Notes under the pieces: model-generated | Database searches by the model: none | Told to the model about the DNA's origin: nothing | Seen by the model: the letters and a program-made list of their open reading frames with translations, nothing else | Program-made: the position numbers and the translations under genes | In this document: in pieces, positions 1 through 61,131 of the stretch | How the letters are laid out: each line of letters starts with the position of its first letter | How positions within the stretch are numbered: the first letter of the stretch is position 1 | Origin: an uncultured Candidatus Saccharibacteria bacterium | Lineage (GTDB): Bacteria; Patescibacteriota; Minisyncoccia; Minisyncoccales; Staskawiczbacteraceae | DNA: 61,131 bases | Direction: 5' to 3' | Assembly: GCA_964475855.1 (NCBI GenBank) | Contig: CAYZAV010000004.1 | Location: 1 to 61,131, forward strand

Positions 1-762
1 CTTTTTTCCAGCTTCCCCTTTGCCTTCCATTTCTATAGCTTGGTTGTTATCAATACCGGCCGGAATAGTTACATTAATAGTTTCGTCACCTTTTACACGG
101 CCTTCGCCTCGGCATACATTGCAGGGCTTTTCGGGTTTCGTTCCCTCTCCTTTGCATTCAGGACAGGTGGCAAAAGCGGTGTAGCTGCCTAAGATGGTGC
201 GCTTTACCTGCTGTACCTGGCCCTGGCCACGGCAGGAAAAACATTCATGTACTTTGGTACCCGGTTCTGCCCCGTTGCCTACACAACGGCTGCAGACGAT
301 TAACTTGTTAAGTGTAATCTGTCGCACAATAGAATTAAGCGTGTCTTCCAAAGCAATTTCCAAATCTACCTGGATGTCTTTGCCTTTTTTTATATCTTTC
401 TTGCGCGTGGCTCGACCACCCCCTCCGCCAAATGAAAAAAAGTTTTCAAAAATATCGCCCAAGTCTTCGGGGTCAAAGTTTTGTCTCCCTTCGGGAGATC
501 CTCCGTAGGGGGACCATGCCCAATTAAAATCTTGCGCGCCAGCACCTGCTCCGCCGCCTTGATCAAACGTACGGCCAAATTGGTCATACTGCTGGCGTTT
601 TTCCTGGTTGCTTAAAACCTGATAAGCTTCGTTTATCTCTTTAAATTTCTTTTCATCTCCGCCTTTATCAGGGTGGTACTTATGAGCCAATTTATGAAAG
701 GCTTTTTTTATTTCGTCTTGGGATGCTTGCTTAGTTACCCCAAGAATTTCGTAATAGTCCAT
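1..762 (-). CDS. dnaJ: Chaperone DnaJ, N-terminal 254 codons (C-terminus runs off the window)
   Basis: My translation from the ATG at 762 gives MDYYEILGV...[15 protein letters not shown] (J domain with HPD), a G-rich linker, then CxxCxGxG zinc-finger repeats. It is absent from the ORF track because no stop lies in the window. Confidence 0.9.
320..331 (+). repeat. TGTCGCACAATA copy 1 (inside dnaJ, antisense to it)
   Basis: Exact 12-mer. Confidence 0.95.
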
Positions 763-764
763 GT

Positions 765-792
765 TTGACAAAGTTATATATTATGCTATACT
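765..792 (+). promoter_or_regulatory. sigma70-like promoter, TTGACA-16 nt-TATACT
   Basis: TTGACA at 765-770 and TATACT at 787-792, upstream of the small + ORF at 823. Confidence 0.5.
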
Positions 793-822
793 TATTGCAG
801 TAATCTTTTCACAGGAGGCCAT

Positions 823-978
823 ATGGCTGAAGAACGTAAAGAATTCGAGAAGACCGCTGAAGAAAAAGCGAAGGAGCTCAAAGAGCTTGAGCGAAGCATT
901 GAAGAGCAAGAGGCTGCAAAACAGCGACAAAGGGATTTTCGACCCGATTACTCAGAGTTCTGGGATCGAGTTTACTAA
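823..978 (+). CDS. Small charged protein (51 aa) antisense-embedded between dnaK and dnaJ
   Basis: AGGAGG sits 4 nt before the ATG. Product MAEERKEFEKTAEEKAKELKELERSIEEQEAAKQRQRDFRPDYSEFWDRVY. It has its own promoter and a downstream hairpin with T-run. Too short for the ORF track. Confidence 0.45.
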   Translation: MAEERKEFEKTAEEKAKELKELERSIEEQEAAKQRQRDFRPDYSEFWDRVY

Positions 979-990
979 TCTCCTTGTTTG

Positions 991-1029
991 GGGCGCCGCA
1001 AGTCAATTTGACCCGGCGCCTATTTTTTT
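991..1029 (+). terminator. Rho-independent terminator overlapping the dnaK stop
   Basis: GGCGCCG (992-998) pairs with CGGCGCC (1014-1020), followed by T8 (1022-1029). Confidence 0.6.
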
Positions 1030-2921
1030 TCTTTGAACTCTCCCTCCTCTGCTTTCGGCTGGTCTTCCTGTTTTGGCGCTTCTGCATCCTTTGACGCATC
1101 TGGAGTCTGTGTTTTATACAACTCTGCGCCGATTTTTTGCATGTGTTCTGACAAATCTTTTGTTGCAGCTTTTATAGTATCAATATTGTCAGATTTCTGT
1201 GCTTCTTTCAATACAGCCAGTTTTTCCTCGGCTGTTTTTTTCATATCGGCATTAACTTTTTCACCGGCGTCTTTTAGCGTCTTTTCCGTAGTATAAACCA
1301 TGGCATCGGCCAAGTTTTTGGTTTCAATGCTTTCCTGCTTTTTCTTGTCTTCGGCGGCATGTAGTTCGGCATCTTTTTTCATTTTTTCTACTTCTTCTTT
1401 GCTCAAACCGGCTGAGCCTTCAATTTTAATGCTTTGGGTTTTTCCACTGGCCTTGTCTTTGGCGGAAACATTTAAAATACCATTGGCGTCAATGTCAAAG
1501 CTTACCTCAATCTGTGGCACACCGCGCGGGGCTGGCGGAATGCCATCTAGCATAAACCTGCCTAATGTTTTGTTATCGGCGGCCATAGGGCGCTCGCCCT
1601 GTAGTACATGGATTTCCACACCTGGCTGACTATCTGCCGCGGTTGAAAATATTTGTGTTTTCCCAGTTGGCACGGTGGTATTTTTGGCGATTAAAATAGT
1701 ATCAACCCCGCCCATGGTTTCAATGCCAAGGCTCAAAGGTGTAACGTCTAACAGTAGCACGTCTTTTACGTTGCCCTGCATAATGCCGCCCTGCACAGCC
1801 GCTCCAATGGCTACCACCTCATCTGGGTTTACTTCTTTGTTGGGTTCTTTGCCAAACAGTTTTTTTACCTCTTCAATAATTTTTGGCATGCGCGTTTGCC
1901 CGCCCACCATGACCACTTCGTTAATTTCGCTGGCTGCCAAACCCGCTTCTTTTAGGGTCTGCTTTACCAGTTCAATAGATTTTTCAATGTATTCCCCTAC
2001 CATGTTTTCAAACTGGGCGCGGCTTAACTTTTGCAACAAATGCTGCGGGCCATCGGCGCCGCTGGTAATAAACGGCAAATTAATTTCTGTTTCCATGCTA
2101 CTAGATAATTCAATCTTAGCCTTTTCAGAAGCTTCTTTAATGCGCTGCAAAGCCAAATTATCTTTTTGCAAATCAATGCCGTTATTTTTTTTGAATTCCG
2201 CCACTACCCATTCCATGATGCGCTGGTCAATGTCGTCGCCGCCCAAATGAGTGTCACCGCCGGTGGCTTTTACCATTACCGATTGTTCGTCACCCTCCAT
2301 GCCCATTTCAAGCACGGTAATATCAAACGTTCCGCCACCAAAATCATACACTACAATTTTTTCATTTTTTTTCTTGGTTAGGCCATACGCCAAAGCCGCC
2401 GCGGTTGGTTCGTTGATAACGCGTTTTACGTTAAACCCGGCAATTTCCCCGGCAATTTTAGTGGCCTTGCGTTGACTGTCGTCAAAATACGCCGGGCAGG
2501 TAATGATTGCATCAGTAATAGTTTCGCCTAGCTTGGCTTCCGCATCAGCTTTTAATTTTTGCAAAATCATAGCCGAAATTTCAGCGGGGTTTAACCACTT
2601 GTCTCCCATCTTAACATCAACTCCGCCGTCGGCTGATTCTTTAATTTCATACGGCAAATTCTTTTTATCCCGCTGTACCTCGGCGTCGCTAAACTTGCGG
2701 CCGATTAATCGTTTTACCGAAAAAATCGTATTGGTCGGGTTGGTCACCGATTGCCTTTTAGCCAACACACCCACTACGCGCTCCCCCGTCTTGGTGATGG
2801 CAACAACGGAAGGCGTAGTCCGCGATCCTTCTTTGTTTTCAATAATTTTGGGCTCCCCATTCTCCACCACTGCCATGGCGCTATTTGTTGTCCCCAAATC
2901 GATTCCTAATATTTTGGTCAT
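1020..2921 (-). CDS. dnaK: Chaperone DnaK (Hsp70)
   Basis: 633 aa. Contains [27 protein letters not shown] and the EEVD-less acidic tail typical of bacterial Hsp70. Confidence 0.97.
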
Positions 2922-3012
2922 GAATTGCTGAGCAGAGCGAAGAAATTCACCTCGAAAATTAGGCTTAAGTAAATAGTATACCTTGAGGCCTAATTTGCGC
3001 GGGATACCTTGC
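2922..3012 (-). repeat. Copy A of a conserved 91-nt structured 5' leader, directly abutting the dnaK ATG
   Basis: Aligns base-for-base with 52543-52633 and 60313-60403. Contains GAGGTGA (SD-like) followed by a hairpin that ends at the start codon. Confidence 0.8.
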
Positions 3013-3019
3013 TCTCTTT

Positions 3020-3778
3020 TTATTTAATAAAATTACTTTCCTTCAAAAAATCTTGTATGTTGGACATGCTAATTCCAATAGAAAGTGACGCGGTTACGTT
3101 TGGAGGCAGTTGCCAGGAATTAAACCCATGCACCCAGCCGATTACTTTTCCGTTTGCGGGAGATAAAATTGGGCTTCCACTGCATCCGGGGAAAAAGAGC
3201 TGGTCAACTTCAAATAAGTTAATCCCGTGCATGGTTGCTGTTGTTTCAACGCCATCCGGATTGGTGAATTTATACTGGTTGTTTTTACTATATTTGGTGA
3301 CAATATTCCCCTTAAATAATCGGGGTGTGATACTAAAATCTCCCAACGTGCCGGCGCTAATCCACTCAACCGGAAGCCCCATTTCCGATGAATTACTGTC
3401 AAAATCCAGCTCCAAGCCTTCAATATCCAAGAGTCCCATTTTTTCCGCTGCTTTAGGATCGATAGAAGTGTCTATGGTAAGCACGGCCAAATCCACCTCC
3501 GGTTTAAATACAATTTTTTTGGCTTTCAAAAAAGTAATTTCAAATTTTCCAAGGTCAAAATCTTTGGCATTGCTGTCGCTGCGCTTGATTAATGCGTATG
3601 AAATATTGCCATCGTTATGTTCTGTCCCCTCCCCAACTACATGATTGCACGTCAGTACATATAAGGGATTTGTGTTTATGATAAACCCGGTGCCAACCAC
3701 GCGCGCGTTATTTTCTTTTAGTCGGTTGTCTATCCGCAAAATCCCAAACACATTTTTATATATTTCTAAGGGTTTCAT
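3020..3778 (-). CDS. Trypsin-like (S1 family) serine protease
   Basis: His in LTCNHVV, Asp in DLAVL, Ser in GCSGSPI. Inserted between grpE and dnaK. Confidence 0.75.
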
Positions 3779-3780
3779 GG

Positions 3781-4233
3781 TTATTTTGTAACACTTACTT
3801 TTACTGGCCTAATTACTTTATCACCTATTTTATAGCCTTTCTGGATTTCTTCGGCCACCATTCCAGGCTTTATGCCTTCGCCATCTACTTCGGTCATAAC
3901 TTCCATAGTCGCGGGATTAAACGGTTCGCCCAAGGTCTTAATTTCTTCAATCCCCTCTTTTTTTAAAAATTCCAGGATCTGTTTTTCTATTTGCGTAAAC
4001 CCGTCTTTTCCAAACGCCGCGGCCGCCAAATATATACTATCCAGAACCGGTAATATATTAGAAAACGTACCCTCTTTGGCGTAGCCCACTAACATTCCAG
4101 CACGTTCTATTTCCCCTTTTTTGTAGTTTATTAAATCCGCCGCCGCACGCTTCCAGTTGTTTAGATATTCATCCATGTTCTTTTTGGTTTCTTCTAGCTC
4201 AGTATTGGGTTGGTTGTTTTGTGGATCTTCCAT
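3781..4233 (-). CDS. grpE: Nucleotide exchange factor GrpE
   Basis: YLNNWKRAAADLINYKK...GEPFNPATMEVM...GYKIGDKVIRPVKVSV. The start is probably MEDPQ at 4233; the track's upstream extension (to 4275) lies in a palindrome. Confidence 0.88.
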   Translation of the reverse strand: MEDPQNNQPNTELEETKKNMDEYLNNWKRAAADLINYKKGEIERAGMLVGYAKEGTFSNILPVLDSIYLAAAAFGKDGFTQIEKQILEFLKKEGIEEIKTLGEPFNPATMEVMTEVDGEGIKPGMVAEEIQKGYKIGDKVIRPVKVSVTK

Positions 4234-4247
4234 ATATTCTAAATTTA

Positions 4248-4335
4248 CAATATACAATACACAATTTACAAACAAATTCTAATTTAGAAATTCGAAATTA
4301 AAAATATTAGGTATTGTTTGTAAATTGTATATTGT
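4248..4335. repeat. Long AT-rich inverted repeat between hrcA and grpE
   Basis: ACAATTTACAAACA (4261-4274) pairs with TGTTTGTAAATTGT (4315-4328), a perfect 14-bp match. It is extended by CAATATACAAT / ATTGTATATTG. Both strands yield ORFs beginning MFVNC because of this symmetry. Confidence 0.8.
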
Positions 4336-4347
4336 TAATTGTTTATT

Positions 4348-4848
4348 TTAAAAGCTCTCTAATTCCCGTAACAATTCCTCCATCAAATTCACATTTCGGC
4401 TGTACGTGTTGCGTGAAGGGCCGAGTATGGCCAGAATGTTTAAAATATCTTCTTTGCGGTATAAATTTGGTTGCTCAAGTACCCGGGAAATTTCTTGTAG
4501 CGATGTTACTAAATCTTGCGCCATGACCAGCTCTTTGTCTATCTTTTGTTTGGCGGCCTGGATTTCTTTGGCAATATAGCCGGGCATTTCTTCGTTACTG
4601 GCATCCGTAAACGTGATTTCAATAAACAGCTGGTAACCCTTGTTGGTTGGCACGCGGCCGGCTGAAGTATGTGGTTGCGCCAGATATCCGCTTTCGGCTA
4701 ATGTTTGTAATTCATTCCGGATAGTAGCCGGAGAAATATTAAAACCGAGTTTGTTTTTTAATGACTCGGAACTGATAGGTTCGGCGTGGCCGATATATTC
4801 CCTGACCAGCAATTGTAAGATTTCTTTTTGGCGTTCGCTAAGTTCCAT
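4348..4848 (-). CDS. hrcA: Heat-inducible repressor HrcA, short form (166 aa)
   Basis: N-terminal winged-helix sequence ERQKEILQLLVREYIGHAEPISSESL...ISPATIRNEL..LAESGYL.QPHTSAGRVPT. About half the usual HrcA length. Confidence 0.8.
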   Translation of the reverse strand: MELSERQKEILQLLVREYIGHAEPISSESLKNKLGFNISPATIRNELQTLAESGYLAQPHTSAGRVPTNKGYQLFIEITFTDASNEEMPGYIAKEIQAAKQKIDKELVMAQDLVTSLQEISRVLEQPNLYRKEDILNILAILGPSRNTYSRNVNLMEELLRELESF

Positions 4849-4856
4849 ATAACTCC

Positions 4857-4885
4857 ATATTAAGGAATTAGCAGACTGCTGTCAA
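4857..4885 (-). promoter_or_regulatory. hrcA promoter, TTGACA-17 nt-TAATAT
   Basis: -35 at 4880-4885 (inside the CIRCE spacer) and -10 at 4857-4862. Only 8 nt separate the -10 from the ATG. Confidence 0.6.
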
Positions 4886-4894
4886 GAGTGCTAA
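4868..4894. promoter_or_regulatory. CIRCE operator (HrcA binding site)
   Basis: TTAGCAGAC-N9-GAGTGCTAA versus consensus TTAGCACTC-N9-GAGTGCTAA. The right half is perfect; the left half has 2 mismatches. Confidence 0.75.
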
Positions 4895-4925
4895 AAACTC
4901 CGCTAGGTAAGACCTAGTGGAGTTT
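4893..4925 (-). terminator. Hairpin plus T-run just upstream of CIRCE
   Basis: Minus strand reads AAACTCCACTAGGT-CTT-ACCTAGCGGAGTTTTT. Confidence 0.5.
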
Positions 4926-4942
4926 GAGGAAAGTTATTTTAT

Positions 4943-5152
4943 AAAAAAAGGAGGAGTGCCGAGTAAATCCTCCTTGAGGCCAATCGGCCGTATAAATGGG
5001 GGGAATACTGGCACTCCATAGTGAGGGGCAAATCCTTTGCCCCATGCGGCCGCTATGGCCGAGATAAGGTGCAATCACCTTCCTTTCCGGGTTGGAGACT
5101 CATGTAAGTCCTCCTTTCGGTTTAGGGGGTTTTTGGAATCCTTTCCACTATG
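4943..5152 (-). ncRNA. Candidate structured RNA or structured msrB 3' UTR, class unknown
   Basis: GC-richer than its flanks and no ORF. Several local hairpins: GGTGATTGCACC, CGGCCATAGCGGCCG, GGGGCAAAGGATTTGCCCC, GGCCGATTGGCC. Long-range GGAGTGCC/GGCACTCC pairing. Ends in GGAGGA-N12-TCCTCC plus T7. Confidence 0.3.
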
Positions 5153-5548
5153 TTAATCTTTTTTATTTTGTAAGTCCAGACATACGGAGTTAATGCAATA
5201 CCGCTTGCCCGTTTCCGTTGGGCCATCGTCAAATACGTGGCCTAAATGGGATTTACAATTTGAACAAATAATTTCGGTTCGCCCGTCCGTTTCTTGCTTA
5301 TATTCCACCGACCCTTCTACGGGTTTATCAAAACTCGGCCAGCCCGTGCCACTGTCAAATTGGGCGTCAGACGTAAATAGCGGGTTCTCGCACACCATGC
5401 ACACATAGTTTCCATCTGTTGCTCTACCTGCCCTGAGCGTAGTCGAAGGGTGCACATACTTACCGGTAAAAGGGCGTTCGGTCCCCTTTTCACGAAGGAC
5501 ATGATATTGCTCGGGAGTTAATTTTTGTTTTAATTCTTCTTCATTCAT
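5153..5548 (-). CDS. msrB: Peptide-methionine (R)-S-oxide reductase MsrB
   Basis: SelR fold with CxxC...CxxC zinc site (CMVC, CSNC) and [13 protein letters not shown]. Confidence 0.9.
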
Positions 5549-5734
5549 GGTTTTTTGATAAGTTAGAAAATTATTTTTGGACTTTTTTAAACAATTGTCA
5601 TTATTGTATCATAACGGACTAAAGAAAAAAGGAGACCATATTCATAAGTAATTCATGATTGGATGTGTATCATGGTTAAATATGTATTATTATAGGTAAT
5701 TACATTTTCATACGACGTATATCTAAAGAAACAT

Positions 5735-7387
5735 ATGAACAAAAAAGCTATTATTTCCGCATCTAATAACGCAATTTTCAAACTCAAAGTTTTGGCCAAA
5801 GAAAAAGAAAGCATCAGGCGTAAATTAGTGGTAATAGCCGGGGAACTTCGCCGTAAAGCTAAGCAATTGGCCGTGACGGCCAAACAACTTGCCAAAACCG
5901 CTAAGGAAAAGGAGGATACCAGAAGCAAACTGGCGATAACTGCTAAACAACTTGCGAAAACCGCCAAGGAGAAGGAGGAAGTTAGACGTAAGCTGGTAGT
6001 GACAGTAGAAGAAAAGGAAGATACTCGGAGCAAGCTAGCGGTGACAGCCAAGAAACTTGCGGTGACGGCAGAGGAAAAGGAAGATACCAGAAGCAAACTG
6101 GCGGTAACCGCTAAGCAACTTGCTATGACGGCAAAAGAGAAGGAGATTGTCAGGAGTAAGTTGGAGGTGACGGCAGGAGCACTGCGTCTGAAAGCTAGTC
6201 AACTTGCCATTATTGCTAAGGAAAAAGAAAGTGTCAGAAGTAAGTTGGAGGATACGGCAAAAGATCTTGCCTACGCTAAAGCCACCGATGAAGCGATGTT
6301 TGATAGTATTGGTGACGGGCTTTTGGCTACAGATGAAAAAGGAAGGATCACGTTGATAAATAAAACGGCTGAAACATTGCTCGGCAAGAAAAGTAACGCG
6401 GTCATGGGCAAGGTTTTTTCAAAAATCATTCTTCTGGAGGATGAAAAAGGCGCATCTATTCCGGCAGAGAACCATCCCATAAACTTAGCCTTGATATCTG
6501 GTACGACTGCTACTGGAGGGGGTCTTACCTATTACTACGCACGAAAAGACCAAACAAAATTTCCTCTGGCAATTATGGCGACTCCTATTATTATTGCCGG
6601 TAAAGTCATTGGAGCCATTAAAGTGTTTCGAGATATTACGGAAGAAAAAGAGATCGACAAAGCAAAAAGCGAGTTTGTATCTATTGCCTCTCACCAACTT
6701 AAAACTCCGGCAACCATTATCGGTTTATACGCAGAAATGTTGCTCAATGGCCCCGGTAGTGTTACCACAGCAAAGCAAAAAGAGCATATTAATGAGATTC
6801 GTAGTGCTAATTCTCGCATGATAGATCTTGTTAACACCTTGCTTAATGTTTCCCGTATAGAAATGGGTATTTTTTCGGTAAACCCAACGCCAGTAGATGT
6901 TATTGATGTGTTTAAAAATGTTATTAAAGAATCAGAGGCAAATTTCAAAGAAAAACGTATTATTCCCCAAGAAAAATATCACCAATTAACCCACGTAATA
7001 CCCATCGATAAATTATTACTGAACATTGTTTTTTCTAATTTAGTCTCTAACTCCATAAAATATACTTCTATGCGCGGGGTAATATCTATAGAAAGCTTAG
7101 AAGTAAAAAAAGGTGAGTACGTAAATAATAAAATGATAAAAGAAAACAGCTTATTGGTCAGTGTATCTGATAATGGCTGTGGTATTCCCACTGACCAGCA
7201 AGATAAGATTTTTACCAGGTTTTTCAGATCGGATAATGCACGCAGAGAACATACTGACGGTAATGGTCTTGGACTGTATATTATTAAATCAATTTTAGAT
7301 CATATTGGAGGCGATGTGTGGTTTTCATCGAAAGAAAAAGAAGGCACTACGTTTTATTTCACCGTCCCATTAACTATTAATGTATAA
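5735..7387 (+). CDS. Cytoplasmic sensor histidine kinase: repeat-rich coiled-coil N-terminus, PAS, HisKA, HATPase_c
   Basis: H-box SIASHQLKTP, N-box LVSNSIKYT, G-boxes DNGCGIP and GNGLGLY. No TM segment is evident. Confidence 0.85.
   Translation: MNKKAIISASNNAIFKLKVLAKEKESIRRKLVVIAGELRRKAKQLAVTAKQLAKTAKEKEDTRSKLAITAKQLAKTAKEKEEVRRKLVVTVEEKEDTRSKLAVTAKKLAVTAEEKEDTRSKLAVTAKQLAMTAKEKEIVRSKLEVTAGALRLKASQLAIIAKEKESVRSKLEDTAKDLAYAKATDEAMFDSIGDGLLATDEKGRITLINKTAETLLGKKSNAVMGKVFSKIILLEDEKGASIPAENHPINLALISGTTATGGGLTYYYARKDQTKFPLAIMATPIIIAGKVIGAIKVFRDITEEKEIDKAKSEFVSIASHQLKTPATIIGLYAEMLLNGPGSVTTAKQKEHINEIRSANSRMIDLVNTLLNVSRIEMGIFSVNPTPVDVIDVFKNVIKESEANFKEKRIIPQEKYHQLTHVIPIDKLLLNIVFSNLVSNSIKYTSMRGVISIESLEVKKGEYVNNKMIKENSLLVSVSDNGCGIPTDQQDKIFTRFFRSDNARREHTDGNGLGLYIIKSILDHIGGDVWFSSKEKEGTTFYFTVPLTINV
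5800..6270 (+). repeat. In-frame tandem coding repeats (about 66 nt / 22 aa, with an 11-residue sub-period)
   Basis: Iterated AKEKEDTRSKLAVTAKQLAKT units. They also create the spurious antisense ORF 5653..6096. Confidence 0.8.
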
Positions 7388-7781
7388 TGTCATGTTGGAT
7401 GATAAAAAAAAGACCATATTAATCGTTGAAGATGAGCGAGCATTGCTAGGGGTATATGCTGAGCAATTAACTGGGGAAGGATTTTCAGTCTTAAAAGCCA
7501 GTAATGGCCAAGAAGGACTTGATCTTGCGATCAAAGAAAAACCCGATCTTATTTTAACCGATATTTTAATGCCGGTGATGGATGGTTTAACGATGGTGCA
7601 AAAAATTCGTAAAGGTAATTCTTGGGGACACTCGGTGCCAATTATCCTTTTGACGAATTTAACGGTAGATGAGGAAAAGATTAAGGAGATAGTCACTCAA
7701 AATCAGCCGGTGTATTATTTTTCTAAATCCACTTTTACGCTGCAGAATATGGTAGAAAAAATAGAATCATCAATACTGTAG
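7380..7781 (+). CDS. Single-domain response regulator (receiver only)
   Basis: ILIVEDE...DLILTDILMPVMDG...PIILLTN. Overlaps the kinase stop by 8 nt. Confidence 0.85.
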   Translation: MYNVMLDDKKKTILIVEDERALLGVYAEQLTGEGFSVLKASNGQEGLDLAIKEKPDLILTDILMPVMDGLTMVQKIRKGNSWGHSVPIILLTNLTVDEEKIKEIVTQNQPVYYFSKSTFTLQNMVEKIESSIL

Positions 7782-7823
7782 TAAGTGTAAATAAAATAAG
7801 TATATCTTAAAATTACGAAATTT

Positions 7824-8363
7824 TTATTGTTTTTTTAGTAGATTTAAGAATTTTTCTTGTACTTTTTTCAATTTCGGATTTATTACCACTTGGCAGTAGC
7901 CCTGTTGTTTGTTATTTTCGTAGTAGTTTTTATGGTAATCTTCGGCGGGGTAAAATTTTTCTAGCATTGTTACTTCAGTGATAATCGGCGCACCGGCGGT
8001 CGCAGAAGTATTTAATTCTTCAATAAACTTTTTGCATACTATAATTTGCGCCTCGTTGTCGCACAATACAACTGACCGATATTGCGTACCCACATCATTT
8101 CCTTGGCGGTTTAATGTTGTTGGGTCATGTGAAGCAAAAAATATGGTTAGCAGAGTTTCTAGTGGCACAACATCAGCATCATAGTCTATTTTTATCACTT
8201 CGGCGTGGCCGGTATCGCCCCCGGAAATTTGTTCATAGGTTGGATTTGGTGTATCGCCCCCGGCATACCCTGGTTCAACTGAAATTACTCCGCGCAGCAT
8301 GTTAAAAACCGCTTCCGTACACCAAAAACATCCGCCGCCGAAAACAATCGTTTCTTGTTTCAT
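7824..8363 (-). CDS. msrA: Peptide-methionine (S)-S-oxide reductase MsrA
   Basis: GGGCFWC active site from the start MKQETIVFGGGCFWC. The track's longer 8435 start reads through a terminator hairpin. Confidence 0.9.
   Translation of the reverse strand: MKQETIVFGGGCFWCTEAVFNMLRGVISVEPGYAGGDTPNPTYEQISGGDTGHAEVIKIDYDADVVPLETLLTIFFASHDPTTLNRQGNDVGTQYRSVVLCDNEAQIIVCKKFIEELNTSATAGAPIITEVTMLEKFYPAEDYHKNYYENNKQQGYCQVVINPKLKKVQEKFLNLLKKQ
8057..8068 (+). repeat. TGTCGCACAATA copy 2 (inside msrA)
   Basis: Exact 12-mer. Confidence 0.95.
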
Positions 8364-8392
8364 GTGCTTATTATAACCCTGCCCGGCCAAAG

Positions 8393-8420
8393 AAAAAAGG
8401 GAGACCATGATGATCTCCCC
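8393..8420 (-). terminator. Terminator closing the island (left edge)
   Basis: Minus strand reads GGGAGA-TCATCATGG-TCTCCC followed by T6. Confidence 0.6.
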
Positions 8421-8452
8421 TCGTTGATTACCCAAACGGGTTTTTTAAGGTG

Positions 8453-8680
8453 CTATGCATAGCACATTTGTCGGGCGTTGCCCATACGGATTTGAAGGTC
8501 CGTTATCGTTGGTTCAAGTTCCCTCCGTTGCGCTGGCGAGCAGCGTTGCTGTAGGTGCAGCAGTTCCCAATAGACATCCTCCAACTCCTGCAAAGATGCA
8601 CCCCCGAGCATCAACGTTTCTGCCTGGTCAATCAGGCTGGACTCTACCAATCCTCGTTCCCAATGATAAGCCTGCGCCAT
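8453..8680 (-). CDS. Island ORF 8, hypothetical 75 aa
   Basis: GGAGTAAC SD 7 nt before the ATG. Own promoter and terminator. No family recognised. Confidence 0.5.
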   Translation of the reverse strand: MAQAYHWERGLVESSLIDQAETLMLGGASLQELEDVYWELLHLQQRCSPAQRRELEPTITDLQIRMGNARQMCYA

Positions 8681-8741
8681 AGGTTACTCCGTTTCTCATG
8701 ATATCCATGGAATGTACGGTATGGCGGACACCGCAAATCCC

Positions 8742-8765
8742 TTTGAAGGCAAAGTTGCCTTCAAA
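8742..8765. promoter_or_regulatory. Perfect 11+11 palindrome at the predicted transcription start (operator-like)
   Basis: TTTGAAGGCAA-AG-TTGCCTTCAAA, immediately downstream of the -10 at 8769. Confidence 0.45.
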
Positions 8766-8768
8766 AAT

Positions 8769-8796
8769 AGTATATCACTGGCAGTGGTAAATACAA
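8769..8796 (-). promoter_or_regulatory. sigma70-like promoter, TTGTAT-16 nt-TATACT
   Basis: Read on the minus strand upstream of ORF 8453..8680. Confidence 0.4.
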
Positions 8797-8831
8797 TGGC
8801 CGCCTTCGCCAATGCTCCGGCGTGCCGAAGC

Positions 8832-8863
8832 AAAAAAAAGAGGGCAGTCGATTTGACTGCCCT
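8832..8863 (-). terminator. Strong rho-independent terminator
   Basis: AGGGCAGTC-AAATC-GACTGCCCT followed by CT8 on the minus strand. Confidence 0.75.
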
Positions 8864-8909
8864 ATGCCCCTAGCGCTCCCAATAGGAACTTGGGGGAATG
8901 TACTGTTGA

Positions 8910-9257
8910 TTAGCGGCCTCGGTGCCGCTTGCCCATTGCCTGGCGTTGGGCTCGGAAGATTACGACGTGAATCTTCGGTGCTCTTGCCATGGCCACCGGC
9001 TTCGGGATTGGTGAGAACTTTTTGGTGTTCTCGACCATTTTTGCCCGAAGCCGTTCGAGGCGTTCGTTGCGTTGGCGCGCACTGTCTTCCCGTTCGCGGG
9101 CTTCGAAGTTTGGGAGTTCGTCCTCATGATTGAGGACTTTCTCCCTGAGTTCGAAGTTTGGGAAAGCTGGGATGCCCAGGTACCGCTCCCATTCTTGCCA
9201 CGTGGCATTATCGGGAAGTGGGCTGATCGCCGCAACGAACAACAAGTCGTTAGCCAT
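8910..9257 (-). CDS. Island ORF 7, hypothetical 115 aa with an internal FPNFELRE / LPNFEARE repeat
   Basis: GGAGTAAC SD 9 nt before the ATG. The opposite-strand ORFs here lack an SD. Confidence 0.55.
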   Translation of the reverse strand: MANDLLFVAAISPLPDNATWQEWERYLGIPAFPNFELREKVLNHEDELPNFEAREREDSARQRNERLERLRAKMVENTKKFSPIPKPVAMARAPKIHVVIFRAQRQAMGKRHRGR

Positions 9258-9315
9258 GTCGTGTTACTCCATTGAGGATCCTTGGTGGCTAATCAAGGTT
9301 CCTGGGTTCAGGTAG

Positions 9316-9331
9316 GAGGAAGCGCTTCCTC
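9316..9331. promoter_or_regulatory. Perfect 16-nt palindrome in the leader of ORF 7
   Basis: GAGGAAGCGCTTCCTC. Confidence 0.4.
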
Positions 9332-9453
9332 TCTTTTCAAATCACTAAAGAATGTTAATTCGTTCGGAAGTATCTGCCATAAAAGACAATAATCCATCTA
9401 TTCAACTAATGATCTGAAAGGAGAGGATTTCCCCTGTTTCACTCTATATATCC

Positions 9454-9481
9454 ATTATAGCATATCCTACATGCTTGTCAA
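9454..9481 (-). promoter_or_regulatory. Consensus sigma70 promoter, TTGACA-16 nt-TATAAT
   Basis: Minus strand reads TTGACAAGCATGTAGGATATGCTATAATGGATATATAGAG. Closely resembles the promoter at 12665-12693. Confidence 0.7.
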
Positions 9482-9518
9482 TACCCTTACCCTCTTTTCG
9501 GGCCATTTGGTACTGGAC

Positions 9519-9561
9519 TGAAAAGAAGGGTGCTCGAATGTGCTAATTGCACTCGAGCACC
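9519..9561 (-). terminator. Terminator ending the long island operon
   Basis: GGTGCTCGAGTGC-AATTA-GCAC(AT)TCGAGCACC followed by CTTCTTTTC. Confidence 0.65.
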
Positions 9562-9567
9562 TTGGTT

Positions 9568-9762
9568 TTAGATTTCCCACCATCCGGTGGCGTAGGAGCG
9601 CTTCGGCTCCTGGCCGTTGCGCATCTGCTCCTTGTCTAAGCGGCGCTGTGCGCGTTTGCACTTTACCTTTACTCGTCCGATGCGCCGTCGGCGAGTCGGT
9701 TTTTTGTGCTCTTGGCTGCGCGCCTGGGCGAACTCACGGGTCGTCATCATTCCCTTGGTCAC
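9568..9762 (-). CDS. Island ORF 6, small Arg/Lys-rich protein (paralogue of 12398..12586)
   Basis: AAAGGA sits 7 nt before a GTG at 9762; ATG alternatives lie at 9750 and 9747. Core KKPTRRRRIGRVKVKCKRAQRR...GQEP aligns with the other copy. Confidence 0.45.
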   Translation of the reverse strand: MTKGMMTTREFAQARSQEHKKPTRRRRIGRVKVKCKRAQRRLDKEQMRNGQEPKRSYATGWWEI

Positions 9763-9857
9763 TTTACTATCCTTTCTAAAAAATCCTTCTAACAGTTTAC
9801 CATGCCCCATGCATCGTAACCTGTAGTGAAGGGGTAAACGGTTTTTTTTGTTTGCCC
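9763..9857 (-). repeat. Island intergenic module M5
   Basis: Minus strand: GGGCAAAC...GTTTACCCC hairpin, CTTCACTACAG, hairpin CAGGTTAC..GTAAACTG, TTAGAAG, then the SD. Confidence 0.8.
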
Positions 9858-9873
9858 TTTAGTTATTCGCGAT

Positions 9874-10077
9874 TTACGAATAACCTTCGTAGTGGGATTT
9901 GCCACACTTGCGGCATTTCCCAGACCATCCATAGTCGCCATCTTCCTTGATGTCGATCCAGGAGTGGATCCATCCCTCCTTGCACCAATTCCGCTTGATG
10001 TAGCGGATCACTTCGGTGACGATGGCGACACCTATCGCCACCATGAGAACAACTCCCAGAACGATCAATACCTCCAT
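9874..10077 (-). CDS. Island ORF 5, 67-aa single-TM protein with a Trp/Cys-rich tail
   Basis: GAGGAG SD. N-terminal hydrophobic helix, then C..W..W.D...CRKCG...Y.GY. Same architecture as 60519..60710. Confidence 0.55.
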   Translation of the reverse strand: MEVLIVLGVVLMVAIGVAIVTEVIRYIKRNWCKEGWIHSWIDIKEDGDYGWSGKCRKCGKSHYEGYS

Positions 10078-10178
10078 GGTATCTCCTCTAAAAAAAGCGA
10101 TTTCTTCTAAAAGTTTTTCAGCCCATTACTGATTAACTTTATTGAAGGGGAAAGCGCGGCATCATGCTTTGCTTTCCC
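10078..10178 (-). repeat. Island intergenic module M4
   Basis: GGGAAAGC-N15-GCTTTCCC hairpin (10148-10178), CCCCTTCAATAAAG (10137-10150), AAAGTT..AACTTT hairpin, TTTTAGAAG, then the SD. Confidence 0.8.
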
Positions 10179-10188
10179 TTATTTTTAA

Positions 10189-10545
10189 CTATTCCCACGT
10201 CCTGTTGGGGATAGCGTAGAGGGAGAAGGCGAACGTCGCCTTGGCCACCTCCTCGTAGGTGTACTCGTGGCGGTCGGTCAGCCGCGGCAAGCCGCGGACG
10301 CCCATGACCACGATTCGGTCGCCAAGTCCCAGGTTTACCTGGGGTGGCTTTTCCGGAATCGGGACGTCAATCCCGAATCGTTGCCTCATGGCCTTGATCG
10401 TCGCTTCGTGCGACGGGTTTAGGCAGGGTACGACGCCCTGGCTCACCAATTCCTTGACGGCTGCCACCGTCAGGGCGGTACGCGTGATGACACAGTCATC
10501 ACTGAACATTGAATCTGCCAATGCGAAACCAAAATACGTAGCCAT
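10189..10545 (-). CDS. Island ORF 4, STIV B116-like / DUF1874-like protein (118 aa)
   Basis: The pattern ALADSMF...NPSHEAT...VNLGLGDRIVVMGV..LPRL...YTYEEV...FAF matches my recollection of the B116/YddF family layout. Recalled, not searched. Confidence 0.55.
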   Translation of the reverse strand: MATYFGFALADSMFSDDCVITRTALTVAAVKELVSQGVVPCLNPSHEATIKAMRQRFGIDVPIPEKPPQVNLGLGDRIVVMGVRGLPRLTDRHEYTYEEVAKATFAFSLYAIPNRTWE

Positions 10546-10695
10546 TTGCTATCTCTTTCATTTTGAATAGCAGCGCGCCAGTTTGAAAGGTTGGCACAAA
10601 CCTTTATTTGCAGAATACGCTTCTGCTAGAATTTACCAATCAACATGACTGATGCACTCTAGTGAAGGGGCGAAATGCGTCATGCAAGTCGCCCT
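10546..10695 (-). repeat. Island intergenic module M3 (class A module followed by a class B leader)
   Basis: GGGCGA..TCGCCC hairpin, CCCCTTCACTAGAG (10657-10670), then AAAGGTT-TGTGCC-AACCTTT, CAAACTGGCGCGC and TTCAAAATGAAAGAGA. Confidence 0.75.
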
Positions 10696-10700
10696 TTACC

Positions 10701-11027
10701 CTACCCGCACCCGCAGTTCGGGCAGGTCTCGTGAAGCACGTTCGCGTGCCCGCAAAAGGGGCACAGCGGTGGGCTCGTCTGGCACTCTGCCAGATAGGTC
10801 GCCCTCCGTGCTTCTTCTGTGGCGAGGAGAAACCGTTCAGGTTTCCCCAGTTCCAAGGCGGCTAAGCCGTCATTGGTTGACCCCTGGATGGAATACTCCA
10901 CCCAGAGGTTCAGTCCCTCAATTGTCAGTTTTTTGGTGGCGTTTTGCCACCCCAGCCCAACACATTGGATTTTGATGTGTTGGGGGAATTGATCAAAAAT
11001 ACTGACTGCTTCTTGGTTGACTTTCAT
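10701..11027 (-). CDS. Island ORF 3, 108-aa protein with a C-terminal zinc ribbon
   Basis: AAAGGGAAG sits 5 nt before the ATG at 11027. C-terminus CPFCG-N9-CPNCGCG. The track's TTG start at 11078 lacks an SD. Confidence 0.55.
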   Translation of the reverse strand: MKVNQEAVSIFDQFPQHIKIQCVGLGWQNATKKLTIEGLNLWVEYSIQGSTNDGLAALELGKPERFLLATEEARRATYLAECQTSPPLCPFCGHANVLHETCPNCGCG

Positions 11028-11254
11028 AGTGGCTTCCCTTTCATTTTGAAAACCGTTGTATGTCCTTAGTTCTGCCAACGCGGCAGTTTGAAGGTGGACA
11101 TATTCCCTTCTTTCAAATCATCACGGCGCGGCATTCGATATATCCTTTACCATTGCAAGCAACGGTGAATGTGATATATCTGGCGCGTGCGCCTGGTGAT
11201 CTGAAAGAAAGGAGGATTCTTTGAATTAGGCGAATCCTTATAGCCTTTTGCGCA

Positions 11255-11530
11255 TTAGTTGCGCTCTGCCTGGTCGCGGAGAAATTTTCTCCACAGCGGA
11301 CGGACGAGATATGCCGGAAGCGGTTTTACCGCTTCAATCATATCGTCCGCCTGTGCTGGTTCAAACAGGTATTCAACACACCCAGTTTGGGTGTTTACGA
11401 CCTGCACGCACATGGCGCAGTCGTCTTCCTCTTCCTGCTTGGCCGCGGCAATCGCGGTGGCAAGGTTACTGATGTGATCGAGAAATGACCACGCAGTAGT
11501 GCCAATCTGTCGACAATAAATATCGTAGAT
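11255..11530 (-). CDS. Island ORF X, 91 codons, no canonical start behind a full module and SD
   Basis: The frame opens right after a TGA. GAGGGG lies 6 nt upstream of ATC at 11530 and ATT is 3 codons later. The only ATG is at codon 40 and has no SD. Not in the ORF track. Confidence 0.35.
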   Translation of the reverse strand: MYDIYCRQIGTTAWSFLDHISNLATAIAAAKQEEEDDCAMCVQVVNTQTGCVEYLFEPAQADDMIEAVKPLPAYLVRPLWRKFLRDQAERN

Positions 11531-11629
11531 ACGTCACCCCTCGTTAGAAAAACTTCTAAAAGCTTACCATACCCAGTGCATCGTAAGCTTTAGTGAAGGG
11601 GAAAGTGCGGCATCGTGCGTTGCTTTCCC
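11531..11629 (-). repeat. Island intergenic module M2
   Basis: GGGAAAGC..hairpin (11599-11629), CCCCTTCACTAAAG (11588-11601), AGCTTAC-N15-GTAAGCT hairpin (11561-11589), TTTTAGAAG, then GAGGGG. Confidence 0.8.
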
Positions 11630-11639
11630 TTGTTTTTTG

Positions 11640-12215
11640 CTAATCGCCCAGTTGAGCGATTGCTTTGCGCGCCCTGGCGACGACCTCCTTGAAGTCGTGA
11701 AACCTGTTTTTCAGGGCTTCTTCGAAGAGTTTCTCCCACTCCTCCTTGGTGGCACAGAAGAAGCTCATGCCGGGGCGGCGCATGTCGCGCCAGGACAGGG
11801 CCTTTTGCCCGTAGGTCTCACCCGGGCAAAGCCCCTCAACTCCGTCCTTTCGCATCCATCTTTGTTGCCCTTGGTTGGGCTCGCCAAAGATGCCCCGCAC
11901 GATGCGGTATTTCCCTGCTCTTCCATGAGCCTCATACTTTTCCCTCTCTACCTTGACGAACTGAGCGATGGCCTCCTTGATCTCTTCCAGGGGCCAAGGG
12001 AAAATAGCTTGGATGGAGACATTATCTCCCCATCCGGTTTCCCTGATTCGAACGGAGCACCATATGGCTCCGAGTTCCTTCATTCTTTTTTCAATTGCCT
12101 TGGGGTCTGCTAACCCCAGGCCACCAGATTTGATGGTGGCAAACGTGCCACCCTTTCGTCCGGCTTCGATCTTGGCCCCAACCAGATAGGGCGCCAATTC
12201 GATGAGGTTAGCCAT
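11640..12215 (-). CDS. Island ORF 2, hypothetical 191 aa
   Basis: AGGGGA SD 7 nt before the ATG. Largest island ORF. No family recognised. Confidence 0.6.
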   Translation of the reverse strand: MANLIELAPYLVGAKIEAGRKGGTFATIKSGGLGLADPKAIEKRMKELGAIWCSVRIRETGWGDNVSIQAIFPWPLEEIKEAIAQFVKVEREKYEAHGRAGKYRIVRGIFGEPNQGQQRWMRKDGVEGLCPGETYGQKALSWRDMRRPGMSFFCATKEEWEKLFEEALKNRFHDFKEVVARARKAIAQLGD

Positions 12216-12310
12216 TTTAGATCCCCTAAAAACTTCTAAAATTTGATAACACGAAATTGTGTTACAAACCTTATTGAAGGGGAAAGCGCGGCATCGTGCG
12301 TTGCTTTCCC
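12216..12310 (-). repeat. Island intergenic module M1
   Basis: GGGAAAGC-N15-GCTTTCCC hairpin (12280-12310), CCCCTTCAATAAGG (12269-12282), TTTGTAACAC-N6-GTGTTATCAAA hairpin, TTTTAGAAG, then AGGGGA. Confidence 0.8.
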
Positions 12311-12397
12311 TTGTTTACTATTCCGGCGTGAAAGTAGGGAGGGTTTTTTGAAATAGGCAAACCCTCTTGGCCTGCAATGCACACCATGTGTATTGCA

Positions 12398-12586
12398 TTA
12401 AATAACATCGCGCTCGGTGAGTGCGTAACCCACCGTGGTGGGTTCGCCCCCCTGGCGGAGGGTCTCATTTGCTCCGCGTCGGGCGGCACGCTTCGCGCGG
12501 CGTTTGACAACGGTCAAGCGCCGTCGGGTGCTTTTGGCCAATAGCCTACGTGATTGACCAACCCGGTGGCAAACCATCATTTTCAT
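12398..12586 (-). CDS. Island ORF 1, small Arg-rich protein (paralogue of 9568..9762)
   Basis: GAGGGA sits 9 nt before the ATG at 12586. Core AKSTRRRLTVVKRRAKRAARR...GGEP. Confidence 0.45.
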   Translation of the reverse strand: MKMMVCHRVGQSRRLLAKSTRRRLTVVKRRAKRAARRGANETLRQGGEPTTVGYALTERDVI

Positions 12587-12608
12587 AATATTCAATCCCT
12601 CTGTATTT

Positions 12609-12659
12609 GCGTCAAATTAAGGATCACTTGTATAGGGTATTTGACGCATTTACCCTATA
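12609..12659. promoter_or_regulatory. Two overlapping, mutually exclusive perfect 9-bp inverted repeats in the island leader
   Basis: TATAGGGTA/TACCCTATA at 12631-12639 and 12651-12659. GCGTCAAAT/ATTTGACGC at 12609-12617 and 12639-12647. Confidence 0.6.
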
Positions 12660-12664
12660 CCTCC

Positions 12665-12693
12665 ATTATACTACTACCAAGAGTTCTTGTCAA
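12665..12693 (-). promoter_or_regulatory. Perfect consensus sigma70 promoter, TTGACA-17 nt-TATAAT, reading into the island
   Basis: TATAAT at 12665-12670 and TTGACA at 12688-12693 on the minus strand. Confidence 0.75.
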
Positions 12694-12707
12694 GCCCCGT
12701 GAGGGGT

Positions 12708-12719
12708 TGTCGCACAATA
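12708..12719 (+). repeat. TGTCGCACAATA copy 3 (intergenic, at the island/typA-terminator junction)
   Basis: Exact 12-mer. Confidence 0.95.
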
Positions 12720-12753
12720 AGCAAAAATCGGCTGGATTCAGCCGATTTTTGCT
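12720..12753 (-). terminator. typA terminator (15-bp perfect stem, bidirectional shape)
   Basis: AGCAAAAATCGGCTG-GATT-CAGCCGATTTTTGCT. Confidence 0.8.
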
Positions 12754-12786
12754 ATTCGTAAATTCGTAACAAATTCGTAAATTCGT
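12754..12786. repeat. Four phased ATTCGT repeats between the typA stop and its terminator
   Basis: ATTCGT at 12754, 12762, 12773 and 12781. Confidence 0.7.
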
Positions 12787-12789
12787 TGA

Positions 12790-14628
12790 TTACTTCCCTT
12801 TCCGTTCAGCCTGTTTGGCGGCCATTTCGGTCAGATACATTTTACGGATACGCACCGTTTTTGGGGTAATTTCTACCAGTTCATCGTCGCCGATGTATTC
12901 AAGCGCGTCTTCCAGTTCCATGATTTTTGGGGTATTAAAATGTTCGTCGCTGCCTTCACCTTTTGATCGCATGTTGCTAAGCTGTTTGGTTTTGCATACG
13001 TTCACGCGAATGTCTTCGGGTCGGCTGTTTTGGCCTACCACTTGGCCTTCGTAAATGGGTACGGCGTGGTCTAAAAACAGCACTCCCCTATCCTGTACGT
13101 TGATCAAGCCATAGTAATTCGTTGTGCCTGATTCGCTGGCAATGAGCGAGCCGTTAATGCGTTCTCTCCAGTTCCCTGGGTCGGCCTGGTAGTCAAAAAA
13201 GCTGGTGTTCATAATTCCCAAACCTTTGGTATCAGTTAAAAATTCACTACGATAGCCAAACAGCCCTTTGGTCGGGATGATAAATTCCAGAAACACCGTA
13301 TTGTTGTGGGTGCGCATATCTTGTAACTCTCCTTTGCGCCCGCCCAGTTTTTCCATAATAGCGCCTTGGTATTGTTCAGGGACTTCAATAAATGCCTTTT
13401 CATACGGAACCAGGGTTTTGCCTTCAACTTGTCGCACAATAACCTGGGGCCTTGAAACGGAAAATTCATAGCCTTCGCGCCGAAGCCGTTCAATCAAGAT
13501 GGCCAAATGCAGTTCACCACGGCCCGAAACTGTCCAACTTGAGCCTCCTGCGGCATTGGTGGTGTTTTCTTGGACACGCAGCGCCACATCGGTTTCCAAT
13601 TCTTTAAATAATCGTTCACGAATTTGGCGGCTGGTGCAAAATTCCCCCTCTTTTCCGGCAAATGGGCTGTCATTAACCATTAGCATCACTTTTACGGTCG
13701 GCTCTTCTATATTAATAACCGGCAAGGCAATAGGGTTTTCAATATCGGCAATGGTCTCACCAATGGTGGCATCGGGAATTCCGGCAATAGCGGCAATGTC
13801 GCCGGCACCGGCCTCTTCTGCTTCAATTTTTCCAAGCCCCGAAAAGGTCATTAGTGAAGTTAAACGATATTTTTTTTGTACTCCCTCCCGGTTAATCTGC
13901 ATCACTTCCTGGCCGGCTTTGATTGAGCCATTGTAAACACGGCCGATGGCAATGCGGCCTTTGAAATTATCAGCGGTAATAGAGGTGACCAGTAATTGCA
14001 ACGGTTTATTGACGTCAGCAATAGGCGCGGGAATGTACTGGACGATGGCGTCAAATAGTGGAGTAATGCTGTCCATGGTTGCCAAATCAGATACCAATCC
14101 GGCCTTGCCTTCACGTCCCGATGCGTATAAAACCGGGAAATCAAAGGCATTTTCTCCGGCTCCCAATTCCAGAAATAATTCATGGGTAGCTTCCAGGGCC
14201 CATTCGGACCTCGCGCCCGGCTTATCAATTTTATTGATAACAACGATAATTTTGTGGCCCATCTGCAGGGCTTTCTTAAGCACAAAACGGGTTTGGGGCA
14301 TAGGGCCCTCTTTGGCATCAATTAACAGCAAACAGCCGTCTGCCATGTTTAGCACCCGTTCCACTTCCCCGCCGAAATCCGCGTGACCGGGGGTATCTAT
14401 GATATTAATTTTGATATCGCCGTATTGCACTGCAGCATTTTTGGAAAAAATGGTAATACCACGTTCTCTTTCTAATTCATTGCTGTCCATGATCATTTCC
14501 TGGGCCGCTTCTTCCTTTTTCATGTGCGTTTTGCTTTGCCGCAAAAGCGCGTCCACTAGGGTAGTTTTGCCGTGGTCAACGTGAGCGATAATTGCAATAT
14601 TACGAATCAAGCTGTGAATGGGTTGCAT
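12790..14628 (-). CDS. typA: Translational GTPase TypA/BipA
   Basis: IRNIAIIAHVDHGKTTL, DTPGHADFGGEV, NKIDK. 612 aa. Confidence 0.95.
   Translation of the reverse strand: MQPIHSLIRNIAIIAHVDHGKTTLVDALLRQSKTHMKKEEAAQEMIMDSNELERERGITIFSKNAAVQYGDIKINIIDTPGHADFGGEVERVLNMADGCLLLIDAKEGPMPQTRFVLKKALQMGHKIIVVINKIDKPGARSEWALEATHELFLELGAGENAFDFPVLYASGREGKAGLVSDLATMDSITPLFDAIVQYIPAPIADVNKPLQLLVTSITADNFKGRIAIGRVYNGSIKAGQEVMQINREGVQKKYRLTSLMTFSGLGKIEAEEAGAGDIAAIAGIPDATIGETIADIENPIALPVINIEEPTVKVMLMVNDSPFAGKEGEFCTSRQIRERLFKELETDVALRVQENTTNAAGGSSWTVSGRGELHLAILIERLRREGYEFSVSRPQVIVRQVEGKTLVPYEKAFIEVPEQYQGAIMEKLGGRKGELQDMRTHNNTVFLEFIIPTKGLFGYRSEFLTDTKGLGIMNTSFFDYQADPGNWRERINGSLIASESGTTNYYGLINVQDRGVLFLDHAVPIYEGQVVGQNSRPEDIRVNVCKTKQLSNMRSKGEGSDEHFNTPKIMELEDALEYIGDDELVEITPKTVRIRKMYLTEMAAKQAERKGK
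13430..13441 (+). repeat. TGTCGCACAATA copy 4 (inside typA)
   Basis: Exact 12-mer. Confidence 0.95.
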
Positions 14629-14736
14629 GAGATGAAATTAAATAAATATATGTTTAATAAGCGAACGTTGACAAGGGAGGGGCCGGGAGGGAAGCATTCC
14701 CTTCCGTGTAGGAAAACAGTGAGGCGAAGCCGAGCG

Positions 14737-14829
14737 TTAGAAACCGAGGGTTTCTAAGGAGTGAGCCGCCAATAGACGGCGAGCGACGTCAACGTGTGCA
14801 ATTATGGCGATGTTGCGAATGTTTTTCAT
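14737..14829 (-). pseudogene. Displaced typA 5' fragment / 30-codon uORF (MKNIRNIAIIAHVD then out of context)
   Basis: The first 14 codons encode the TypA G1-motif N-terminus. Versus the real gene (14554-14586) there are only synonymous third-position differences. It then reads into GC-rich hairpins and ends in TAA. Confidence 0.6.
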
Positions 14830-14849
14830 ATGGGATTACAATAAAAATA

Positions 14850-14878
14850 ATTCTATCATAAAATTTTACCGGTGTCAA
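14850..14878 (-). promoter_or_regulatory. sigma70 promoter, TTGACA-17 nt-TAGAAT, in front of the displaced typA fragment
   Basis: TTGACA at 14873-14878 and TAGAAT at 14850-14855 on the minus strand. Confidence 0.6.
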
Positions 14879-14919
14879 AGCATAAAAAAACCGCGGCGAT
14901 TAGGCTACGGTTTGATGGT

Positions 14920-15285
14920 TTAATTAAACACGGCAATTCCGTCGGTGAGGTTGCGCGAACTGCAGTGGAATGTCCTGTTAGATTGAGTGGCTTTGAAGGC
15001 ATGCATAACATCGCTGTTGATGGCGCAAAGGACAAGTTTGCCATTAGCTTCACGTATCATTCTTTGCAGAGTGATGAATTTGCCAAGACCCACCCAGCTG
15101 AAATAGTAGATATTGCCAAAATCAACCAGGAGTTTCTTTTTTCCTTGGCTGACAAGGGTGAAGAGCTCTATACCCATTTGCCAGATGTCATCCGCACTTA
15201 CAATTTTTTTGACTTTGAACGTGACATGAGTGATGTCGGTTTCGGGAATGTCTTCATGCTCAAAAATCTGGATCGGATCGGCCAT
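14920..15285 (-). CDS. STAS-domain protein (anti-sigma-factor antagonist-like), copy 1
   Basis: Start MADPIQIFEHED with AAAGGAAA SD. KKKLLVDFGNIYYFSWVGLGKFITL is typical of a STAS fold. Confidence 0.75.
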   Translation of the reverse strand: MADPIQIFEHEDIPETDITHVTFKVKKIVSADDIWQMGIELFTLVSQGKKKLLVDFGNIYYFSWVGLGKFITLQRMIREANGKLVLCAINSDVMHAFKATQSNRTFHCSSRNLTDGIAVFN

Positions 15286-15430
15286 GGCGGGTTTCCTTTC
15301 TATTCTATGGAATTGGGAAAGAACGGACAATAGTTTTCAAAATTATAGCACATTTTTGTAAAAAAACAACCCACCTCATCCTTTCCCGATCTTTGGCACA
15401 CGAGAAAGAGAAGTTCTGTATACAATCATC

Positions 15431-15442
15431 TGTCGCACAATA
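15431..15442 (+). repeat. TGTCGCACAATA copy 5 (intergenic, next to the STAS-2 terminator)
   Basis: Exact 12-mer. Confidence 0.95.
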
Positions 15443-15477
15443 AAAAAACCGCGGCGTTTAGGCTGCGGCTTGATGGT

Positions 15478-15843
15478 TTAATTGAACACAGCGAGTCCGC
15501 CAATGAGATTCTGCGAATCGCAGTTGAACAGTTTATTGAGCCGAGTGACTTCGAACACCTCGAACACATCTTCATTGATGGCACAGAAGACCAGCTTGCC
15601 GCCGGCATCGTTGACCAATCTTTGCAGGGTGATGAACTTTCCCAGCCCGGCGGAGCTGAAATATTCCACGTTTCCCCAGTCGACCAGGAGTTTCTTTTTC
15701 CCTTGGTCGGCAAGGCTGAAGAGCTCCGCCCCCATCTGGCTAATCACGTCATCAGTTACAATTTTTTTGACTTTGAACCTGACATGAGTGATGTCGGTTT
15801 CGGGAATGTCTTCATACTCAAAGATCTGGATCGGGTTGGCCAT
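15478..15843 (-). CDS. STAS-domain protein, copy 2 (tandem paralogue)
   Basis: Start MANPIQIFEYED. The roughly 85-nt upstream region (15851-15935) duplicates 15301-15385, including TGCTATAAT. Confidence 0.75.
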   Translation of the reverse strand: MANPIQIFEYEDIPETDITHVRFKVKKIVTDDVISQMGAELFSLADQGKKKLLVDWGNVEYFSSAGLGKFITLQRLVNDAGGKLVFCAINEDVFEVFEVTRLNKLFNCDSQNLIGGLAVFN

Positions 15844-15960
15844 GACAGGCTTCCTTTCTATGGAATTGGGAAAGAACGGACAATAGTTTTCAAAATTATA
15901 GCACATTTTTGTAAAAAAACAACCCACCTCATCGGCGGGTTGTTGCAGACATGAAATATC

Positions 15961-16491
15961 TTATTCTACGGTGATTTTACCAAAGTGGCTCGCTGCCGAA
16001 TGATTGTGATACCCAAAGCTACCGGTTTTGGTGAAGGTGAATGACCAGGAAGTTCCGGGAGCGTCAGATTTACATTCGTCAAAATCATTGTTTTCCGGAT
16101 CCGGACAGTGTTGCTGTGCATTAGTGCCGCTGTATGCGGTGTGGGTTGGGTGCATAGCGCTCGCTGTCCACATTCCGCTGGAGCTTTGGTTTTTAAATGT
16201 TACCGTATCCCCTTTTTTGATGGTCAGGGCGTTTGGGGAATATCCGGAATCAGTATATGTTACGGTATATGTTTTTGGCGCTGTCACTCCAATATCAACG
16301 GTTATTTCACCACCATTGGTTTGGTTTGGGTTGTTTGTGATACCTGTTTGCCCGGACGGTGTTTGGGTGGTATTGTCAGTGGTTGGCGTGACTGGAGACG
16401 TGGTGTTACCGCTCATTAACCACCAGCCGCCCCCTGCCAATAAGAGCACAATAATCACAATCACAATACCCCATGTAATTTTTTGATCCAT
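15961..16491 (-). CDS. Membrane-anchored secreted protein, weak cupredoxin-like C-terminal domain
   Basis: N-terminal TM, T/P/N-rich linker, KKGDTVTFKN...GYHNHSAASHFGKITV. Confidence 0.5.
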   Translation of the reverse strand: MDQKITWGIVIVIIVLLLAGGGWWLMSGNTTSPVTPTTDNTTQTPSGQTGITNNPNQTNGGEITVDIGVTAPKTYTVTYTDSGYSPNALTIKKGDTVTFKNQSSSGMWTASAMHPTHTAYSGTNAQQHCPDPENNDFDECKSDAPGTSWSFTFTKTGSFGYHNHSAASHFGKITVE

Positions 16492-16549
16492 AATAATTAT
16501 ATTAATTAACAAAAAAGCCACGTATACGTACCGCGGCTTTTTTGCAGTC

Positions 16550-17017
16550 TTAGTTTATTTTTAACAGTTCTACGTCAAAAAGCAAGGTGGCTGACCTGGG
16601 GATAATTGGTGGAAAACCGTTTGCCCCGTATGCCAATTCCGGCGGAATAGTGAATTTTCGTTTTTCACCCACTTTCATGCCCACAACCCCAATGTCCCAA
16701 CCTTTGATCACCCTTCCTTCTCCAACTTTGAAGGTGAATGGCGCATTGCGGTCAAGGCTTGAGTCAAACTTTTTACCGTCACTTAAGGTTCCGGTGTAGT
16801 GCACGGTTGCGTTGTCCCCCGCTTTTATTGCAGGTCCGCTTCCCTCTTTGGTTACTTCGATTTTCATGCCTTGGATTTCATAATTTTTTTGATTGGCGGT
16901 ATCAGTTTGTCCGGGCAGTTTGGCTGAACCCGTGCCATACGTCATGACAAGATATACCCCAAGTAACGCAATTACCAGTACGAATAAAACGATTACGATG
17001 ATGAGTGCTTTGCTCAT
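16550..17017 (-). CDS. FKBP-type peptidyl-prolyl isomerase with an N-terminal anchor
   Basis: [37 protein letters not shown]...LLFDVELL. Confidence 0.85.
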
Positions 17018-17092
17018 GGTTTTTTATGGTGTTGGTGTTTTAGTATGTTATATTCTTGGACGTCGACCAAAATAATAGTATCATTCATTTTA

Positions 17093-17458
17093 TTAAAAAT
17101 AGAAAACAATGTAAAGCGAGGCAATTCCCGTGGTGACAAGCTGCAAAAGCGGAGTTATCCCCACTCCAAGTATTTTTGGCATGCTGGCGGAGTATTCCCA
17201 CTTCCCTTTTTTGAGTGAATAGATTTCCCAAAACGCGGCGAATAACACGGAGCAAATGGCAAATAGTATCATATTGCCTTTGGTGGCAAAATAGATAAGG
17301 GCAATCACAAAACCGTCAAATAGTGCCGCTTTGAGGATTAAATAGATATATCTTGGTAGTGTGGCTTCGTGGCACGTTTTATATAGTAGGCTGTGGATGA
17401 GTTCATAGAGTAAATTCAGGAAAAAAGCCACTACAAATAGCTTGATAATCAATGCCAT
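17093..17458 (-). CDS. Small polytopic membrane protein
   Basis: Four hydrophobic segments. Overlaps the upstream gene by 10 nt. Confidence 0.55.
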   Translation of the reverse strand: MALIIKLFVVAFFLNLLYELIHSLLYKTCHEATLPRYIYLILKAALFDGFVIALIYFATKGNMILFAICSVLFAAFWEIYSLKKGKWEYSASMPKILGVGITPLLQLVTTGIASLYIVFYF

Positions 17459-19005
17459 TGATCGATGATTTTACTGATAAGGTGTTCCACGGGGGCATAG
17501 TCGTCGGTTATTTGGAAATTGTTGGCAAGGTCAAGGCTTGAAAGGGTAATATTTTTATTGGCCAGATTTCGCAAAATAGGATCAGGGTTATTTTTAACGA
17601 GATTACTGTCAAAATCAATGCGTTTTTCACCATTAATACCAAGGAAAATAATGTTCTGACCTTTTTCTGACGTTGGCGAATTGACGGCGAAAAAATAACT
17701 ATTGGGAAATACTTCTTTGAAGGTGGTTATTTCAGACCCGATAAATGAAGGCTGCTCGCCCTGTAAATAGCCGGCATAGTTTCCCACGAAAACGCCGTTT
17801 TCAGAAAGGCGGGACTTGGCCAGGCTAAAAAATTCTTTGGTAGTAAAGTGAATGGGTACGGAAAAAAGCGAATAGTACACATCGGAAATGATGGCGTCGT
17901 AGTGTTTGTCGTTTAACTTTAAGAGTTGCCGGCCGTCTTGTATATGGTTGGTCAAGCGCGGGCTTTCGATTACGTTAAAGTATTGCTTTGCCAGTGAAAA
18001 AAGACGCGGTTCTATTTCGGCCACGTCAACCTGCATAGCTAAAGAGTCGTTTAATAGCGCTTTTGGAATTGAGTATGCCCCTCCGCCCATAACCAGGGAT
18101 GTGGTTGCCTCAGGTTTGAATAATTTATAAAGCGCGTAATATTTAGTGTAGTCATAGACCAGTTCAGGGGAATTCAAATACATGGCGGCCGAATAACTGC
18201 GGTCTTGGAATAAAAAGCGGACGGGTTGCTCTCCTCCGACCGCGGTCGGAGTCCGACTTGGGTCGGACCATTGGCCTTCCATTATTTTTATTTTTTCATA
18301 GACGCCGTCTTGTTCATATAGGGTTTGGGCGGTTACGCCTTGGGAATTTTGCCATGCGATGAGCGAGGCAACTAGTATACTCGCCATGGTCAGCAATACT
18401 CCGCCGCGATTTTTTTGATGTGAAAATAGTATTCCTAGTAATCCCCAAATACCAAGCAAGGCACCAGTGGAAAGGACGATGGCATTGATGCCAAGGTATG
18501 GAATGAGCACAAATCCGGCCAGCAACGTGCCGGTGATACTGCCCAGGGTTGACCAGAAAAATACTTCACCGGCCTTACTGCCAATGGTTTCATTTCCTTT
18601 TTCATATAACTTAATGGCAAAGGGCGAAAGGATGCCAAGGCAAAATGCTGGCACAAAAAAGAGTGCCATGGAAGCAATCAGCGGCCCGGAAACAATAGAA
18701 AACATCACGCCCATCAGGGGAAGTATGGTTTTGCCCGTTATTTGCATGATAATAATCAGCAAGCCCGAAATGGTTATAATGCCGTAAAATATACGTTGGT
18801 CGGGATGCCGGTCGGCAAATTTTCCGCCAAAATAGTATCCCAGCGAAAGGGCGGCGAGGACCGTGCCGATTACCGAAGAGGTGGTGTAAATGGTGTTTCC
18901 GTAATAGGGCGATAAAATGCGTGTGGCCAGGATTTCAATTACTAGCACGGCTGTACCGGTAATAAAAACGGAGGCCAAGAGGAACAAATCTTTTTGGGTT
19001 TTCAT
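17449..19005 (-). CDS. Membrane-fused spermidine-synthase-like protein
   Basis: About 7 TM segments, then VMGGGAYSIP...DAIISDVY (aminopropyl/methyltransferase fold). Start MKTQKD is 1 nt after the upstream stop. Confidence 0.7.
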   Translation of the reverse strand: MKTQKDLFLLASVFITGTAVLVIEILATRILSPYYGNTIYTTSSVIGTVLAALSLGYYFGGKFADRHPDQRIFYGIITISGLLIIIMQITGKTILPLMGVMFSIVSGPLIASMALFFVPAFCLGILSPFAIKLYEKGNETIGSKAGEVFFWSTLGSITGTLLAGFVLIPYLGINAIVLSTGALLGIWGLLGILFSHQKNRGGVLLTMASILVASLIAWQNSQGVTAQTLYEQDGVYEKIKIMEGQWSDPSRTPTAVGGEQPVRFLFQDRSYSAAMYLNSPELVYDYTKYYALYKLFKPEATTSLVMGGGAYSIPKALLNDSLAMQVDVAEIEPRLFSLAKQYFNVIESPRLTNHIQDGRQLLKLNDKHYDAIISDVYYSLFSVPIHFTTKEFFSLAKSRLSENGVFVGNYAGYLQGEQPSFIGSEITTFKEVFPNSYFFAVNSPTSEKGQNIIFLGINGEKRIDFDSNLVKNNPDPILRNLANKNITLSSLDLANNFQITDDYAPVEHLISKIIDQWH

Positions 19006-19006
19006 G

Positions 19007-22000
19007 TTATTCTGTTGGTCGTAGTTCAATATCCGGTTCGGGTATGTCGTCATTATTCTGGATTTCGTATGGATCGCCAACGCTGTCCTGTTCATTGTAA
19101 AATGTGCAGGTGACCGTGGTGCCCGAGGTTATAATTATGGCGTTTAGGGGATCCCCGTTATCGCAACTTGAACTGGTGTTCGTCCATCCAGGGGTGGCGG
19201 GTTCAGTTAATGAATAGGTTCCGGAATTGAGCGTAAATGAGGTTGACCCGACCCCACTCATAGTTATGGCAGTTGAGCTAGTGGATGTCGCTCCGCTGAC
19301 CGCGTAGTCAAAACTACCATCCCCGCCAGTGGTATTTTTAATGATCATAAGTGTGCCCTGGCCGCCGGATGATCCACTATACGTGTTCGTAAACGTACAG
19401 GTAGATGTTTTACCGTCTTCAATAGTGATGGGTAATGGATTCCCGGAAAGATCGTAAAGGTCAATCAGTGGGCCAGTGGGGTCAAGTAAATTGGTACATT
19501 GGGCGCTGGTCAGTGTCCAGTTTGCAAGAGGAGCTTCATTAAGAATGTAATTAGTCCCCGGAGAAAGATCTACAGAAGCATATCCGGATCCTGTAACCGT
19601 GGCAATGGCTGGCATCCCCGTATCACCGGAAAAAGTAAACGTCCCATCTCCGCCAACAGCAATTTTATTGACTTCAAGTGTTCCCATGCCGGGTGGCGGC
19701 GCGGTATAGGTGTTTTCAAAATAGCAGGTAGTAGTGCCGCCAGCTACTACCAGTATATCTTTTACACCGGTTGGGGTGCTGATGTAGGTTGTATCGCAAA
19801 ATGCGTCGGTTAAGGTAAATCCCGCAGGTAGCGCCGTTTCATCAATGCTATAGGCTTTACTGGTAGTGATGTTTGTACTATCAATGAAGGGTTGATACAG
19901 ATTTACAGAATTTGCATTTAAGGTAACCGGAGAAATTGGAAATATATTTTCCGGCGCATAAGGAGTAGTTCCGATCCTGCTATTGGTTTCAAAGGTAAAG
20001 GTGCCTCCGGCTCCGTAGGTGTTTTTGATTAATCGAATGGTGCCGGTATTTGGCGGTGGAGGTGGTGGCGCAGTATAAGTATTTTCAAACGTACAAGTAG
20101 TGGTTTGGCCTGCATATATGCCAAATCCTTCGTCTGTGAAACCGGGATTCAGAATATGTGTACCAAATTGATCCGTACATGATACCATAACGCCCGGAGA
20201 TAATGGAGTTTGGGCCCAGTTAGCTTGTGAGACCTCGGTAATATTACCAATTAAGCTACTTTGGTTTGGTAATGATATGAGGGCGCTTGAACCTGTTCCC
20301 CCAGTGGTAGTAACGGATACATTAGCAGGTGCTCCAAAAACTGCAGGCATGCTAAAGTTAAACGTGCCGTTGCCGCCAATAGTATTTTTAATAATTTGTA
20401 GAGTTCCCGCAGCAGGTGGGGTGCCTGTGGTATTAGTAAATGTACACGTTGTAATTTCCCCGGGATTTATCATTACGTCATCAAGACCTGGGCCACCTTG
20501 GGCCACTCCCGTTGGTGTTCCATTTGCTAGATTGCACACAACTGAAGTTATTGACCATCCCGCCGATAGCGTTTCATATATATTTCGAACGCCTGGCCCG
20601 TATACTATGTAAGAGTCGTCCCCATAATTACTAGTAGTTGTAATGCTATGACTACCTTGACCCCAACCAAAAGTAAAGGTGCCATCACCTCCAGCGGTAG
20701 TTTTTATAATATGAACATATCCAACCCATGAGTTGGTCATATAACAAGTTACCGTAGTGCCATCGCCAATCGTAATTACTGGATTAGGAGACACAGGAAA
20801 GGTTGTACCATCTGAAGACGAGCAATAAAAACCGCCATTCTGTTGAGCCCATTCAGGCCCTAGTGATTCGTTTAAAGTATAACTTCCCGTTGCCATTGAA
20901 ATCAATCCGCTGTCACCATTCCCAATTCCCGTGGCAATTGCCCCGGTAGTTGTTACGCTAATAAGCCCCGGGGTTGGTAAAACATTGAAATCAAATGTCC
21001 CATCACTGCCACCGGTTGCTATTTTATGTATTATTAAATTTCCAGTTCCAGTTGGTGCTGTATAGGTATTATTAAACGAACAGGTGACCGTATCCCCGGC
21101 TCCAATAGTAACTGCGGTGACGGGGTCTCCGTTGTCACAGATAGCCGAGGCTAAATTCCAATCTGGAATTGAGCTTTCCGCAAGACTGTAAGTTCCCGTG
21201 CCAACTGGTCGAGAATCGTATCCTGATCCAATGGAAGAAGAAGTACTTACCGCCATTAGAAATGGGGGTAATACGGTTGCGCCTTGTTGAATACCAATCG
21301 TAAAATTAACGTTTCCTCCAGGGCCTCCATTAGTGTTTTTCAGTATTTGAAGAGTTCCTGTTGCTGCGCCCGTAGTATAGGTATTTTCAAACGTACAAGT
21401 AACAACACTGCCAGGGGTAATATTAATTGCATTAATAGGATCTCCATTGTCGCAAGTGGTTGTACCGGTTTCAGTCCATCCTACTATTGGATCTTCACTA
21501 ATTTCATAGAGTCCTGGGGTTAAAGAGGCCAAACCAAGTCCAGACGTAGAACTGAGACTACCGATTGTCGCTTGTATAACGATAGGAGTTGCAAAAACGG
21601 GAAAATTAAAGGTTTCACCGCCCGCGCCATTGATAGTATTTTTTATAATTCTTAGTGTTCCCGGACTTGTCGGGTTATATGTATTGCTAAAATTACAAAT
21701 AACTGTGTCTCCGGGATCTATTTGAATACCGCTTACGCCAAAGCTATCCGGCGTTCCACGAATATCTGAAACATTAGTACTTAAGGCACACATTGCTCCC
21801 CCGTCAAAGTTCCAACCTAATGGGATTGGAGATTCATCTAAGAAATATGTTCCAGGCAAAATAGAGATAATGCCACTTGAGGCAAATCCCCCCGAAACAG
21901 CAATGCTTGGAGCTCCGCTGGTTGGCCCATTTAATACAAAGTCGAATATTTCATCCGGACCACTGGTAATGGTTTTATTGATGATAATTTCGGCTTGGCC

Positions 22001-22123
22001 CGGCGGAGCTGCTTTTATTGTTGCTGGTGTTAATCCAAAGAATAGTACTGCTATTGTAGCCGCAAAAAATAGCCGATTAAAATATTTTTTAGAAAAATAA
22101 TTCACGTTTAATAATAATATCAT
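19007..22123 (-). CDS. Giant secreted repeat protein (1038 aa), about 10 prealbumin/SpaA-like fold repeats
   Basis: Signal peptide. Reiterated GTLxIIKNTxGGxGTFxF...C..G....I..G.T.TCTFxNTY units. Confidence 0.8.
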   Translation of the reverse strand: MILLLNVNYFSKKYFNRLFFAATIAVLFFGLTPATIKAAPPGQAEIIINKTITSGPDEIFDFVLNGPTSGAPSIAVSGGFASSGIISILPGTYFLDESPIPLGWNFDGGAMCALSTNVSDIRGTPDSFGVSGIQIDPGDTVICNFSNTYNPTSPGTLRIIKNTINGAGGETFNFPVFATPIVIQATIGSLSSTSGLGLASLTPGLYEISEDPIVGWTETGTTTCDNGDPINAINITPGSVVTCTFENTYTTGAATGTLQILKNTNGGPGGNVNFTIGIQQGATVLPPFLMAVSTSSSIGSGYDSRPVGTGTYSLAESSIPDWNLASAICDNGDPVTAVTIGAGDTVTCSFNNTYTAPTGTGNLIIHKIATGGSDGTFDFNVLPTPGLISVTTTGAIATGIGNGDSGLISMATGSYTLNESLGPEWAQQNGGFYCSSSDGTTFPVSPNPVITIGDGTTVTCYMTNSWVGYVHIIKTTAGGDGTFTFGWGQGSHSITTTSNYGDDSYIVYGPGVRNIYETLSAGWSITSVVCNLANGTPTGVAQGGPGLDDVMINPGEITTCTFTNTTGTPPAAGTLQIIKNTIGGNGTFNFSMPAVFGAPANVSVTTTGGTGSSALISLPNQSSLIGNITEVSQANWAQTPLSPGVMVSCTDQFGTHILNPGFTDEGFGIYAGQTTTCTFENTYTAPPPPPPNTGTIRLIKNTYGAGGTFTFETNSRIGTTPYAPENIFPISPVTLNANSVNLYQPFIDSTNITTSKAYSIDETALPAGFTLTDAFCDTTYISTPTGVKDILVVAGGTTTCYFENTYTAPPPGMGTLEVNKIAVGGDGTFTFSGDTGMPAIATVTGSGYASVDLSPGTNYILNEAPLANWTLTSAQCTNLLDPTGPLIDLYDLSGNPLPITIEDGKTSTCTFTNTYSGSSGGQGTLMIIKNTTGGDGSFDYAVSGATSTSSTAITMSGVGSTSFTLNSGTYSLTEPATPGWTNTSSSCDNGDPLNAIIITSGTTVTCTFYNEQDSVGDPYEIQNNDDIPEPDIELRPTE

Positions 22124-22156
22124 AATTAGTGATCGGTCTATGTGTGGATAACCCCT

Positions 22157-24379
22157 TTACTTTGGCATCAGTGCCAGGACTACTACCATGGCGATGATAA
22201 TCGGTACGATTCCCACATATATCCAGGTGTTATTTAACCCCCCTCCACCACCTCCGCTTTGGATTTTATTATTTGAAAAAGTACATGAAGTGGTTTGGCT
22301 GGCGGTTACGGTAATATTGGTGCAATTAGTTTGTGTTTGTTGCCAGCCGGCCTGGGTACTTTCGGCGACAGTGTAGCTTCCCGGCGGCACGTTATTTATG
22401 GTGCCAATGCCAGTATTATTGACGGTGGTTATCTGGAAGTTCCCGGCGGTTGAAGTAAAACTAAAGGTTCCATTGCCACCGGTGGTATTTTTAGTAACCC
22501 TTATTGATCCGTACTGGATTGCCAGGGGCGTAATAGTAAATGTGTTAGCATTTGAAGTTCCTCCGCCGGGTGCCGGGTTTACTACAGTTACATCTCGAGT
22601 TCCTGGCGTATCAAGTTCCGTCGCTGGAATAGTGGCGGTTAGTTGAGTTGGAGAAACATAGGTAGTACTAAGTGTTACCGCTCCAAAATGGACAACCGAA
22701 CTGCTTATGAAATTTGTACCATTGACGATAATATTTTGAGGCAAAGGGGTTAGTAAAACCGGAGCGGATACCGGGGAAATAGTAGTAATGGTTGGAGTGG
22801 GATTGGTTGGTATATTGTAGCTGTTGGTAAAAAAACAGATGGTAGTTTGGCCGGCAATAATGGTAATAGAAGAAGGCGTGCCGTTGGTGCAGCTTGAGCT
22901 AGTAAGAGTCCAGCCTGCTTGGGGTGTTTCAGAAATAGCGTAAGTTCCTGGAGCTAGCGTTACTGACTGGGTGCCGGTGCCTGGTTGCCCCGTTTGATAT
23001 ATGACCGTACTAATTGAAGTAATGCCAGTGTTGCCAGTAAAGGCAAATGTCCCAATACCACCAATGGTATTTTTCATGATACTTAAACTGCCTTCTTGGG
23101 ATAATGGCTGGCCGACGGTAAATTCTATGGTATTGGAAATTTGGCCATTGCTACTGACCTTTAAAAAATAGGTTGTGGGAACAACCAATGCACTAGCATT
23201 GATCAAAAATGTTATTTGCGTAGGAGAATATGTAACAACGGGATTAGCAAAGGTACCATTGAGATGAGTTAATAGTATTGAGTTTTCGGAAAATCCTGTG
23301 CCATTGACCGTCATAGTAAAAGCGGGGCTTCCGGCAGGGACTGATGTAGGCGAAATACTAGTAATGGATAACGGACCTGAAGGCGGGTTTACCACAAAGC
23401 CTTTTTCGTTTGATGTTCCACCACCTGGTGCCGGATTTACCACATTTAATGTACGGTAGCCGGAGCCTAGTGAAAGCAAGACAGATAGTTGTGTTGACGA
23501 AATATAAGTAGTGGAAAATGCCTGGTTACTGGCACCGGTTATAATATGGACTACAGAAGAAGGTACAAAATTGGTACCCGTGACGGTAATGGTTTGAACG
23601 CCTTCAAGCATGATTGTTGGAGAAATACTGGAAATAAAAGGAACCGGATTCGTGGTTGGGTTTTCTGGCGCTTGGGTGACGGTAAATGTCTGACTATTTG
23701 AAGTGCCTCCCCCTGGCGCGGGATTTGCAATGCTAACCGTATGCGTTCCCACTGCCGGCATAGAAGATATAGATGCGGTAAGTTGAGATGCGGAAACATG
23801 ATTGGTTGGCAAAGCTAAATTGCCGAGGTAAATAATAGAAGACGAGGTAAAATTGCTACCATTGACGGTTAAGGTGAAAGGTGGGTCGTTTGATAGTTTT
23901 TCTGTGGGTGTAATACTAGTGGTTAGAGGAACGGGATTACCGGTGTAATAGTGCCGAAATTCGCAAATAATATCCCGGTCGGCGATAACATTAATATTTA
24001 TCATGCCATCAGTGTCATTGATGCCGGTGTTGCCACCAGAGCTACCATCCCACCAATAGCACTCCCGCGATGTCAGAATATTCCAACCTTCGGTTCTTGG
24101 TAATATTTCATGAATAGCATAAGTTCCAGGTGTCACCGACTGTATGCTGGAAAAGCCTATCATCCAGCTATAATTAGGTGGTCCATATGCGTCAACAGCA
24201 ACGTCGGTCGTATATGCAGTAGGTCCGGTAACTGAAAAATGGAATGTGGCAGCTGGGCCGTCGTATGCCCATTCTTTGATTTGGAGTGTGCCGTTTGCCG
24301 CGTGCACAGAAAAAGCGCCGCACAATAAAACCAATGCGGCGCCTAAAAATACCAAATGCTTAGAAAAATATTTTCCCAT
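22157..24379 (-). CDS. Surface protein with IPT/TIG-like repeats and a C-terminal TM anchor (740 aa)
   Basis: Signal peptide. Repeated ISPT....TVTGTNF..SSVV...VVNPAPGGGTSN. Ends in poly-Gly and a TM. Confidence 0.8.
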   Translation of the reverse strand: MGKYFSKHLVFLGAALVLLCGAFSVHAANGTLQIKEWAYDGPAATFHFSVTGPTAYTTDVAVDAYGPPNYSWMIGFSSIQSVTPGTYAIHEILPRTEGWNILTSRECYWWDGSSGGNTGINDTDGMININVIADRDIICEFRHYYTGNPVPLTTSITPTEKLSNDPPFTLTVNGSNFTSSSIIYLGNLALPTNHVSASQLTASISSMPAVGTHTVSIANPAPGGGTSNSQTFTVTQAPENPTTNPVPFISSISPTIMLEGVQTITVTGTNFVPSSVVHIITGASNQAFSTTYISSTQLSVLLSLGSGYRTLNVVNPAPGGGTSNEKGFVVNPPSGPLSITSISPTSVPAGSPAFTMTVNGTGFSENSILLTHLNGTFANPVVTYSPTQITFLINASALVVPTTYFLKVSSNGQISNTIEFTVGQPLSQEGSLSIMKNTIGGIGTFAFTGNTGITSISTVIYQTGQPGTGTQSVTLAPGTYAISETPQAGWTLTSSSCTNGTPSSITIIAGQTTICFFTNSYNIPTNPTPTITTISPVSAPVLLTPLPQNIIVNGTNFISSSVVHFGAVTLSTTYVSPTQLTATIPATELDTPGTRDVTVVNPAPGGGTSNANTFTITPLAIQYGSIRVTKNTTGGNGTFSFTSTAGNFQITTVNNTGIGTINNVPPGSYTVAESTQAGWQQTQTNCTNITVTASQTTSCTFSNNKIQSGGGGGGLNNTWIYVGIVPIIIAMVVVLALMPK

Positions 24380-24440
24380 GTTCAGTCATTTTACCATGCC
24401 CGGCAAACGCCGCAACTGTGGATAACAAATGACCGAAGAA

Positions 24441-24848
24441 TTATTCCGTTACGGTGATGGTTCCCTTTATCGTCGGATGCAGTTTGCAGTAATACGAATA
24501 CTTTCCCGCCACGACAAAGGTGTCGCTATATGTTGAAGCTTTTTGCAGTTCCGGACTCATAGGGCCGTTGTTATCTGCGGTAACCGTGTGGGTCATAATA
24601 TCGGTGTTAGTCCAAACAACCGTCTGGCCTTTTTTGATGGTAACATCTTTTGGGAAAAAACCATCTTTACTGATTACTACCGTCACAATATTGGAAGGCA
24701 TGGCAATTTGGTAAGGATTTTTCACCTGGTTGGTTTTGAGCACGATAATGCAATACACTAATCCGTACACAATTGCACCCAGAATAGCATAGGCTAAAAG
24801 CCAGTACCAGAACGTTTTTTTAAGTTGTTGTAGGTTTTTCATAGTCAA
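24441..24848 (-). CDS. Membrane-anchored cupredoxin-domain protein
   Basis: KKGQTVVWTNTD.MTHTVTA...YSYYCKLHPTIKGTITV. Confidence 0.7.
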   Translation of the reverse strand: MTMKNLQQLKKTFWYWLLAYAILGAIVYGLVYCIIVLKTNQVKNPYQIAMPSNIVTVVISKDGFFPKDVTIKKGQTVVWTNTDIMTHTVTADNNGPMSPELQKASTYSDTFVVAGKYSYYCKLHPTIKGTITVTE

Positions 24849-27642
24849 AAATATAATAAATTACCCAAGCCAGGCCAAAGAAAGCCAATATCCACATGAA
24901 ATTATTTTTTATCCATTGCCACAATGCTTCAACTCCGCTGGCATTTTGCAGAGCAGCTGTTTGATTATTGATTTGTGCGGTTATTTCCGGCGCGTTTTCA
25001 GCGATAAGTGTTGGGATTTCTTGGCTGGTAGGAGCTGATACTTTCGGATTTTCGGGCTCTGCTATGGCTACGGAATTATCTGAAGTTTCTTCTTCTGCAG
25101 ATGCAATAGTTACCGGAATTTCGCTTGGCGCGTCGGGAGTTTGCGGCTCTGGGCTGGGAGTTGGAATGACCGGTGCAAACGTGGCAAGAATGGTGTGCCC
25201 CGCACTGATATTAATAAAAGTATGGCTGATTACGGCTCCAGTGGATGTGCCATCAACTACTACGTCGGCAATAGCAAATCCGGCATTTGGGGTAATGGTA
25301 ACGGTATAATTATTTCCCGCCGCAACGGAAAGCGAACCAACCGGGTTAACCAATCCATTGGCATCAGATGAAGATGTGATGGTAAATAATTGCGCTGAAC
25401 CTCCGCCTCCCCCGCCACCTCCACCGCCTTGGGCATTGACTTGGAAGTTGGCAGTTACAGAAATATCAGTGATAACGTTAGTTTCGGTGCGCGGATTGAT
25501 GGTTGAGCTGTCAGACCAATTTACAAATTGAAACCCCGCATTTGCCACGGCGGTTACGGCAGTTCCATTGCTTGCATTTTCAACTGTTTGCGACGTGGTT
25601 CCAGTGATAGTCCCGTTTGTCCCGGCGATATAAGTAAGGGCGTGGGTTATGATGACGACTGGCACAATATCATCATTGGTAATAGTACAAAATTTTACAT
25701 CACTCACGGCGAGGATAATCGCTCCATCTGCTGCGCAGTCTCCACTAAAGGTTGCCGCGTATCCCACGTCAGCTGTTTCGCTTACAATGTAATTGGTTGC
25801 ATTAAAGCCCGTTTCAACACCACTGCTGACAGCGGTTGCCCCTACAAATAGTGCAAAATCTGCTACCACTTTTGTCCCACTATTATCATTGGTTACTATT
25901 TTAGTAACGGTCAGTTTTGGTTGGATGTCGTCAAAGGTGACGGTGCATGTCCTAGCTTCATCAAGGCTTAATGGACCGGGCCCCGATCCTGCCTGTGTTC
26001 CATCGCAGTCAGTTGAAAATGTTTTTGTGTAACCAGTCACATCTGCCGCGGTAACATCGTAGTCTGTATTGGCGTTTAAGGAAACAGTAAAGCCGGTGGT
26101 GTCGTCTCCCGGAAAGGTGGATGAGGGCACTACATTTACCCCGGTTACGGTTAGCGAGGTGGAAGAATCTACCAGTGACCCACCATTATCATTATTAATA
26201 GCCACTTTTACGGTTAATTGCGGTGAAATGTCGTCGTTAGTTAATGTGCAGTTTTTGGTTTCACCTAAACCCAAGCTTACATTTCCGGCGGTGTCGCAGT
26301 TTCCAAGGAAAGTGTAGCTTAATTCGTATCCTGCTGGCCCGGTTTCCGTTACTATATATGTCCCAACATCAACATAATGTAAGATTGCGGTTTCAGAGCC
26401 TGTTACGGAAAACGAAGTGGTCAGTGGACTTGGGCCGGCTACGTCTAAAGTAAAATCACTAGCCAGGGCCGTTCCCCCATTATCATTTACCATATGCTTG
26501 GCAACTTCCAAGATTGGTGAAATGTCATTGTTCGCAATGGTGCATGTTTTCACATCAGCCGGCACAAGCGTGATAGTCCCATCTGCTGCGCAGTCTCCAC
26601 TAAAGGTTGCCGCGTATCCCACGTCAACTGTTTCACTGATAGTGTAAGTTGCGGCATTAAAGCTGGTTTGCACTCCGGAAGTGACCGAAGTTGCCCCCAC
26701 AAACAATGCAAAATCGGTATCTATTTTTGTCCCACCATTATCATTAACAACCACTTTGGTGACCGTCAATTTTGGTTGAATGTCGTTATTGGTAATAGTA
26801 CAAGTTTTCACGTCTCCAACTGCCAGGGTAATACTTCCATCCGCCGCGCAGTCGCCTGAAGTCGCCCCGACATACTGCGGATCATTTATTTCACTGATGG
26901 TGTGGGCGCCAACGGTTAACGTATTTTCTGTGCCGGAAGTTACCGTGGTGGAATCTATTTGTATCGTAAAATCCGCCACTACTTTCGTCCCGCCATTATC
27001 ATTAACAACCACCTTGGTAACTGTCAGTTTTGGCGGCAGGGTATAGGTTACGGTAATTTGAATATAATCCACGGATCCCGTATGGTTGGTTCCGGAATTG
27101 CTAGTTACCGACAATGCTGCTCCGAAATTGGAAGCGTTAATATCTGATGGCGTCCAAGTTGTTCCCCATAAATCCGATGCGCTCCCGTAATTAGCCAATG
27201 CCACTGAATTTGACCATACTGATGCCCCAGCTTTATTGTCGCCCGTTATCATCCCGCCTTTCATCAAGCTTACGGTACTATCTTTTATCGATGAGCTAGT
27301 GGACGATTCTCGTCGAATGGTAAGTTGTATGCCATTAATGGTTGCATCTGTAGGAATAGAAAAGCCATAATCACTGCCCGTAACATAATGTGAAATATTT
27401 GGTGAGGCAAGGGTTACCGTTGCCATGTTATTTCCCGTAGAATCGGTGATCCTGTCCGGGTTTAACCAGGTAACGGTTCCAACGCTGCTTATGTCGGATC
27501 CTGTTCCCGCATCGCTTGGGCTGGTAGTTGCGGCATTGGCAATTGAAGCCATAAAAAAACCGCCAATTACAAAAATTGCGGCCAGTGAAAGCACAAGATA
27601 TTTTTTCGACATACTTTTTGAGTATCTGCTTATTATCCCCAT
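24820..27642 (-). CDS. Giant surface protein (940 aa) with repeated PKLTVTKVVVNDNGGTK domains, a poly-Gly hinge and a C-terminal anchor
   Basis: At least 5 repeats of LTVTK.V.NDNGG......F......CT..N. An alternative start lies at 27612. Confidence 0.8.
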   Translation of the reverse strand: MGIISRYSKSMSKKYLVLSLAAIFVIGGFFMASIANAATTSPSDAGTGSDISSVGTVTWLNPDRITDSTGNNMATVTLASPNISHYVTGSDYGFSIPTDATINGIQLTIRRESSTSSSIKDSTVSLMKGGMITGDNKAGASVWSNSVALANYGSASDLWGTTWTPSDINASNFGAALSVTSNSGTNHTGSVDYIQITVTYTLPPKLTVTKVVVNDNGGTKVVADFTIQIDSTTVTSGTENTLTVGAHTISEINDPQYVGATSGDCAADGSITLAVGDVKTCTITNNDIQPKLTVTKVVVNDNGGTKIDTDFALFVGATSVTSGVQTSFNAATYTISETVDVGYAATFSGDCAADGTITLVPADVKTCTIANNDISPILEVAKHMVNDNGGTALASDFTLDVAGPSPLTTSFSVTGSETAILHYVDVGTYIVTETGPAGYELSYTFLGNCDTAGNVSLGLGETKNCTLTNDDISPQLTVKVAINNDNGGSLVDSSTSLTVTGVNVVPSSTFPGDDTTGFTVSLNANTDYDVTAADVTGYTKTFSTDCDGTQAGSGPGPLSLDEARTCTVTFDDIQPKLTVTKIVTNDNSGTKVVADFALFVGATAVSSGVETGFNATNYIVSETADVGYAATFSGDCAADGAIILAVSDVKFCTITNDDIVPVVIITHALTYIAGTNGTITGTTSQTVENASNGTAVTAVANAGFQFVNWSDSSTINPRTETNVITDISVTANFQVNAQGGGGGGGGGGSAQLFTITSSSDANGLVNPVGSLSVAAGNNYTVTITPNAGFAIADVVVDGTSTGAVISHTFINISAGHTILATFAPVIPTPSPEPQTPDAPSEIPVTIASAEEETSDNSVAIAEPENPKVSAPTSQEIPTLIAENAPEITAQINNQTAALQNASGVEALWQWIKNNFMWILAFFGLAWVIYYIFDYEKPTTT

Positions 27643-27664
27643 CCTACATCACCCATAGTAAAAA

Positions 27665-28141
27665 TCAAGTGCCGGCCGTTTCTTTTTTTATTTTCAATGC
27701 GCGCACGACCGTATCCCACATAACGGGTAATTCTAAGTAATCAACAAAAATGGCAATCCATGACAGCCATACCGGGATTTGCACCAAGGCTTCGCCAGTG
27801 AAGTTTTCCAGTACTACTTCGTCCGTAATCCAAAACATGTGGAACCACTGACTGTTGAGCAGTAATAAATACAGCCACGCTTTTTTAGTTGCCCTCCCCT
27901 GGATAATATCGTTAATATAAATCAGCGAAACGCTGGCCAGGGCCGGGATTTCGGTATAATCAACCGCCCCAACCAGCCAATCAAGCTGGTGCGGGAACAG
28001 GCTTATTCCCCATAATCGGAAAAATACCACATTGGTGGTAAGCCAGACCAAATGGACAAGTTGCAGTAAAAAAAGAACCATTGCCAGGCGGACATGGAAG
28101 ACGTAGTGCCGATTATACCAAGCAAAAAGCTGTTGTATCAT
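27665..28141 (-). CDS. Polytopic membrane protein, unknown function
   Basis: 158 aa with 4-5 hydrophobic, Trp-rich segments. Confidence 0.55.
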   Translation of the reverse strand: MIQQLFAWYNRHYVFHVRLAMVLFLLQLVHLVWLTTNVVFFRLWGISLFPHQLDWLVGAVDYTEIPALASVSLIYINDIIQGRATKKAWLYLLLLNSQWFHMFWITDEVVLENFTGEALVQIPVWLSWIAIFVDYLELPVMWDTVVRALKIKKETAGT

Positions 28142-28150
28142 ACGATGGTA

Positions 28151-28546
28151 TTATACCACGTTTTTAGATATTGTTTGGTGTAGCCCAAAGGTATTGCCTT
28201 CGGTGTCCAAAAAATATCCCTGCCAGGCCATATCCATAATCTTAAATTTTGCCATGGCCACTTTTCCGCCTGCCGTTTCAATTTTTGCGGCAATGTCGTC
28301 AAAATCATCCACCTGCACGGTACAGACAAACGCGTTGGTACCCTGCTGTGGCGCTGGGGACGGGCATGGGCGTTTGAGTAATCCCCCATTAATGCCTTTT
28401 TCAGTACTCTCTTTTGGCGCGGTCATTATTCCCCAGTACCCGTCCATCCATTTTGGGAATTCCCAACCAAACACGGCGGAATAAAATGCAATAGCCCGTT
28501 CAACGTCATCAACTTGGATTTCAAAATGAGTGATTCTGTTTGGCAT
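28151..28546 (-). CDS. VOC/glyoxalase-family protein
   Basis: ITHFEIQVDD.ERAIAFY..VFGW...GYFLDTEGN.FGLHQ. Confidence 0.8.
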   Translation of the reverse strand: MPNRITHFEIQVDDVERAIAFYSAVFGWEFPKWMDGYWGIMTAPKESTEKGINGGLLKRPCPSPAPQQGTNAFVCTVQVDDFDDIAAKIETAGGKVAMAKFKIMDMAWQGYFLDTEGNTFGLHQTISKNVV

Positions 28547-28601
28547 GGTTTTTCTATGTTAATTGTATATTATATTACCATATCCAGATATAGCTTTCCT
28601 T

Positions 28602-28613
28602 TGTCGCACAATA
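28602..28613 (+). repeat. TGTCGCACAATA copy 6 (intergenic)
   Basis: Exact 12-mer. Confidence 0.95.
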
Positions 28614-28688
28614 AAGTGCTTTGATTGACATATTTAATTTTAATGCTAAACTAATATTAGCCCTTTTCACTTACATAAGGAGTTTTAC

Positions 28689-29186
28689 GTGGCGGAGGAA
28701 AAACCTAAAAACCAGGAAAACTATCGCATTGAATACAAGGAAGTAGCAACTAGTCACCGTTTCTACGTTGGCCTGAGGTTCGTTATCGCCGCATTCACAG
28801 CGACGTTGCAATCAGCGCTGCTGAAACTGTACAGTGATGCACTACAGGCGACTTCACCGCCCGAGGTTTTGCTTTTCGGATATCGGTTTAGCTTGGGAGG
28901 GCATCCAGTTTCCATCGCCGCAGTCGGCTGTATCACTATGCTGGCAATTCTGGTAATGGAAAGAAGGAACATTGACCGATTCAAAGTGATGTTAAAGCGA
29001 GGCAAGGAAGTTGAATTTAATCTCCTTTTGCTTGGTGGTCAATTCAGCCGACTTGGTGAAACCACTGGTCTTGGTCTTTTTACCTATACGTGGAGCCTTG
29101 GAGTCATCTATACTGGGATTGGGGCAATGTGGCTTTGGCTATTGTTCTTCAATCTCGTTGCCCTTTACGAAAGGAACTTCAAATGA
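28689..29186 (+). CDS. Membrane protein, 165 aa, unknown function
   Basis: TTGACA-16-TAAACT promoter (28625 onward). TAAGGAG sits 6 nt before a GTG start. 3-4 TM segments. Confidence 0.55.
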   Translation: MAEEKPKNQENYRIEYKEVATSHRFYVGLRFVIAAFTATLQSALLKLYSDALQATSPPEVLLFGYRFSLGGHPVSIAAVGCITMLAILVMERRNIDRFKVMLKRGKEVEFNLLLLGGQFSRLGETTGLGLFTYTWSLGVIYTGIGAMWLWLLFFNLVALYERNFK

Positions 29187-29362
29187 GCGCAGAAAACTCG
29201 AAAGAAAGCAGCGAAAAGGTTAGTCCGTATGAACCATTTACCGGTGAACACTGGATTGAGCGATGGGTCTGGAACGCAATGATCGGATTCTTGCTGGTGG
29301 GCTTAATTGGCGTAATTATTGGGCTTGTCGTTCTGCAAATCATGATACTCCTCAAGGATTAA
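29183..29362 (+). CDS. 59-aa single-TM protein, translationally coupled (ATGA overlap)
   Basis: MSAENSKESS...IGFLLVGLIGVIIGLVVLQIMILL. Its start overlaps the upstream stop. Confidence 0.45.
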   Translation: MSAENSKESSEKVSPYEPFTGEHWIERWVWNAMIGFLLVGLIGVIIGLVVLQIMILLKD

Positions 29363-29388
29363 CAAAGCAGCAATGCCGCACGCGCATG

Positions 29389-29412
29389 CCGGTTCATACG
29401 AACCGGTTTTTT
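29389..29412 (+). terminator. Terminator CCGGTTC-ATAC-GAACCGG plus T7
   Basis: Read directly. Overlaps the stop of the convergent gene. Confidence 0.7.
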
Positions 29413-30302
29413 TATACTGGAATTGCCGCTCTTAACTTCGGATGACTTCCGATGCAATTATTACAACAAATGACTTTGCGTGACGGCCGTATACTGTCAT
29501 CATTGTAAAACTCTTCGCATTTTGTCGCACAATAAGCGCAGGTACCCACAACTTCGCGGTTTTCTGATTCCGCGACCGGCGTTACCATCCGATTGTCAAA
29601 CACGAACAAACTGCCTTTAAATCGTTTGCCCGGGTATTTTTTAATGTAGGTATGAATACCATCTTTCAGCTGGAAAATATTGGTAAACCCCTCTTTTTTT
29701 AATAATACCGTTGCTTTTTCGCACCTGATTCCACCCGTGCAAACCGCCACCACTTTTTTGTTTTTTAAATGTGATAGTCCTGCAATTTTAGCCGGTAATT
29801 CTTTGAATTTTTGCAGCCCCGGATTTACCGTTTTTTCAAAATATCCGGCCTGGATTTCAAAGTCATTGCGTAAGTCCAATATCACAAAATCATCCTTCGG
29901 CACGCCAGAGCCTTTGGCGTCGGTGGCGCGATACATTTTTTCCAATTGCGTGGCGGTTACTGTAGGCGCCGTATCTTTTTTAATGTTTAACTCCCCCACT
30001 CCCAGCGTTACCACTTCCGGCCGCACTTTTACTTGCAGTTTGGTAAACCCTTTGCCATTGCCAGCACTTTCTTTAATTACAATGTTTTTAAAGATAGAAA
30101 TCTTGCGCAGCGCTTTGATATATTTTTTGATTGCTGTTGTTTCTCCCTCAAATGTGGCATTGACCCCCTCATGCGCCACCAGCATCCGCCCCGTCAAACC
30201 AAAACCAGCAGCAAGCTGTTTATGCATATCCCTAAACTTTTCAGGGTTTTTTATCTTAGTGAATTTGTAAAATAAAATGATGGTAAAACTCTCTTTTTTC
30301 AT
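29412..30302 (-). CDS. trhO: Rhodanese-domain protein of the UPF0176/TrhO (YceA) type
   Basis: HEGVNATFEG, LDLRNDFE...GYF, active-site CTGGIRCEK, C-terminal Cys cluster. Confidence 0.75.
   Translation of the reverse strand: MKKESFTIILFYKFTKIKNPEKFRDMHKQLAAGFGLTGRMLVAHEGVNATFEGETTAIKKYIKALRKISIFKNIVIKESAGNGKGFTKLQVKVRPEVVTLGVGELNIKKDTAPTVTATQLEKMYRATDAKGSGVPKDDFVILDLRNDFEIQAGYFEKTVNPGLQKFKELPAKIAGLSHLKNKKVVAVCTGGIRCEKATVLLKKEGFTNIFQLKDGIHTYIKKYPGKRFKGSLFVFDNRMVTPVAESENREVVGTCAYCATKCEEFYNDDSIRPSRKVICCNNCIGSHPKLRAAIPV
29523..29534 (+). repeat. TGTCGCACAATA copy 7 (inside the trhO-like gene)
   Basis: Exact 12-mer. Confidence 0.95.
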
Positions 30303-30317
30303 TATTTTTTTGCAATG

Positions 30318-31022
30318 TTATTTTCCCCTGTGTCTATCAAGCTCCTGTTGCATCCAGGTATCGCCAGCAGTATCTATTTCCTCTTCACTAGGTTGATCTG
30401 CGTAATTAGGATGCCTTCTTGCATTATCCATGGCCCGTCTGAGTGCTAAGTGACGATACTCTTTCCTTCTTTCTTCACCTTCTTTTTCTTGCTTTAATAT
30501 AGTCAGCTCTTTTAGGATTTTCTCTTTATCATTAAATATTTCGTGATATTGTTCAGAAACATTTTTTACCAGTTTCTGATAATCATCCTTAGATAAGGTC
30601 ACTTCTTTTAAATTTTTCTCTAGTTCTTGCAAGGCTAAATTTCTCCTCTTGTTCTCTTCTTCCTCTTCCAACTTCATTTGCACTCGTTCTTCTATGACTT
30701 CTTCTATATTTCTTAGATTACCTTTGGCTCCGAAAAAATTAAACTCTTCCATTGAAAGGAATAAATAGGTGAAAACTTTCTTGAAGAATATGAAAGAACA
30801 CAATACGACTGTTGGCCAAATCAAGATTTTCAATAAGTCTATGAATTGATCATAGCTAATAAGGCCTTTCCAGATAAATATGAAGACCGATAGTAAAATA
30901 ACTACAAAAATAACATATGGGACAGAATTAATGAGCCGCTCCAGAATTTCATTAATATTAGAATCTTTCCCGAAGGAAACTCTGAACCTGCCCGTTTCTG
31001 CTTTAAGGTGATAGTCTGTCAT
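30318..31022 (-). CDS. Membrane plus coiled-coil protein, unknown function
   Basis: Two TM segments followed by a long charged helix (EEEEENKRR...). Confidence 0.55.
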   Translation of the reverse strand: MTDYHLKAETGRFRVSFGKDSNINEILERLINSVPYVIFVVILLSVFIFIWKGLISYDQFIDLLKILIWPTVVLCSFIFFKKVFTYLFLSMEEFNFFGAKGNLRNIEEVIEERVQMKLEEEEENKRRNLALQELEKNLKEVTLSKDDYQKLVKNVSEQYHEIFNDKEKILKELTILKQEKEGEERRKEYRHLALRRAMDNARRHPNYADQPSEEEIDTAGDTWMQQELDRHRGK

Positions 31023-31023
31023 A

Positions 31024-31467
31024 TTATTTACTCAACACCAATATCAACCTCGGCTCTCCATCTCCATAAAAATTTTCTTTGCGGCTTTTGGCAACAAATC
31101 CCAGGGATTCATACAGCTTAAGCGCCTTGGTGTTTTCTGGGTGTACGTCCAGATCAATGTGCTTTGTGTCTTTTAATTCTTCTAATACTTTTTCTATGGC
31201 GGCGCGGCCAATGCCTTGCCCTTGGAAATGTGGCTCAACTACTAATCCGCTAATACGGACATGGCTTTCACCCTTTTTTTCATAACAAATACTTCCCACT
31301 GTTGCGCCTTTAGCTTCAACTAGGTACACGACGCCAATATCCAGCACAACCAACCATTCGTCTTCGATTAGCATGGGCGAATAGATCTTCAACCCCGCGG
31401 CGGTTTTCTCAATTTCTATCAGTTCTTCAATATCTGCATTGGTAGCTTTTGTAAGGCTTATTTGCAT
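31024..31467 (-). CDS. GNAT-family N-acetyltransferase
   Basis: VVEPHFQGQGIGRAAIEKV...LKLYESLGF. Confidence 0.85.
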   Translation of the reverse strand: MQISLTKATNADIEELIEIEKTAAGLKIYSPMLIEDEWLVVLDIGVVYLVEAKGATVGSICYEKKGESHVRISGLVVEPHFQGQGIGRAAIEKVLEELKDTKHIDLDVHPENTKALKLYESLGFVAKSRKENFYGDGEPRLILVLSK

Positions 31468-31519
31468 ATAGTTACCCGCATTCTAACAAAAAACCACCTA
31501 AAATGAAAGGCAGCTTACC

Positions 31520-32143
31520 CTATTTTCCCATCAAGCAAGAAGTTAGTTCTTGGGTCGGGATCCATTCGCATTGGCCGTTAGCAAGTTTGCCGCAGGTGGC
31601 GGATTTATAGCAGGCATATTCTTCTTTGTATTCGCAGGTGGTGATAACATTTTGCTGTGCGGAACAAATTTGGCCGCTGCAGCCAGAAATATAGCAGCCG
31701 GCTTGGATGGTTTGTTTGGTTACCATTATGGTTACCGTAGTTTGGGTAGAATTGGTTATTTGGAATTTGTAATTTACCTGGGTATGCGATGGTGCCGTCA
31801 TGGTGCCAATCGTAAATGTTTTTTGTTCTGTGCCAATATCGCCGCCAGTTGCGCTGAACTGATAAGAAAGTTCGCCGGCCCAGATGCAAACAACGCCTTC
31901 TTTGCATCGGGAATCATTGATGCTGTTTAAGGTAAGGCTCAAACTATCGGGAAATACTGCTTTTTCGTTCAAGGAAAATGTAATCGGTTGGTTGAATTCA
32001 GCTTGCCCGGTAGTTTGGGGGATGATGTTGGACGGTTCTTGCTTGGTCGTAAACGGTTGATAAGAAAAAAATGCCAACCCTGTGGCAATAATGGCGATGA
32101 ATATCCCGATAATAACTAGCAACCAGGTTTTCTGATTATTCAT
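31520..32143 (-). CDS. Anchored secreted protein with a Cys-rich C-terminus, unknown function
   Basis: N-terminal TM. 207 aa. Confidence 0.55.
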   Translation of the reverse strand: MNNQKTWLLVIIGIFIAIIATGLAFFSYQPFTTKQEPSNIIPQTTGQAEFNQPITFSLNEKAVFPDSLSLTLNSINDSRCKEGVVCIWAGELSYQFSATGGDIGTEQKTFTIGTMTAPSHTQVNYKFQITNSTQTTVTIMVTKQTIQAGCYISGCSGQICSAQQNVITTCEYKEEYACYKSATCGKLANGQCEWIPTQELTSCLMGK

Positions 32144-32190
32144 GGTGATTTTTTAAATAAAGTTTTCGGCAGAGGCGAAGCAATAATATG

Positions 32191-32261
32191 TTCCGGGGCT
32201 TGGATTCGAACCAAGATACAGGGCTCCAAAGGCCCTAGTCCTACCGTTAGACGACCCCGGA
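32191..32261 (-). tRNA. tRNA-Gln (anticodon UUG), no encoded CCA
   Basis: Hand fold: acceptor TCCGGGG/CCCCGGA, anticodon stem AGGGC/GCCCT with loop CTTTGGA, T arm CTTGG-TTCGAAT-CCAAG. Confidence 0.85.
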
Positions 32262-32396
32262 ACGTAATAAATTTTTCATACGAAAAATTTAAACGTTCCA
32301 GAGACGTGTAATTTCAAGAGAAATTATTACGTCTCGGAATACCATTCATATTACCATTATTTTTTAATATTTCAACCCATGGTATAATCATAAAAT

Positions 32397-33344
32397 ATGA
32401 AAAAAGATATTTTCTACGTTACTGTGGCGGCTATGCTTTTTACATTTGCAACAGCTGTGCATGCCAAAACCGATTTGTCTATTTCTGAAACCGATGTCAC
32501 TTTTTCTAAAGAGGATATTCTCAGTGGGGAAACGGTTACGGTATATGCCAGGATTTTCAACATTGGTGACACTAATGTATTTGGTAATGTGGTGTTTTTG
32601 AACAATGGCAAAGAAATATCAGACCCCCAGCCTGTTTCGGTGCGCCCCAATACCTATGATGATGTATTTATCACCTGGAAACCCGATTCAGGAAATTATA
32701 GCATTACGGCAAAAATTATCGGATTAAATCCCCCAGATGACAATGTTAATAATAATTTGACCGTTAAAAAAGAAGTGTTTGTAGATAACGATACCGACCA
32801 TGACGGCATCGGGGATAAAAAAGACACTGATCCCGATAGCGATACGCTAACTATTAGCCAGGAAAAAGCCAAACATACCGACCCACTAAAAGCCGATACC
32901 GATGGAGATGCCGTTAACGATAATATAGATGCGTTTCCCTTAGATAAAAGCAAATGGGGCGATGCTAATACTGCTACTGTTCCAACGGGAAGTGACTCGG
33001 GACAGGTTGCATCTGTACCGGTTGAAACCAGTGAATCGCCAAAAAGCAAATATCAGGCGGTATACGACCAAATACAAAAAGGCATAGAAAGTATTACCCA
33101 ATCAGCACCTGTGCAAACTGTCGCACAATACATTGACAAGGCCACCGGCGGAAAAATTCCCGAAGCGTATAAAGCAGTAACTTCAAAACTAAATTTGGCG
33201 GCTGTGGCAAATAATACCATTGATTATAAAAAACCAGCCGGAGGAATCTTTGAATTGGTTAAAACATATTGGCCCTGGGGCGCGGCTATTTTAGGAGTAT
33301 TATTCTTACTATTTCTATATAAATCCTGGCGTGGCCGAGAGTAA
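32397..33344 (+). CDS. Surface protein: CARDB-like domain, Asp-rich calcium-binding-type repeats, C-terminal anchor
   Basis: Signal peptide. DLSISE..V.F......GETVTVYARIFNIG. DNDTDHDGIGDKKDTDPDSD and DTDGDAVNDNID. Confidence 0.65.
   Translation: MKKDIFYVTVAAMLFTFATAVHAKTDLSISETDVTFSKEDILSGETVTVYARIFNIGDTNVFGNVVFLNNGKEISDPQPVSVRPNTYDDVFITWKPDSGNYSITAKIIGLNPPDDNVNNNLTVKKEVFVDNDTDHDGIGDKKDTDPDSDTLTISQEKAKHTDPLKADTDGDAVNDNIDAFPLDKSKWGDANTATVPTGSDSGQVASVPVETSESPKSKYQAVYDQIQKGIESITQSAPVQTVAQYIDKATGGKIPEAYKAVTSKLNLAAVANNTIDYKKPAGGIFELVKTYWPWGAAILGVLFLLFLYKSWRGRE
33119..33130 (+). repeat. TGTCGCACAATA copy 8 (inside 32397..33344)
   Basis: Exact 12-mer. Confidence 0.95.
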
Positions 33345-33382
33345 AAAAACAACCCCGGGCGTTTGCCGCGGGGCTTTTTGTG

Positions 33383-33835
33383 TTAGCGCATGATGTCGAT
33401 TGATAGATATCTTTGCCATTGCCATCTTCCGATGCTCTGTGAATCAGTATTCCTTGCACCAATAACATTGGAAGGAGGAGAAAGTTTTTGTTCGTAGAAA
33501 TAGCTCATCGCCCGACTATGGTGCTCCGCTTGATCAAAGATGCGCTTTTCTAACTTTTCAACCAGTTCAGTCTTGCTAAAAACTAACTGTTTTTGTTCAT
33601 CCGTCTCGTTTCCTGCTTCTTTCAACTCTTCCCTGAGTTGATTTTTACCTCCCAAGGTAAACCACCAATTACTTTTCGCTTCATCGAGTTCCTTGGTGAG
33701 TTTTTCATTCTCTGCCTTGAGAGTTTGGTTGTTTTCCACTAATTCGAGGTTGTTGCGAAACAACAGGAACAAGCTGATTACCAGCAGTCCCGTCATCAAT
33801 AGCCACTGCAGAACCACATGAACAAGTTTTTCCAT
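33383..33835 (-). CDS. Single-TM coiled-coil protein, unknown function
   Basis: 150 aa. TM segment followed by a charged helix. Confidence 0.5.
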   Translation of the reverse strand: MEKLVHVVLQWLLMTGLLVISLFLLFRNNLELVENNQTLKAENEKLTKELDEAKSNWWFTLGGKNQLREELKEAGNETDEQKQLVFSKTELVEKLEKRIFDQAEHHSRAMSYFYEQKLSPPSNVIGARNTDSQSIGRWQWQRYLSIDIMR

Positions 33836-33898
33836 AAAAAGTTCCTTTCCAAAAGGTTGTAAGTAAAAAAGAGCTACAAACCTATAATAACACTATAC

Positions 33899-34996
33899 TT
33901 AGATACTTGTCAGGTCTACTACCGCCAGCTCCAGGGGGAGTTGTAGAATGGAAGAATATTTCATTTTTTGTTCGGCTTCGATGAATTGCTTAAGTAGGGT
34001 TTGTAGATATGTTTCGGTTACGTTGGCGATTTGCTGCTTCATATTGGCCACTTCTTCGGCTGAAAGCCCGGAATTTTGGGGGGTTAAAAAATCAGCATTT
34101 ATTTTAAGCAGTAACATTTGGCGCACATAAAACACGAGCGTCTTGGCAAATTCCTGCACATCAACGCCCTGTTCAACGAGTGCGTTCAGATAGACAATAG
34201 CTTCTTTGGTTTGCTTGGCAAGAATGTGGTCAATGAAGACGGAAATTTGGCCGGCCTCCACAATACCCAGAATCTCTTTGATATCTTGGGCTTTCAATGT
34301 TTTAATACTACCCGAAAAACTAATGCATTTGTCCAACAAACTTTCAGCGTCACGGAACGACCCGCGGGCGTTTAGGGCAATCAGTGCCAGGGCGGAATCT
34401 TCGGCTTTAATTTCCTCTTTTTTTAAAATAAACTGCAGTTTTTGGATGATTTCATTGGTTTGCAGTCGCTTGAAATCAAATCGCTGGCAGCGGGAAACAA
34501 TAGTGGGAATCATTTTATTGGCTTCCGTAGTGGCCAGGATAAAAATGGCGTGGGCGGGTGGCTCTTCTAGGGTTTTCAGTAATGCATTTGCGGCTGATTT
34601 TGAAAGCTGGTGGCATTCGTCGATGATAAAAATTTTGTACTTGCTTTTGACCGGGGCGAATTTTAGGCCGTCAATTAATTCGCGCACGTCATCGACGCCC
34701 GTGTGGCTCGCCGCATCAATTTCCATTAAATCCATGGACTTCGCCCCCGTAATTTCAACGCACGAATCACAAGTGTTGCATGGCTCCCCATTTTTGGGTT
34801 TTATGCAATTAATCGCCTTGGCAAAGAGCCGGGCAATAGTGGTTTTACCGCTTCCGCGTGGTCCGGTAAATAAATAAGCATGTGAAACCGACTTCGCCGC
34901 CAGCGAATTTTTCAGTGTTTGCACAATGTGCGCCTGACCGATGATTTCCTCGAAACTCTGCGGCCGGTATTTACGGTAAAAAACTACGTTTTCCAT
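33899..34996 (-). CDS. dnaX: DNA polymerase III gamma/tau subunit (short)
   Basis: GPRGSGKTT, zinc module CNTCDSC, IFIIDECHQLS, SRCQRF. Confidence 0.9.
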   Translation of the reverse strand: MENVVFYRKYRPQSFEEIIGQAHIVQTLKNSLAAKSVSHAYLFTGPRGSGKTTIARLFAKAINCIKPKNGEPCNTCDSCVEITGAKSMDLMEIDAASHTGVDDVRELIDGLKFAPVKSKYKIFIIDECHQLSKSAANALLKTLEEPPAHAIFILATTEANKMIPTIVSRCQRFDFKRLQTNEIIQKLQFILKKEEIKAEDSALALIALNARGSFRDAESLLDKCISFSGSIKTLKAQDIKEILGIVEAGQISVFIDHILAKQTKEAIVYLNALVEQGVDVQEFAKTLVFYVRQMLLLKINADFLTPQNSGLSAEEVANMKQQIANVTETYLQTLLKQFIEAEQKMKYSSILQLPLELAVVDLTSI

Positions 34997-35012
34997 GATG
35001 TTTTAATATATA

Positions 35013-35612
35013 TTACTTTTTGAAAACAAAGAATTTATATCCCAGAAAGTTAAATATTGCGGCACATAGCCCTGCAAAAATAACGCTGAATTTTATCCAA
35101 ATGGCCTCGGGCGCGCCAAACTGTGCACCCATAACCTGTGTAAAGTATTGGTACGCAACGACGTCTATGATTAATCCCACGGCAGTAACGCCGAAAAATT
35201 GGCTGATTTCCTTGAGCACGTCTTCTTTTTCGTGTTTTTGGAATGTCCAGTATTTGTTCCCCCAAAATTTAAGCGCCGTGGCAAATAAAAATGACAACCC
35301 CTTGGCAATAATGGGGTTTACAGTGATAGCCATGGAAAAGGCAAACACCAGCCATTCAAACACTTTCAAATCCACAATGGTGGCAAACGCCCCGACCAAT
35401 ACGAATTTAGCGCTCTGGAAGATAAATAAAAATTTTCTGCCAATCAGGTATGCCAACCATAAACAAAACAGGGTAAAGAATGGGAATGCCAGCCATATCA
35501 TTAATTGATAATATATATTCAATTCAACTCCCCATGCCTTCAAAAAGTCGCCTACCAGATATCCGATGGTGCGACCGCAAACCAAGCCAAAAATAACATC
35601 AGTGACTTTCAT
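35013..35612 (-). CDS. GtrA-family membrane protein
   Basis: KFVLVGAFATIVDL..F and a C-terminal NFLGYKFFVFKK. Confidence 0.75.
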   Translation of the reverse strand: MKVTDVIFGLVCGRTIGYLVGDFLKAWGVELNIYYQLMIWLAFPFFTLFCLWLAYLIGRKFLFIFQSAKFVLVGAFATIVDLKVFEWLVFAFSMAITVNPIIAKGLSFLFATALKFWGNKYWTFQKHEKEDVLKEISQFFGVTAVGLIIDVVAYQYFTQVMGAQFGAPEAIWIKFSVIFAGLCAAIFNFLGYKFFVFKK

Positions 35613-35759
35613 ATTTATGAGTAAGAGAGGCAGAGGAAACGCATTTCATATGCCGACCGCACGATTAAATATATAAATTACCGGATCAATTTCTATCTTC
35701 TTTATGATATCACGAAAAACAGAATTGAAAAAATCAAGTAATATTGTTACAATACTTAT

Positions 35760-36416
35760 ATGAAACTATTTCCGGCTGCCATACAGATTCACATCCAAAC
35801 TTTGGAGACTGGTTTGGAAAAAATTAATGAAGAAAAGAACCAATATTTATATGGTTTCATTAAGAAATATTGGCCGCGTCAAATAACCCCCAACCATTTA
35901 AGTTGGGTACGTGTTAGCATTGGACTGCTTTTATTCATTTTATTGTTTAATTTCAGGAATGATAACGGACTTTTTATTTTGCCACTTTTTCTTATTGGTG
36001 CTCTGACCGATTTTCTGGATGGCCCTATTGCCCGCTGCCTGAACATGAAAACCAAGCTGGGCGAAGCCCTGGACCCGGTGGCCGACCGGATATTGCTTAT
36101 TCCTGTTTTTATTTATACTATTATTGATTACCAGGTGCTGCTTTTTTTCATCATTTTCTTTGAAGTAGCCAACGCGTTTTTGGCGCTTATTTCCCAGGGA
36201 AAAAATGTTTTTGAAGGTTCAAATATTTTCGGCAAAACAAAAATGTTTTTACAGTCTGTCGTATTGATCGCCATTTTACTGTTTTGGCCCGGCACACCTA
36301 ATTTATTTTTCATTTCACTGCTATGGGTTTCAGTGGCCTGTATTTTAATAAGCGTAAGTATAAAAATTCTTGCATTAAGGTCATATTACTATGCCAATAG
36401 CCATCCGGGTACATAA
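35760..36416 (+). CDS. CDP-alcohol phosphatidyltransferase family protein
   Basis: DFLDGPIAR....T.LGEALDPVADR motif. Confidence 0.8.
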   Translation: MKLFPAAIQIHIQTLETGLEKINEEKNQYLYGFIKKYWPRQITPNHLSWVRVSIGLLLFILLFNFRNDNGLFILPLFLIGALTDFLDGPIARCLNMKTKLGEALDPVADRILLIPVFIYTIIDYQVLLFFIIFFEVANAFLALISQGKNVFEGSNIFGKTKMFLQSVVLIAILLFWPGTPNLFFISLLWVSVACILISVSIKILALRSYYYANSHPGT

Positions 36417-37806
36417 TACTCTGACCGGGAAAAAAGACATCCTTAAACCTTTGAAAGGAAAGCGAGTGAATTTTTTTGTCTGCGGCCCAACAGTGTATGA
36501 TTTTGCCCACATTGGCCACGCCCGCACGTATGTCATTTTTGATTGCTTTGCGAAATATTTGAAGTTTCGGGGGTTTGATGTATTTTACCTCCAAAATGTT
36601 ACGGATACAGATGACAAAATCATCGCTCGGGCGCGGGAAAAGGGCGTTTTGCCAAAAGATCTAGCAGAAGCTTTTTTGACTGAACATCTAAAAGACATGA
36701 AGTTACTTGGCATTACCAGTGTCAAAAAATATGCCAAAGCAACCAGTCACATCAAAGAAATTATCAGCCAGGTCAAACGGTTAATGGAAAAAGGATACGC
36801 CTATTCCCTGGAAGATGGCATATATTTTGACATCGGCAAATTTAAAAATTATGGCAAGCTTTCCGGGCGCAATGCCCTGCAGGCCGAAGATGCGGTTTCG
36901 CGCATTGATTATAATACCCATAAAAAAAACCGCGGGGATTTTTGCTTATGGAAACTGAATACTGGAGTAGATGGTGAGCCCAGCTGGCCATCTCCCTTTG
37001 GCGGCGGACGCCCAGGGTGGCATATTGAAGACACGGCCATTACCGAAAAATTTTTTGGTGACCAGTATGACATCCATGGCGGCGGCCGAGATTTAATTTT
37101 CCCCCACCACGAAGCGGAAGTTGCTCAAATGGAGGCACTTTCGGGTAAACGCCCTCTGGCTGGAATTTGGATGCACACCGGATTTTTGACTATTAATGAG
37201 CAAAAAATGTCAAAATCTTTGGATAATTCCATAACCATTGATACGTTTTTGAAGCGATATAGCGTCGGGCAATTACGTTTCTGGATTGCCAAAAACCTGT
37301 GGCACTCCCCTATGAACTATTCGGAGTCAACCATGATTGAGATAAAAGCCGGGCTGGAAAAGATGGAAGAGTTTCTACGGAAAATAAAGGCTACAAAAGT
37401 TTCAAAGGTGATAGAAGTGACAAATGTAAAAAAGTTACTGCAAACCGTAAAACAGGATTTTTATGAGGCGTTGGATGATGATTTTAATACGCCAAAAGCA
37501 TTTGGGGTGCTATTTGATTTTATCAAGGAGTCTAATATCCATCTGTCGCACAATAAGATTAGCAAGAAAGAAGCTGTCGACATTTTCAAATTCTTTATGG
37601 AAATAAATATTATTTTTGGTATTTTTGATGGTAAAAACCTAGTGCAGGGCGAGGCGCCACCCGAAATTAAAAATTTATTAAAAGACCGCCAGCAATTCCG
37701 CGACGCAAAAGACTGGCAAAAAGCTGATCAGGTGCGTCAAGAAATAGAAAAATACGGCTACACTGTCCAAGACACCAAAGAAGGCCAGGCGCTGGTTAAA
37801 AAGTAA
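36391..37806 (+). CDS. cysS: Cysteinyl-tRNA synthetase
   Basis: HIGHARTY (HIGH) and KMSKS. 471 aa. Confidence 0.95.
   Translation: MPIAIRVHNTLTGKKDILKPLKGKRVNFFVCGPTVYDFAHIGHARTYVIFDCFAKYLKFRGFDVFYLQNVTDTDDKIIARAREKGVLPKDLAEAFLTEHLKDMKLLGITSVKKYAKATSHIKEIISQVKRLMEKGYAYSLEDGIYFDIGKFKNYGKLSGRNALQAEDAVSRIDYNTHKKNRGDFCLWKLNTGVDGEPSWPSPFGGGRPGWHIEDTAITEKFFGDQYDIHGGGRDLIFPHHEAEVAQMEALSGKRPLAGIWMHTGFLTINEQKMSKSLDNSITIDTFLKRYSVGQLRFWIAKNLWHSPMNYSESTMIEIKAGLEKMEEFLRKIKATKVSKVIEVTNVKKLLQTVKQDFYEALDDDFNTPKAFGVLFDFIKESNIHLSHNKISKKEAVDIFKFFMEINIIFGIFDGKNLVQGEAPPEIKNLLKDRQQFRDAKDWQKADQVRQEIEKYGYTVQDTKEGQALVKK
37544..37555 (+). repeat. TGTCGCACAATA copy 9 (inside cysS)
   Basis: Exact 12-mer. Confidence 0.95.
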
Positions 37807-37861
37807 AAAAACAACCAGGTAACACAAAGTACCTGGTTTTCGTTGTGGCGCAGAGAAAATA

Positions 37862-38236
37862 TTACCCGCGCGGGATGTGCTTGATGGTATTATAAACCAT
37901 CCTTCCATGACGGTCTACCGCTATTTTTCGGGGAAGCCGTGACTGGACCAACCTGCTATTGGTATCAAACCCGCCAATAGCGTACAAAATGCCGGGCATT
38001 ACTTCGCTCCAATGGAAGACAGACCCTTTTTCGACGCAAACTTCATACGGATTTAGTCCCACCCAGACAATTCCATCTACCAGGAACAATTCCTGAACTA
38101 CCGGATGATGAGGCTCAAATTCGCCATTGCACTTGCAGTCCGGACAGCAATAGTTAAGGATTTGCGGGGAAATCATTTTATCTACGCCGATGCTAAGGGT
38201 GTTGGGTTCAGGCCAGAATTCAAGACAGTAACGCAT
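37862..38236 (-). CDS. Hypothetical 124-aa Cys-rich protein
   Basis: TTGACG-17-TATAAT promoter. AAAGGGAG SD before the ATG at 38236 (MRYCLEF...CCPDCKC). Confidence 0.5.
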   Translation of the reverse strand: MRYCLEFWPEPNTLSIGVDKMISPQILNYCCPDCKCNGEFEPHHPVVQELFLVDGIVWVGLNPYEVCVEKGSVFHWSEVMPGILYAIGGFDTNSRLVQSRLPRKIAVDRHGRMVYNTIKHIPRG

Positions 38237-38348
38237 ACGTACTCCCTTTATTATCAAGGTTCTATTTCGATTGCTAAAATTATATACTTTTAATTACCCG
38301 GCGTCAACATAGCATATGCATGGCGATTTTGGTATATATAATTAGTAT

Positions 38349-39725
38349 ATGGCTACCGCAACCACCGAAAAAAAACCGCCGCAAAATATTGAGGCCGAGC
38401 AAAGTCTGCTTGGGTGTTTGATGTTGGACAAAAATGCTATCATCCGGGTTTCTGATACCATCGCGGCTGATGATTTTTATAAAGGCACACACAAGGAAAT
38501 TTACCAGTCCATGCAAGATTTGTTTGCTCGCACCGAACCGATTGATATTTTGTCTGTGTCAGCCAAACTGAAGGAAAAAAATAAGCTGGAATATATTGGC
38601 GGTGGCGCTTATTTGACTTCACTTATTAATACCGTTCCCACTGCCACGCACGTGGCCAATTATGCCAAAATTGTGCGTGAGAAAAAAGTGTTGCGAGATT
38701 TGATAGACACTTCAGCCCAGATCGGCCTAGATGCGTTTGACGAAACCCAGGATGTTGACATGCTACTAGATAAAGCCGAAAAAAAAGTGTTTGGCATTAG
38801 TCAGCGGTCACTGAACCAATCGTTTGTTTCTATTAAAGATATTTTACCCGAAACGTTTGAACGCATTGATCAGCTTTCCCGCCAAACCGGCCAATATCGT
38901 GGTGTACCGACGGGCTTTAAACAACTTGATAATATGCTTTCGGGGCTTCAGCGTTCTGATTTGATTATTTTGGCTGCCCGGCCTTCTATGGGAAAATCTT
39001 CTTTGGCCCTGGATATGGCCCGCCACGTGGCGGTGTTTCAAAATCTGCCCGTGGGAATTTTCAGCCTTGAAATGGGTAAAGACCAGCTGGTTGAACGTTT
39101 GTTGGCCAGTCAAGCTAATGTGGACTCCTGGCGCATTAGAACAGGAAAACTGCAGGATGGCGGCGCTGGGGGTGACAACGACTGGTCGCGCTTGCAAACA
39201 GCTATGGGTACGCTTTCTGAAACACCTATTTACATTGATGATGCGGGTACCACCAACATCATGCAAATGCGCGCCATGGCACGCCGTCTACAAGCAGATG
39301 TGGGCCTGGGCCTTTTGGTGGTGGATTATTTGCAGCTGATGGACAGCTCTAATAAATTTGCTTCTCCTATCCAGCAGGTAACCGAAAATTCACGAGCATT
39401 AAAACAACTGGCACGTGAATTAAATATTCCCGTTTTGGTGCTTTCCCAGCTTTCCCGTGCCGTGGAGCAGCGCACGCCGCATCGCCCCATGCTTTCTGAC
39501 TTGCGCGAGTCGGGTGCCATTGAACAGGACGCCGACGTGGTGCTGTTTATTTACCGCGAAGACAAATACAACGAAAATTCGCTGGAAAAAAATATTGCTG
39601 AAATTATTGTGGCAAAACATAGGAACGGCGCCACAGGTGCAGTAAAACTCTACTTTGACGACAACCGAGTAAGTTTCCGCGACTTGGCGCAGGGAGATTA
39701 TGTGACGGAGATTCAGGGGGAATGA
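38349..39725 (+). CDS. dnaB: Replicative DNA helicase DnaB
   Basis: PQNIEAEQSLLG, ARPSMGKSS (Walker A), VVDYLQLM. Confidence 0.95.
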   Translation: MATATTEKKPPQNIEAEQSLLGCLMLDKNAIIRVSDTIAADDFYKGTHKEIYQSMQDLFARTEPIDILSVSAKLKEKNKLEYIGGGAYLTSLINTVPTATHVANYAKIVREKKVLRDLIDTSAQIGLDAFDETQDVDMLLDKAEKKVFGISQRSLNQSFVSIKDILPETFERIDQLSRQTGQYRGVPTGFKQLDNMLSGLQRSDLIILAARPSMGKSSLALDMARHVAVFQNLPVGIFSLEMGKDQLVERLLASQANVDSWRIRTGKLQDGGAGGDNDWSRLQTAMGTLSETPIYIDDAGTTNIMQMRAMARRLQADVGLGLLVVDYLQLMDSSNKFASPIQQVTENSRALKQLARELNIPVLVLSQLSRAVEQRTPHRPMLSDLRESGAIEQDADVVLFIYREDKYNENSLEKNIAEIIVAKHRNGATGAVKLYFDDNRVSFRDLAQGDYVTEIQGE

Positions 39726-39842
39726 TTCCGCTCTGATATTGCCACATCAACTGCCCTTGGCATATTTTTTAGCGAAGTAGATTTATGTAAGTGAAAAGCG
39801 CCTACGTCTACCATGTGGTAGATTTCGGCGCCTTAGATGGGA

Positions 39843-40040
39843 CTACTGTCCCTTTTTGATGACGCGGCCCGTCATGATCGGATCCCTTGGGATTTCGCGC
39901 TCAAGAAGATAATCGTCTCTTGAGGTATCGGCGTTAATAACTTTCCACCCAGCGAGTCCGAGCTCGGTAAGGTGGGCGGAGAGTTCTCCATCCGTGAGTT
40001 GACTGTTCCAGCAAATTTTCTTGTACTCTCTTTTTTGCAC
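39843..40040 (-). CDS. Small protein, possibly DUF4177-like
   Basis: TTGACA-17-TATGAT promoter. AGGAGTAAGCT then GTG. EYKK...LTELGLAGWKV. Confidence 0.4.
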   Translation of the reverse strand: MQKREYKKICWNSQLTDGELSAHLTELGLAGWKVINADTSRDDYLLEREIPRDPIMTGRVIKKGQ

Positions 40041-40151
40041 AGCTTACTCCTGAAAAAGGCGAAATTAGTAACTATATCTTAATCATACACCCATCAAGTG
40101 TATTTGTCAATAGTTGGCGGGAACTGTCAAGTTTGGTACACTGAATCCGTT

Positions 40152-40727
40152 ATGTCTGATAGCATCAAGAAATTGCAACAATTATTATCCCGCTTCCCTA
40201 CTATCGGCAACCGTACTGCCGGGCGGTTTGTGTTTTATTTGATCCGGCAACCCAAAGAAAGCGTTGATGAGTTAATTGCCGCCCTGCAAGAACTCAAAAA
40301 AAATGTAAAACTGTGCGTGGATTGCTTCAACCCATTTGAAAGTGGTGGGGTGTCGGAGACCCCAATGCTTTGTGAAATATGTCAGTCCCCTGCCCGCAAT
40401 AAACAGTTATTGTGTATTATAGAAAAAGAAGCTGATTTGCTGACTATTGAGGCTACTAAGCGCTACACCGGGCTATATTTCATTCTGGCGAGCACTCGTT
40501 TTACTGAATTGAAAAACCGGATTACCAAAGGGAATTTCACCGAAATTATTATTGCTTTAAACCCGACCCCCGAAGGCCGTACCGCCGCCGCCCTGGTTAT
40601 GCGAGAAATCGGCCCCTTGTCGCACAATAGAAAAATAACCCGCTTAGCCCAAGGCCTGCCTGTTGGCGGCGAACTGGAATACGTAGACGAAGAAACCCTG
40701 GAAAGTGCATTTGAAGGAAGGAAATAA
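40152..40727 (+). CDS. recR: Recombination protein RecR
   Basis: LPTIGNRTAGRF, Cys4 zinc finger (C..C...C..C), Toprim region. Confidence 0.9.
   Translation: MSDSIKKLQQLLSRFPTIGNRTAGRFVFYLIRQPKESVDELIAALQELKKNVKLCVDCFNPFESGGVSETPMLCEICQSPARNKQLLCIIEKEADLLTIEATKRYTGLYFILASTRFTELKNRITKGNFTEIIIALNPTPEGRTAAALVMREIGPLSHNRKITRLAQGLPVGGELEYVDEETLESAFEGRK
40618..40629 (+). repeat. TGTCGCACAATA copy 10 (inside recR)
   Basis: Exact 12-mer. Confidence 0.95.
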
Positions 40728-40778
40728 GGCGACACCAATCTACTAATAACAAAAAGCCCCACTAAAGGGGCTTTTTGC

Positions 40779-40804
40779 ATTCGTATCATTCGAATGTCAT
40801 TCGT
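40779..40804. repeat. Three phased ATTCG(T/A) repeats at the 3' end of the surface-protein gene
   Basis: ATTCGT at 40779, ATTCGA at 40789, ATTCGT at 40799 (10-bp spacing). Shares ATGTCATTCGTAGATTAG with 53690-53708. Confidence 0.65.
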
Positions 40805-40818
40805 AGATTAGTGTCGCT

Positions 40819-42525
40819 TTAGGCTTGTTCCCGTTGCCTGATTTCAGAGATTTTAGCGGCAAGTTTATTATTGGCAATGCGGTTTTGCACACCTGCAAAT
40901 CCTAATGCTCCCAATAATCCCGATTTCCATGCCCATACCCCTGCCAAGGCGAGTGCCAATGGCAAGAAGAATGAATCAAAGAAAATGTTATCCGTCCAAC
41001 CGGTTGGGGCTCCCGTGGCTCCGCTGGTGCGATTAACGGAAATAGTAGCTCCAGAACCCGATGCAGAATTAGTCCCTTCGGAGCTCGTAATAGTTACGGA
41101 GTTAGTCAAAGTAGTCGTCCCAAAACCAAAGTTCTGGACTGGGGCAACTTGCGCCTGGTAGGCAATCAATTTGGTCTGGCCGGCAGCGATACTACCGATA
41201 TTCAAACCGGAAATGATGTTACCGGAATTGGCCACACCATCCAACGTCAAATTGTTGTAATAGTTCAAGTTGACTGGGAACGTGTCTTTTACGACCACGT
41301 TATTGATCAATTGGCTGCCATTGTTTTTGACCGTGATTTGGAACTGCAAAATGTCAGAAGGGGCTGCACTGGTATTTGTTGACCAGGTCAAATTTCCGCT
41401 CGACAAATTCCTTCCTTGTTTGGTTGAAGTCAAATTATTCCCCGTAGTTACGGTTACGCAAGAATTGTTTGAGCATGTCTGGTTGCCCTGGCAAGCCTGG
41501 TACAATTCCTGTTGATTGCCGCATGAGTCAAACCAGTATACGGCGTTATTGCCGGCACATCGCTGTGAAGCGTGGCTGGTACACGTAGTTGTGATGGTGG
41601 TGCAAACTCCTGCCCCACTGCATGTTTGCCCTGAAGCACAAGCTTGCACAAATTGCTGATTGGTGTTTCCTTGGCAGTATGAGCTTGCCGTTCCGGCATT
41701 CATACAAGTATAGGAAGTAGTGGTGTTATATACATTATTGCCATTGCAATAATTCTGAGTAGCGCTGGTTTGCGGACACTGTGTATTTGAGCTGCACGTT
41801 ATTGTGGCAGTTGAGGCATTGCTTTCGTCGTTATCCTGTCTTCCAAAGCATCCCGGATCAAATAAATCAGTTAAGTTGTCGCCATCGTTATCTAAACCGT
41901 CCTGGCAAGCAGCTTTAGGATTGCTTTCATCCGTATCAGTAGCTGAAGAACAGCTAAAATCAGATGGGTAATCCATAGCTCCATCGCCGTCGTTATCAAT
42001 GTTATCAGAACACTGGGCGGTCGCGGTAGTTGTAGTAGTGGTACACTGCCCTGCTGGCAACCCGATCACGGCAAAGCCTCCCCAAGTCTTCAGAGTTCCC
42101 ACGTTACAACCTCCGGTCTGGCCTATGCCTTGGAAGTTAATAATGTGGTGTCCGGCAGCAGCAGGTCCCAAGTTAATGTATCCGGAGCTGGCGTCTGGTG
42201 GTACAAAGCCCGTGCTTGCCATCAATACATCATCAAGCCAAATGCGCACTGCTACGTTTGAGCAATGCCCAACACCATTGGTGTCATAATTAACATACAG
42301 ATTGGTAGTAGCTGCAGCCAAATCAAACTGGACGGCTGGAGGGTTTACGCATACCTGCGAGCTAGAAGGGTCGTTATAGCATTGGGTTTGACCGAACTGG
42401 ATGCGCTCTAAGACGCAGGGAGCGGCAAAGGCGGTTTGGGCCATGCCGAAAATCCCTACGGCAGTGATTGCCAGGGCGAAGATGACCTTTTTATTACCCA
42501 TTAAGAACGAAAGTATTGTATTCAT
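40819..42525 (-). CDS. Secreted Cys-rich surface protein, paralogue A (568 aa), putative sortase substrate
   Basis: Signal peptide. The N-terminal ~160 aa are identical to paralogue B. DNDGDG repeats, Cys-rich modules, DUF11-like domain. C-terminus APTGWTDN, then TM and a basic tail. Confidence 0.8.
   Translation of the reverse strand: MNTILSFLMGNKKVIFALAITAVGIFGMAQTAFAAPCVLERIQFGQTQCYNDPSSSQVCVNPPAVQFDLAAATTNLYVNYDTNGVGHCSNVAVRIWLDDVLMASTGFVPPDASSGYINLGPAAAGHHIINFQGIGQTGGCNVGTLKTWGGFAVIGLPAGQCTTTTTTATAQCSDNIDNDGDGAMDYPSDFSCSSATDTDESNPKAACQDGLDNDGDNLTDLFDPGCFGRQDNDESNASTATITCSSNTQCPQTSATQNYCNGNNVYNTTTSYTCMNAGTASSYCQGNTNQQFVQACASGQTCSGAGVCTTITTTCTSHASQRCAGNNAVYWFDSCGNQQELYQACQGNQTCSNNSCVTVTTGNNLTSTKQGRNLSSGNLTWSTNTSAAPSDILQFQITVKNNGSQLINNVVVKDTFPVNLNYYNNLTLDGVANSGNIISGLNIGSIAAGQTKLIAYQAQVAPVQNFGFGTTTLTNSVTITSSEGTNSASGSGATISVNRTSGATGAPTGWTDNIFFDSFFLPLALALAGVWAWKSGLLGALGFAGVQNRIANNKLAAKISEIRQREQA
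42041..42440 (-). repeat. 400-bp block about 99.5% identical to 44942..45341
   Basis: Aligned by eye. I found only 2 mismatches (42388 and 42391, versus the other copy). Confidence 0.9.
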
Positions 42526-42613
42526 AATCGTAGTGTGTTGTGGTTTATTGATTATTATTTGTTGCTAATTTCTTATACTACACTATTCCATTAATCCTGT
42601 CAAGCCTTTTGGG

Positions 42614-43312
42614 CTAAAACCGGGGTTCATCCAATTGTGCCTGGACCGCAATTCGTTTGTAATTCTTACCTGGCGGCCAGCAACTTACCAGGGTTAGGAT
42701 GTTTGTTTTTTGGCTCAAACTGGTGGTTTGCAGTTCTTGACCTTTCTGTAAAATGTCGGTAGTTATTACCGTATAGCTGTATTGGCGATTTTCAAAATAT
42801 ACTATAATTTTATCGCCGGGTTTTAAGTTGGTCAGGTTGCTGAATACCCAATCGTGCTTGATGTGAGGCCAGTTTGGCGGTGCGGAGTGCCCTAATATGA
42901 CGTTTTCTCCTGCTTGTCCGGGATAAACGGAACCAGGGTAATACACTACCCCTTCATCTAAGTCTTTCATCAGGTCTTTTTCGATGACACTGGTACCGAT
43001 TACCAACGGCGTAACCAGGCCGAGGCTTGGAATTTCCAGTGAATTGGTTTTTTGAGAATATGGAAATTCACGGATTTTTGCTTGAATTGGCGGGGTTATT
43101 GCGTTTGCTTTTGCCAATTTTTCCAAATGACTGTCAGTGACGGTAATGAGAGAGCTGTTCTCGTAAGGGTTGAAAAAGTCATATGCCAGCGCCGAAACCA
43201 CCCGATAGTTAAACATCCAGGAAACTTCGCCCCAGTTAAACAGTAAAAAGCCGGCCAAGTAAAGGCCTACGAAAATTTTAGTAAATTGCCTCTGCTTTTC
43301 ATTGATTTCCAT
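42614..43312 (-). CDS. Sortase-family transpeptidase
   Basis: N-terminal TM, His in ILGHSAPP, catalytic Cys in TLVSCWPP, Arg in YKRIAV. Confidence 0.85.
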   Translation of the reverse strand: MEINEKQRQFTKIFVGLYLAGFLLFNWGEVSWMFNYRVVSALAYDFFNPYENSSLITVTDSHLEKLAKANAITPPIQAKIREFPYSQKTNSLEIPSLGLVTPLVIGTSVIEKDLMKDLDEGVVYYPGSVYPGQAGENVILGHSAPPNWPHIKHDWVFSNLTNLKPGDKIIVYFENRQYSYTVITTDILQKGQELQTTSLSQKTNILTLVSCWPPGKNYKRIAVQAQLDEPRF

Positions 43313-43413
43313 ATACCTTAATTATATCATACTATAAAGTCTTGTCAATAGCGCGTGGGCATATTTGCCGGTAAACCAAAAAGCACCCCATAAGGAGTGC
43401 TTTTTGTCGGTGA

Positions 43414-45399
43414 CTATGCCTTTTTTGTACTATCGGAAGCTATCCATGCAGGTAGGGCCCTTTTCTTAAAGATCCCCGCCCACCATGCCCATGCCATGGC
43501 AAGGAGCAAGAGTAATGGGATAATAAATGAATCAAAGAAAATGTTGTCCGTCCATCCGGTTGAAATCTGGGCAGCGCCGCCAAGCAGCGACCGGGTTACA
43601 AAAACGGAAATAAGCGACGTTGAGTAGGCGCCATTGTTTCCGCTGATAGTAATAGAATTACTTAGATTACTGCTTCCAAGCGGGAAATTCTGGCTTGGAG
43701 CGATTTGTAATTGGTAAGTGATGATTTTAGTCTGGCCGACGGTAATGCTGCCAATGTTTAACCCGGAGATAATGTTGCCGGAGTTAGCCACGCCATCAAT
43801 GGTCAAATTATTATAGTAATACATATTGGCCGGCAGCGTGTCTTTGACGATAATATTGTTGATAATCTGGGAGCCCGTGTTTTGTAGAGTGATTTGGATT
43901 TCCAAAATATCAGAAGGGCTGGCAGTAGCCGTTGCTCCCCATACCAAATTTCCGCTGGATAAGTTGCGAACACGGGTGGTTACCAATAGGTTTGACTGGT
44001 TTTGATTCTGGTTTTGGGTTACGCAGGTATTGTTTGAGCAAATCTGGCCAGAGCTACAGGTTTGATAAAGGCTCTGCTGGATGCCGCAGGAATTAAACCA
44101 ATAGACGGCATTGCCCGAACATTGTAAATACGAATTACCCGTGCAAGTGTTACCGATGGTGACGCAAGAATTATTGGAACAGGTTTGGTTTGTGCTACAT
44201 GCCTGGTATAATTCCTGGCGATTGCCACAGGAATCGTACCAATAGACCCCGTTGGCCGAGCATTGCGTATATGAGTGGTTGGCGCAGGTGTTTACGAGTG
44301 AACAGCTGCCAGAAGAACAAGTTTGGCTGCCTGTGCAACTTTGCTGTAATTGGTTGGTAGTTGAATTACTGCAGTATGAACTGGTGGTGCCAGCGCTATT
44401 ACAAGTATAGGTGGTGTAGTTGCGATAGACGGAATTGCCTTGGCAAAAATTTCCGCCGGTTACGCCATCTGTTCCACATTGGCTGTTTGAACTGCACGTG
44501 ACCGCAGCGGCAAGACAGCTTCCCGATGAACAGGTTTGGCTTCCGCTACAGGTGTTTTGCAATTGCGCGGCGGTATTGTTACTGCAAAACGAGCTTGCTG
44601 TACCGGCATTATTGCAGGTGTACGCAGTATAATTGCGATAAACACTGTTTCCCTGGCAAAAATTTCCGCCACTATACACATCGGTTCCGCATTGGCTATT
44701 AGTACTGCAAGCGATAGCTGCGCCTGTACACGATCCCGAACTGCAGGTTTGACTCCCAGAGCAGGTTGCTTGTAACTGCGCCACGGTATTATTACTGCAA
44801 AACGAGCTTGCGGTACCGGGGCTATTACACGTATAGCTGGTGTAATTGCGGTACGTAGAATTTCCCTGGCAAAATGGGCCACCCTGATAGGTATCAGCCC
44901 CACATTGACTATTAGTAGAACACACTATATTGGTTGGCGCCGTACACTGCCCTGCTGGCAACCCGATCACGGCAAAGCCTCCCCAAGTCTTCAGAGTTCC
45001 CACGTTACAACCTCCGGTCTGGCCTATGCCTTGGAAGTTAATAATGTGGTGTCCGGCAGCAGCAGGTCCCAAGTTAATGTATCCGGAGCTGGCGTCTGGT
45101 GGTACAAAGCCCGTGCTTGCCATCAATACATCATCAAGCCAAATGCGCACTGCTACGTTTGAGCAATGCCCAACACCATTGGTGTCATAATTAACATACA
45201 GATTGGTAGTAGCTGCAGCCAAATCAAACTGGACGGCTGGAGGGTTTACGCATACCTGCGAGCTAGAAGGGTCGTTATAGCATTGGGTCTGGCCGAACTG
45301 GATGCGCTCTAAGACGCAGGGAGCGGCAAAGGCGGTTTGGGTAAATCCAAAGAAGGCTAGAAAAGTTAATGCAACCAGTGAGTACTGCTTTGCGTTCAT
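43414..45399 (-). CDS. Secreted Cys-rich surface protein, paralogue B (661 aa), putative sortase substrate
   Basis: Three tandem ~71-aa Cys-rich repeats (CS.NSQCG.D...GG.FCQGNS.YRNYT.YTCN..GT.SS.CSN) plus 2 shorter modules. C-terminus ISTGWTDN, then TM and KKR. Confidence 0.8.
   Translation of the reverse strand: MNAKQYSLVALTFLAFFGFTQTAFAAPCVLERIQFGQTQCYNDPSSSQVCVNPPAVQFDLAAATTNLYVNYDTNGVGHCSNVAVRIWLDDVLMASTGFVPPDASSGYINLGPAAAGHHIINFQGIGQTGGCNVGTLKTWGGFAVIGLPAGQCTAPTNIVCSTNSQCGADTYQGGPFCQGNSTYRNYTSYTCNSPGTASSFCSNNTVAQLQATCSGSQTCSSGSCTGAAIACSTNSQCGTDVYSGGNFCQGNSVYRNYTAYTCNNAGTASSFCSNNTAAQLQNTCSGSQTCSSGSCLAAAVTCSSNSQCGTDGVTGGNFCQGNSVYRNYTTYTCNSAGTTSSYCSNSTTNQLQQSCTGSQTCSSGSCSLVNTCANHSYTQCSANGVYWYDSCGNRQELYQACSTNQTCSNNSCVTIGNTCTGNSYLQCSGNAVYWFNSCGIQQSLYQTCSSGQICSNNTCVTQNQNQNQSNLLVTTRVRNLSSGNLVWGATATASPSDILEIQITLQNTGSQIINNIIVKDTLPANMYYYNNLTIDGVANSGNIISGLNIGSITVGQTKIITYQLQIAPSQNFPLGSSNLSNSITISGNNGAYSTSLISVFVTRSLLGGAAQISTGWTDNIFFDSFIIPLLLLLAMAWAWWAGIFKKRALPAWIASDSTKKA
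44942..45341 (-). repeat. 400-bp block about 99.5% identical to 42041..42440
   Basis: See the partner feature. Confidence 0.9.
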
Positions 45400-45551
45400 A
45401 GTCGTGATACGTTAGGTTAATAAGATTAACAGATTATTCCTTATACTAGTGTTTAAAAAATCCGTGTCAATATGGACAACTACAATATCGCATTGTTGCA
45501 TGTTGATTGTTAATTTTTCATTAAAAAAGCCGCACAAGGCGGCAGGAGGTG

Positions 45552-46370
45552 TTATTTATAATAAGCCCTGTCTTTATACTGTAGATAGAGGTACTTCATT
45601 TGTTGTCGTTGGTTTAAGGAAATTTCCCCTTCAAGCATGGCATTCATTTTTGTCACCTGCATATCAATGTCACCATCAGGGTCAAGGTAAAGTTTCCAAC
45701 CCTCTGAAGTGGTAATGATTAATGGATTGGACACGGCAACTTCCATAATCCCAATTCCAAAATTTTCCTTCAGGGCATTCCCTACTGCTTTGGTGGCAGC
45801 AATGAGATTTGGCTTTGTCACCAAGCTGCCAAGTACCAGATTCATGTCGCCCGATTCATATAGGGTTGGTAAATTTTCCTCTAGCGCCACCACTTTTTCA
45901 AAAATAATCCCAGTGTCATCAATATAAAAACATTCACTGCCGCCAAGGCCAAAGCAAAATACGGCAAAAGGCTCTCGCTCCACGATTTCAATGGTAATCC
46001 CTTGCGGCCAAGCTTTATGGACATGCACATCCTTAACCAATACGAAGGCATCAGCAATCAATTCTTCCAGCTTTGATGTATTTTCGATAATTATACTTTC
46101 AGATGTCAGTGTAAGTAATCCCGCCGGAAACAAGTTTTTTTTGATTTGCTTGTAGGCAATATTGTCAATTTGGGCGGTGGTTATTTTCCGGTTACCGGAA
46201 ATTTGGATATTTTCAATTTGTAGTTGCGGTAAAAAAAATATGAAGTAGGTCGCAATACTGAGCATTAAAGTAAAAAACAGGGCAAACCAAAAAATTCGAT
46301 GTTGCCAAAACCGTTTTTTTGGCTTTAGTCGTTTGATTTTGGGATGGATGTGTTTTTTCCGGTAAGACAT
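45552..46370 (-). CDS. ftsQ: Cell division protein FtsQ-like (POTRA)
   Basis: Basic N-terminus, TM, IENIQISGNRKITTAQI POTRA start. Confidence 0.7.
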   Translation of the reverse strand: MSYRKKHIHPKIKRLKPKKRFWQHRIFWFALFFTLMLSIATYFIFFLPQLQIENIQISGNRKITTAQIDNIAYKQIKKNLFPAGLLTLTSESIIIENTSKLEELIADAFVLVKDVHVHKAWPQGITIEIVEREPFAVFCFGLGGSECFYIDDTGIIFEKVVALEENLPTLYESGDMNLVLGSLVTKPNLIAATKAVGNALKENFGIGIMEVAVSNPLIITTSEGWKLYLDPDGDIDMQVTKMNAMLEGEISLNQRQQMKYLYLQYKDRAYYK

Positions 46371-46371
46371 A

Positions 46372-47382
46372 TTACAAACCGCGCTTCCACTTACGGGTCA
46401 ATTCTATTATATAATTTATCCAGTATTTTTGCGAAATAATATAATCCTGGGTTTTTACGTATTCATCATGGTAACCGCCAAAACCCATTTTAAATAACGT
46501 CGGGCCGGCGTAGGGGTGTTTTGGGTTGGCAGCCGGATTCGCATATCCCCAAAAGTCATAGGTTTTGGCCCCGCGTTTTTTAGCTTCTTTTATTGCCTCC
46601 CATTGCAACAAGTACGAAACCGGGATTTTTTTGTATTCTGGCAGCAATGCTGCGTGGTGGTAAAAACCAACTCCACTCCAAAAAATTTCAAACGAAGTGG
46701 CAATGTATTCACCCTTATACTTGGCAAAAAACAATGAAATAGTGTTGTCGGGTAGAAATGCGTTGAATTCTTTTTTTAAATAGTTCAGCGAAAACGGGGT
46801 GAATTTTTGCAGTTTTGCCACAGGCGTATGGAGTCGATAAAAAATGTTCATATCCTGCACATCCGAGCTTTTGATAATTTCTATATCTTTGTTGTGCTCG
46901 GCCTGTTTTATCAAATAACGTGTGCTTTTTCGCATATCGCGCAACAATTCTTCTTCTGATTTTGAAATATCTAGCTTCCAGCTTGATTCTGGATGATAAT
47001 GTAACGGCCCCTGTCGAAACTTTAAATCTTTAAATATTTTGACATTTACATCCTCTCGTTTAGCGATTGGGCTAACTCTAATAAAATCCACTTTCTCTAT
47101 TTTCGCCAACCCTTTTAGTTTTTCTAATAAAACGGGTAAAATGTTCAGATCCCCCACTGGCCCATGGGGAACCAATAAAAAGCTTCCCCTTTTAGAAATA
47201 ACTTTGACAGTCAAAGCCGCGGCAATCTGCTGGCCGTTCTCAAAAACCCCAAATCGCCAGACTTTATTCCCCATAGAAGCGTGGAAATCCCCCCAATTCC
47301 AAGATTGCAAAAACGTCTTGCGCGGACATTTGGCCAAAAAATCTTCCCATATTTTTTTGTCAGAAATTTCTCTTAATTCCAT
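46372..47382 (-). CDS. FemAB-family peptidoglycan interpeptide-bridge peptidyltransferase
   Basis: FLQSWNWGDF start and the two-GNAT-lobe length class (336 aa). Confidence 0.75.
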   Translation of the reverse strand: MELREISDKKIWEDFLAKCPRKTFLQSWNWGDFHASMGNKVWRFGVFENGQQIAAALTVKVISKRGSFLLVPHGPVGDLNILPVLLEKLKGLAKIEKVDFIRVSPIAKREDVNVKIFKDLKFRQGPLHYHPESSWKLDISKSEEELLRDMRKSTRYLIKQAEHNKDIEIIKSSDVQDMNIFYRLHTPVAKLQKFTPFSLNYLKKEFNAFLPDNTISLFFAKYKGEYIATSFEIFWSGVGFYHHAALLPEYKKIPVSYLLQWEAIKEAKKRGAKTYDFWGYANPAANPKHPYAGPTLFKMGFGGYHDEYVKTQDYIISQKYWINYIIELTRKWKRGL

Positions 47383-48575
47383 TGTTTTAGAAAATTAACA
47401 ATTCGTTTTGCGTCGTCTATGGAAATATTGATGTGGGTGGGTAAATTTAGCGCTGTTTTGGCCAGACGTTCGGCATTTGGGCACCTGCCGGGAACATATT
47501 TCATTTCTTCCAGTTTTGTATCAAACGGGTCAATGGGGCTACGATACCAATCGCCAAGGAGTATATTTTGCTGGTGCCAGGCTGCGTATAGTATTTCGTG
47601 TGCTTGTTTATGCTGGACGGCAAAACGTAAAAAGATATTATTTTCTTTGCGGGGCAATATAAATTTTGTGCCCGTCAATTCCTGATAATAAAACTCTGCT
47701 ATTTTTTTACGGTGCGCGTTAAACGTTTCCAATTTTTTGAACTGGTTTAAAGCCATGGCCGCCAATGCGTTTGGCAGTGCTTTTGGAAAATAATCAGGCC
47801 GCTGTCCCCTTTTTTCTTTAAAGCTTACCGCTTTTGATAAAATATGTAGCCACTGCGAAACTACTAAAAATACTTTTCCAAGATTGATAAAATTGTATAA
47901 CGGTAAAATAATAAAATATAGTAAAGTAGGATGCAAAATTTGCTGCTTTATCCAAGCCATGCCTGGCATGCCAAATTCTTTTTGTAGTGCCTGCAGTTTT
48001 TTTCCCAATTCATCGTCATTTGTTACTGCCATGCCACCATATACGCAAGAAATCACTTTGTCTCTTGAAAAACTAAAAAACCCGGCTTTGCCAAAAGTGC
48101 CAACTTTTTTACCGTTAATTTCTGCGCCCAGCGCGTGCGCACAGTCTTCAATTACTTGCTTATTGAGGGCTTTTTCATTGGGTAGGCCAAAAGTGTGTTG
48201 AACAATATCAACTCCGCTGACAGCATTAAAATCATTGTCGCAGTCAACGTATACTGGATTTAACCCTGCCCATAAAATAGGGTTTGCCACCGCATTGCAA
48301 GTAAAAGCTTGTATTTTTACGTCACTGCCTTTTGGTAACTCCAATGCCCTTAAAATGGCGTACATACTTGATCGACCCGAATTAAACGAAACAGCATATT
48401 TTACGCCAAGATATTTTGCAAATTCTTCTTCCAATTTTTTGACAGCGGGCGCAGACTTGTGCCCCGCCCATTTCCATGGTTGAAAAAGCAGTTTCAACGC
48501 CAAAACCACATCATCTTTTTGGACATTTGGAGAAAGCGATATGGAGACTGGTTTAAACGGTAAAAACATTGACAA
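47373..48575 (-). CDS. DegT/DnrJ/EryC1/StrS-family aminotransferase-like protein
   Basis: FSFSRDK (PLP Lys context), VIEDCAHALGA. Confidence 0.75.
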   Translation of the reverse strand: MSMFLPFKPVSISLSPNVQKDDVVLALKLLFQPWKWAGHKSAPAVKKLEEEFAKYLGVKYAVSFNSGRSSMYAILRALELPKGSDVKIQAFTCNAVANPILWAGLNPVYVDCDNDFNAVSGVDIVQHTFGLPNEKALNKQVIEDCAHALGAEINGKKVGTFGKAGFFSFSRDKVISCVYGGMAVTNDDELGKKLQALQKEFGMPGMAWIKQQILHPTLLYFIILPLYNFINLGKVFLVVSQWLHILSKAVSFKEKRGQRPDYFPKALPNALAAMALNQFKKLETFNAHRKKIAEFYYQELTGTKFILPRKENNIFLRFAVQHKQAHEILYAAWHQQNILLGDWYRSPIDPFDTKLEEMKYVPGRCPNAERLAKTALNLPTHINISIDDAKRIVNFLKQWN

Positions 48576-48634
48576 ACATTTTAATTAAATTATAATTCTA
48601 TTAATGGTTTTTTGCTTACACCAAGGAGAGTATC

Positions 48635-48889
48635 ATGTCAACACTCGCGGATGTGCAAAAACATTGTCAATCGCATCACAATAATTTGATGAATGGCCAA
48701 CGTAATAACGAGGCCAAGGACAAATGCTGGTCAAGACTTTTTCAGGCATTGGACGAAGAGCATGGTCCTTACACTAAGCGAGAAAAGCTTCCTCTTGAAA
48801 CTCCACTTGGTGACCAATCCGAAATAGCTTTTCAAGAGCTTAAAAAACTCAACATCGCACCTTCACAATCTATTGCTCTGAAAACTTAG
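48635..48889 (+). CDS. Hypothetical 84-aa protein
   Basis: TTGACA-16-TATAAT promoter (48583 onward) and AAGGAG SD. Confidence 0.5.
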   Translation: MSTLADVQKHCQSHHNNLMNGQRNNEAKDKCWSRLFQALDEEHGPYTKREKLPLETPLGDQSEIAFQELKKLNIAPSQSIALKT

Positions 48890-48896
48890 CCACCAG

Positions 48897-50525
48897 CTAG
48901 GTTTTTTTATTGCCGGCGATCAATAGTCCGATCAATTCTCCCGGAACTCGTCCTTCTAGTAACACGGTATCATCTTTTTTGCAGCAGACAGTGATATGGT
49001 GAAAAATTTCCTTTGAATTTTCAGAAAATATAATATTTTTTTCCGGCATCCCGGCATCCATGGCCCCTTTTTTAATTTGGTCAAACTGGTCGCGGGTGGA
49101 AATAATGGCTAAATCGCAAACCTGCGCGATTTTCTTACCGATTTCGTAATGCGCCTGTGCTGATTTTGGACCAAGCTCAATCAGGCATGGCATGACAATT
49201 GCTTTTTTACCAGGGAAAATTGAAAGATAATCCAAATCGGCCATTACGCCATCCGGATTTGATGAATATGAAGAATCTATAATTTGTATGCCATGCGTGC
49301 CAATTTTCAGTGTCATACCGCCTTGCTCTTGCCGGATGTTTTTGCAAGCCAAAGAAATTTGCTCAAGTGTCATGCCTAATTCACGCGCCACCAATATAGC
49401 CCCTAGTAAATTTTGTACTTGTTGGCGGCCCAGCACATTGGCGCTAATATGCATCAGCTCTTTTTGAAAATAGTGAACAATAAACGAAATCCCCTCTTTT
49501 TTCACTTCTACCTCCTCTGCCCAAATGTCGGCGTCTAGGATTTGTTTATGTTCCGTATAAATTTTCTTTTTACCGGTAAACTTTTTGTACAAATTCAGAC
49601 AATGCTGGTTTTCGCCATTTACGGCCAGCCAACCGTTTTCCGGCAACGCTACGGCTAATTCACGCCCACCTTCGGCTGAAAGTAAATTTTCTAAATTCCC
49701 AAATAGCGCCAAATGCTGTTCGTTCACCCCGGTTACCACTCCAATTTGTGGTCGCACCATGTCGCACAATAACTTTATACCGCCTTTTTGATATGCCCCC
49801 ATTTCCACAATAAATATTTCGTGTCCGGGCATAATGTCTTCCAAAATAGTTTGAGCAATGCCCATTTCGGAATTTCTATGGTCTTTCGTAGCAATAACTT
49901 TGTACTTTTCAGATAATATGGTTGTTAAAAATTCCTTGGTTGATGTTTTTCCATAGCTACCAGTAATGCCAATGACCATTAACTTCTTAAAGCCCGCTAA
50001 TTTTTTCCTGGCTTTTTCCAAAATACTTCGCCGGCCCATGACGAATAACGGTTGCACAAGTAAAACAATAAGGGTAATGATAGCAGGAACCAATAAATCA
50101 GCCATCAGCAATGCTTTGGCAAGATATTCACCCGAAGTTTCGTATACTGCTAACCCGATGGCAACCAAGCTGAATGTGCTTATTGATACCAAAGCCAATA
50201 GTATTGTTTTGAGTGTTTGTTTTGGCGCTAAATACTGCCCGGAAGGCAAGGCGCGCATCCAAAGTCCGGCTTCAATAATATACATAACTAATAATCCATA
50301 CAACGCGATGCGTGAAAATCCTGCCACCAAAAGTACGAGCACCAACATTTTTGCCGCGTAGAGCGGATTAAAAAATATTTTTTTGCCTTTGTGAGTCCTG
50401 AAGTGATCAATGAAACGCGGAATGTGATATTCTTTTAATTGCCATACATACAGCCAAAAAAGGGCATTTTTTAACGTCCGTATCAGCCACAAAAAAAGTA
50501 ACAGGTTGGTTAAAAAAGCTATCAT
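48897..50525 (-). CDS. Mur-ligase (MurF-like) fused to a ~170-aa N-terminal polytopic membrane domain
   Basis: ITGSYGKTSTKEFL P-loop and the Mur ligase middle and C-terminal domains. 4-5 TM segments precede it. Confidence 0.75.
   Translation of the reverse strand: MIAFLTNLLLFLWLIRTLKNALFWLYVWQLKEYHIPRFIDHFRTHKGKKIFFNPLYAAKMLVLVLLVAGFSRIALYGLLVMYIIEAGLWMRALPSGQYLAPKQTLKTILLALVSISTFSLVAIGLAVYETSGEYLAKALLMADLLVPAIITLIVLLVQPLFVMGRRSILEKARKKLAGFKKLMVIGITGSYGKTSTKEFLTTILSEKYKVIATKDHRNSEMGIAQTILEDIMPGHEIFIVEMGAYQKGGIKLLCDMVRPQIGVVTGVNEQHLALFGNLENLLSAEGGRELAVALPENGWLAVNGENQHCLNLYKKFTGKKKIYTEHKQILDADIWAEEVEVKKEGISFIVHYFQKELMHISANVLGRQQVQNLLGAILVARELGMTLEQISLACKNIRQEQGGMTLKIGTHGIQIIDSSYSSNPDGVMADLDYLSIFPGKKAIVMPCLIELGPKSAQAHYEIGKKIAQVCDLAIISTRDQFDQIKKGAMDAGMPEKNIIFSENSKEIFHHITVCCKKDDTVLLEGRVPGELIGLLIAGNKKT
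49760..49771 (+). repeat. TGTCGCACAATA copy 11 (inside the Mur-ligase gene)
   Basis: Exact 12-mer. Confidence 0.95.
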
Positions 50526-51292
50526 GTGATGTGTGCCAACATATGTTGGGCCAATAGTTCAGGGTGGCCAAGCTGTAATGCGTGCGTGCCACCGGCAATA
50601 ATAATCAGTTCAGAGCCCGCAATTTTAGAATGGATGAATTGAGCTTGTTCTATCGGGGTTGACTCATCTTTGTCACCCCAAATGATTATGGTCGGCACTT
50701 TGATAAAATAAAGACCCTGGGACAAATCATCGGAAATGACATTTAAATAGGTTTGGCGCATAGAAGGTGAAATACTTAGATAATCGCTTTTGCGAATGAT
50801 GAATTTGTAAAATGCCTTACGACCCAATTCATATTGTGGCAAAAATGCCAGCACTTTAGCCATTTTCGCCAGGTACTGCCAGCCCCTTTTTGCGACGGTG
50901 CGGTTTCTGACGCAGGCGGCGGAAACCAAGAATAGTTTTTTAATATTCTGATTATATTGTATGGCATATTTGGCTGACAGTGCTCCGCCAAACGAATGTC
51001 CGGCAAGATAAAAATCTTGTTTTAGTTCGGGCACGCTTTGTACAAATTCATGCAACCATTCAACGTACTGGTTAATGGTCCAGGCGCCCAAAGGTTCTTG
51101 GCTTAAACCAAATCCGGGCAAATCGGGAACGACGATTTTAATGTTTTTTCCGGCCAACATTTCCGCTACTTTGACCCATCGGTCGGATTTTGACGGCCAG
51201 CCATGCAAAATCAGCAAGGATTTTTCGCCCTGCCCAAAAACCTTGTAATTTATCTTGAGATTTTTTACTTCAATCTGCTGTTCTTCCATCAC
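50522..51292 (-). CDS. Alpha/beta-fold hydrolase
   Basis: HGWP, nucleophile elbow GHSFGG, C-terminal His. Confidence 0.85.
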   Translation of the reverse strand: MMEEQQIEVKNLKINYKVFGQGEKSLLILHGWPSKSDRWVKVAEMLAGKNIKIVVPDLPGFGLSQEPLGAWTINQYVEWLHEFVQSVPELKQDFYLAGHSFGGALSAKYAIQYNQNIKKLFLVSAACVRNRTVAKRGWQYLAKMAKVLAFLPQYELGRKAFYKFIIRKSDYLSISPSMRQTYLNVISDDLSQGLYFIKVPTIIIWGDKDESTPIEQAQFIHSKIAGSELIIIAGGTHALQLGHPELLAQHMLAHIT

Positions 51293-52542
51293 TTCTTTTT
51301 CGGCTTAATCACCTTAAACCCGGTATATTTGTGCAGCACTTTTGGGATTTTCACACTGCCGTCTTTTTGCTGGAACTGTTCCATTATGGCTGGAATTAAC
51401 CTGCTTGTTGCCAAGCCCGAAGCGTTTAACATATGCACAAACTCATTTTTTTGCGCTTTTTCGTCGCGATATTTAACGTTTCCGCGCCTTGCCTGGTAGT
51501 CCAAACCATTGGAAGCGCTACTTACTTCTTTGTAAATTCCCATGCTTGGGATCCATACTTCAATATCAATAGTTTTTGCCATAGCCGCGCTGGCGTCGCC
51601 AGCTGCCAATTGTACCGATTGGAAATTCAGCCCTAACCCTTTTACCAATTTTTCGGCATTGGCAACCAGTTCCTCAAATGCTTCCCAAGATTTCTCCGGC
51701 AACGTAAACTGGAACATTTCTACTTTGTTAAATTGGTGGCCGCGCACCATGCCGCGCTCTTCTTTGCGGTAACTGCCGGCTTCGCGCCTAAAACAAGCCG
51801 AATACGAAAAATATTTTAATGGTAATTCTTTTTCACTAAGCACTTCATCGCGGTGGTAGTTTCCCATCATCATCTCACTAGTGGCGTTTAGGGCCAATTT
51901 GTCCTGCGTCCAAAATAAATCATCGCGGAATTTTGGCAAGTGGCCGGAAGTGTAGGCCGATTCTTCGGTTAATAAATAGGGTAGCAATAAAAAGGTATAT
52001 TTATTTTTGCGGTGAAAATCTATGAAATAATTAAGCAATGCCCATTCCAGTACCGCCCCGTCGCCCTTATACACCCAAAAACCCGACCCGGACATTTTCG
52101 CCCCGCGTTCATAGTCAATCAATGCTAAATCCGTCGCCAATTGCACGTGGTCTTTTGGCTCAAAGGTAAATTTAGGCTGTTTTCCAAAGCTACGCAATAC
52201 CCTATTATTTTCTTTTCCACCTGCCACCACATCATCTGCCACAATATTGGGTAGTTCCGATAGTCTTTCCTTTAACTGCGCTTCTATTTGACCTATTTTT
52301 TCGTCCAGCGCGTTTATTTGATCCCCCACCGCTTTCATTTGGGCAATCATTTCCGGCGTTGGCTTAGTCTTTGAATTTTTATTCCGGTCAGCCTTCAGTA
52401 TCTCCGCTTCTGTCAATAATTTCTTTCGTGCATCATCCAGTGCAACTACACCATCCAAATCAAAAGCACTCTCTGGTAGCCGCTTGAGGAGCGATTTCTT
52501 AACTTCTTCCTTGTTATTTCTTATTTTTAAAATGTCTAACAT
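51289..52542 (-). CDS. serS: Seryl-tRNA synthetase
   Basis: N-terminal coiled coil and class II motifs (FRREAGS, GLATSR). Confidence 0.95.
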   Translation of the reverse strand: MLDILKIRNNKEEVKKSLLKRLPESAFDLDGVVALDDARKKLLTEAEILKADRNKNSKTKPTPEMIAQMKAVGDQINALDEKIGQIEAQLKERLSELPNIVADDVVAGGKENNRVLRSFGKQPKFTFEPKDHVQLATDLALIDYERGAKMSGSGFWVYKGDGAVLEWALLNYFIDFHRKNKYTFLLLPYLLTEESAYTSGHLPKFRDDLFWTQDKLALNATSEMMMGNYHRDEVLSEKELPLKYFSYSACFRREAGSYRKEERGMVRGHQFNKVEMFQFTLPEKSWEAFEELVANAEKLVKGLGLNFQSVQLAAGDASAAMAKTIDIEVWIPSMGIYKEVSSASNGLDYQARRGNVKYRDEKAQKNEFVHMLNASGLATSRLIPAIMEQFQQKDGSVKIPKVLHKYTGFKVIKPKKK

Positions 52543-52633
52543 GAATTTATGAACAAAGTGAATAAATTCACCTCGGAAATCAGGCTTAAGTATATCGTAT
52601 ACCTTGCGGCCTGATTTACGCGGGATACTTTGC
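52543..52633 (-). repeat. Copy B of the 91-nt structured 5' leader, abutting the serS ATG
   Basis: See 2922..3012. Confidence 0.8.
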
Positions 52634-53041
52634 TTATTTGTTTAATAACGAAGATTTAAAAATTTCGGGTTTGTACGCCTTTAACCTTTCAACTTTCACC
52701 TTTTCTAGACCTCGTTTCGGCAATTCTACCGCCAATTTATCGGTAAAGTGGGTTTGGTCATATCCCAGGCAAATAATATCAGGTTTTATTTGTTCGATAA
52801 TTTTATACGGGTCGGCACCTTCGTTACCTAATACTGCCTCATCAACTAGTCCGCATTCTTGAACTTCTTTCAGCCTTTCCTGTTCAGTAAATTTCGGCGG
52901 CCGCTTTTTTACCCGTAACACCGTTGAATCCCGGCCGACAACAACGATTAATTTGTTGCCAAACTGTCGCGCTTGCCGGAAGAAATCTTTATGTCCTTCA
53001 TGCAGACCGTCAAACGTACCGAAGACGAGAATCTTAGTCAT
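52634..53041 (-). CDS. Cytidylyltransferase-family nucleotidyltransferase (HxGH)
   Basis: VFGTFDGLHEGH motif. 135 aa. Confidence 0.7.
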   Translation of the reverse strand: MTKILVFGTFDGLHEGHKDFFRQARQFGNKLIVVVGRDSTVLRVKKRPPKFTEQERLKEVQECGLVDEAVLGNEGADPYKIIEQIKPDIICLGYDQTHFTDKLAVELPKRGLEKVKVERLKAYKPEIFKSSLLNK

Positions 53042-53160
53042 TAGTTTTAAGTTACTAGTTTTAGTGATTGAGTTTCTAGTTAACCAAAAACTACCAAACC
53101 AAAACTATCAACTAATAACTATTAACCAATGATACTAAATTTGACAAACACCAGCAACTA

Positions 53161-53206
53161 TTGACAGATATAATTAATGGGTTTATAATGAAGGTATAGG
53201 GTAAAT
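53161..53206 (+). promoter_or_regulatory. Consensus promoter TTGACA-17-TATAAT plus a 17-nt box shared with the island promoter
   Basis: TATAATGAAGGTATAGGGTAAAT (53184-53206) versus the minus-strand island sequence TATAATGGAGGTATAGGGTAAAT (12648-12670): 22 of 23 identical. Confidence 0.7.
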
Positions 53207-53253
53207 ATCTGCATTTTGCACTATTCCCTGGTACCTTGAAAAAGGATTACGCC

Positions 53254-53622
53254 ATGAAGATTGATTCTGCCAAGGCAATCGAACAGATCCGTCTCATTTG
53301 CCTTTTCGCGTACTACTGCCGCGAGATTGATCCCAGCGAAAGGGAGGCGCTCATCCATATCGTTGTTAATCCGACGTTGATTAACGAAAAAATGGAAGAG
53401 TGTCTCAGGCGAGCCACAGAGAGCTACATGTTCGCCAGAGATAAAAAGGCGGCGTTCGAAAAAGCCGAAACCGAGCTTAGGGATGCGGAACAAAAAAAGA
53501 GTTTGGCGTTTTATCAACTAAAAAGATTGATCAAAGAAAACGCAGAGGAACAAGGGGGAAGATCTATGGAACTTCCTGTCCTGGACCAGAAAACCGTGAA
53601 GCTGGCTTTTGACACTGATTAA
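53254..53622 (+). CDS. Hypothetical 122-aa helical protein
   Basis: AAAGGA sits 7 nt before the ATG at 53254. Followed by terminator AGAGCGACC..GGCCGCTCT plus T7. Confidence 0.5.
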   Translation: MKIDSAKAIEQIRLICLFAYYCREIDPSEREALIHIVVNPTLINEKMEECLRRATESYMFARDKKAAFEKAETELRDAEQKKSLAFYQLKRLIKENAEEQGGRSMELPVLDQKTVKLAFDTD

Positions 53623-53676
53623 AAACCTGTTTCAACTACCAACCAAAGAGCGACCACCCGGCCGCTCTGTTTTTTT

Positions 53677-53701
53677 ATTCGTAGATTCGGATGTCATTCG
53701 T
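53677..53701. repeat. Three phased ATTCG(T/G) repeats at the 3' end of lysS
   Basis: Copies at 53677, 53686 and 53696. Confidence 0.65.
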
Positions 53702-53704
53702 AGA

Positions 53705-55210
53705 TTAGGATCGCTCTCTAGGCCTCATCAACGGAAAAATCTGGGTTTCCCGGGCCGGTTTGCCCATCAAAAAGCTAAATAAGCGTTCGCCGCCAATTCC
53801 GAATCCGCAAGTTGGCGGCATACCGTATTCCAGCGCTTCAACAAAATCATGGTCAAACATTTGGGCTTCCTGGTCACCTTTTTCGCGTAATTTTTCCTGC
53901 TCGGCAAAGCGCTCTGCCTGGTCTATGGGGTCGTTTAATTCACTGTACCCATTGCCCACTTCGCTCCCGGCCACAATCACCTGGAAGCGCTGGGTCATTT
54001 TTTGATTTTTTTCGTCACGCTTGGCAAGCGGCGAAACATCAACGGGTAAATTAATCAAAAATCCCGGACCGGTTATATTCTTGCGGCAATATTTCCACAA
54101 ATTATCAATAGCGCGGGTTTTGTTAAAGCCTTTTTTATCGTACTCAATTTTTAACTTTTGTAATTGTTTTTCCATTTCCGGCAAACTGGCTTCCATAATA
54201 TCAATGCCAGCATATTTGTTAATCATGGTTTGATAGTCGTACTTTTCCCATGTGGTGCCAAAGTCCACATCCATACCACGGATAGTAAACTTCAGTATTC
54301 CAAACGTTTCTTTGATAATATATTTATATAACTCTTCCACCAGATCCATGCCCATTTTATAATCAGCATATGCCCAATAAAATTCCATACCGGTAAAATC
54401 CTGTAAATGCTCTGCATCCATGCCTTCGTTGCGAAAAAGCCTGCCAATTTCAAACGTTTTTTCAAAGCCGGCCACCATCAGCTGTTTTTGCCATAATTCT
54501 CCAATAGAAATACGCAAATTCACGTCCAAGTCCAGTGCATTATGGTGGGTGGTAAAAGGCCGGGCATCAGCTCCTCCGGTAGTAACTTCAAGGATTGGTG
54601 TTTCTACTTCCAAGAAACCTTTTTCCATCAAAAATTCACGCATGGCATTCCAGAATATGCTGCGCTTTTTGATCATTTCTTTTACTTCATGGTTAAATAA
54701 AATATCCAAATACCTTTTGCGAAGCTTTTCTTCTTCATCTTGCAACCCATGCCATTTTTCGGGTAGTGGCAACAGTGATTTTGCCAACATTTTGTAATCC
54801 GTGGCTTCTATGGTTTTTTCACCACGCTTGGTTTCAATCAAAATACCCTTTATTTCCACAAAATCCCCAATATCAAAATGGTCAATGAAAAACTTGTAAC
54901 CCTTCTCCCCTACTTTATCTTCTTTGATAAGGCCTTGAATTTTTCCTTGGCTCGCCGAAGCTTCGGCGGAGGCGGCTGCGCTACCATCGTTAATATCTAA
55001 AAACGTGGCGCCGCCGTGGCCGCGCATGGCCATAATTCTTCCCGTCAGATATAATTCTTCGCCTGACTTTGCCAAGCTCGAAAAATCAACCAAAGCCTGT
55101 GCCACTGAATGTGTCCGCTTGGTTGTCGCCGGATACGCCAAAAGCCCGCTCGCCTGCAGCGACTTTAATTTCTCCAGCCTTACTTTTCTTAGTTCGTCTA
55201 TGGTGGACAT
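53705..55210 (-). CDS. lysS: Lysyl-tRNA synthetase (class II)
   Basis: OB-fold N-domain and class II motifs (FRNEG, GFGIGGERL). Confidence 0.95.
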   Translation of the reverse strand: MSTIDELRKVRLEKLKSLQASGLLAYPATTKRTHSVAQALVDFSSLAKSGEELYLTGRIMAMRGHGGATFLDINDGSAAASAEASASQGKIQGLIKEDKVGEKGYKFFIDHFDIGDFVEIKGILIETKRGEKTIEATDYKMLAKSLLPLPEKWHGLQDEEEKLRKRYLDILFNHEVKEMIKKRSIFWNAMREFLMEKGFLEVETPILEVTTGGADARPFTTHHNALDLDVNLRISIGELWQKQLMVAGFEKTFEIGRLFRNEGMDAEHLQDFTGMEFYWAYADYKMGMDLVEELYKYIIKETFGILKFTIRGMDVDFGTTWEKYDYQTMINKYAGIDIMEASLPEMEKQLQKLKIEYDKKGFNKTRAIDNLWKYCRKNITGPGFLINLPVDVSPLAKRDEKNQKMTQRFQVIVAGSEVGNGYSELNDPIDQAERFAEQEKLREKGDQEAQMFDHDFVEALEYGMPPTCGFGIGGERLFSFLMGKPARETQIFPLMRPRERS

Positions 55211-55322
55211 ATAGTTAGTATATCAAAATTATCAGACATCACAATTATTGACATTTATAAAAATTTAGTATATTTTATAGATAGCCCTTTTTATGATCTA
55301 ACACCTTACCCTTGGAGGCAGT

Positions 55323-56444
55323 ATGAATGAACCACTAAAAATCCACGCTCAAAGAAAAGTGTGGAACTTGGAAACAGGGTTTTTGGGATTGGCCGGACTG
55401 TCAATGATTTTGCGCCAAGACCTAGTGCATGGCATGGGCATCATTGCCGAAACCATCATCCTGGTGGTTTTTTTGGGAGGACTGATGGGCATTACCCGTA
55501 TCCCCTTTCCCACCAAGTTTCCCGGCGGACATCCTATCCCGCTGTGGGCATATCCGGTGATATCGGGGATAATTTCGGGGTTCATGGATTCCTTTCTGGT
55601 ATTGCTGATGATAGGCGCTGCAAATCTTAACGGCCCGCAAAAGCACCAATTCATCTTCAAGGCACTGAATATGGTTGCCGCCCTTATCGGTGGACTCATT
55701 ATGTACTTTGGCGAGGTGTACGCACTACCCCTTTGCTTGCGGTACCAGCTGCGTGATTGGTATTCCATGATTCCCCTCTTCCCGCCCATTTTCGCTTTTT
55801 TGGCAGTGTTGGCAGTGATTACCACCTTTCTGGATGTGCAGGTAACGCAAGCAGACATATCTGAAGATGGACATGAAAACGGCAAAAAGATTATTGCCGA
55901 CACCGGGGATTACATTGAGTTTTCCGCGGCAATCATACTGTTGCTGGCCAGTCACAACGCCCTGTTGTGCTTTGGCATCTTGCTGGTATACAGCTTTATC
56001 ACCGGCCAGGGTGAAGATTTGCTAGATGTGGTAAAAACTGAAACCGAAGTTGGCGTCATGCTACTGCTGATTTTCGCAGGATTTATTTCTCCGCTCATTG
56101 AGCCATGGATGTCTAATTTTTCCGGCTGGCTGGCATTCATTCCCGCAACCATTAATGGCGTTTTGACCGGAGCGATTTATCCAGCCCAGGGTAACTTTTG
56201 GCAGGAAATCCATATCCTAAGTACCGCAGTCTTATTAACACCGATTTCCTCATTAGTGGGAATCATGCTTTTTAAAACTGCAAAGGAATGGAAGGATTAT
56301 ATTCTCTTCGCCCTGCCTATTGCCCTGCTTTGGTTTGTACTTGCGGGAAGTTGGATTTACGGGCCATGGGAATGGTACCTGCGCGCGCCATTTGAACAAC
56401 AATTTGGCGCACCCACACTCAAGAAAGACCATAATACGCAGTAA
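55323..56444 (+). CDS. Polytopic membrane protein (transporter-like), family not recognised
   Basis: About 11 hydrophobic segments. GGAGG SD. Confidence 0.65.
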   Translation: MNEPLKIHAQRKVWNLETGFLGLAGLSMILRQDLVHGMGIIAETIILVVFLGGLMGITRIPFPTKFPGGHPIPLWAYPVISGIISGFMDSFLVLLMIGAANLNGPQKHQFIFKALNMVAALIGGLIMYFGEVYALPLCLRYQLRDWYSMIPLFPPIFAFLAVLAVITTFLDVQVTQADISEDGHENGKKIIADTGDYIEFSAAIILLLASHNALLCFGILLVYSFITGQGEDLLDVVKTETEVGVMLLLIFAGFISPLIEPWMSNFSGWLAFIPATINGVLTGAIYPAQGNFWQEIHILSTAVLLTPISSLVGIMLFKTAKEWKDYILFALPIALLWFVLAGSWIYGPWEWYLRAPFEQQFGAPTLKKDHNTQ

Positions 56445-56672
56445 TGACCTAACTGCAATCATCACAAAACCCGGTAGATAAAACTATTTGCCGGGCATTT
56501 TTTTACAAAAAAACCAACTTTTTATTTTATCCCATCCTGTAAAGCTTCACTTTTTTAAATATAACAGAATCTCAGGATTATTTGACATATTCATATTTAT
56601 GTACTATTATGAGAATAGAACGTCTAGCCATTCTATGGCCTTACCATCACCTTTACGCAAAGGAGCTATCGC

Positions 56673-56909
56673 ATGGAAACAAAAACCTTTTGGGTGGAAT
56701 GCCGACTGGATGAAAGCAGTAACCCATGCTTTTTCCCCGGCCACAACCTAGACCACGCGATTGTGCGTGCAAAAGAATTTTTTGCTGCCCTGTCTATCCC
56801 TTGGGGAGATATTATTGTAAGGGAATATTTCCCTCGCACCAAAATCGTCACCAAGCGAAAAATGAAACATAAGCGAGCCAAGCACGCAATTGCGGGAAGG
56901 AAGTTGTAA
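56673..56909 (+). CDS. Hypothetical 78-aa protein with a basic tail
   Basis: TTGACA-17-TATTAT promoter (56585 onward) and AAAGGAG SD. Confidence 0.5.
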   Translation: METKTFWVECRLDESSNPCFFPGHNLDHAIVRAKEFFAALSIPWGDIIVREYFPRTKIVTKRKMKHKRAKHAIAGRKL

Positions 56910-57022
56910 TCGATAAATACTTCACAAGCCCGGCGACCACAATCGCCGGGTATTTTTTTTGCAACGAAATAAATTCTTCGAATTTAAACGGGGCGGGCAA
57001 AATTTTTGAGCGAGCGGAAAAA

Positions 57023-58951
57023 TTACTTACTAAAGTAGTAATTCAGCACCTCGTGCGCCACGGGCAACGTGGCGCTGCGTAATCCACTCACGCCTTCAAT
57101 AGTAGCCACAAATACAATTTCGGGATTATCATACGGCGCGAAATTTGATGACCAGGTGTTAAACACCCCGGATTTGCCAGTTTCAACGGTTCCTGTTTTT
57201 CCAGCTACGGCCACAGGCAAATCGCGCAACATTACTGACCCCCCATAGTCTTTTTGCACCCCATCACGCATGCCTTCCCGCACCACTTGGAGGTTTTTTT
57301 CATCAATACTAATTTGCCCCATGCTTTGTGGACTGAATTGCTGCACCACGCTTTGATCACTGGAAGAAATAATTTTTTGCACAATTTGGGGTTGATATAG
57401 TGTGCCGCCATTAGCAATCGCGCCATACGCCACCGCCACTTGCAATGGAGTCACCTGTAAATCAGATTGGCCGATGGAAAGGTTATAGGTATCCCCATCC
57501 CACCAATTTTCGTTTTTAGTTTGTTTTTTCCAATCCGGGCTTGGCACAAATCCCTTCCACTCCCCAGGTAAATCAATGCCCGTTTTTTGTTCCCATCCAT
57601 ATTCATCCAAATATTGTTTTATGCGGCCCGGCCCAAGTCCCTGTTGGTCTTCGTATCCACCGCCAATGGTGTAAAAATAAATGTTACTGGAAACTGCCAG
57701 GGCCTCACGCATATCCACCCAACCATGCGGAGTTACGCCGCCAAAACGATAGACAACGCTGGGGTCATTTTGGCTGTGCACCAGCAAAAAACCAGGATCA
57801 TAAATTTGTTTGTTGGGGGAAATAATTTGTTCCTGCAGCGCAGCAGAAGCCAAGAATGGTTTTATGGTGGAACCTGTCGGATATTTAGCTGCAATGGCAC
57901 GGTTAAAAAACGGCTGATTAGTATCGTTGTTGAGCACACTAAGATCAGCTTGTGAAATGCTTTTGGAAAAAATATTATTATCGTAACTTGGATAAGAAAC
58001 CAACGCCAGCACCGCTCCGGTTTTAGGATTAAGAGCCACGGCTGCCCCGCGTTTTGCGCCAATGTTTTTGATAGAATTTTCTAAGGCATTATAGGTAGCT
58101 TTTTGAAGACCGGCGTCAATGTTAAGAATTAGCCCGTCGCCTGTCTTTGGTTCGGCCAGCACAGTATCCCCTTTCTTAATTCCCGTAGCCGTTTTTTGCA
58201 CCTCCAGGGTTCCAGGAGTTCCTCGCAAGGCTTGCTCGTAATATTTTTCGATACCCACCTTTCCGATATAGTCACTGGCAGTATAACTACCCGCGCTTTT
58301 TAATTCTTCCCGATTTACTTTTCCGGTATATCCTAAAACGTGGGAAAATATTTCTCCGTAGGCATAATTTCTGATAGTATTTTTCTGGATGGTGCAATCG
58401 GGAAGCTCTGCCGCGCGTGCCTCCAAAATCAATACGGTTTCTTGGCTCAAGTTTTCAGCTACTAGAACGCCCACATCTTCGTTTTCAGTAAATAATGATT
58501 GTAAATCCGCAATATCTTTTTTTACGATAGGTGCCAAAATAGCTATTTGCTCAGCCAGTCGATCAGCGCTGGCCGCCTGTTTACCGGCGGGAAGGCATAG
58601 CAAATCATAGGCTGGTGAATTAAGTACCAATTTTTTCCCGTTCGTATCATAAATAATGCCACGCTCGGGAGTTATTAGCGCCAGCTTGCCTTTATTATTC
58701 TGGCTGGCGGCGTATAAATCAGATCCATTAACCGCCTGCAGGAAAAACGTTTTGGAAAATAACACTCCAGCTGAAAGTAAGAAAATGGCAAACATGGCAA
58801 CAATAATCCGGGTCTTAATGGCCACTTCAAAGCGTTTTTCGGAAATGCCAAGCTCTTCTTCTTTATGATGCGCCAGCGTATCCAAAAAAACCTCATGGGT
58901 TTCCAGACTTCCCAATGATTCTTTTATTTGGTATTTCTTGTTAAACCACAT
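57023..58951 (-). CDS. mrdA: Penicillin-binding protein 2 (elongation transpeptidase)
   Basis: STIKP (SxxK), SSN and KTGT motifs. Positioned after mreCD. Confidence 0.9.
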   Translation of the reverse strand: MWFNKKYQIKESLGSLETHEVFLDTLAHHKEEELGISEKRFEVAIKTRIIVAMFAIFLLSAGVLFSKTFFLQAVNGSDLYAASQNNKGKLALITPERGIIYDTNGKKLVLNSPAYDLLCLPAGKQAASADRLAEQIAILAPIVKKDIADLQSLFTENEDVGVLVAENLSQETVLILEARAAELPDCTIQKNTIRNYAYGEIFSHVLGYTGKVNREELKSAGSYTASDYIGKVGIEKYYEQALRGTPGTLEVQKTATGIKKGDTVLAEPKTGDGLILNIDAGLQKATYNALENSIKNIGAKRGAAVALNPKTGAVLALVSYPSYDNNIFSKSISQADLSVLNNDTNQPFFNRAIAAKYPTGSTIKPFLASAALQEQIISPNKQIYDPGFLLVHSQNDPSVVYRFGGVTPHGWVDMREALAVSSNIYFYTIGGGYEDQQGLGPGRIKQYLDEYGWEQKTGIDLPGEWKGFVPSPDWKKQTKNENWWDGDTYNLSIGQSDLQVTPLQVAVAYGAIANGGTLYQPQIVQKIISSSDQSVVQQFSPQSMGQISIDEKNLQVVREGMRDGVQKDYGGSVMLRDLPVAVAGKTGTVETGKSGVFNTWSSNFAPYDNPEIVFVATIEGVSGLRSATLPVAHEVLNYYFSK

Positions 58952-58952
58952 A

Positions 58953-59483
58953 TTATAATAGTTTTAGTTGCTTGTTTTGGGTTTGGCGTTCAGCAACCAA
59001 ATTATATGCATAAAAACCAATTACGACAAACGGTAGGCTGTAAACCAGACTGATAAGTATTGGCAAGCCAAGTGGGTACGACTGGCCAAACAGTGCCAGG
59101 ACAACATACAAAAGCCCGTGATAGCCAAAAAATGCTAAGCAAAATAGGGCAAGAAAGTAAAAAATAAGGTATTTATCTGCACCCTCTTTCAAGAAAAAAG
59201 TAATAGCTTTGCGAAATATATAGATGACCGCCAGGCTAACCATAGCAATGCCAAAATGTGGTGGTAAAGAAATATCCAGCAAAAAACCTGCTACAATAAC
59301 AGAAAAAATACCTACAGAATATCCGTATTTGGGCTCAAAAAAAATGAGGAGAAAAAATACGGCAAACACCAGCTTTGGAATAGCCGACATGACCGAAAAA
59401 TACGGCAGAAAACTTTGCTCGGCCAGGGCAAGCAAAAACATTAGTAAAAAAAGTGCCGCAAATACCAAAATACGCCTGATCAT
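58953..59483 (-). CDS. mreD: Rod shape-determining protein MreD-like
   Basis: Polytopic, 176 aa, lying between mreC and PBP2. Confidence 0.65.
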   Translation of the reverse strand: MIRRILVFAALFLLMFLLALAEQSFLPYFSVMSAIPKLVFAVFFLLIFFEPKYGYSVGIFSVIVAGFLLDISLPPHFGIAMVSLAVIYIFRKAITFFLKEGADKYLIFYFLALFCLAFFGYHGLLYVVLALFGQSYPLGLPILISLVYSLPFVVIGFYAYNLVAERQTQNKQLKLL

Positions 59484-59484
59484 A

Positions 59485-60312
59485 TTACTTTTTATACCCA
59501 GTTACCACAAATAGCGTGTCAATGTTTTTAACATCGAAAAATGGCCGGATGCTGGCGGTTTGAAATGCCTTGGCATCATTTTTGTTGATGGAAAGAACAC
59601 TGCCAACCAATAAATCTTTTGGGAAGATGCCCTCGAGTCCGCTGGTCACCAGTAAATCCCCCTCTTTCAGTTCGGCATCCGAAGAAACCAAATCAAGATA
59701 CGCGCTAAAGCCGCTACTGCCTTTTACGGCGCCATAGATAGGCACCGTCAATGGATTGCTATTTTGTATTTTCACATTCAAGACGCTGGAACTATTGGAA
59801 ATAAGCGCCACTTCTGAAACATTGGCGTAAACAGCAAGAACTCTGCCGTAGACCACATTTTCATGGGAAATAACGGCCATATTTTCAGCAACGCCATCCG
59901 CCAGTCCACGATTAATGGTAATGGTATTTGCCGCGATATTGACGCCGATAATTTCAGCGGGCGACAAGTTAAGGGAATGTGCAGAGGCGGTTTTCGCAGC
60001 CACACCCGTTATTTGCGCCTGGCGGGCCACATCCTGCAGCCGGGTAATTTCGGAAAGAAGATTTATATTTTCCAATTTCAGCTTTTCATTTTCCTTGGTG
60101 GTAGCGGTAAACGTAAAAAACGACCCGAAAAAATGGGTGACCACGCTGCCACCGTGCATTAATGGGTTTGAAATGGGCGAAGAAACCACATAGAAAGAAT
60201 TACGCACCCGTGACTGGAACACATTCAAGAAAATAATAAGCAAAACGAGGCCACCGGCGATTGCCAATATTTTTTGCCAAGAAGAATTTTGTTTTTTGAT
60301 GTAAATATCCAT
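59485..60312 (-). CDS. mreC: Rod shape-determining protein MreC
   Basis: N-terminal TM, coiled coil, beta-barrel region (G.V.....S.V.LI....S). Confidence 0.85.
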   Translation of the reverse strand: MDIYIKKQNSSWQKILAIAGGLVLLIIFLNVFQSRVRNSFYVVSSPISNPLMHGGSVVTHFFGSFFTFTATTKENEKLKLENINLLSEITRLQDVARQAQITGVAAKTASAHSLNLSPAEIIGVNIAANTITINRGLADGVAENMAVISHENVVYGRVLAVYANVSEVALISNSSSVLNVKIQNSNPLTVPIYGAVKGSSGFSAYLDLVSSDAELKEGDLLVTSGLEGIFPKDLLVGSVLSINKNDAKAFQTASIRPFFDVKNIDTLFVVTGYKK

Positions 60313-60403
60313 GAATTTATGAGCAAAGCGAATGAATTCACCTCGGAAATCAGGCTTAAGTATATCGTATACAATTAGGCCTGATTTACGCGGGATACCT
60401 TGC
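60313..60403 (-). repeat. Copy C of the 91-nt structured 5' leader, abutting the mreC ATG
   Basis: See 2922..3012. Confidence 0.8.
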
Positions 60404-60518
60404 CGTTTGATGCCTTATCTTATCATACAATTAAAATCGGGCGCAAATTTGACAAAATTATTTAAAAATCGTAAGATTAGTATAAAGTTCTAGGCAGCAC
60501 ATTCAAAGGAGGCTTGTC

Positions 60519-60710
60519 ATGGATATTCTTTGTGTTGGTACCTTTTTGCTTTTCCTTCTTTTTATTACGTGGTTTATTTTCCGTCCGGAAAAATGCCCCT
60601 CTGGTCCTAATCATGATTGGGAAGAATTTTGGACGTGGGTGGACAAGGAACACGCAAGAAAAGATTGCCGATGCAGAAACTGTGGGGCAAGGCGATATGG
60701 AATATACTGA
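60519..60710 (+). CDS. 63-aa single-TM, Trp/Cys-rich protein (paralogue of island ORF 5)
   Basis: TTGACA-17-TAAGAT promoter (60451 onward) and AAGGAGG SD. Terminator AACCGAT..ATCGGTT plus T8. Confidence 0.55.
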   Translation: MDILCVGTFLLFLLFITWFIFRPEKCPSGPNHDWEEFWTWVDKEHARKDCRCRNCGARRYGIY

Positions 60711-60747
60711 AACCGATTGTACGATCGGTTTTTTTTGTAACAAAAAT

Positions 60748-60780
60748 CCGCATGATTAAGTGCGGATTTTTGTTGATTAA
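60748..60780 (-). terminator. rrn operon terminator
   Basis: AAAAATCCGCA-N8-TGCGGATTTTT, just downstream of the 5S gene. Confidence 0.6.
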
Positions 60781-60787
60781 GTTCTTT

Positions 60788-60898
60788 GGTGGCGACTACC
60801 TACTTTCGCGTTCATCACACTATCATCGGCCTTGGAGTATTTCACTTCTGTGTTCGAAATGGGAACAGGTGGGACAACTCCAGTATCATCGCCACCAC
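60788..60898 (-). rRNA. rrf: 5S ribosomal RNA
   Basis: The reverse complement contains CCCACCTGTTCCCATTTCGAACACAGAAGTGAAA, with helix I pairing GTGGTGGCGA / TCGCCACC. Confidence 0.9.
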
Positions 60899-60963
60899 AG
60901 AACTCAATTGTTCTGTGGCTATTGCAAATAACAAAGATACGTAAAATCTGTATCTATCAAATA

Positions 60964-61131
60964 CGCTAAAAAATGAATGATTTATTAGTACTCCCCGGCT
61001 GAACACCTTGCGGTGCTTACACCTGGAGCCTATCAACCCCCTCATCTAGGGGGAATCTATGAGTTCTCATCTTGGAGTTAGTTTCGCGCTTATATGCTTT
61101 CAGCGCTTATCTATTCCCAACTTAGCTACTC
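60964..61131 (-). rRNA. rrl: 23S ribosomal RNA, 3'-terminal ~170 nt (continues beyond the window)
   Basis: The reverse complement reads GCTGAAAGCATATAAGCGCGAAAC...GTTGATAGGCTCCAGGTGTAAGCACCGCAAGG...GAGTACTAAT. The 3' boundary is approximate. Confidence 0.85.

Follow-up and report, generated by a model that had tools for sequence, protein, structure and literature searches.

Occurrence of the word in the window

The analysed DNA stretch of 61,131 nt (the window) is part of a 404-kb metagenome contig of an uncultured CPR/Patescibacteria bacterium close to Candidatus Staskawiczbacteria. Among other genes, it carries dnaJ, msrA, typA, cysS, recR and a Mur ligase gene, and about 70% of the coding sequence as well as the rRNA operon is located on the strand opposite to the word described here.

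The 12-mer TGTCGCACAATA was found in 11 exact copies, all on the + strand and none on the − strand (Table 1). A recount reproduced every coordinate of the initial annotation and its observation that a reverse-complement copy was absent from the window. The excess of the word was borne out by Markov models of order 0–4, which predicted ~0.002–0.02 copies per strand, far below the 11 copies counted, and by dinucleotide shuffles of the window with a mean of 0.01 copies; the enrichment was roughly 3000-fold. No one-mismatch variants of the word were present in the window, and two-mismatch matches were at chance level (3 vs. 5.3 expected). The 12-nt core was invariant, and its sub-words were scarcely present outside of it. 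When the flanks of the same contig were added, the strand split rose to 12:0 over 85.5 kb, with no copy in the 16.5 kb to the left of the window. The word density in this genome was 1 per 5.5–7 kb (about every 5–6 kb).

Table 1. Copies of the 12-nt word in the window and in its flank.
Location	Position	Strand	Context
dnaJ (− strand gene)	320..331	+	antisense to gene, coding IVRQ
msrA (7824..8435, −)	8057..8068	+	antisense, coding VLCD
intergenic, downstream of typA	12708..12719	+	
typA (12790..14628, −)	13430..13441	+	antisense, conserved VIVRQ segment
intergenic, downstream of STAS-domain gene (15478..15927, −)	15431..15442	+	
intergenic, between divergent genes 28151..28546 (−) and 28689..29186 (+)	28602..28613	+	
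rhodanese/UPF0176 (TrhO-like) gene (29412..30302, −)	29523..29534	+	antisense, coding YCAT
ORF (32397..33344, +)	33119..33130	+	sense, coding VAQY
cysS (36391..37806, +)	37544..37555	+	sense, coding LSHN
recR	40618..40629	+	sense, variable C-terminal linker, coding LSHN
Mur ligase gene (48897..50525, −)	49760..49771	+	antisense, coding LLCD
flank sequence of the same 404-kb contig	68655 (window-equivalent)	+	12th copy

Eight of the 11 copies were located within CDSs and three were intergenic (12708, 15431 and 28602). Copies were found on both coding strands and, taken together, in all six frames; the translations proposed earlier (IVRQ, (L/V)LCD, YCAT, LSHN and VAQY in the respective genes) were correct. 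The base following the copy at 33119..33130 was a C, avoiding a TAA or TAG stop codon. As had been described, the flanks did not align beyond a T or C before the word in 10 of 11 copies and an A or G after it in 9 of 11. Terminator hairpins had been reported beside the copies at 12708 and 15431. A palindrome with an 11-bp stem (12723-12750) was indeed found next to the former, which has a perfect −35/−10-like site of the − strand (12693-12665) on its other side, and an A6 run with an imperfect hairpin adjoined the latter, but a terminator scan called neither. Most copies in the window had no adjacent hairpin. The word is non-palindromic and formed no inverted pairs resembling terminators. The G+C-rich block at about 8.5–12.2 kb was free of the word, in agreement with the initial annotation, and accessory blocks lacked it as well.

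Distribution in related genomes

TGTCGCACAATA or its dialect TGTCGCATAATA, which differ by C/T, was detected in dozens of metagenome and MAG contigs from relatives, coming from independent assemblies of ENA, Logan, NCBI and JGI projects. Around dnaB, 80 related contigs (855 kb) were surveyed; of the matches with no more than one mismatch, 64 lay on one strand and 0 on the other, and two-mismatch matches split 31:23, as expected by chance. Around typA, the split was 13:0 with no more than one mismatch, the matches being confined to close relatives. The matches in the relatives occupied at least 39 flank-distinct sites, all on the equivalent of the + strand of the window, and the combined split of this genome and both surveys was 89:0. 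Hence, the one-strand polarity first noticed in the window is real and clade-wide, which argues against a classical orientation-neutral uptake sequence. It persisted across deep divergence (DnaB 68% identity). The word density in the relatives was about 1 per 13 kb, and the pooled flanks were T-rich at −2 and −1 and read R-A-A at +1 to +3.

The word was absent from more distant CPR. Additionally, no copy was found in 79 kb of origin-proximal or T4SS regions of four relatives (L288, L290, L292 and MHOT L294), which were reached via ComM and VirB4 orthologues, none of these being on the 404-kb contig. This could reflect lineage loss or a gradient, and the sole origin region reached belonged to a relative without word copies. 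A scan of viral contigs with TTGTCGCACAATAA returned chance-like single matches only and one double match that was an internal protein repeat. A de novo search for further polar words in the 20-kb loci of the relatives was too noisy to be used.

Polarity, gene direction and replication

The polarity followed the chromosome strand and not gene direction, both in the window and in the relatives. The 138 kb of genes that the relatives carry on the word strand contained 0 antisense copies vs. about 17 expected, and the intergenic copies were all on one strand (16/16 in the relatives and 3/3 in the window). An origin of the polarity from coding constraints combined with gene-strand bias was ruled out by these counts. 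In one relative locus (L286), where all genes were on the other strand, the single one-mismatch match was flipped too and lay opposite to the genes.

The leading-strand form of the word is probably TATTRTGCGACA, because most genes and the rRNA operon are on the opposite strand; the form TATTGTGCGACA proposed in the initial annotation agreed with the gene-strand bias and the rRNA operon orientation. In the relatives, the gene-direction-independent GC skew at 4-fold sites was −0.057 ± 0.008 on the word strand, in line with this assignment. In this genome, the 4-fold GC skew had no replication component and the AT skew pointed the other way, so that strand skew is a weak proxy of replication that disagrees between this genome and the relatives. 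A tblastn search for DnaA with a B. subtilis query gave no match, and no DnaA-box clusters were seen in the sequence examined. About 2 Mb of sequence contained neither a full dif-like site built from the word nor a copy in reverse orientation. Limited searches of the fetched loci gave no match to FtsK (E. coli query) and no AddAB/RecBCD gene.

Origin of the copies

The comparison of orthologous sites shows that the copies are created in place by point substitutions, at times altering amino acids. The exact word was also present at the dnaJ site in one relative (L003, MHOU01). At the msrA site, the T-dialect occurred at the same position in L060, and L003, L005 and L008 had no word. The typA site carried the exact word in L003; in L004-L006, the same codons read ATTATGCGACA, which is one base off, and there was no insertion. 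The cysS copy is, by the same kind of comparison, a lineage-specific gain with an amino-acid change, because the orthologous site was without the word in about 40 relatives, which showed LLDKN-type residues. The recR site was wordless in all relatives compared.

The alignments further show that the word is kept at otherwise saturated synonymous sites, against synonymous drift. For the Mur ligase, word-compatible codons were found in 6 of the 7 relatives having LLCD, when the proteins were only about 55% identical and codon usage alone predicted 0.044 word-compatible sites per lineage. The earlier proposal that the constraint acts on the DNA word and not on protein was thus upheld by the use of both coding strands and all frames, by in-place substitution and by the kept synonymous sites. 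Likewise, the word was confirmed not to be the core of a longer mobile repeat, as the flanks were unrelated and the orthologous sites were equal in length.

An explanation of the word as a mobile or miniature repeat core, as an artefact of assembly or adapters, or as a peptide motif shared by proteins is hardly credible. The repetition itself, and nothing further, speaks for such an origin; the flanks are unrelated, ordinary codons are replaced without added length, the copies occur in independent assemblies and in six reading frames, and the alignments refute it. A 12-nt in-frame insertion or an artefact was ruled out by the equal length of the orthologous sites and by the independent assemblies carrying the word, and a REP/MITE-type repeat by the unrelated flanks and the equal-length substitutions. 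REP/BIME elements, MITEs and HIP1 are also short sequences repeated many times per genome; however, REP and MITE elements are longer and mobile, can be aligned, form hairpins and are mostly intergenic, whereas the word has no alignable flanks and is mostly within genes. The cyanobacterial HIP1 is a palindromic 8-mer without polarity, in contrast to the non-palindromic and polar word.

Biased repair can inflate particular words, as VSP repair does in E. coli, and the copies arise by point substitution. The word could be a non-functional by-product of one-strand, sequence-specific biased repair or mutation of the very-short-patch kind, which we consider very improbable: no repair system with a 12-bp specificity is known, word-compatible codons were kept across about 55%-identical orthologues, and the polarity was strict over deep divergence (DnaB 68% identity). 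The kept codons and the lasting polarity point to a persistent directional pressure equivalent to function.

Comparison with uptake sequences and other binding sites

DUS/USS are words of 9–12 nt that are hundreds- to thousands-fold over-represented within a lineage and whose presence favours DNA uptake through a specific receptor. With a length and an extreme over-representation typical of DUS/USS, the word resembles the DUS of Neisseriaceae (the AT-DUS has 12 nt) and the USS of Pasteurellaceae, also in an exact core with biased flanks, lineage dialects, island depletion, in-gene accommodation that costs amino-acid changes, and hosts with competence genes. It differs from them in its phylum, Patescibacteria, and in being one-stranded, unpaired and 5–15 times sparser, when DUS/USS occupy both strands evenly, with roughly one copy per kb, and often form inverted terminator pairs. 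Neither an even use of the two orientations nor inverted pairs were found for the word, and its density was below that of DUS/USS.

It was considered whether the word is a DUS/USS-like uptake or transformation specificity word, spread by molecular drive via the CPR competence machinery and subject to an added strand rule; for instance, import might be restricted to the word-bearing strand, with integration only where this strand can anneal to the lagging-strand template. The invariant 12-bp core, the biased flanks and the ~3000-fold enrichment are hallmarks of DUS/USS, as are gains overriding amino-acid conservation, island depletion, clade restriction and the C/T dialect, and the word appears to lie on the lagging-strand sequence, in accordance with this model. 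Across CPR, com genes and type IV pili are conserved (PMC10633639), and Saccharibacteria are naturally transformable (PMC10633639). Nevertheless, this explanation is unlikely. The 89:0 split stands against the orientation neutrality of known DUS/USS, no inverted pairs form terminators, the density is 5–15 times below that of Neisseria or Haemophilus, and the strand rule rests on two unproven assumptions. To our knowledge, every known DUS/USS is orientation-neutral genome-wide. A literature search found no uptake bias reported in any CPR.

An asymmetric binding or nicking site for another protein linked to replication or DNA transfer was judged quite unlikely, being proposed purely by analogy. 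Candidates would be a polar array of Ter/Tus-like fork barriers, half-sites of the Xer type, sites for priming or restart, or scattered nick sites resembling oriT, the last with reference to the relaxase-less T4SS of Patescibacteria. A word of 12 bp with about 3 bp on each side would suit a monomeric sequence-specific DNA-binding protein, and the clade has a conserved chromosomal T4SS without a relaxase next to dnaA. The T-dialect shares CGCATAAT (8/8) with the XerC arm of the E. coli dif sequence, at a post hoc p of roughly 0.003–0.05. On the other hand, the ~2 Mb of sequence contained no full dif-like site and no reverse copy, a genome has a handful of Ter sites or Xer half-sites and not one per 5 kb, and most copies had no hairpin of the kind usual at HUH relaxase or Rep sites.

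A proposed polar signal and its possible directional reader

Word copies are spaced at about 5.5–7 kb, much like Chi in E. coli. Like Chi, the word is dispersed, non-mobile, polar on a single strand, mostly within core genes and present once per few kb, and it would mark self DNA, acting only when met from one side. It differs from Chi, a motif of 5–8 nt that RecC or AddB recognises as ssDNA and that is about 75% skewed and few-fold enriched, in being at least 12 nt long, 100% skewed and ~3000-fold enriched; its length is thus outside the Chi range. Chi is also oriented along replication and changes strand at the origin and terminus. With KOPS/SRS it shares a strong strand skew ignoring gene direction. 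KOPS/SRS would have a skew of ≥90% near dif and converge on it; the word skew was 100% wherever seen, and no dif was found in the DNA covered. Copies may be more frequent at a distance from the origin, as none were found in the 79 kb close to the origins of four relatives. However, KOPS are purine-/G-rich 7-8-mers that are bound by the FtsK gamma winged helix and have a skew of 0.8–0.9, and the word is a 12-mer of mixed composition. Its density of 1/5–1/13 kb is within the KOPS range of 1/2–1/22 kb (PMC3384302). Among polar motifs, a function is known for Chi and KOPS only, and the known ones are 5–8 nt long, few-fold over-represented and 75–91% skewed (PMC3384302).

We tentatively propose, at slightly less than an even chance, that the word acts as a polar signal of the Chi/KOPS kind, which a DNA machine reads directionally. 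With similar reserve, TGTCGCAYAATA, T-rich on the 5′ side and followed by R-A-A on the 3′ side, is proposed to be a selectively maintained DNA signal of the Staskawiczbacteria-type CPR clade, its orientation being fixed relative to the chromosome strand. The word would lie on the lagging strand, the leading strand would read 5′-TATTRTGCGACA-3′ from origin to terminus, and a DNA-tracking machine would read it directionally. It may act as a Chi-like 'self' tag taming a helicase-nuclease that arrives from a broken fork or, alternatively, as a KOPS-like guide for an FtsK-type pump. With a recognition sequence of at least 12 bp, accidental copies in foreign DNA would be essentially impossible.

Some gains of the word altered conserved residues, which speaks against a polar signal and is more like the molecular drive of uptake sequences.

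Because the length and the ~3000-fold enrichment resemble DUS/USS more than Chi/KOPS, either of the two readings of the initial annotation, an uptake word or a polar architecture signal, may hold, and a hybrid is possible.

Significance of the word

A literature search found neither a mention of this motif nor a paper dealing with DUS, KOPS or Chi in CPR. The word appears to be a chromosome-orientation or 'self-DNA' signal not described so far, and not a product of chance, of a mobile repeat or of a protein motif. It is somewhat doubtful, yet conceivable, that it is the first sequence-specific 'self-DNA' signal in CPR, either a strictly strand-polar uptake/recombination sequence or a 12-bp-plus Chi-like tag. 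If so, in the former case import would call for a strand that matches the lagging strand, and in the latter nucleotide-scavenging epibionts could shred foreign DNA, sparing their own chromosome; either form would be a class of mechanism not described before.

CPR/Patescibacteria make up a large and mostly uncultured share of bacterial diversity, and little is known of the organisation, repair and exchange of their small chromosomes. A thousands-fold enriched, one-stranded and clade-conserved word points to a conserved sequence-reading machine. As a handle, the word may serve to orient replichores and check MAG assemblies in the clade, to flag islands and foreign DNA, which are wordless, to trace the protein that reads it through phylogenetic co-variation with the C/T dialect, and to test whether uptake-sequence and polar-architecture features, so far separate, can coincide.

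Number and form of the 12-mer

The word TGTCGCACAATA was found 11 times in the window as an exact 12-mer, always on the + strand, and its reverse complement was absent when both strands of the whole window were searched. The count, coordinates and orientation of the initial annotation were reproduced exactly, as was its claim of a chance count far below one: dinucleotide-preserving shuffles of the window gave a mean of 0.01 copies, and Markov models of order 0-4, with the copies masked or unmasked, gave 0.002-0.02 per strand. There was no one-mismatch form in the whole window, and the three two-mismatch forms were at chance level. Sub-words of 9-11 nt were almost absent elsewhere (CGCACAATA occurred 12 times vs 11 for the full word), therefore the unit was taken to be the whole 12-mer. 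The eight copies within CDSs covered both coding strands and every frame, and the other three were intergenic; the peptides formerly read from all eight coding copies were correct. The sequences around the copies were unrelated, save for the Y preceding and the R succeeding the word, in line with the earlier description.

The proteins TypA, DnaB, PBP2 and others of the window were encoded on the ENA metagenome contig ERZ27247820 k141_502662 (403,851 bp), where the window was located in the same orientation. The nearest genomes were Candidatus Staskawiczbacteria MAGs (Parcubacteria/Paceibacteria, CPR), and TypA was 85% identical to its MHOU01 counterpart. The window and flanks from the same contig formed 85.5 contiguous kb with 12 copies on the + strand and none on the - strand.

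Coordinates of the features discussed in the text
Sequence	Position	Strand	Feature
k141_502662	about 122,546-183,676	+	window
Window	320, 8057, 12708, 13430, 15431, 28602, 29523, 33119, 37544, 40618, 49760	+	word copies
Window-equivalent	68655	+	twelfth copy, outside the window
L282, left of window	1-16500 (window-equivalent -16524..0)		word-free segment; gene orientation convergent at dnaJ, near window -400
Window	8500-12200		G+C-rich block (0.49-0.52 vs about 0.44), small ORFs, no Pfam match on record
Window	12665-12693	-	perfect TTGACA-17-TATAAT promoter-like site adjoining intergenic copy 12708
Window	15358/15911; 15199/15757		identical ~39-nt stretches upstream of and inside two adjacent STAS-domain genes; points to local duplication
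Window	19007-27642; 40819-48575		clusters of genes for very large SpaA/TIG-like proteins and for sortase alongside surface proteins with CLIPPER domains; also FemAB-type genes
Window	33341; 37803	+	ends of orf315 and cysS, both G-TAA-AAAAACAACC, then hairpin; common stop/terminator context
Window	60787-61131		5S gene and 3' end of 23S gene
L070, just right of window	5336-5955		LAGLIDADG homing-endonuclease ORF within rRNA operon region; suggestive of a 23S rRNA gene intron
L096; L100 (relatives)	17788; 6164		examples of T-dialect TGTCGCATAATA
L250 (IMG/VR contig)	5383; 5953		two word-like copies in a large viral protein
L294 (MHOT01000012.1)	158-17734	+	long gene run (rpsO, pnp, comM, ksgA, T4SS cluster)

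Occurrence in related genomes

Whether related genomes carry the word had been raised by the initial annotation. A dnaB-anchored set of 80 metagenome contigs (855 kb, DnaB 68-92% identical) contained 33 exact copies of the word and 31 with one mismatch; all 64 matches lay on the dnaB strand, equivalent to the window's + strand, and none on the opposite one, while two-mismatch forms were split 31:23 between the strands, as by chance. The commonest variant was TGTCGCATAATA (13 copies), resulting in the consensus TGTCGCAYAATA, and the pooled flanks were T-rich at -2 and -1 and read R-A-A at +1 to +3. The typA-anchored set of 67 genome contigs (938 kb) gave 13 matches with at most one mismatch, 13 of 13 opposite typA and so again on the window's + strand. 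These were limited to the closest relatives, mostly with a TypA identity of at least 76%, and the more distant CPR of this set had no such match. Repeated counting of a single inherited site was ruled out, since 57 matches of the C/T variants represented 39 sites with unrelated flanks. The word is clade-wide, found around both dnaB and typA, and on one strand throughout.

The viral copies on L250 were rejected as a CPR signal and regarded as a chance resemblance inside an internal protein repeat (...PALSHNK, Hint-like).

Origin and retention of the copies

The comparison of orthologous positions indicated that the copies were made in place via point substitution, at times against protein conservation, and then held. 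The typA copy sits on the conserved codons GTT ATT GTG CGA CAA (VIVRQ), and close relatives have ATT ATG CGA CA, one base from the word, at the same codons, which rules out insertion. The cysS and recR copies are in variable protein segments, the orthologous position being without the word in about 40 relatives; the local CysS peptide is of the LLDKN type in relatives and HLSHN here. In the Mur ligase the LLCD peptide is conserved, and exactly word-compatible codons were retained in six of the seven LLCD-bearing relatives, whose proteins are only about 55% identical and for which codon usage predicts 0.044 per lineage. The dnaJ and msrA copies were each common to single relatives.

Given the in-place substitutions and retained codons, the pressure falls on the DNA word, which bears out the earlier claim of a constraint on DNA and not on protein. 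The claimed non-mobile nature was likewise upheld by the unrelated flanks and the typA copy, which was not inserted. By-product, mobile-element and artefact readings of the word were essentially excluded.

Strand polarity

Of 41 coding copies in the relatives, 40 ran antisense to the gene. A transcription rule was nevertheless ruled out: the word-strand genes of the relatives (138 kb, 30% of coding sequence) had no antisense copies vs about 17 expected from the density of copies in the other genes, and all 16 intergenic copies lay on one and the same strand. Therefore, the polarity is relative to the chromosome strand. Three copies of this genome (orf315, cysS and recR) are sense-oriented; sense copies are fewer partly because one sense frame of the word ends in TAR when the usual purine comes next.

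The strand opposite the word carries about 70-75% of the coding sequence and the rRNA operon, and at 4-fold sites of the relatives the gene-direction-independent GC skew on the word strand was -0.057 +/- 0.008. These biases, a weak proxy, point to the word strand as the lagging one, with the leading strand probably reading TATTRTGCGACA. In this genome the GC3 component was absent (0.009 +/- 0.018), and by AT3 the word strand had more T than A. In locus L286 of a relative, where all genes are on the other strand, the sole one-mismatch match was flipped, opposite to the genes; this single variant fits a replication-linked rule.

Word-free regions and the origin side

The word was absent from the G+C-rich block, as first annotated, and copies at 8057 and 12708 bracket it. 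Given this gap, the block is probably acquired DNA. The 16.5 kb left of the window had no copy on either strand; it encodes fn3/PG-binding proteins and is probably accessory DNA, because it contains a large serine recombinase of 564 aa (Resolvase + Zn_ribbon_recom), a segment of low GC (0.35-0.40) and PAS-HisKA/response-regulator two-component genes. Neither surface-protein cluster contained a copy.

The 85 kb of this genome and the first 147 loci were without a dnaA gene, a cluster of DnaA boxes or a dif-like site, and of the ComM and VirB4 orthologues sought as a way to other regions none lay on the 404-kb contig. The T4SS is usually close to dnaA in Paceibacteria (PMC12102498). An origin-side set of 79 kb from relatives comprised three ComM-KsgA-T4SS regions (L288, L290, L292) and the MHOT01 region (L294), which spans the T4SS through jag-yidC-rnpA-rpmH to dnaA. 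It had no match with at most one mismatch, when about 6 were expected at the dnaB-set density of 0.075 matches per kb; either the word is missing from those lineages or its copies are few around the origin. The + strand gene run of these four loci points at the jag-yidC-rnpA-rpmH|dnaA junction; a fork that set out from a classical origin at this junction would meet it head-on. Since cumulative GC skew is one-directional in some CPR (PMC7143001), a missing strand switch alone would not disprove a link to replication.

Another asymmetric protein site, such as a Ter-like array, Xer-type half-sites or dispersed nick sites for a relaxase-less T4SS, was considered possible but unsupported and unlikely. 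The 8-mer CGCATAAT within the T-dialect also occurs in that arm of E. coli dif (GGTGCGCATAATG) to which XerC binds; a full dif-like site composed of the word was not found.

Proposed function

It was tentatively proposed, as the most likely explanation, that the word may be a signal read in one direction, of the Chi or KOPS kind. Chi and KOPS are the sole dispersed polar motifs of known function (PMC3384302). This class was favoured because, like them, the word is strictly polar with respect to the chromosome strand, indifferent to gene direction and spaced a few kb apart. However, Chi and KOPS are 5-8 nt long and few-fold enriched, whereas the word has a 12-nt invariant core plus flanks, is enriched about 3000-fold and overrides amino-acid conservation.

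A DUS/USS-like uptake sequence seems doubtful, as the known uptake sequences are orientation-neutral and an extra strand rule would be required. The length, enrichment, overridden amino-acid conservation, clade dialects and depletion in accessory blocks are nonetheless its signature, and competence genes are conserved in CPR, with natural transformation in Saccharibacteria (PMC10633639).

Full-text literature searches gave no paper that treats the word as a motif, and none on uptake sequences, Chi or KOPS in members of the CPR. The word is a hybrid in its properties, with traits of DUS/USS and of Chi/KOPS in a combination for which there is no earlier report.

What the first reader, a model, noticed from the sequence alone, without database searches (positions are those of the whole stretch)
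2922..3012. A 91-nt structured leader is fused to the start codons of dnaK, serS and mreC (2922-3012, 52543-52633, 60313-60403)
Three unrelated minus-strand genes are each preceded, with no gap, by the same 91-nt element. Minus-strand copy B reads GCAAAGTATCCCGCGTAAATCAGGCC..GCCTGATTTCCGAGGTGAATTTATTCACTTTGTTCATAAATTC-ATG. Two features stand out. First, a long hairpin shows compensatory change: TCAGGC/GCCTGA in copies B and C versus TTAGGC/GCCTAA in copy A. Second, an SD-like GAGGTGA is followed by a second hairpin (GAATTTAT..ATAAATTC) whose 3' arm ends at the A of the ATG. The SD is therefore ~27 nt from the start in linear sequence but adjacent once the hairpin folds. Phage T4 gene 38 is known to use this arrangement. 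In copies A and B the element fills the whole gap to the upstream gene's stop. It could be a translational enhancer or thermosensor, a processing site that uncouples these genes from upstream transcripts, or a small mobile promoter/leader cassette.
Basis: partly seen in the sequence, partly recalled or inferred. Interest (0 to 1): 0.7.

Follow-up and report, generated by a model that had tools for sequence, protein, structure and literature searches.

The report
Mobile leader inserted at start codons
A 91-base structured DNA repeat in an uncultured Patescibacteria (CPR) genome has copied itself to sit exactly against the start codons of unrelated essential genes, so these genes now depend on a portable, hairpin-forming leader to be translated; a similar kind of repeat is known only from Neisseria (REP2) and Borrelia.

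Summary
Three 85-91% identical copies of a 91-nt element end exactly at the ATG of dnaK, serS and mreC, against 0 expected by chance. The genome is a Staskawiczbacteria-like Patescibacterium.

I found two more independent copies in a related species, before yidC and before a 117-aa gene. Both are in gene orientation and both end ...AATTC|ATG. Relatives carry empty sites at serS, mreC, dnaK and the 117-aa gene. The element is therefore a lineage-specific insertion placed immediately 5' of the start codon, with no target-site duplication.

It has no Rfam, phage or plasmid match and no sigma-70-type promoter. It folds into a long imperfect hairpin with a robust central stem, which shows one compensatory C-G/U-A change.

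The genome is SD-poor. The element's invariant GAGGUGA lies 25 nt from the AUG. The proposed T4 gene 38-like bridging hairpin has an invariant 5-bp base and two covarying pairs, but it is predicted stable only in copy B and competes with helices that pair the GAGGUGA.

Best reading: a small mobile leader / translation-initiation cassette. The closest analogues are Neisseria REP2/CREN and Borrelia IR-A repeats. How it moves and how it promotes translation are both unresolved. I class it as a new variant of a known kind.

The parts
2922..3012 (-). Copy A of the 91-nt element, abutting the dnaK ATG. It is the most divergent copy (81-86% identical to the others).
   Evidence: CM score 107.9 bits
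52543..52633 (-). Copy B, filling the whole gap between the stop of the cytidylyltransferase-like gene and the serS ATG.
   Evidence: a relative has TAAccATG at this junction
60313..60403 (-). Copy C, in the 5' leader of mreC, downstream of the 23S-5S rRNA genes.
   Evidence: the empty site in a relative is colinear up to the ATG
2919..2921 (-). dnaK start codon (gene 1020-2921), directly fused to copy A.
52540..52542 (-). serS start codon (gene 51289-52542), directly fused to copy B.
60310..60312 (-). mreC start codon (gene 59485-60312), directly fused to copy C.
52577..52617 (-). Central hairpin of copy B (element positions 17-57): a 9-bp stem AAAUCAGGC/GCCUGAUUU with an A/U-rich apical stem-loop. 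The equivalent stretches are 2956-2996 in copy A and 60347-60387 in copy C.
   Evidence: pair probability 0.85-0.99 in all five copies; compensatory 21-53 change
52568..52574 (-). Invariant SD-like GAGGUGA (element positions 60-66). Also at 2947-2953 and 60338-60344. It is complementary to the canonical 16S 3' end UCACCUC and lies 25 nt before the AUG.
   Evidence: paired in all predicted folds
52543..52552 (-). 10-nt A/U-rich 3' tail UCAUAAAUUC (element positions 82-91) that touches the AUG. The last five bases, AAUUC, are invariant and form the 3' arm of the proposed bridging hairpin with GAAUU (65-69).
52627..52633 (-). 5' end GCAAAGU (GCAAGGU in A and C). It can pair with positions 75-81 (ACUUUGU / GCUUUGC) to close an 81-nt rod. 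The G-U pairs in this helix make it specific to the sense strand.
3020..3778 (-). Upstream trypsin-like peptidase gene. Its stop lies 7 nt before copy A. grpE is at 3781-4275.
52634..53041 (-). Upstream cytidylyltransferase-like gene. Its stop codon directly abuts copy B.

Best explanation
The element is a lineage-specific, non-autonomous mobile leader cassette. It is 91 nt long, and about 5-8 nt longer at the 5' end in the related species. It occurs in a small clade of Staskawiczbacteria-like Patescibacteria.

Shown:
- It has been copied to at least five unrelated loci in two species.
- It is always in the orientation of the downstream gene.
- Its 3' end (...AAUUC) is always joined directly to the ATG.
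- There is no target-site duplication.
- At serS it interrupts what was a 2-nt stop/start junction.

Inferred:
- It is transcribed as part of the mRNA and folds into a long imperfect hairpin. The central stem is robust. The outer helices 1-7/75-81, 9-15/59-66, 59-66/73-80 and 65-72/84-91 compete with one another.
- SerRS, DnaK, YidC and MreC must still be made, so the element itself must supply a working translation-initiation region.
- That region is the 10-nt A/U-rich tail plus the AUG. It is predicted to be as accessible as native start regions of this SD-poor genome. The invariant GAGGUGA may help if local folding brings it near the AUG.
- The copies place several housekeeping genes under one common structured leader, as the REP2/CREN repeats of Neisseria do.

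The enzyme or process that puts the element exactly at start codons is unknown.
For: - Three copies in the window, far beyond chance.
- Two further independent copies, D (rnpA-yidC junction) and E (117-aa gene), in JGI contigs of a related species. Both end AATTC|ATG.
- Empty sites in relatives:
  - serS: TAAccATG, or an unrelated 72-nt spacer.
  - mreC: the flank is colinear without gaps up to the ATG.
  - dnaK: 21-29-nt A/T-rich spacers.
  - E-gene ortholog in the window's own genome: 69% aa identity, same N-terminus, no element.
- If insertion were uniform within each available spacer, five exact ATG junctions would have a probability of about 1e-7 (my calculation from the spacer lengths).
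- Copies are 81-93% identical across species, whereas the neighbouring hrcA-like gene is 76% identical.
- The 3' parts of the copies cluster by species, so the element spread after the species split.
- The G-U pairs lie on the sense strand only, and there is one clean compensatory pair.
- Predicted accessibility of positions -12..+13 is 0.35-0.62 for the five element-led genes, against 0.51 +/- 0.10 for 38 other genes.
- Only about 7 of 38 other genes have GGAG/GAGG at -14..-5.
- Literature precedent exists for repeats that carry an RBS and an ATG fused to unrelated ORFs: PMC3184786, sections 11-12.
Against: - Only five independent copies are known. About 80 kb of one genome and about 16 kb of the other could be scanned, so copies elsewhere that do not abut a start codon cannot be excluded.
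- No transposase, target motif, TSD or convincing terminal inverted repeat was found, so mobility rests on comparative evidence only.
- No expression, 5'-end or structure-probing data exist.
- Apart from the central hairpin, the secondary structure is ambiguous.
- The 16S anti-SD of this genome could not be retrieved. About half of Parcubacteria 16S genes lack the motif (PMC9297842).
- High similarity between copies may reflect recent spread rather than function.
Confidence: 0.55

Rival explanations
1. Split Shine-Dalgarno enhancer. GAGGUGA is a true SD. Hairpin 2 (65-72 with 84-91) loops out the 25 intervening nucleotides, so the SD and the AUG sit side by side on the 30S subunit, as in T4 genes 38 and 25. 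On this reading the element is selected because it boosts translation of the genes it lands on.
For: - A 7-nt perfect complement to the canonical anti-SD is invariant in 5 of 5 copies. I estimate the chance of such a 7-mer in 91 nt at about 0.04.
- The stem base GAAUU/AAUUC is invariant, and its 3' arm ends at the base before the AUG. This would explain why the junction must be exact.
- Pair 72-84 is U-A in three copies and C-G in two. Pair 71-85 is A-U or C-G.
- In copy B the hairpin is 9 bp, with probability 0.93 at 15 C and 0.35 at 37 C.
- T4 precedent: spacings of 22 and 27 nt are reduced to 5 and 11 nt by structure (PMC3014915).
- Some genes of this genome do use GGAG at -8 to -13.
Against: - Pair 70-86 is mismatched in 4 of 5 copies and 71-85 in 2 of 5.
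- The predicted probability of hairpin 2 is 0.06 or less in A, C, D and E.
- GAGGUGA is paired in every predicted fold, with 9-15 or with 73-80. Both of these helices are equally compatible with the sequence variation.
- In D and E, bases 84-86 pair better with the 5' flank.
- Counted as in T4, the folded spacing would be only about 1 nt.
- Most genes here need no SD, and the anti-SD of this genome is unverified.
Confidence: 0.25
2. A purely selfish palindromic repeat of MITE, REP or PATE type. It has an insertion preference for the trinucleotide ATG/CAT. It survives only where it does no harm, and in a compact genome that place is the position just before a start codon. It has no function for the host.
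For: - The rod-like imperfect palindrome is typical of MITE transcripts.
- The 7-12-nt imperfect terminal inverted repeats are longer in D and E.
- The 5' boundary is fuzzy while the 3' boundary is fixed.
- Spread is species-specific.
- Start-region accessibility is merely average, not enhanced.
Against: - There is no TSD and no related IS.
- A 3-nt target would also give copies at intergenic and antisense ATG/CAT sites, and none was seen in about 96 kb.
- Insertion between a coupled stop and start (serS) and in front of essential genes is not obviously harmless unless the element carries initiation signals.
- The invariant perfect SD-like heptamer is left unexplained.
Confidence: 0.3
3. A regulatory leader: an RNA switch, thermosensor or protein-binding operator. 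Alternative pairings of three segments (1-15, 59-66 and 73-81) expose or hide the initiation region. This would put dnaK, serS, mreC and yidC under one post-transcriptional signal, a regulon built by a mobile element in the way CREN/REP2 builds one in Neisseria.
For: - The mutually exclusive helices P1+P2 and H3 are all compatible with the observed substitutions.
- The invariant G13-A61 mismatch and the bulged U64 lie in a G/C-rich helix, a typical protein-recognition feature.
- One target is dnaK.
- REP2 precedent for co-regulation.
Against: - No Rfam family matches, even at E up to 10.
- Predicted folds change little between 15 and 37 C except in copy B.
- The target genes share no obvious physiological theme.
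- Five sequences cannot discriminate between the competing helices.
Confidence: 0.15
4. An RNA processing or insulation module. The long hairpin is cut (for example by RNase III) or acts as a 5' stabiliser. This would separate the downstream cistron from the upstream transcript and give it a defined, protected 5' end.
For: - Three of the five copies (A, B, D) sit inside operons and fill almost the whole intergenic gap.
- A long, nearly perfect duplex of about 20 bp is a plausible RNase III substrate.
- Correia elements in Neisseria are processed this way (my own knowledge, not checked here).
Against: - There is no direct evidence.
- Copies C and E lie in ordinary 5' leaders.
- This reading does not explain why the 3' end must touch the ATG.
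Confidence: 0.12
5. A mobile promoter: the element brings its own transcription start to the genes it precedes.
For: - -10-like hexamers lie in the apical loop region: TATACT in most copies and TATAAT in copy E.
- 'Putative mobile promoters' are widespread (PMC3575422).
Against: - The consensus scan finds no -35/-10 pair inside any copy.
- The -10-like hexamers have no -35 or TG partner, and the hexamer is shifted in copy A.
- mreC keeps its own upstream promoter-like region, which is conserved in the relative without the element.
Confidence: 0.06

Closest known systems
Neisseria REP2 / CREN repeats, and the similar Borrelia plasmid IR-A/IR-B sequences (reviewed in PMC3184786, sections 11-12)
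   Same: These are dispersed non-coding repeats of about 100-150 bp without a TSD or a clear transposase. [quoted passage not shown] They carry the 5' UTR, a ribosome-binding site and the ATG, which is fused to the ORFs. Their origin and means of proliferation are unknown.
   Different: There is no sequence relationship, and the phylum is different (Patescibacteria). This element is shorter (91 nt) and has no recognisable promoter. Its SD-like motif lies 25 nt from the ATG rather than at normal spacing. It also sits inside operons, replacing stop/start junctions. Here, empty-site comparisons show the insertion point to be exactly at the ATG.
Split translation-initiation regions of phage T4 genes 38 and 25 (PMC3014915)
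   Same: The SD is more than 20 nt from the AUG, with an intervening inverted repeat whose base would bring the two together.
   Different: The T4 cases are single-copy, gene-specific and experimentally proven. Here the hairpin is weak in 4 of 5 copies, competes with other helices, is untested, and is part of a mobile repeat.
Bacterial MITEs and other small dispersed palindromic repeats (Correia/CREE, ERIC, RUP, REP/BIME, REPIN)
   Same: They are small, non-coding, multi-copy and species-restricted. Their transcripts fold into long hairpins, they are often co-transcribed with neighbouring genes, and they can alter expression.
   Different: This element has no TSD, only short imperfect terminal inverted repeats, and a conserved non-palindromic 3' tail. 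It has a strict sense orientation and a fixed junction with start codons. Classical MITEs insert at short targets (for example TA) at variable distances and in both orientations.
Putative mobile promoters (Matus-Garcia, Nijveen, van Passel 2012; PMC3575422)
   Same: Highly similar upstream sequences (at least 80% identity over at least 50 nt) occur in front of non-homologous genes in one genome and are sometimes shared between taxa. The mechanism is unknown.
   Different: That survey looked at positions -150 to -50 and did not address fusion to the start codon. No promoter signal is found in this element.
Mycobacterial interspersed repetitive units (MIRU)
   Same: They are 40-100-bp repeats inside operons, in gene orientation, that fill intergenic gaps between a stop and the next start.
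   Different: MIRUs are tandem units. My recollection (not checked here) is that they contain small ORFs overlapping the flanking stop and start codons. This element is single-unit, is 91 nt long (not a multiple of 3), and has no in-frame start codon.

Membership tests
REP2/CREN-type leader repeats (Neisseria; Borrelia IR-A) | Dispersed repeat immediately upstream of unrelated ORFs, with the ATG fused to the ORF | tested here: met
   5 of 5 independent copies end ...AATTC|ATG before dnaK, serS, mreC, yidC and a 117-aa gene.
REP2/CREN-type leader repeats (Neisseria; Borrelia IR-A) | Contains a ribosome-binding site at working distance | tested here: inconclusive
   GAGGUGA is invariant but lies 25 nt from the AUG. 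It could work only through folding.
REP2/CREN-type leader repeats (Neisseria; Borrelia IR-A) | Contains a promoter | tested here: not met
   No sigma-70 consensus pair lies inside any copy. This is a consensus scan only, not an experiment.
REP2/CREN-type leader repeats (Neisseria; Borrelia IR-A) | No terminal inverted repeats; internal inverted repeats forming stem-loops | tested here: met
   The central 9-bp stem plus apical stem is present in all copies. The ends pair over only 7 imperfect bp.
REP2/CREN-type leader repeats (Neisseria; Borrelia IR-A) | Sequence homology to REP2 or IR-A | not tested
   No REP2 or IR-A sequence was at hand. The Rfam search found nothing.
Classical MITE | Target-site duplication flanking the element | tested here: not met
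   The 5' flanks (GAGA, ATAA, AACG, CGAC, ACGA) and the 3' flank ATG share no repeat. The mreC filled and empty sites are colinear without gain or loss.
Classical MITE | Terminal inverted repeats matching an autonomous IS | tested here: inconclusive
   Only 7-12-nt imperfect inverted ends are present, plus a non-palindromic 10-nt tail. No related IS was found in 248 kb searched. The whole genomes were not available.
T4 gene 38/25-type split initiation region | SD more than 20 nt upstream of the AUG | tested here: met
   25 nt separate GAGGUGA from the AUG in all copies.
T4 gene 38/25-type split initiation region | Stable intervening hairpin that juxtaposes the SD and the AUG | tested here: inconclusive
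   The 5-bp base is invariant and two pairs covary. However, 70-86 is broken in 4 of 5 copies, and the predicted probability is 0.06 or less except in copy B.
T4 gene 38/25-type split initiation region | Translation depends on the hairpin (mutations and compensatory mutations) | not testable with these tools
   This needs reporter fusions or toeprinting.
IS200/IS605-derived elements (PATE) / REP-RAYT | Conserved 4-5-nt target 5' of the left end, and similar subterminal hairpins at both ends | tested here: not met
   The 5' flanks share no tetranucleotide. On the other strand only CAT is shared. There is one main hairpin, not two similar ones.
Integron attC site | R''/R' core sites (RYYYAAC ... 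GTTRRRY) at the ends of an imperfect palindrome | tested here: not met
   Reading the five aligned copies shows no such motifs at the ends. The flanking genes are syntenic housekeeping genes.
Known RNA families (RNA thermometers, riboswitches, ribozymes, leaders in Rfam 15) | Match to a covariance model | tested here: not met
   No hit at gathering score. Only noise at E up to 10.
Putative mobile promoters (PMP) | At least 80% identity over at least 50 nt upstream of non-homologous genes in one genome | tested here: met
   85-91% identity over 91 nt before three unrelated genes. The PMP definition says nothing about function.

The most novel reading that the evidence does not exclude
The element is moved by a mechanism that recognises translation start sites as such. 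The mechanism could be RNA-templated, ribosome-linked or initiation-complex-linked, or it could be an unknown recombinase that reads the N|ATG junction. On insertion it installs a portable, self-contained structured initiation region. In this way CPR bacteria with largely SD-independent translation would build a post-transcriptional regulon of core genes (chaperone, tRNA synthetase, membrane insertase, cell-shape protein) by transposition.
Probability: 0.15. Interest if true: 0.85.

Novelty: new variant of a known kind. Interest (0 to 1): 0.6.

Why it matters
Dispersed repeats that carry a start codon and fuse it to unrelated genes have been described only anecdotally (Neisseria REP2/CREN, Borrelia IR-A). 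How they spread has never been explained.

This case adds three things:
- Clean filled-versus-empty site pairs show insertion exactly at the start codon of essential genes. At serS the insertion breaks a 2-nt stop/start junction.
- The host is an uncultured CPR lineage whose translation is mostly SD-independent.
- The element carries a perfect SD-like heptamer at a non-functional linear distance.

If the element is a working initiation module, it would be a natural, portable 'insulated RBS'. It would also be a route by which gene expression is rewired in streamlined genomes. If it truly targets start codons, that would be a new kind of insertion specificity.

On the practical side, the element misleads gene callers. 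Database DnaK models from this organism start 8-15 codons too late.

Tried and rejected
Searches that found no further copies:
- Genome-contig scan with two invariant anchors: only 6 hits, which is the number expected by chance. The two with the right spacing were read and are unrelated. The family is therefore absent from the GTDB species representatives, at least with these anchors.
- Viral contig scan: 0 hits.
- Phage and plasmid BLAST: no match.
- Rfam: no family at gathering score or at E up to 10.
- ARAGORN: no tRNA-like call.
- nhmmer profile and covariance model R1 over 248 kb (window, 9-kb extensions on each side, relatives): no degenerate or partial copies.

Ideas rejected:
- Internal promoter: no consensus site.
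- Intrinsic terminator: not called by the scan. The U-run is only 3-4 nt and lies within the stem.
- N-terminal extension or MIRU-like small ORF. The frame of the gene is open through the element but contains no ATG, GTG or TTG. A GUG63 uORF in another frame has no usable SD, and its end is not conserved (read from the alignment).
- H-type pseudoknot combining 59-64/75-80 with 65-72/84-91: rejected on geometry, because the first connecting loop would be 0 nt.
- tRNA-punctuation-like processing: there is no cloverleaf.

Limits:
- The 16S rRNA 3' end (anti-SD) could not be obtained. The rRNA operon next to mreC has 23S and 5S only, and no 16S was found in any fetched locus.
- The apparent G-C/A-U covariation at pair 1-81 is doubtful, because the first two bases of copy E may be flank.
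- An 85-nt palindrome with the same terminal hexamers upstream of mreC in another relative (L008) is single-copy and otherwise unrelated.

Full report
**1. Observation**

Each is followed without a gap by an ATG. In the alignment, similarity begins at GCAAGG/GCAAAG and ends at the ATG, and the flanks on both sides are unrelated. Two sub-patterns of 21 and 26 nt each hit exactly these three places with up to 3 mismatches, against 0.00 expected from shuffles.

Pfam confirms the downstream genes as DnaK (633 aa), seryl-tRNA synthetase (417 aa) and MreC (275 aa). Their first residues are the canonical N-termini, so the fused ATGs are the real starts. Upstream lie:
- a trypsin-like gene, preceded by grpE (copy A, 7 nt of spacer);
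- a cytidylyltransferase-like gene (copy B, 0 nt of spacer);
- the 23S-5S rRNA genes (copy C).

The same copies occur in assemblies of four different samples.

**2. Organism and context**

The best SerRS, DnaK and MreC homologues are from Candidatus Staskawiczbacteria and other Parcubacteria/Patescibacteria. The window is part of a 403,851-bp ENA metagenome contig.

The genome is SD-poor. Of 38 called genes without the element, only about 7 have GGAG or GAGG at -14..-5. Most housekeeping genes have A-rich leaders without an SD. A published survey found the anti-SD motif in only 48% of Parcubacteria 16S genes (PMC9297842). I could not recover this genome's 16S.

**3. More copies**

A scan of GTDB species representatives with two invariant anchors gave only chance hits. 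The same anchors in JGI metagenomes gave three true hits among 26. They represent two loci of a related species, whose hrcA-like gene is 76% identical in DNA to the window's.
- Copy D lies between the stop of the RNase P protein gene (11 nt upstream) and the ATG of yidC.
- Copy E lies directly before the ATG of a 117-aa hypothetical gene.

Both are in gene orientation and both end ...AATTC|ATG. No further copies, partial or degenerate, were found in the following:

| Material searched | Method |
|---|---|
| Window, 9-kb extensions on each side, and about 150 kb of relatives | profile HMM and covariance model |
| Viral contigs | anchor scan |
| Phage and plasmid records | BLAST |

**4. It is an insertion placed at the ATG**

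Synteny around all loci is conserved in relatives, but the element is absent there.

| Locus | Relative or locus (identity) | What the empty site shows |
|---|---|---|
| serS | 85% SerRS relative | stop and start are 2 nt apart (TAAccATG) |
| serS | 86% SerRS relative | unrelated 72-nt spacer |
| mreC | 72% MreC relative | TAAGATAAGAcattatcgcATG; the window has TAAGATAAGGcatcaaacg[91 nt]ATG; the 35 nt before the junction align without gaps |
| mreC | two more distant relatives | no element |
| dnaK | 85-87% DnaK relatives | 21-29-nt A/T-rich spacers |
| E gene | ortholog in the window's own genome (69% aa identity, same MQFEIKNVTRS start) | no element |

There is no target-site duplication and no motif shared by the flanks other than the ATG. 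If insertion were uniform within each available spacer, five exact junctions would have a probability of about 1e-7 (my arithmetic). Orientation is 5 of 5 in sense.

The 3' parts of the copies cluster by species: B with C, D with E, and A apart. Overall identity between species (84-90%) is as high as within species. So the element spread after the species split, yet it has diverged much less than neighbouring genes.

The 5' boundary is less sharp. D and E carry 4-5 extra bases that pair with the tail (GACGA/UCGUC). C shares CAAACG with D just upstream of GCAAGG.

**5. Structure**

All five copies share a robust central hairpin at positions 17-57, with pair probability 0.85-0.99.

The RNAalifold consensus is an 81-nt rod made of helices 1-7/75-81, 9-15/59-66 and 17-25/49-57 plus an apical stem. 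It leaves a 10-nt A/U-rich tail and the AUG unpaired. The G-U pairs in the outer helix would be C-A mismatches on the other strand, so folding is specific to the sense strand. This fits an RNA-level role within the mRNA.

Outside the central hairpin several helices compete:

| Helix | Positions paired | Note |
|---|---|---|
| P2 | GAGGUGA with UCCCGCG (9-15) | part of the consensus rod |
| H3 | CGAGGUGA (59-66) with UCGCUUYG (73-80) | also fits all substitutions |

Hairpin 2 is predicted with appreciable probability only in copy B. With five sequences, two of which are close relatives, covariation cannot decide between these helices.

**6. What it does**

- There is no sigma-70-type promoter or terminator-like site inside the element on the sense strand.
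- There is no usable small ORF (read).
- No Rfam family matches.

At serS, what is a 2-nt stop/start junction in the relative now holds 91 nt of structured RNA, and SerRS, DnaK and YidC are indispensable. I therefore infer that the element itself supplies a working initiation region. The predicted accessibility of -12..+13 is 0.35-0.62 for element-led genes, against 0.51 +/- 0.10 for 38 other genes. The tail plus AUG therefore looks like a normal start region of this SD-poor genome.

The invariant heptamer GAGGUGA is perfectly complementary to the canonical 16S 3' end. I estimate the chance of such a match at about 0.04. This suggests an additional SD contact. At 25 nt from the AUG it could act only through folding, as in T4 genes 38 and 25 (PMC3014915), or as a standby site. 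That part remains unproven.

**7. Comparison with known systems**

- **REP2/CREN and IR-A/IR-B.** The closest known kind is the Neisseria REP2/CREN repeat and the Borrelia IR-A/IR-B sequences. These are dispersed repeats without terminal inverted repeats, with internal stem-loops, that carry a promoter, an RBS and an ATG fused to unrelated ORFs. Their proliferation is unexplained (PMC3184786). This element shares the fusion to the ATG, the internal hairpins, the sense orientation and the lack of a known mobilising mechanism. It differs in five ways: it is unrelated in sequence and in host phylum, it is shorter, it has no detectable promoter, it has a distant SD, and it also sits inside operons.
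- **Putative mobile promoters.** It meets the purely descriptive definition (PMC3575422).
- **Other families.** It fails the defining tests for classical MITEs (no TSD), for IS200/IS605-type derivatives (no conserved target, no paired end hairpins), for attC sites, and for all Rfam families.

**8. Verdict**

The 'mobile leader cassette' reading is supported. The specific split-SD mechanism is plausible but not established. The promoter reading is not supported. I rate it a new variant of a known but rare and poorly understood kind of element. Its insertion specificity for start codons is unusually well documented, but it rests on only five copies.

Noticed in passing
window-wide; L048 and L052 gene starts: The genome is SD-poor. 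Only about 7 of 38 called genes have GGAG/GAGG at -14..-5. Housekeeping genes have A-rich leaders, and several have -10-like hexamers within a few bases of the ATG, so they may be leaderless or nearly so. The SD-led genes are mostly small hypothetical ones.
   Followed up: partly
window 40788-40818 and 53685-53715: A 31-nt repeat (90% identical) lies directly 3' of the stop codons of two unrelated minus-strand genes (40819-42525 and the class II tRNA synthetase gene at 53705-55210). On the gene strand it reads ...CTAATCTACGAATGACATYCGAAT..ACGAAT, with ACGAAT/CGAAT repeated three times, and it is followed by a terminator-like hairpin.
   Followed up: partly
window 10137-10194, 11588-11645, 12269-12326: Three copies (79-86% identical) of a 58-nt hairpin-plus-T-run unit (GGGGAAAGC...GCTTTCCC) lie in a region of small SD-led hypothetical genes. 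They look like shared terminators of paralogous small genes.
   Followed up: no
L048:4660-9526 (just beyond the right end of the window; window 60787-61131 holds 5S and the 23S 3' end): The 23S rRNA gene carries two group I introns and a LAGLIDADG endonuclease ORF. No 16S gene is adjacent, so the rRNA operon is split. mreC follows 5S directly, as in a relative (L012).
   Followed up: partly
window 1020-2921 (dnaK): Database gene models of this same DnaK are 618-625 aa instead of 633 aa (P0178-P0180). They start at internal codons 8-15 residues downstream, probably because the gene caller saw no SD near the true ATG, which is fused to the element.
   Followed up: partly
window 3020-3778: A trypsin-like peptidase gene sits between grpE and dnaK in this genome and in one relative lineage (L041-L046), which also has an extra 138-aa ORF. 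Two other relatives have a DUF6680 gene there instead. The hrcA-like gene (4348-4848) encodes only about 160 aa, the winged-helix part.
   Followed up: no
window 42041-42340 and 44942-45241: A 300-nt stretch is reported as 100% identical between two neighbouring paralogous genes (40819-42525 and 43414-45399). This could reflect recent gene conversion or an assembly effect.
   Followed up: no
window 14873-15380 and 15431-15933: A tandem duplication of about 550 nt, 76-98% identical. It includes an 83-nt stretch at 98% identity.
   Followed up: no
window 19007-27642: Three very large minus-strand ORFs (1038, 740 and 940 aa) are full of internal 44-78-nt repeat units, so they are probably repetitive surface proteins.
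   Followed up: no
L008:2827-2911: In a Staskawiczbacteria relative, an 85-nt near-perfect palindrome (-44 kcal/mol) lies between the Na/Ca-exchanger stop and mreC. It begins GCAAAG and ends CTTTGC, like the element, but it is otherwise unrelated and is single-copy in the loci held.
   Followed up: partly
L023:2545-3804: A 419-aa ORF lies 1.5 kb downstream of copy E. By eye its N-terminus looks like a helix-turn-helix, transposase-like protein, but it has no Pfam match at E up to 0.001. No link to the element was found.
   Followed up: partly

What the first reader, a model, noticed from the sequence alone, without database searches (positions are those of the whole stretch)
8436..12705. G+C-rich ~4.3 kb island of nine small same-strand ORFs of unknown function between msrA and typA
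The flanking DNA is AT-leaning and full of recognisable housekeeping genes. Between the msrA start and the typA terminator the composition changes abruptly: two 60-nt lines I hand-counted gave 50% and 70% G+C. All supportable ORFs there are on the minus strand. Each has an SD (GGAGTAAC, AGGGGA, GAGGAG, GAGGGG, AAAGGA) 5-9 nt before its start. Three near-consensus sigma70 promoters (12665-12693, 9454-9481, 8769-8796) and three hairpin/T-run terminators (9519-9561, 8832-8863, 8393-8420) divide it into one seven-gene operon and two single-gene units. I recognise no housekeeping family. The only family-level resemblance is ORF 10189..10545 to the B116/DUF1874 family, which is virus- and ICE-associated. 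There is no integrase, transposase, RT, tRNA or obvious direct repeat at the borders. The genome-wide 12-mer TGTCGCACAATA is absent from the island but sits exactly at its right edge (12708). Together this looks like horizontally acquired, phage- or ICE-derived DNA encoding an uncharacterised multi-gene system. It resembles a phage early-region or anti-defence/host-takeover cassette in style.
Basis: partly seen in the sequence, partly recalled or inferred. Interest (0 to 1): 0.85.

Follow-up and report, generated by a model that had tools for sequence, protein, structure and literature searches.

The report
Mobile gene-cassette island with ring nuclease
A 4.3-kb piece of foreign DNA sits between two housekeeping genes of an uncultivated candidate-phyla-radiation (CPR) bacterium; it carries a virus-type "ring nuclease" gene and about eight orphan genes, separated by a previously undescribed family of folded RNA-like spacer elements that recur in similar islands of other CPR genomes.

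Summary
Bases ~8393-12705 have 51.2% G+C against 43.4% for the rest, the highest of any 4.3-kb stretch in the window. All credible genes are on the minus strand. There are two perfect sigma-70 promoters and three terminators.

The host is a Candidatus Staskawiczbacteria (CPR) bacterium. In its relatives msrA lies 0.16-0.6 kb downstream of typA, so the segment is an insertion at a variable hotspot. Four independent assemblies carry it, so it is not a chimera.

ORF 10189-10545 is a true DUF1874/AcrIII-1/Crn2 fold (AlphaFold pLDDT 92; the 16 significant PDB matches, E<=0.001, are all this family) and keeps the catalytic histidine. The other genes are near-orphans.

Five copies of a two-hairpin element (T1) separate the cistrons, and two long-hairpin elements (T2) sit in leaders. 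Both recur, with compensatory base changes, in islands of other CPR genomes that carry different genes, at this locus and at rpsP-khpA. They occur nowhere else in 1.2 Mb searched and match no Rfam family.

Best reading: a modular, shuffled, phage-style accessory island, probably anti-defence, whose cistrons are punctuated by RNA processing or stability elements. The biochemical functions are inferred, not shown.

The parts
12665..12693 (-). Promoter P1 (TTGACA-17-TATAAT) of the seven-gene operon
   Evidence: 12/12 consensus match. Homologous promoters (TTGACAAGA...) head the islands in L074, L075 and L096.
12630..12660 (-). 5'-terminal leader hairpin of the P1 transcript
   Evidence: RNA fold z = -3.4; inverted repeat I17.
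12398..12586 (-). o65: 62-aa arginine-rich protein, paralogue of o80
   Evidence: 38% identity to o80 over the full length. Independently called as a gene in L004. The family has only 3 clusters in 5.8 billion proteins.
12233..12310 (-). T1 element, copy w1 (hairpin 1 abutting hairpin 2)
   Evidence: z = -5.7; E = 6e-16.
11640..12215 (-). o191: 191-aa protein of a very rare family
   Evidence: One 50%-identical homologue on L001. Nine clusters in 1.84 billion representatives, one of them (P0130, a 972-aa repeat protein) judged spurious and left out of alignment A4. The N-terminal ~100 aa are modelled with confidence, but no significant PDB fold match was found.
11553..11629 (-). T1 element, copy w2
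   Evidence: z = -5.2; E = 5e-18.
11255..11530 (-). o52/o91: ORF of 52 aa from the ATG at 11413, or 91 aa from an ATC at 11530 preceded by the SD GAGGGG
   Evidence: Open frame and codon-position G+C. No homologue found and not called by the public gene callers, so it is uncertain.
11100..11245 (-). T2b element: short hairpin plus a ~108-nt rod-like hairpin (core 11106-11212)
   Evidence: -61.6 kcal/mol, z = -7.5. Across 4 loci the consensus has 41 pairs, 10 of them with compensatory changes, and conserved G-U pairs.
10701..11027 (-). o108 (o125 if the TTG at 11078 is used): protein with a C-terminal CxxC...CxxC zinc ribbon
   Evidence: Gene call of 108 aa; weak zinc-ribbon and L32-like matches only.
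10620..10694 (-). T1 element, copy w3
   Evidence: z = -5.1; E = 1.5e-9.
10189..10545 (-). o118: DUF1874 / AcrIII-1 / Crn2-type ring nuclease homologue
   Evidence: More than 1100 homologues at 65-84% identity. Profile hit to AFV3-109 with the histidine aligned. AF2 pLDDT 92. The 16 significant Foldseek PDB hits (E<=0.001) are all DUF1874 structures. N43-P44-S45-H46 are invariant.
10104..10178 (-). T1 element, copy w4
   Evidence: z = -4.1; E = 7e-18.
9874..10077 (-). o67: small protein with a hydrophobic N-terminal stretch (read by eye as one membrane helix) and a Cys-rich tail
   Evidence: ORF and gene call. Small Cys-containing ORFs ending in GKCxxC occupy the matching slot in L074 and L088.
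9786..9857 (-). T1 element, copy w5
   Evidence: z = -3.2; E = 3e-13.
9568..9762 (-). o80: 64-aa arginine-rich protein (GTG start), last gene of the operon
   Evidence: 65% (tblastn) to 72% (aligned) identical homologue directly after a T1 in L088; paralogue of o65.
9529..9561 (-). Operon terminator hairpin, followed by CUUCUUUUC
   Evidence: I7; z = -6.1.
9454..9481 (-). Promoter P2 (TTGACA-16-TATAAT with an upstream TG)
   Evidence: 12/12 consensus match.
9328..9426 (-). T2a element in the 5' leader of o115
   Evidence: z = -4.4. Homologous copies in L073, L074, L088 and L098.
8910..9257 (-). o115: orphan protein with repeated PNFE(L/A)RE motifs
   Evidence: ORF, gene call and codon-position G+C; no family hit.
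8841..8863 (-). Terminator of the o115 unit
8453..8680 (-). o75: orphan protein.
   Evidence: The promoter was not recovered by the scan.
8396..8422 (-). Terminator at the left end of the island, just upstream of the msrA promoter
   Evidence: A similar terminator (GATCATGATGATC core) ends the islands of L074 and L088.
12708..12719 (+). Host 12-mer TGTCGCACAATA at the right junction (host sequence, not part of the island)
   Evidence: It occupies the same position in L074, where a 20-nt palindrome interrupts it.

Best explanation
This is a horizontally acquired accessory-gene island with its own promoters and terminators. It lies in the typA-msrA intergenic hotspot of a Candidatus Staskawiczbacteria (CPR) chromosome.

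Shown:
- The segment is foreign in composition.
- It is absent from relatives, in which typA and msrA are adjacent.
- It is assembled from cassettes that occur in other combinations at the same locus and at another hotspot (rpsP-khpA) in other CPR genomes.
- One cassette encodes a DUF1874 protein with the fold and the conserved histidine of the AcrIII-1/Crn2 ring nucleases.
- The cistrons are separated by a conserved, covarying two-hairpin element (T1, 5 copies), and the leaders contain long rod-like hairpins (T2, 2 copies). Both fold better on the sense strand.

Inferred:
- Two very strong sigma-70 promoters transcribe the island into a seven-gene and a one-gene mRNA. A third single-gene unit (o75) has only a weak promoter candidate that the scan did not recover.
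- T1 and T2 act at the RNA level as punctuation. Hairpin 1 would be a 3' protective stem for the upstream cistron. The long imperfect hairpin 2, or T2, would be a double-strand-specific (RNase III-type) processing site and a 5' stabiliser for the downstream cistron. Each cassette would then be expressed as an insulated unit wherever it lands.
- Because T1 and T2 are the sequences shared between otherwise unrelated cassettes, they also offer homology for cassette gain, loss and reshuffling.
- The DUF1874 protein degrades cyclic tetra-adenylate and so silences cOA-dependent immunity. The small orphan proteins are other accessory, probably counter-defence or regulatory, factors, including two arginine-rich proteins that may bind nucleic acid.
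For: Composition:
- G+C is 51.2% against 43.4%; third-position G+C is 0.55-0.76 against 0.37-0.49 in the flanking genes.

Insertion:
- The host TypA is 85% identical to that of a Staskawiczbacteria genome.
- In L006, L063, L011 and L008 msrA follows typA after 157-620 bp holding unrelated or no ORFs, and no island protein is found in any of 67 relatives' loci.
- The identical island with both junctions is present in independent assemblies.

Modularity:
- L074 reads P-T2b-B116-T1-Cys49-T1 | P-T2a-basic ORF-terminator-msrA.
- L088 reads T2b-Cys49-T1-o80 | P-T2a-basic ORF-terminator-msrA.
- L001 reads B116-T1-140aa-T1-o191 homologue-T2-93aa.
- L073 and L098 have B116 with other cargo, separated by T1 or T2, next to khpA (in L073 between rpsP and khpA).
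- L092 has three unrelated genes separated by two T1 copies.
- G+C is about 50-61% in the L073 island while its flanks are 32-41%.

Ring nuclease:
-. His-47 is the general acid of AcrIII-1 (10.1101/778746).

T1 and T2 as structured, sense-strand elements:
- All 16 T1 copies give the same two-hairpin fold in their own minimum-energy structures; the 12 run against shuffled controls have z from -3.2 to -8.4.
- Hairpin 1 shows compensatory changes: position 4 is AT/CG/GC, position 5 AT/GC/CG, position 8 CG/TA.
- In hairpin 2, 4 of 12 pairs are compensatory even on a crude alignment.
- In T2b, 10 of 41 pairs are compensatory and the G-U pairs are conserved.
- The sense strand folds better than the antisense strand (-33.8 against -28.0 kcal/mol, p = 0.008; 42 against 24 G-U pairs).
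- In 1.23 Mb a covariance model finds T1 at E<=6e-9 only in island-type arrays. The weaker hits are chance pattern-selected loci (L094 E=0.003; L086/L087 E=0.83) or the antisense of copy w2 (E=0.23).
- Promoters and terminators.
Against: - No transcript data exist, so processing at T1 or T2 is pure inference. Hairpin 2 of some T1 copies has only about 15 paired bases, which is short for RNase III.
- Breakpoints between variants fall near start codons as well as at T elements, so T-to-T recombination is not the only route of shuffling.
- No type III CRISPR, CARF or other cOA gene lies in the 61-kb window. No phage genes flank the island. The target of the ring nuclease in this setting is therefore unknown.
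- DUF1874 proteins may have roles other than anti-CRISPR in native systems (10.1101/2023.01.10.523387).
- Eight of the nine proteins have no assignable function.
Confidence: 0.5

Rival explanations
1. T1 and T2 are DNA-level recombination sites of an integron-like cassette platform. Each gene plus its hairpin site would be a mobile cassette, inserted and excised by a site-specific recombinase encoded elsewhere. This would resemble a cluster of attC sites lacking an integrase.
For: - The cassettes are small, same-strand and mostly promoterless.
- Each is followed by an imperfect palindrome with conserved outer boxes and a variable centre.
- Gene order and content differ between loci.
- Five of the 16 copies end in GTTAGAA, close to the attC R' box GTTRRRY.
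Against: - The R''/R' boxes (RYYYAAC / GTTRRRY) are not present in most copies.
- No tyrosine recombinase lies in the window or in any island locus.
- The sense (top) strand folds better than the bottom strand, whereas attC recombines as a folded bottom strand (established knowledge). Conserved G-U pairs fit RNA better than DNA.
- Breakpoints between variants are not confined to one point in the element.
Confidence: 0.1
2. The island is a domesticated, host-beneficial module. The DUF1874 protein would serve as a cellular Crn2-type ring nuclease, or another housekeeping regulator, and the orphans as host defence or stress proteins. It would be a defence or regulatory island rather than an anti-defence island.
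For: - The B116 subfamily is very strongly conserved (65-84% identity across more than 1100 clusters).
- It sits behind strong promoters in several CPR chromosomes without phage genes.
- Cellular Crn2 proteins exist (PMC7293037; PMC12409355).
- The island lies among stress genes (msrA, msrB, hrcA-grpE-dnaK).
Against: - No type III CRISPR or CARF genes lie within 61 kb.
- No PADLOC defence model matches convincingly; the only hits are marginal (o115 E=0.0072, o108 E=0.059).
- Composition and patchy distribution argue for recent transfer rather than a conserved host function.
- DUF1874 is far more common in viruses than in cells.
Confidence: 0.15
3. T1 and T2 are binding sites for the island's own arginine-rich proteins (o65, o80). 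They would form a phage-lambda-N-like system in which an RNA-hairpin-binding peptide controls read-through or translation along the operon.
For: - o65 is the first gene after P1 and o80 the last.
- They are paralogues with an arginine-rich core (TRRR[LI]..VK..RA.RR) in the style of the RNA-binding arginine-rich motif of lambda N (the resemblance is from established knowledge, not tested).
- T1 has an invariant internal loop and an invariant CUUC/GAAG base that could be a protein recognition site.
Against: - Islands with T1 or T2 but without an o65/o80 homologue exist (L001, L073, L074, L092, L098), so the elements do not depend on these proteins.
- Hairpin 1 lacks a U-tract, so there is no obvious terminator to override.
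- No sequence homology to N proteins was found.
Confidence: 0.1
4. The island is a decaying remnant of a prophage, satellite or ICE early region. It would have lost its integrase and structural genes and now be neutral cargo.
For: - Phage-style features: consensus promoters, small orphan genes, a virus-type DUF1874 gene, and mosaicism.
Against: - All ORFs are intact with a coding signature, and promoters and terminators are intact.
- The same organised architecture recurs in several genomes at 1.6-4.3 kb without any phage structural gene nearby.
- T1 and T2 are absent from 2.9 million viral contigs.
Confidence: 0.12
5. The island is an assembly chimera that joins DNA of two organisms.
For: Abrupt change in composition.
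Against: - The island is identical in each assembly that carries it. L003 spans both junctions; the typA junction also appears in L004 and in a 404-kb contig from different samples.
- Related variants lie at the same locus in other metagenomes.
Confidence: 0.01

Closest known systems
AcrIII-1 / Crn2 ring nucleases (DUF1874, PF08960; SIRV1 gp29, STIV B116, AFV3-109, Csx1-Crn2)
   Same: o118 has the same fold (Foldseek E about 1e-5, TM 0.64-0.81). The histidine that acts as general acid in AcrIII-1 is invariant (H46, in the motif NPSH). The size is similar, about 115 aa.
   Different: Sequence identity to solved members is only 12-22%, and the window protein alone misses the Pfam threshold (E = 0.16). 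It belongs to a large, tightly conserved metagenomic subfamily. That subfamily is absent from cultured phages and is found in CPR chromosomes and a few viral contigs. It is neither in a virus nor in a type III CRISPR locus here. Activity is untested.
PeSL 'mobile regulatory cassettes' of T4-type phages (PMC2839356, PMC4122927)
   Same: Short conserved structured motifs flank small orphan genes in hypervariable regions. They are the shared sequences between otherwise unrelated genes and go with insertion, deletion and replacement of those genes.
   Different: A PeSL is a sigma-70 promoter fused to a terminator stem-loop. T1 contains no promoter and no U-tract, and consists of two abutting hairpins. 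The setting is a bacterial chromosome, not a phage. No mini-circles have been shown.
RNase III processing sites between the early genes of phage T7 (established knowledge)
   Same: A strong host-type promoter drives a polycistronic early-style operon. Its cistrons are separated by related imperfect hairpins with a conserved internal loop.
   Different: There is no sequence similarity. T1 adds a separate upstream hairpin. Cleavage is not demonstrated, and some hairpin 2 copies are shorter than two helical turns.
Integron cassette arrays / CALINs with attC sites
   Same: Same-strand, mostly promoterless small cassettes are each followed by an imperfect palindrome with conserved ends and a variable middle. 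Cassette content varies between genomes.
   Different: There are no R''/R' core sites, no IntI, and the preferred folding strand is the opposite one. The array has its own internal promoters and terminators.
Anti-CRISPR genes in integrase-less hypervariable chromosomal regions (e.g. AcrIIA22 islands, PMC8545432)
   Same: An anti-defence-type gene is embedded with small unknown genes in a hypervariable genomic region that lacks obvious mobility genes.
   Different: The host phylum, proteins and regulatory architecture all differ. No functional selection has been done here.

Membership tests
DUF1874 / AcrIII-1 / Crn2 ring nuclease | DUF1874 fold | tested here: met
   AF2 model with pLDDT 92. The 16 significant Foldseek PDB hits (E<=0.001) are all DUF1874 structures (2x4i, 2j85, 6scf, 8y7f, 8y7g, 2j6b), with probability 1.00. 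Profile hit to 2j6b at E = 0.021.
DUF1874 / AcrIII-1 / Crn2 ring nuclease | Absolutely conserved active-site histidine (His-47 of SIRV1 gp29) | tested here: met
   H46 is invariant in 53 homologues and aligns with the GH(Q)AT histidine of AFV3-109. Its role is taken from 10.1101/778746.
DUF1874 / AcrIII-1 / Crn2 ring nuclease | Dimer that binds and cleaves cyclic tetra-adenylate | not testable with these tools
   Needs biochemistry.
DUF1874 / AcrIII-1 / Crn2 ring nuclease | Pfam PF08960 gathering score | tested here: not met
   The window protein scores 12.6 bits against a cut-off of 26. Many close homologues carry a precomputed PF08960 hit.
Crn2 (cellular ring nuclease) | Encoded in or next to a type III CRISPR-Cas locus | tested here: not met
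   No cas or CARF genes in the 61-kb window or the 20-kb L002 context. The rest of the genome was not seen.
AcrIII-1 (viral anti-CRISPR) | Encoded by a virus or other mobile element | tested here: inconclusive
   The setting is a chromosomal island without phage genes. Homologues are in a phiKZ-like 233-kb contig and five IMG/VR contigs, but none is in cultured phages.
Integron cassette array / CALIN | attC sites with R'' RYYYAAC and R' GTTRRRY core boxes | tested here: not met
   The 5' box is CTTCAMTAAAG and the 3' box is mostly TTTTAGAAG. GTT is present in only 5 of 16 copies, and none has an AAC partner.
Integron cassette array / CALIN | Integron integrase nearby (not required for a CALIN) | tested here: not met
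   No recombinase domain in the window or in the island loci. The only rve gene is an IS inserted beside the island in L075.
Integron cassette array / CALIN | The bottom strand is the better-folding, recombinogenic strand | tested here: not met
   The sense (top) strand is more stable (-33.8 against -28.0 kcal/mol, p = 0.008).
PeSL mobile regulatory cassettes | Composite of a strong sigma-70 promoter and a terminator stem-loop between ORFans | tested here: not met
   No promoter match lies inside any T1 or T2. Hairpin 1 lacks a U-tract.
PeSL mobile regulatory cassettes | The elements mark the boundaries of gene insertion, deletion and replacement | tested here: inconclusive
   Gene content differs between T elements, but some breakpoints lie at start codons.
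RNase III intercistronic processing sites (T7 early type) | Imperfect RNA duplex of about two helical turns between cistrons | tested here: inconclusive
   T2 stems have 16-22 contiguous pairs. T1 hairpin 2 has 12-25 pairs, depending on the copy.
RNase III intercistronic processing sites (T7 early type) | Cleavage by RNase III | not testable with these tools
   Needs RNA-end mapping or an enzyme assay. An rnc gene is present in a related CPR contig (L073).
Classical integrative island, prophage or ICE | Integrase, tRNA target, flanking direct repeats | tested here: not met
Any described RNA family (Rfam 15) | Covariance-model match for T1 or T2 | tested here: not met
   No hit at gathering threshold and none at E<=1 at T1 or T2 positions. 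The only overlap is a chance-level 6A RNA hit (E = 2.8) on hairpin 1 of copy w5.

The most novel reading that the evidence does not exclude
T1 and T2 could define a new cassette-exchange system of CPR bacteria. In this reading they are a family of structured sites, read as RNA and perhaps also used as DNA recombination junctions. Through them small counter-defence genes would be captured, insulated for expression and swapped between hotspots of very different CPR genomes without a linked integrase. This would be functionally an integron or PeSL analogue for the candidate phyla radiation, and the orphan genes would be a reservoir of new anti-defence proteins.
Probability: 0.15. Interest if true: 0.85.

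Novelty: new variant of a known kind. Interest (0 to 1): 0.6.

Why it matters
CPR/Patescibacteria have tiny genomes and few recognised mobile elements, and how they exchange and express accessory genes is poorly understood. This locus gives three things.

- It shows a concrete, recurrent island architecture, with hotspots at typA-msrA and rpsP-khpA.
- It shows a large, highly conserved subfamily of virus-type ring nucleases living in CPR chromosomes.
- It shows two candidate structured RNA motif families that are absent from Rfam.

If the elements are processing and insulation modules, they explain how unrelated genes can be plugged into one operon and still be expressed. If the orphans are counter-defence proteins, the islands are a source of new inhibitors. 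In either case the predictions can be tested with metatranscriptomes and simple biochemistry.

Tried and rejected
- An rRNA or other known RNA as the cause of the high G+C: no Rfam or tRNA hit.
- Pfam, PHROGs, PADLOC and NCBIfam on all island proteins: nothing significant except the weak B116 hit.
- Pfam on the cargo of other islands (L073, L001): nothing.
- The T2 18-mer in IMG/VR: 9 hits, all chance matches inside AT-rich phage genes.
- The gapped T1 pattern in IMG/VR: only chance hits.
- The T2a core in IMG/VR: none.
- The T1 pattern in JGI metagenomes: 8 loci, of which only L088 and L092 are real.
- The o191 structure: the N-terminal domain is confident, but there is no significant PDB match (best E = 0.047).
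- T1 as a sigma-70 promoter: the conserved boxes are 34 nt apart and no hexamers match.
- T1 resembling a T3/T7-type phage promoter (CCCTTCACTAAAG): noted from memory only. The upstream half is variable and no phage polymerase is present, so this was dropped.
- T1 hairpin 1 as a CRISPR-repeat mimic: no CRISPR-DR match, and the stems vary between copies.
- T1 as an intrinsic terminator: no U-tract.
- MAFFT could not align hairpin 1, so its covariation was counted by script. Covariance model R1 covers only hairpin 2 and the conserved linker.
- A search for an island-free variant of the same strain through the exact MsrA protein: all three contigs carry the island.
- Plasmid database: only 31%-identical hits in Planktothrix plasmids.

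Full report
**1. Observation**

The segment 8436-12705 is 51.2% G+C against 43.4% for the rest of the window. It is the richest 4.27-kb stretch of the 61 kb, about three standard deviations above the mean.

All plausible ORFs are on the minus strand. In their annotated frames the second codon position is the G+C-poorest (0.36-0.49; o65 is less clear at 0.54). The third position is G+C-rich (0.55-0.76), against 0.37 in msrA and 0.49 in typA. The ORFs therefore look coding and use a different codon style from the host.

Two promoters, at 12693-12665 and 9481-9454, match TTGACA/TATAAT at 12 of 12 positions. Terminator hairpins lie at 9561-9529, 8863-8841 and 8422-8396.

No tRNA, Rfam family, integrase or transposase is present. 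The 12-mer TGTCGCACAATA occurs 11 times, always on the + strand. One copy abuts the right edge of the island and none lies inside it. The ORF count is uncertain only for the 52-aa ORF, whose frame is open back to an ATC placed 6 nt after the SD GAGGGG.

**2. Host and insertion**

The TypA encoded next to the island is 85% identical to that of a Candidatus Staskawiczbacteria genome, and the 67 related loci retrieved are dominated by Patescibacteria. The rest of the window is housekeeping: DnaX, CysRS, DnaB, RecR, sortase, Mur ligase, SerRS and a 5S/23S end.

In four relatives msrA lies directly downstream of typA, with spacers of 157-620 bp. The spacers are empty or hold unrelated small ORFs. 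None of the 67 loci encodes any island protein. The typA-msrA spacer is thus a variable hotspot, and the 4.3 kb is an insertion there.

The identical island is present in four independent assemblies. L003 spans both junctions, and a 404-kb contig also carries it, so a chimera is excluded.

**3. The proteins**

ORF 10189-10545 (o118) has more than 1100 homologues at 65-84% identity, many with a precomputed PF08960 hit.

- A profile of 53 of them hits AFV3-109 (2J6B), with the conserved histidine aligned.
- An AlphaFold model (pLDDT 92) gives 16 significant PDB matches (E<=0.001), all to the DUF1874 family: SIRV1 ORF114a, STIV B116, AcrIII-1 bound to cA4, Csx1-Crn2 and AFV3-109. E-values are about 1e-5 and TM-scores 0.64-0.81.
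- His-47 is the absolutely conserved general acid of AcrIII-1 (10.1101/778746). Its counterpart H46 is invariant here.

Membership by fold and by key residue is therefore met; activity is untested.

The subfamily is absent from cultured phages. It occurs in a phiKZ-like 233-kb contig and in five IMG/VR contigs at 61-66% identity, and in several CPR chromosomes.

The 191-aa protein has a single close homologue (50% identity) and nine matching clusters among 1.84 billion representatives, one of which (a 972-aa repeat protein) looks spurious. Its N-terminal domain models confidently but matches no solved fold.

o65 and o80 are arginine-rich paralogues (38% identity). Their family has three clusters in 5.8 billion proteins.

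The remaining ORFs are a zinc-ribbon protein, a small protein with a hydrophobic N-terminus and a Cys-rich tail, and two orphans. None has a significant family match in Pfam, PHROGs, PADLOC or NCBIfam.

**4.

T1. Five exact copies of CCCCTTCAMTA lie on the minus strand, all in the island, one in each of five intergenic gaps. Each is the centre of a 72-78-nt element, T1.

- A G+C-rich hairpin (GGG...CCC) follows the upstream gene, 8 to 87 nt after its stop codon.
- It abuts a second hairpin whose base is the invariant CUUC/GAAG.
- A conserved asymmetric internal loop (A-M-U opposite U-A) follows, then a variable stem.

The same element occurs in six other metagenomic or genomic loci. In all of them it lies between same-strand small genes.

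- L001 carries homologues of o118 and o191 in a different order.
- L073 has four copies, between 310-, 212- and 346-aa unknowns and o118.
- L074, L075 and L088 are variants at the msrA locus.
- L092 is a 217-kb bacterial contig with three unrelated genes.

All 16 copies give the same two-hairpin architecture in their own minimum-energy folds; the 12 tested against shuffled controls have z-scores of -3.2 to -8.4. Hairpin 1 shows compensatory changes: position 4 is AT/CG/GC, position 5 AT/GC/CG, position 8 CG/TA. Hairpin 2 does too, at 4 of 12 pairs even on a crude alignment. A covariance model searched over 1.23 Mb (the window plus 99 loci) finds T1 at E<=6e-9 only in these island-type arrays; the weaker hits are chance pattern-selected loci or the antisense of one copy.

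T2. A second element, T2, has a pyrimidine-rich 5' arm (CCTTTCTTTCAGATCA) and a purine-rich 3' arm (TGATTTGAAAGAAGG). These close a 100-130-nt rod, again preceded by a short hairpin.

- It occurs in the leader after P2 (T2a, 9328-9426) and inside the operon (T2b, 11106-11212).
- It also occurs in L073, L074, L075, L088, L098 and L001.
- Across four loci T2b has 41 consensus pairs, 10 of them compensatory, with G-U pairs conserved in all sequences.

The sense strand of T1 folds better than the antisense strand (-33.8 against -28.0 kcal/mol, p = 0.008) and has more G-U pairs. Neither element matches any Rfam family, and neither occurs in IMG/VR.

**5. Modularity**

At the same typA-msrA locus three architectures exist.

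- Window: P1 - o65 - T1 - o191 - T1 - o52 - T2b - o108 - T1 - o118 - T1 - o67 - T1 - o80 - terminator | P2 - T2a - o115 - terminator | o75 - terminator.
- L074: P - T2b - o118 homologue - T1 - small Cys ORF - T1 | P - T2a - small basic ORF - terminator.
- L088: T2b - small Cys ORF - T1 - o80 homologue | P - T2a - small basic ORF - terminator.

L075 has an IS inserted between typA and the island promoter. L073 and L098 carry o118 homologues with other cargo, punctuated by T1 or T2, next to khpA; in L073 the array lies between rpsP and khpA. The L073 island is 50-61% G+C in a 32-41% genome.

The islands thus share a composition, a promoter type (TTGACAAGA...) and the T elements, but not their genes. 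This argues for a common mobile gene pool and against a single co-functional nine-gene machine. Homology breakpoints lie at T elements and also close to start codons.

**6. Mechanism (inference)**

The strong promoters, leader hairpins and intercistronic double hairpins resemble phage early operons, whose polycistronic RNAs are cut at related imperfect hairpins (the T7 RNase III sites; established knowledge). My proposal for T1 and T2 has four parts.

- Hairpin 1 protects the 3' end of the upstream cistron.
- Hairpin 2, or T2, is a double-strand-specific processing site and a 5' stabiliser for the downstream cistron.
- Any cassette is thereby expressed in an insulated way.
- The shared elements supply homology for cassette turnover, as proposed for the PeSL cassettes of T4-type phages (PMC2839356).

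The DUF1874 protein would remove cA4 and so blunt cOA-dependent immunity. Two cautions apply. No cOA system is visible in the window. A native-system study also questions a purely anti-CRISPR role for viral DUF1874 proteins.

Alternatives are listed with their tests:

- an attC-like DNA recombination site; the core boxes, the integrase and the strand preference all fail;
- a domesticated Crn2-like function;
- control by the arginine-rich proteins in the manner of lambda N; weakened because islands without those proteins keep T1 and T2;
- a decaying prophage remnant.

**7. Verdict**

The finding is real, and richer than described. The horizontally acquired, phage-style reading is largely right. 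'One multi-gene system' should be replaced by 'a mosaic of shuffled cassettes around a conserved ring-nuclease gene'. The T1 and T2 elements are the new and most testable feature.

I rate it a new variant of known kinds: a hypervariable accessory or anti-defence island with mobile regulatory punctuation. Interest is moderate to high, because it concerns CPR bacteria, offers two undescribed structured motifs, and holds a set of orphan proteins next to a counter-defence enzyme.

Noticed in passing
window 320, 8057, 12708, 13430, 15431, 28602, 29523, 33119, 37544, 40618, 49760: The exact 12-mer TGTCGCACAATA occurs 11 times (0.34 expected), always on the + strand. It lies in coding and non-coding DNA alike, has no conserved flanks, and its 8-mer cores hardly occur outside it. 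It also occurs, in the same orientation relative to typA, in related Staskawiczbacteria loci (L006, L014, L074). It looks like a lineage-specific polar or uptake-type signal (Chi/KOPS/DUS-like).
   Followed up: partly
L074 186-205 and 1401-1420: A 20-nt palindrome, CCTGCCTGCCGG(T/C)AGGCAGG, is inserted twice: once splitting the host 12-mer (TATTG|...|TGCGACA) and once in the loop of a T2a element. It behaves like a tiny mobile palindromic insert.
   Followed up: no
window 5735-7387 (+): The histidine kinase next to the island has a long N-terminal array of near-identical ~18-aa repeats (KEKEDTRSKLAVTAKQLA...), ahead of its PAS/HisKA/HATPase domains.
   Followed up: no
window 12754-12786: Tandem ATTCGTAAATTCGT repeats lie between the typA stop codon and its terminator. 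A similar ACGAATTT-type repeat follows typA in L075.
   Followed up: no
window 30318-33344, around tRNA-Gln 32190-32261: Three ORFs (234, 207 and 315 aa) without any Pfam match flank the only tRNA of the window, in its most AT-rich kilobase (36.5% G+C at 30001-31000). This may be a second accessory region.
   Followed up: no
L096 7470-7980: Downstream of the B116 homologue in an AT-rich CPR contig lies a ~500-nt G+C-richer stretch. It has only one short called ORF and ends in a strong terminator. There is no Rfam match; it may be a non-coding RNA.
   Followed up: partly
L073 2905-4463: The 8.7-kb rpsP-khpA gap of this CPR contig also holds a small two-gene pair that looks like a toxin-antitoxin pair and a nucleotidyltransferase fragment. 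They lie upstream of the G+C-rich T1-punctuated array, which suggests a compound hotspot.
   Followed up: no
window 12325-12395; L001 1885-1905; L098 ~790 and ~1500: A further small conserved hairpin, (T)GCACA-UGG-UGUGC(A), recurs in the leaders of several island genes in different loci.
   Followed up: no
JGI 7000000074 and related contigs (protein P0073): A 72%-identical B116 homologue sits in phiKZ-like jumbo-phage contigs of about 233 kb, next to phiKZ gp29-like and tail-tube genes.
   Followed up: partly
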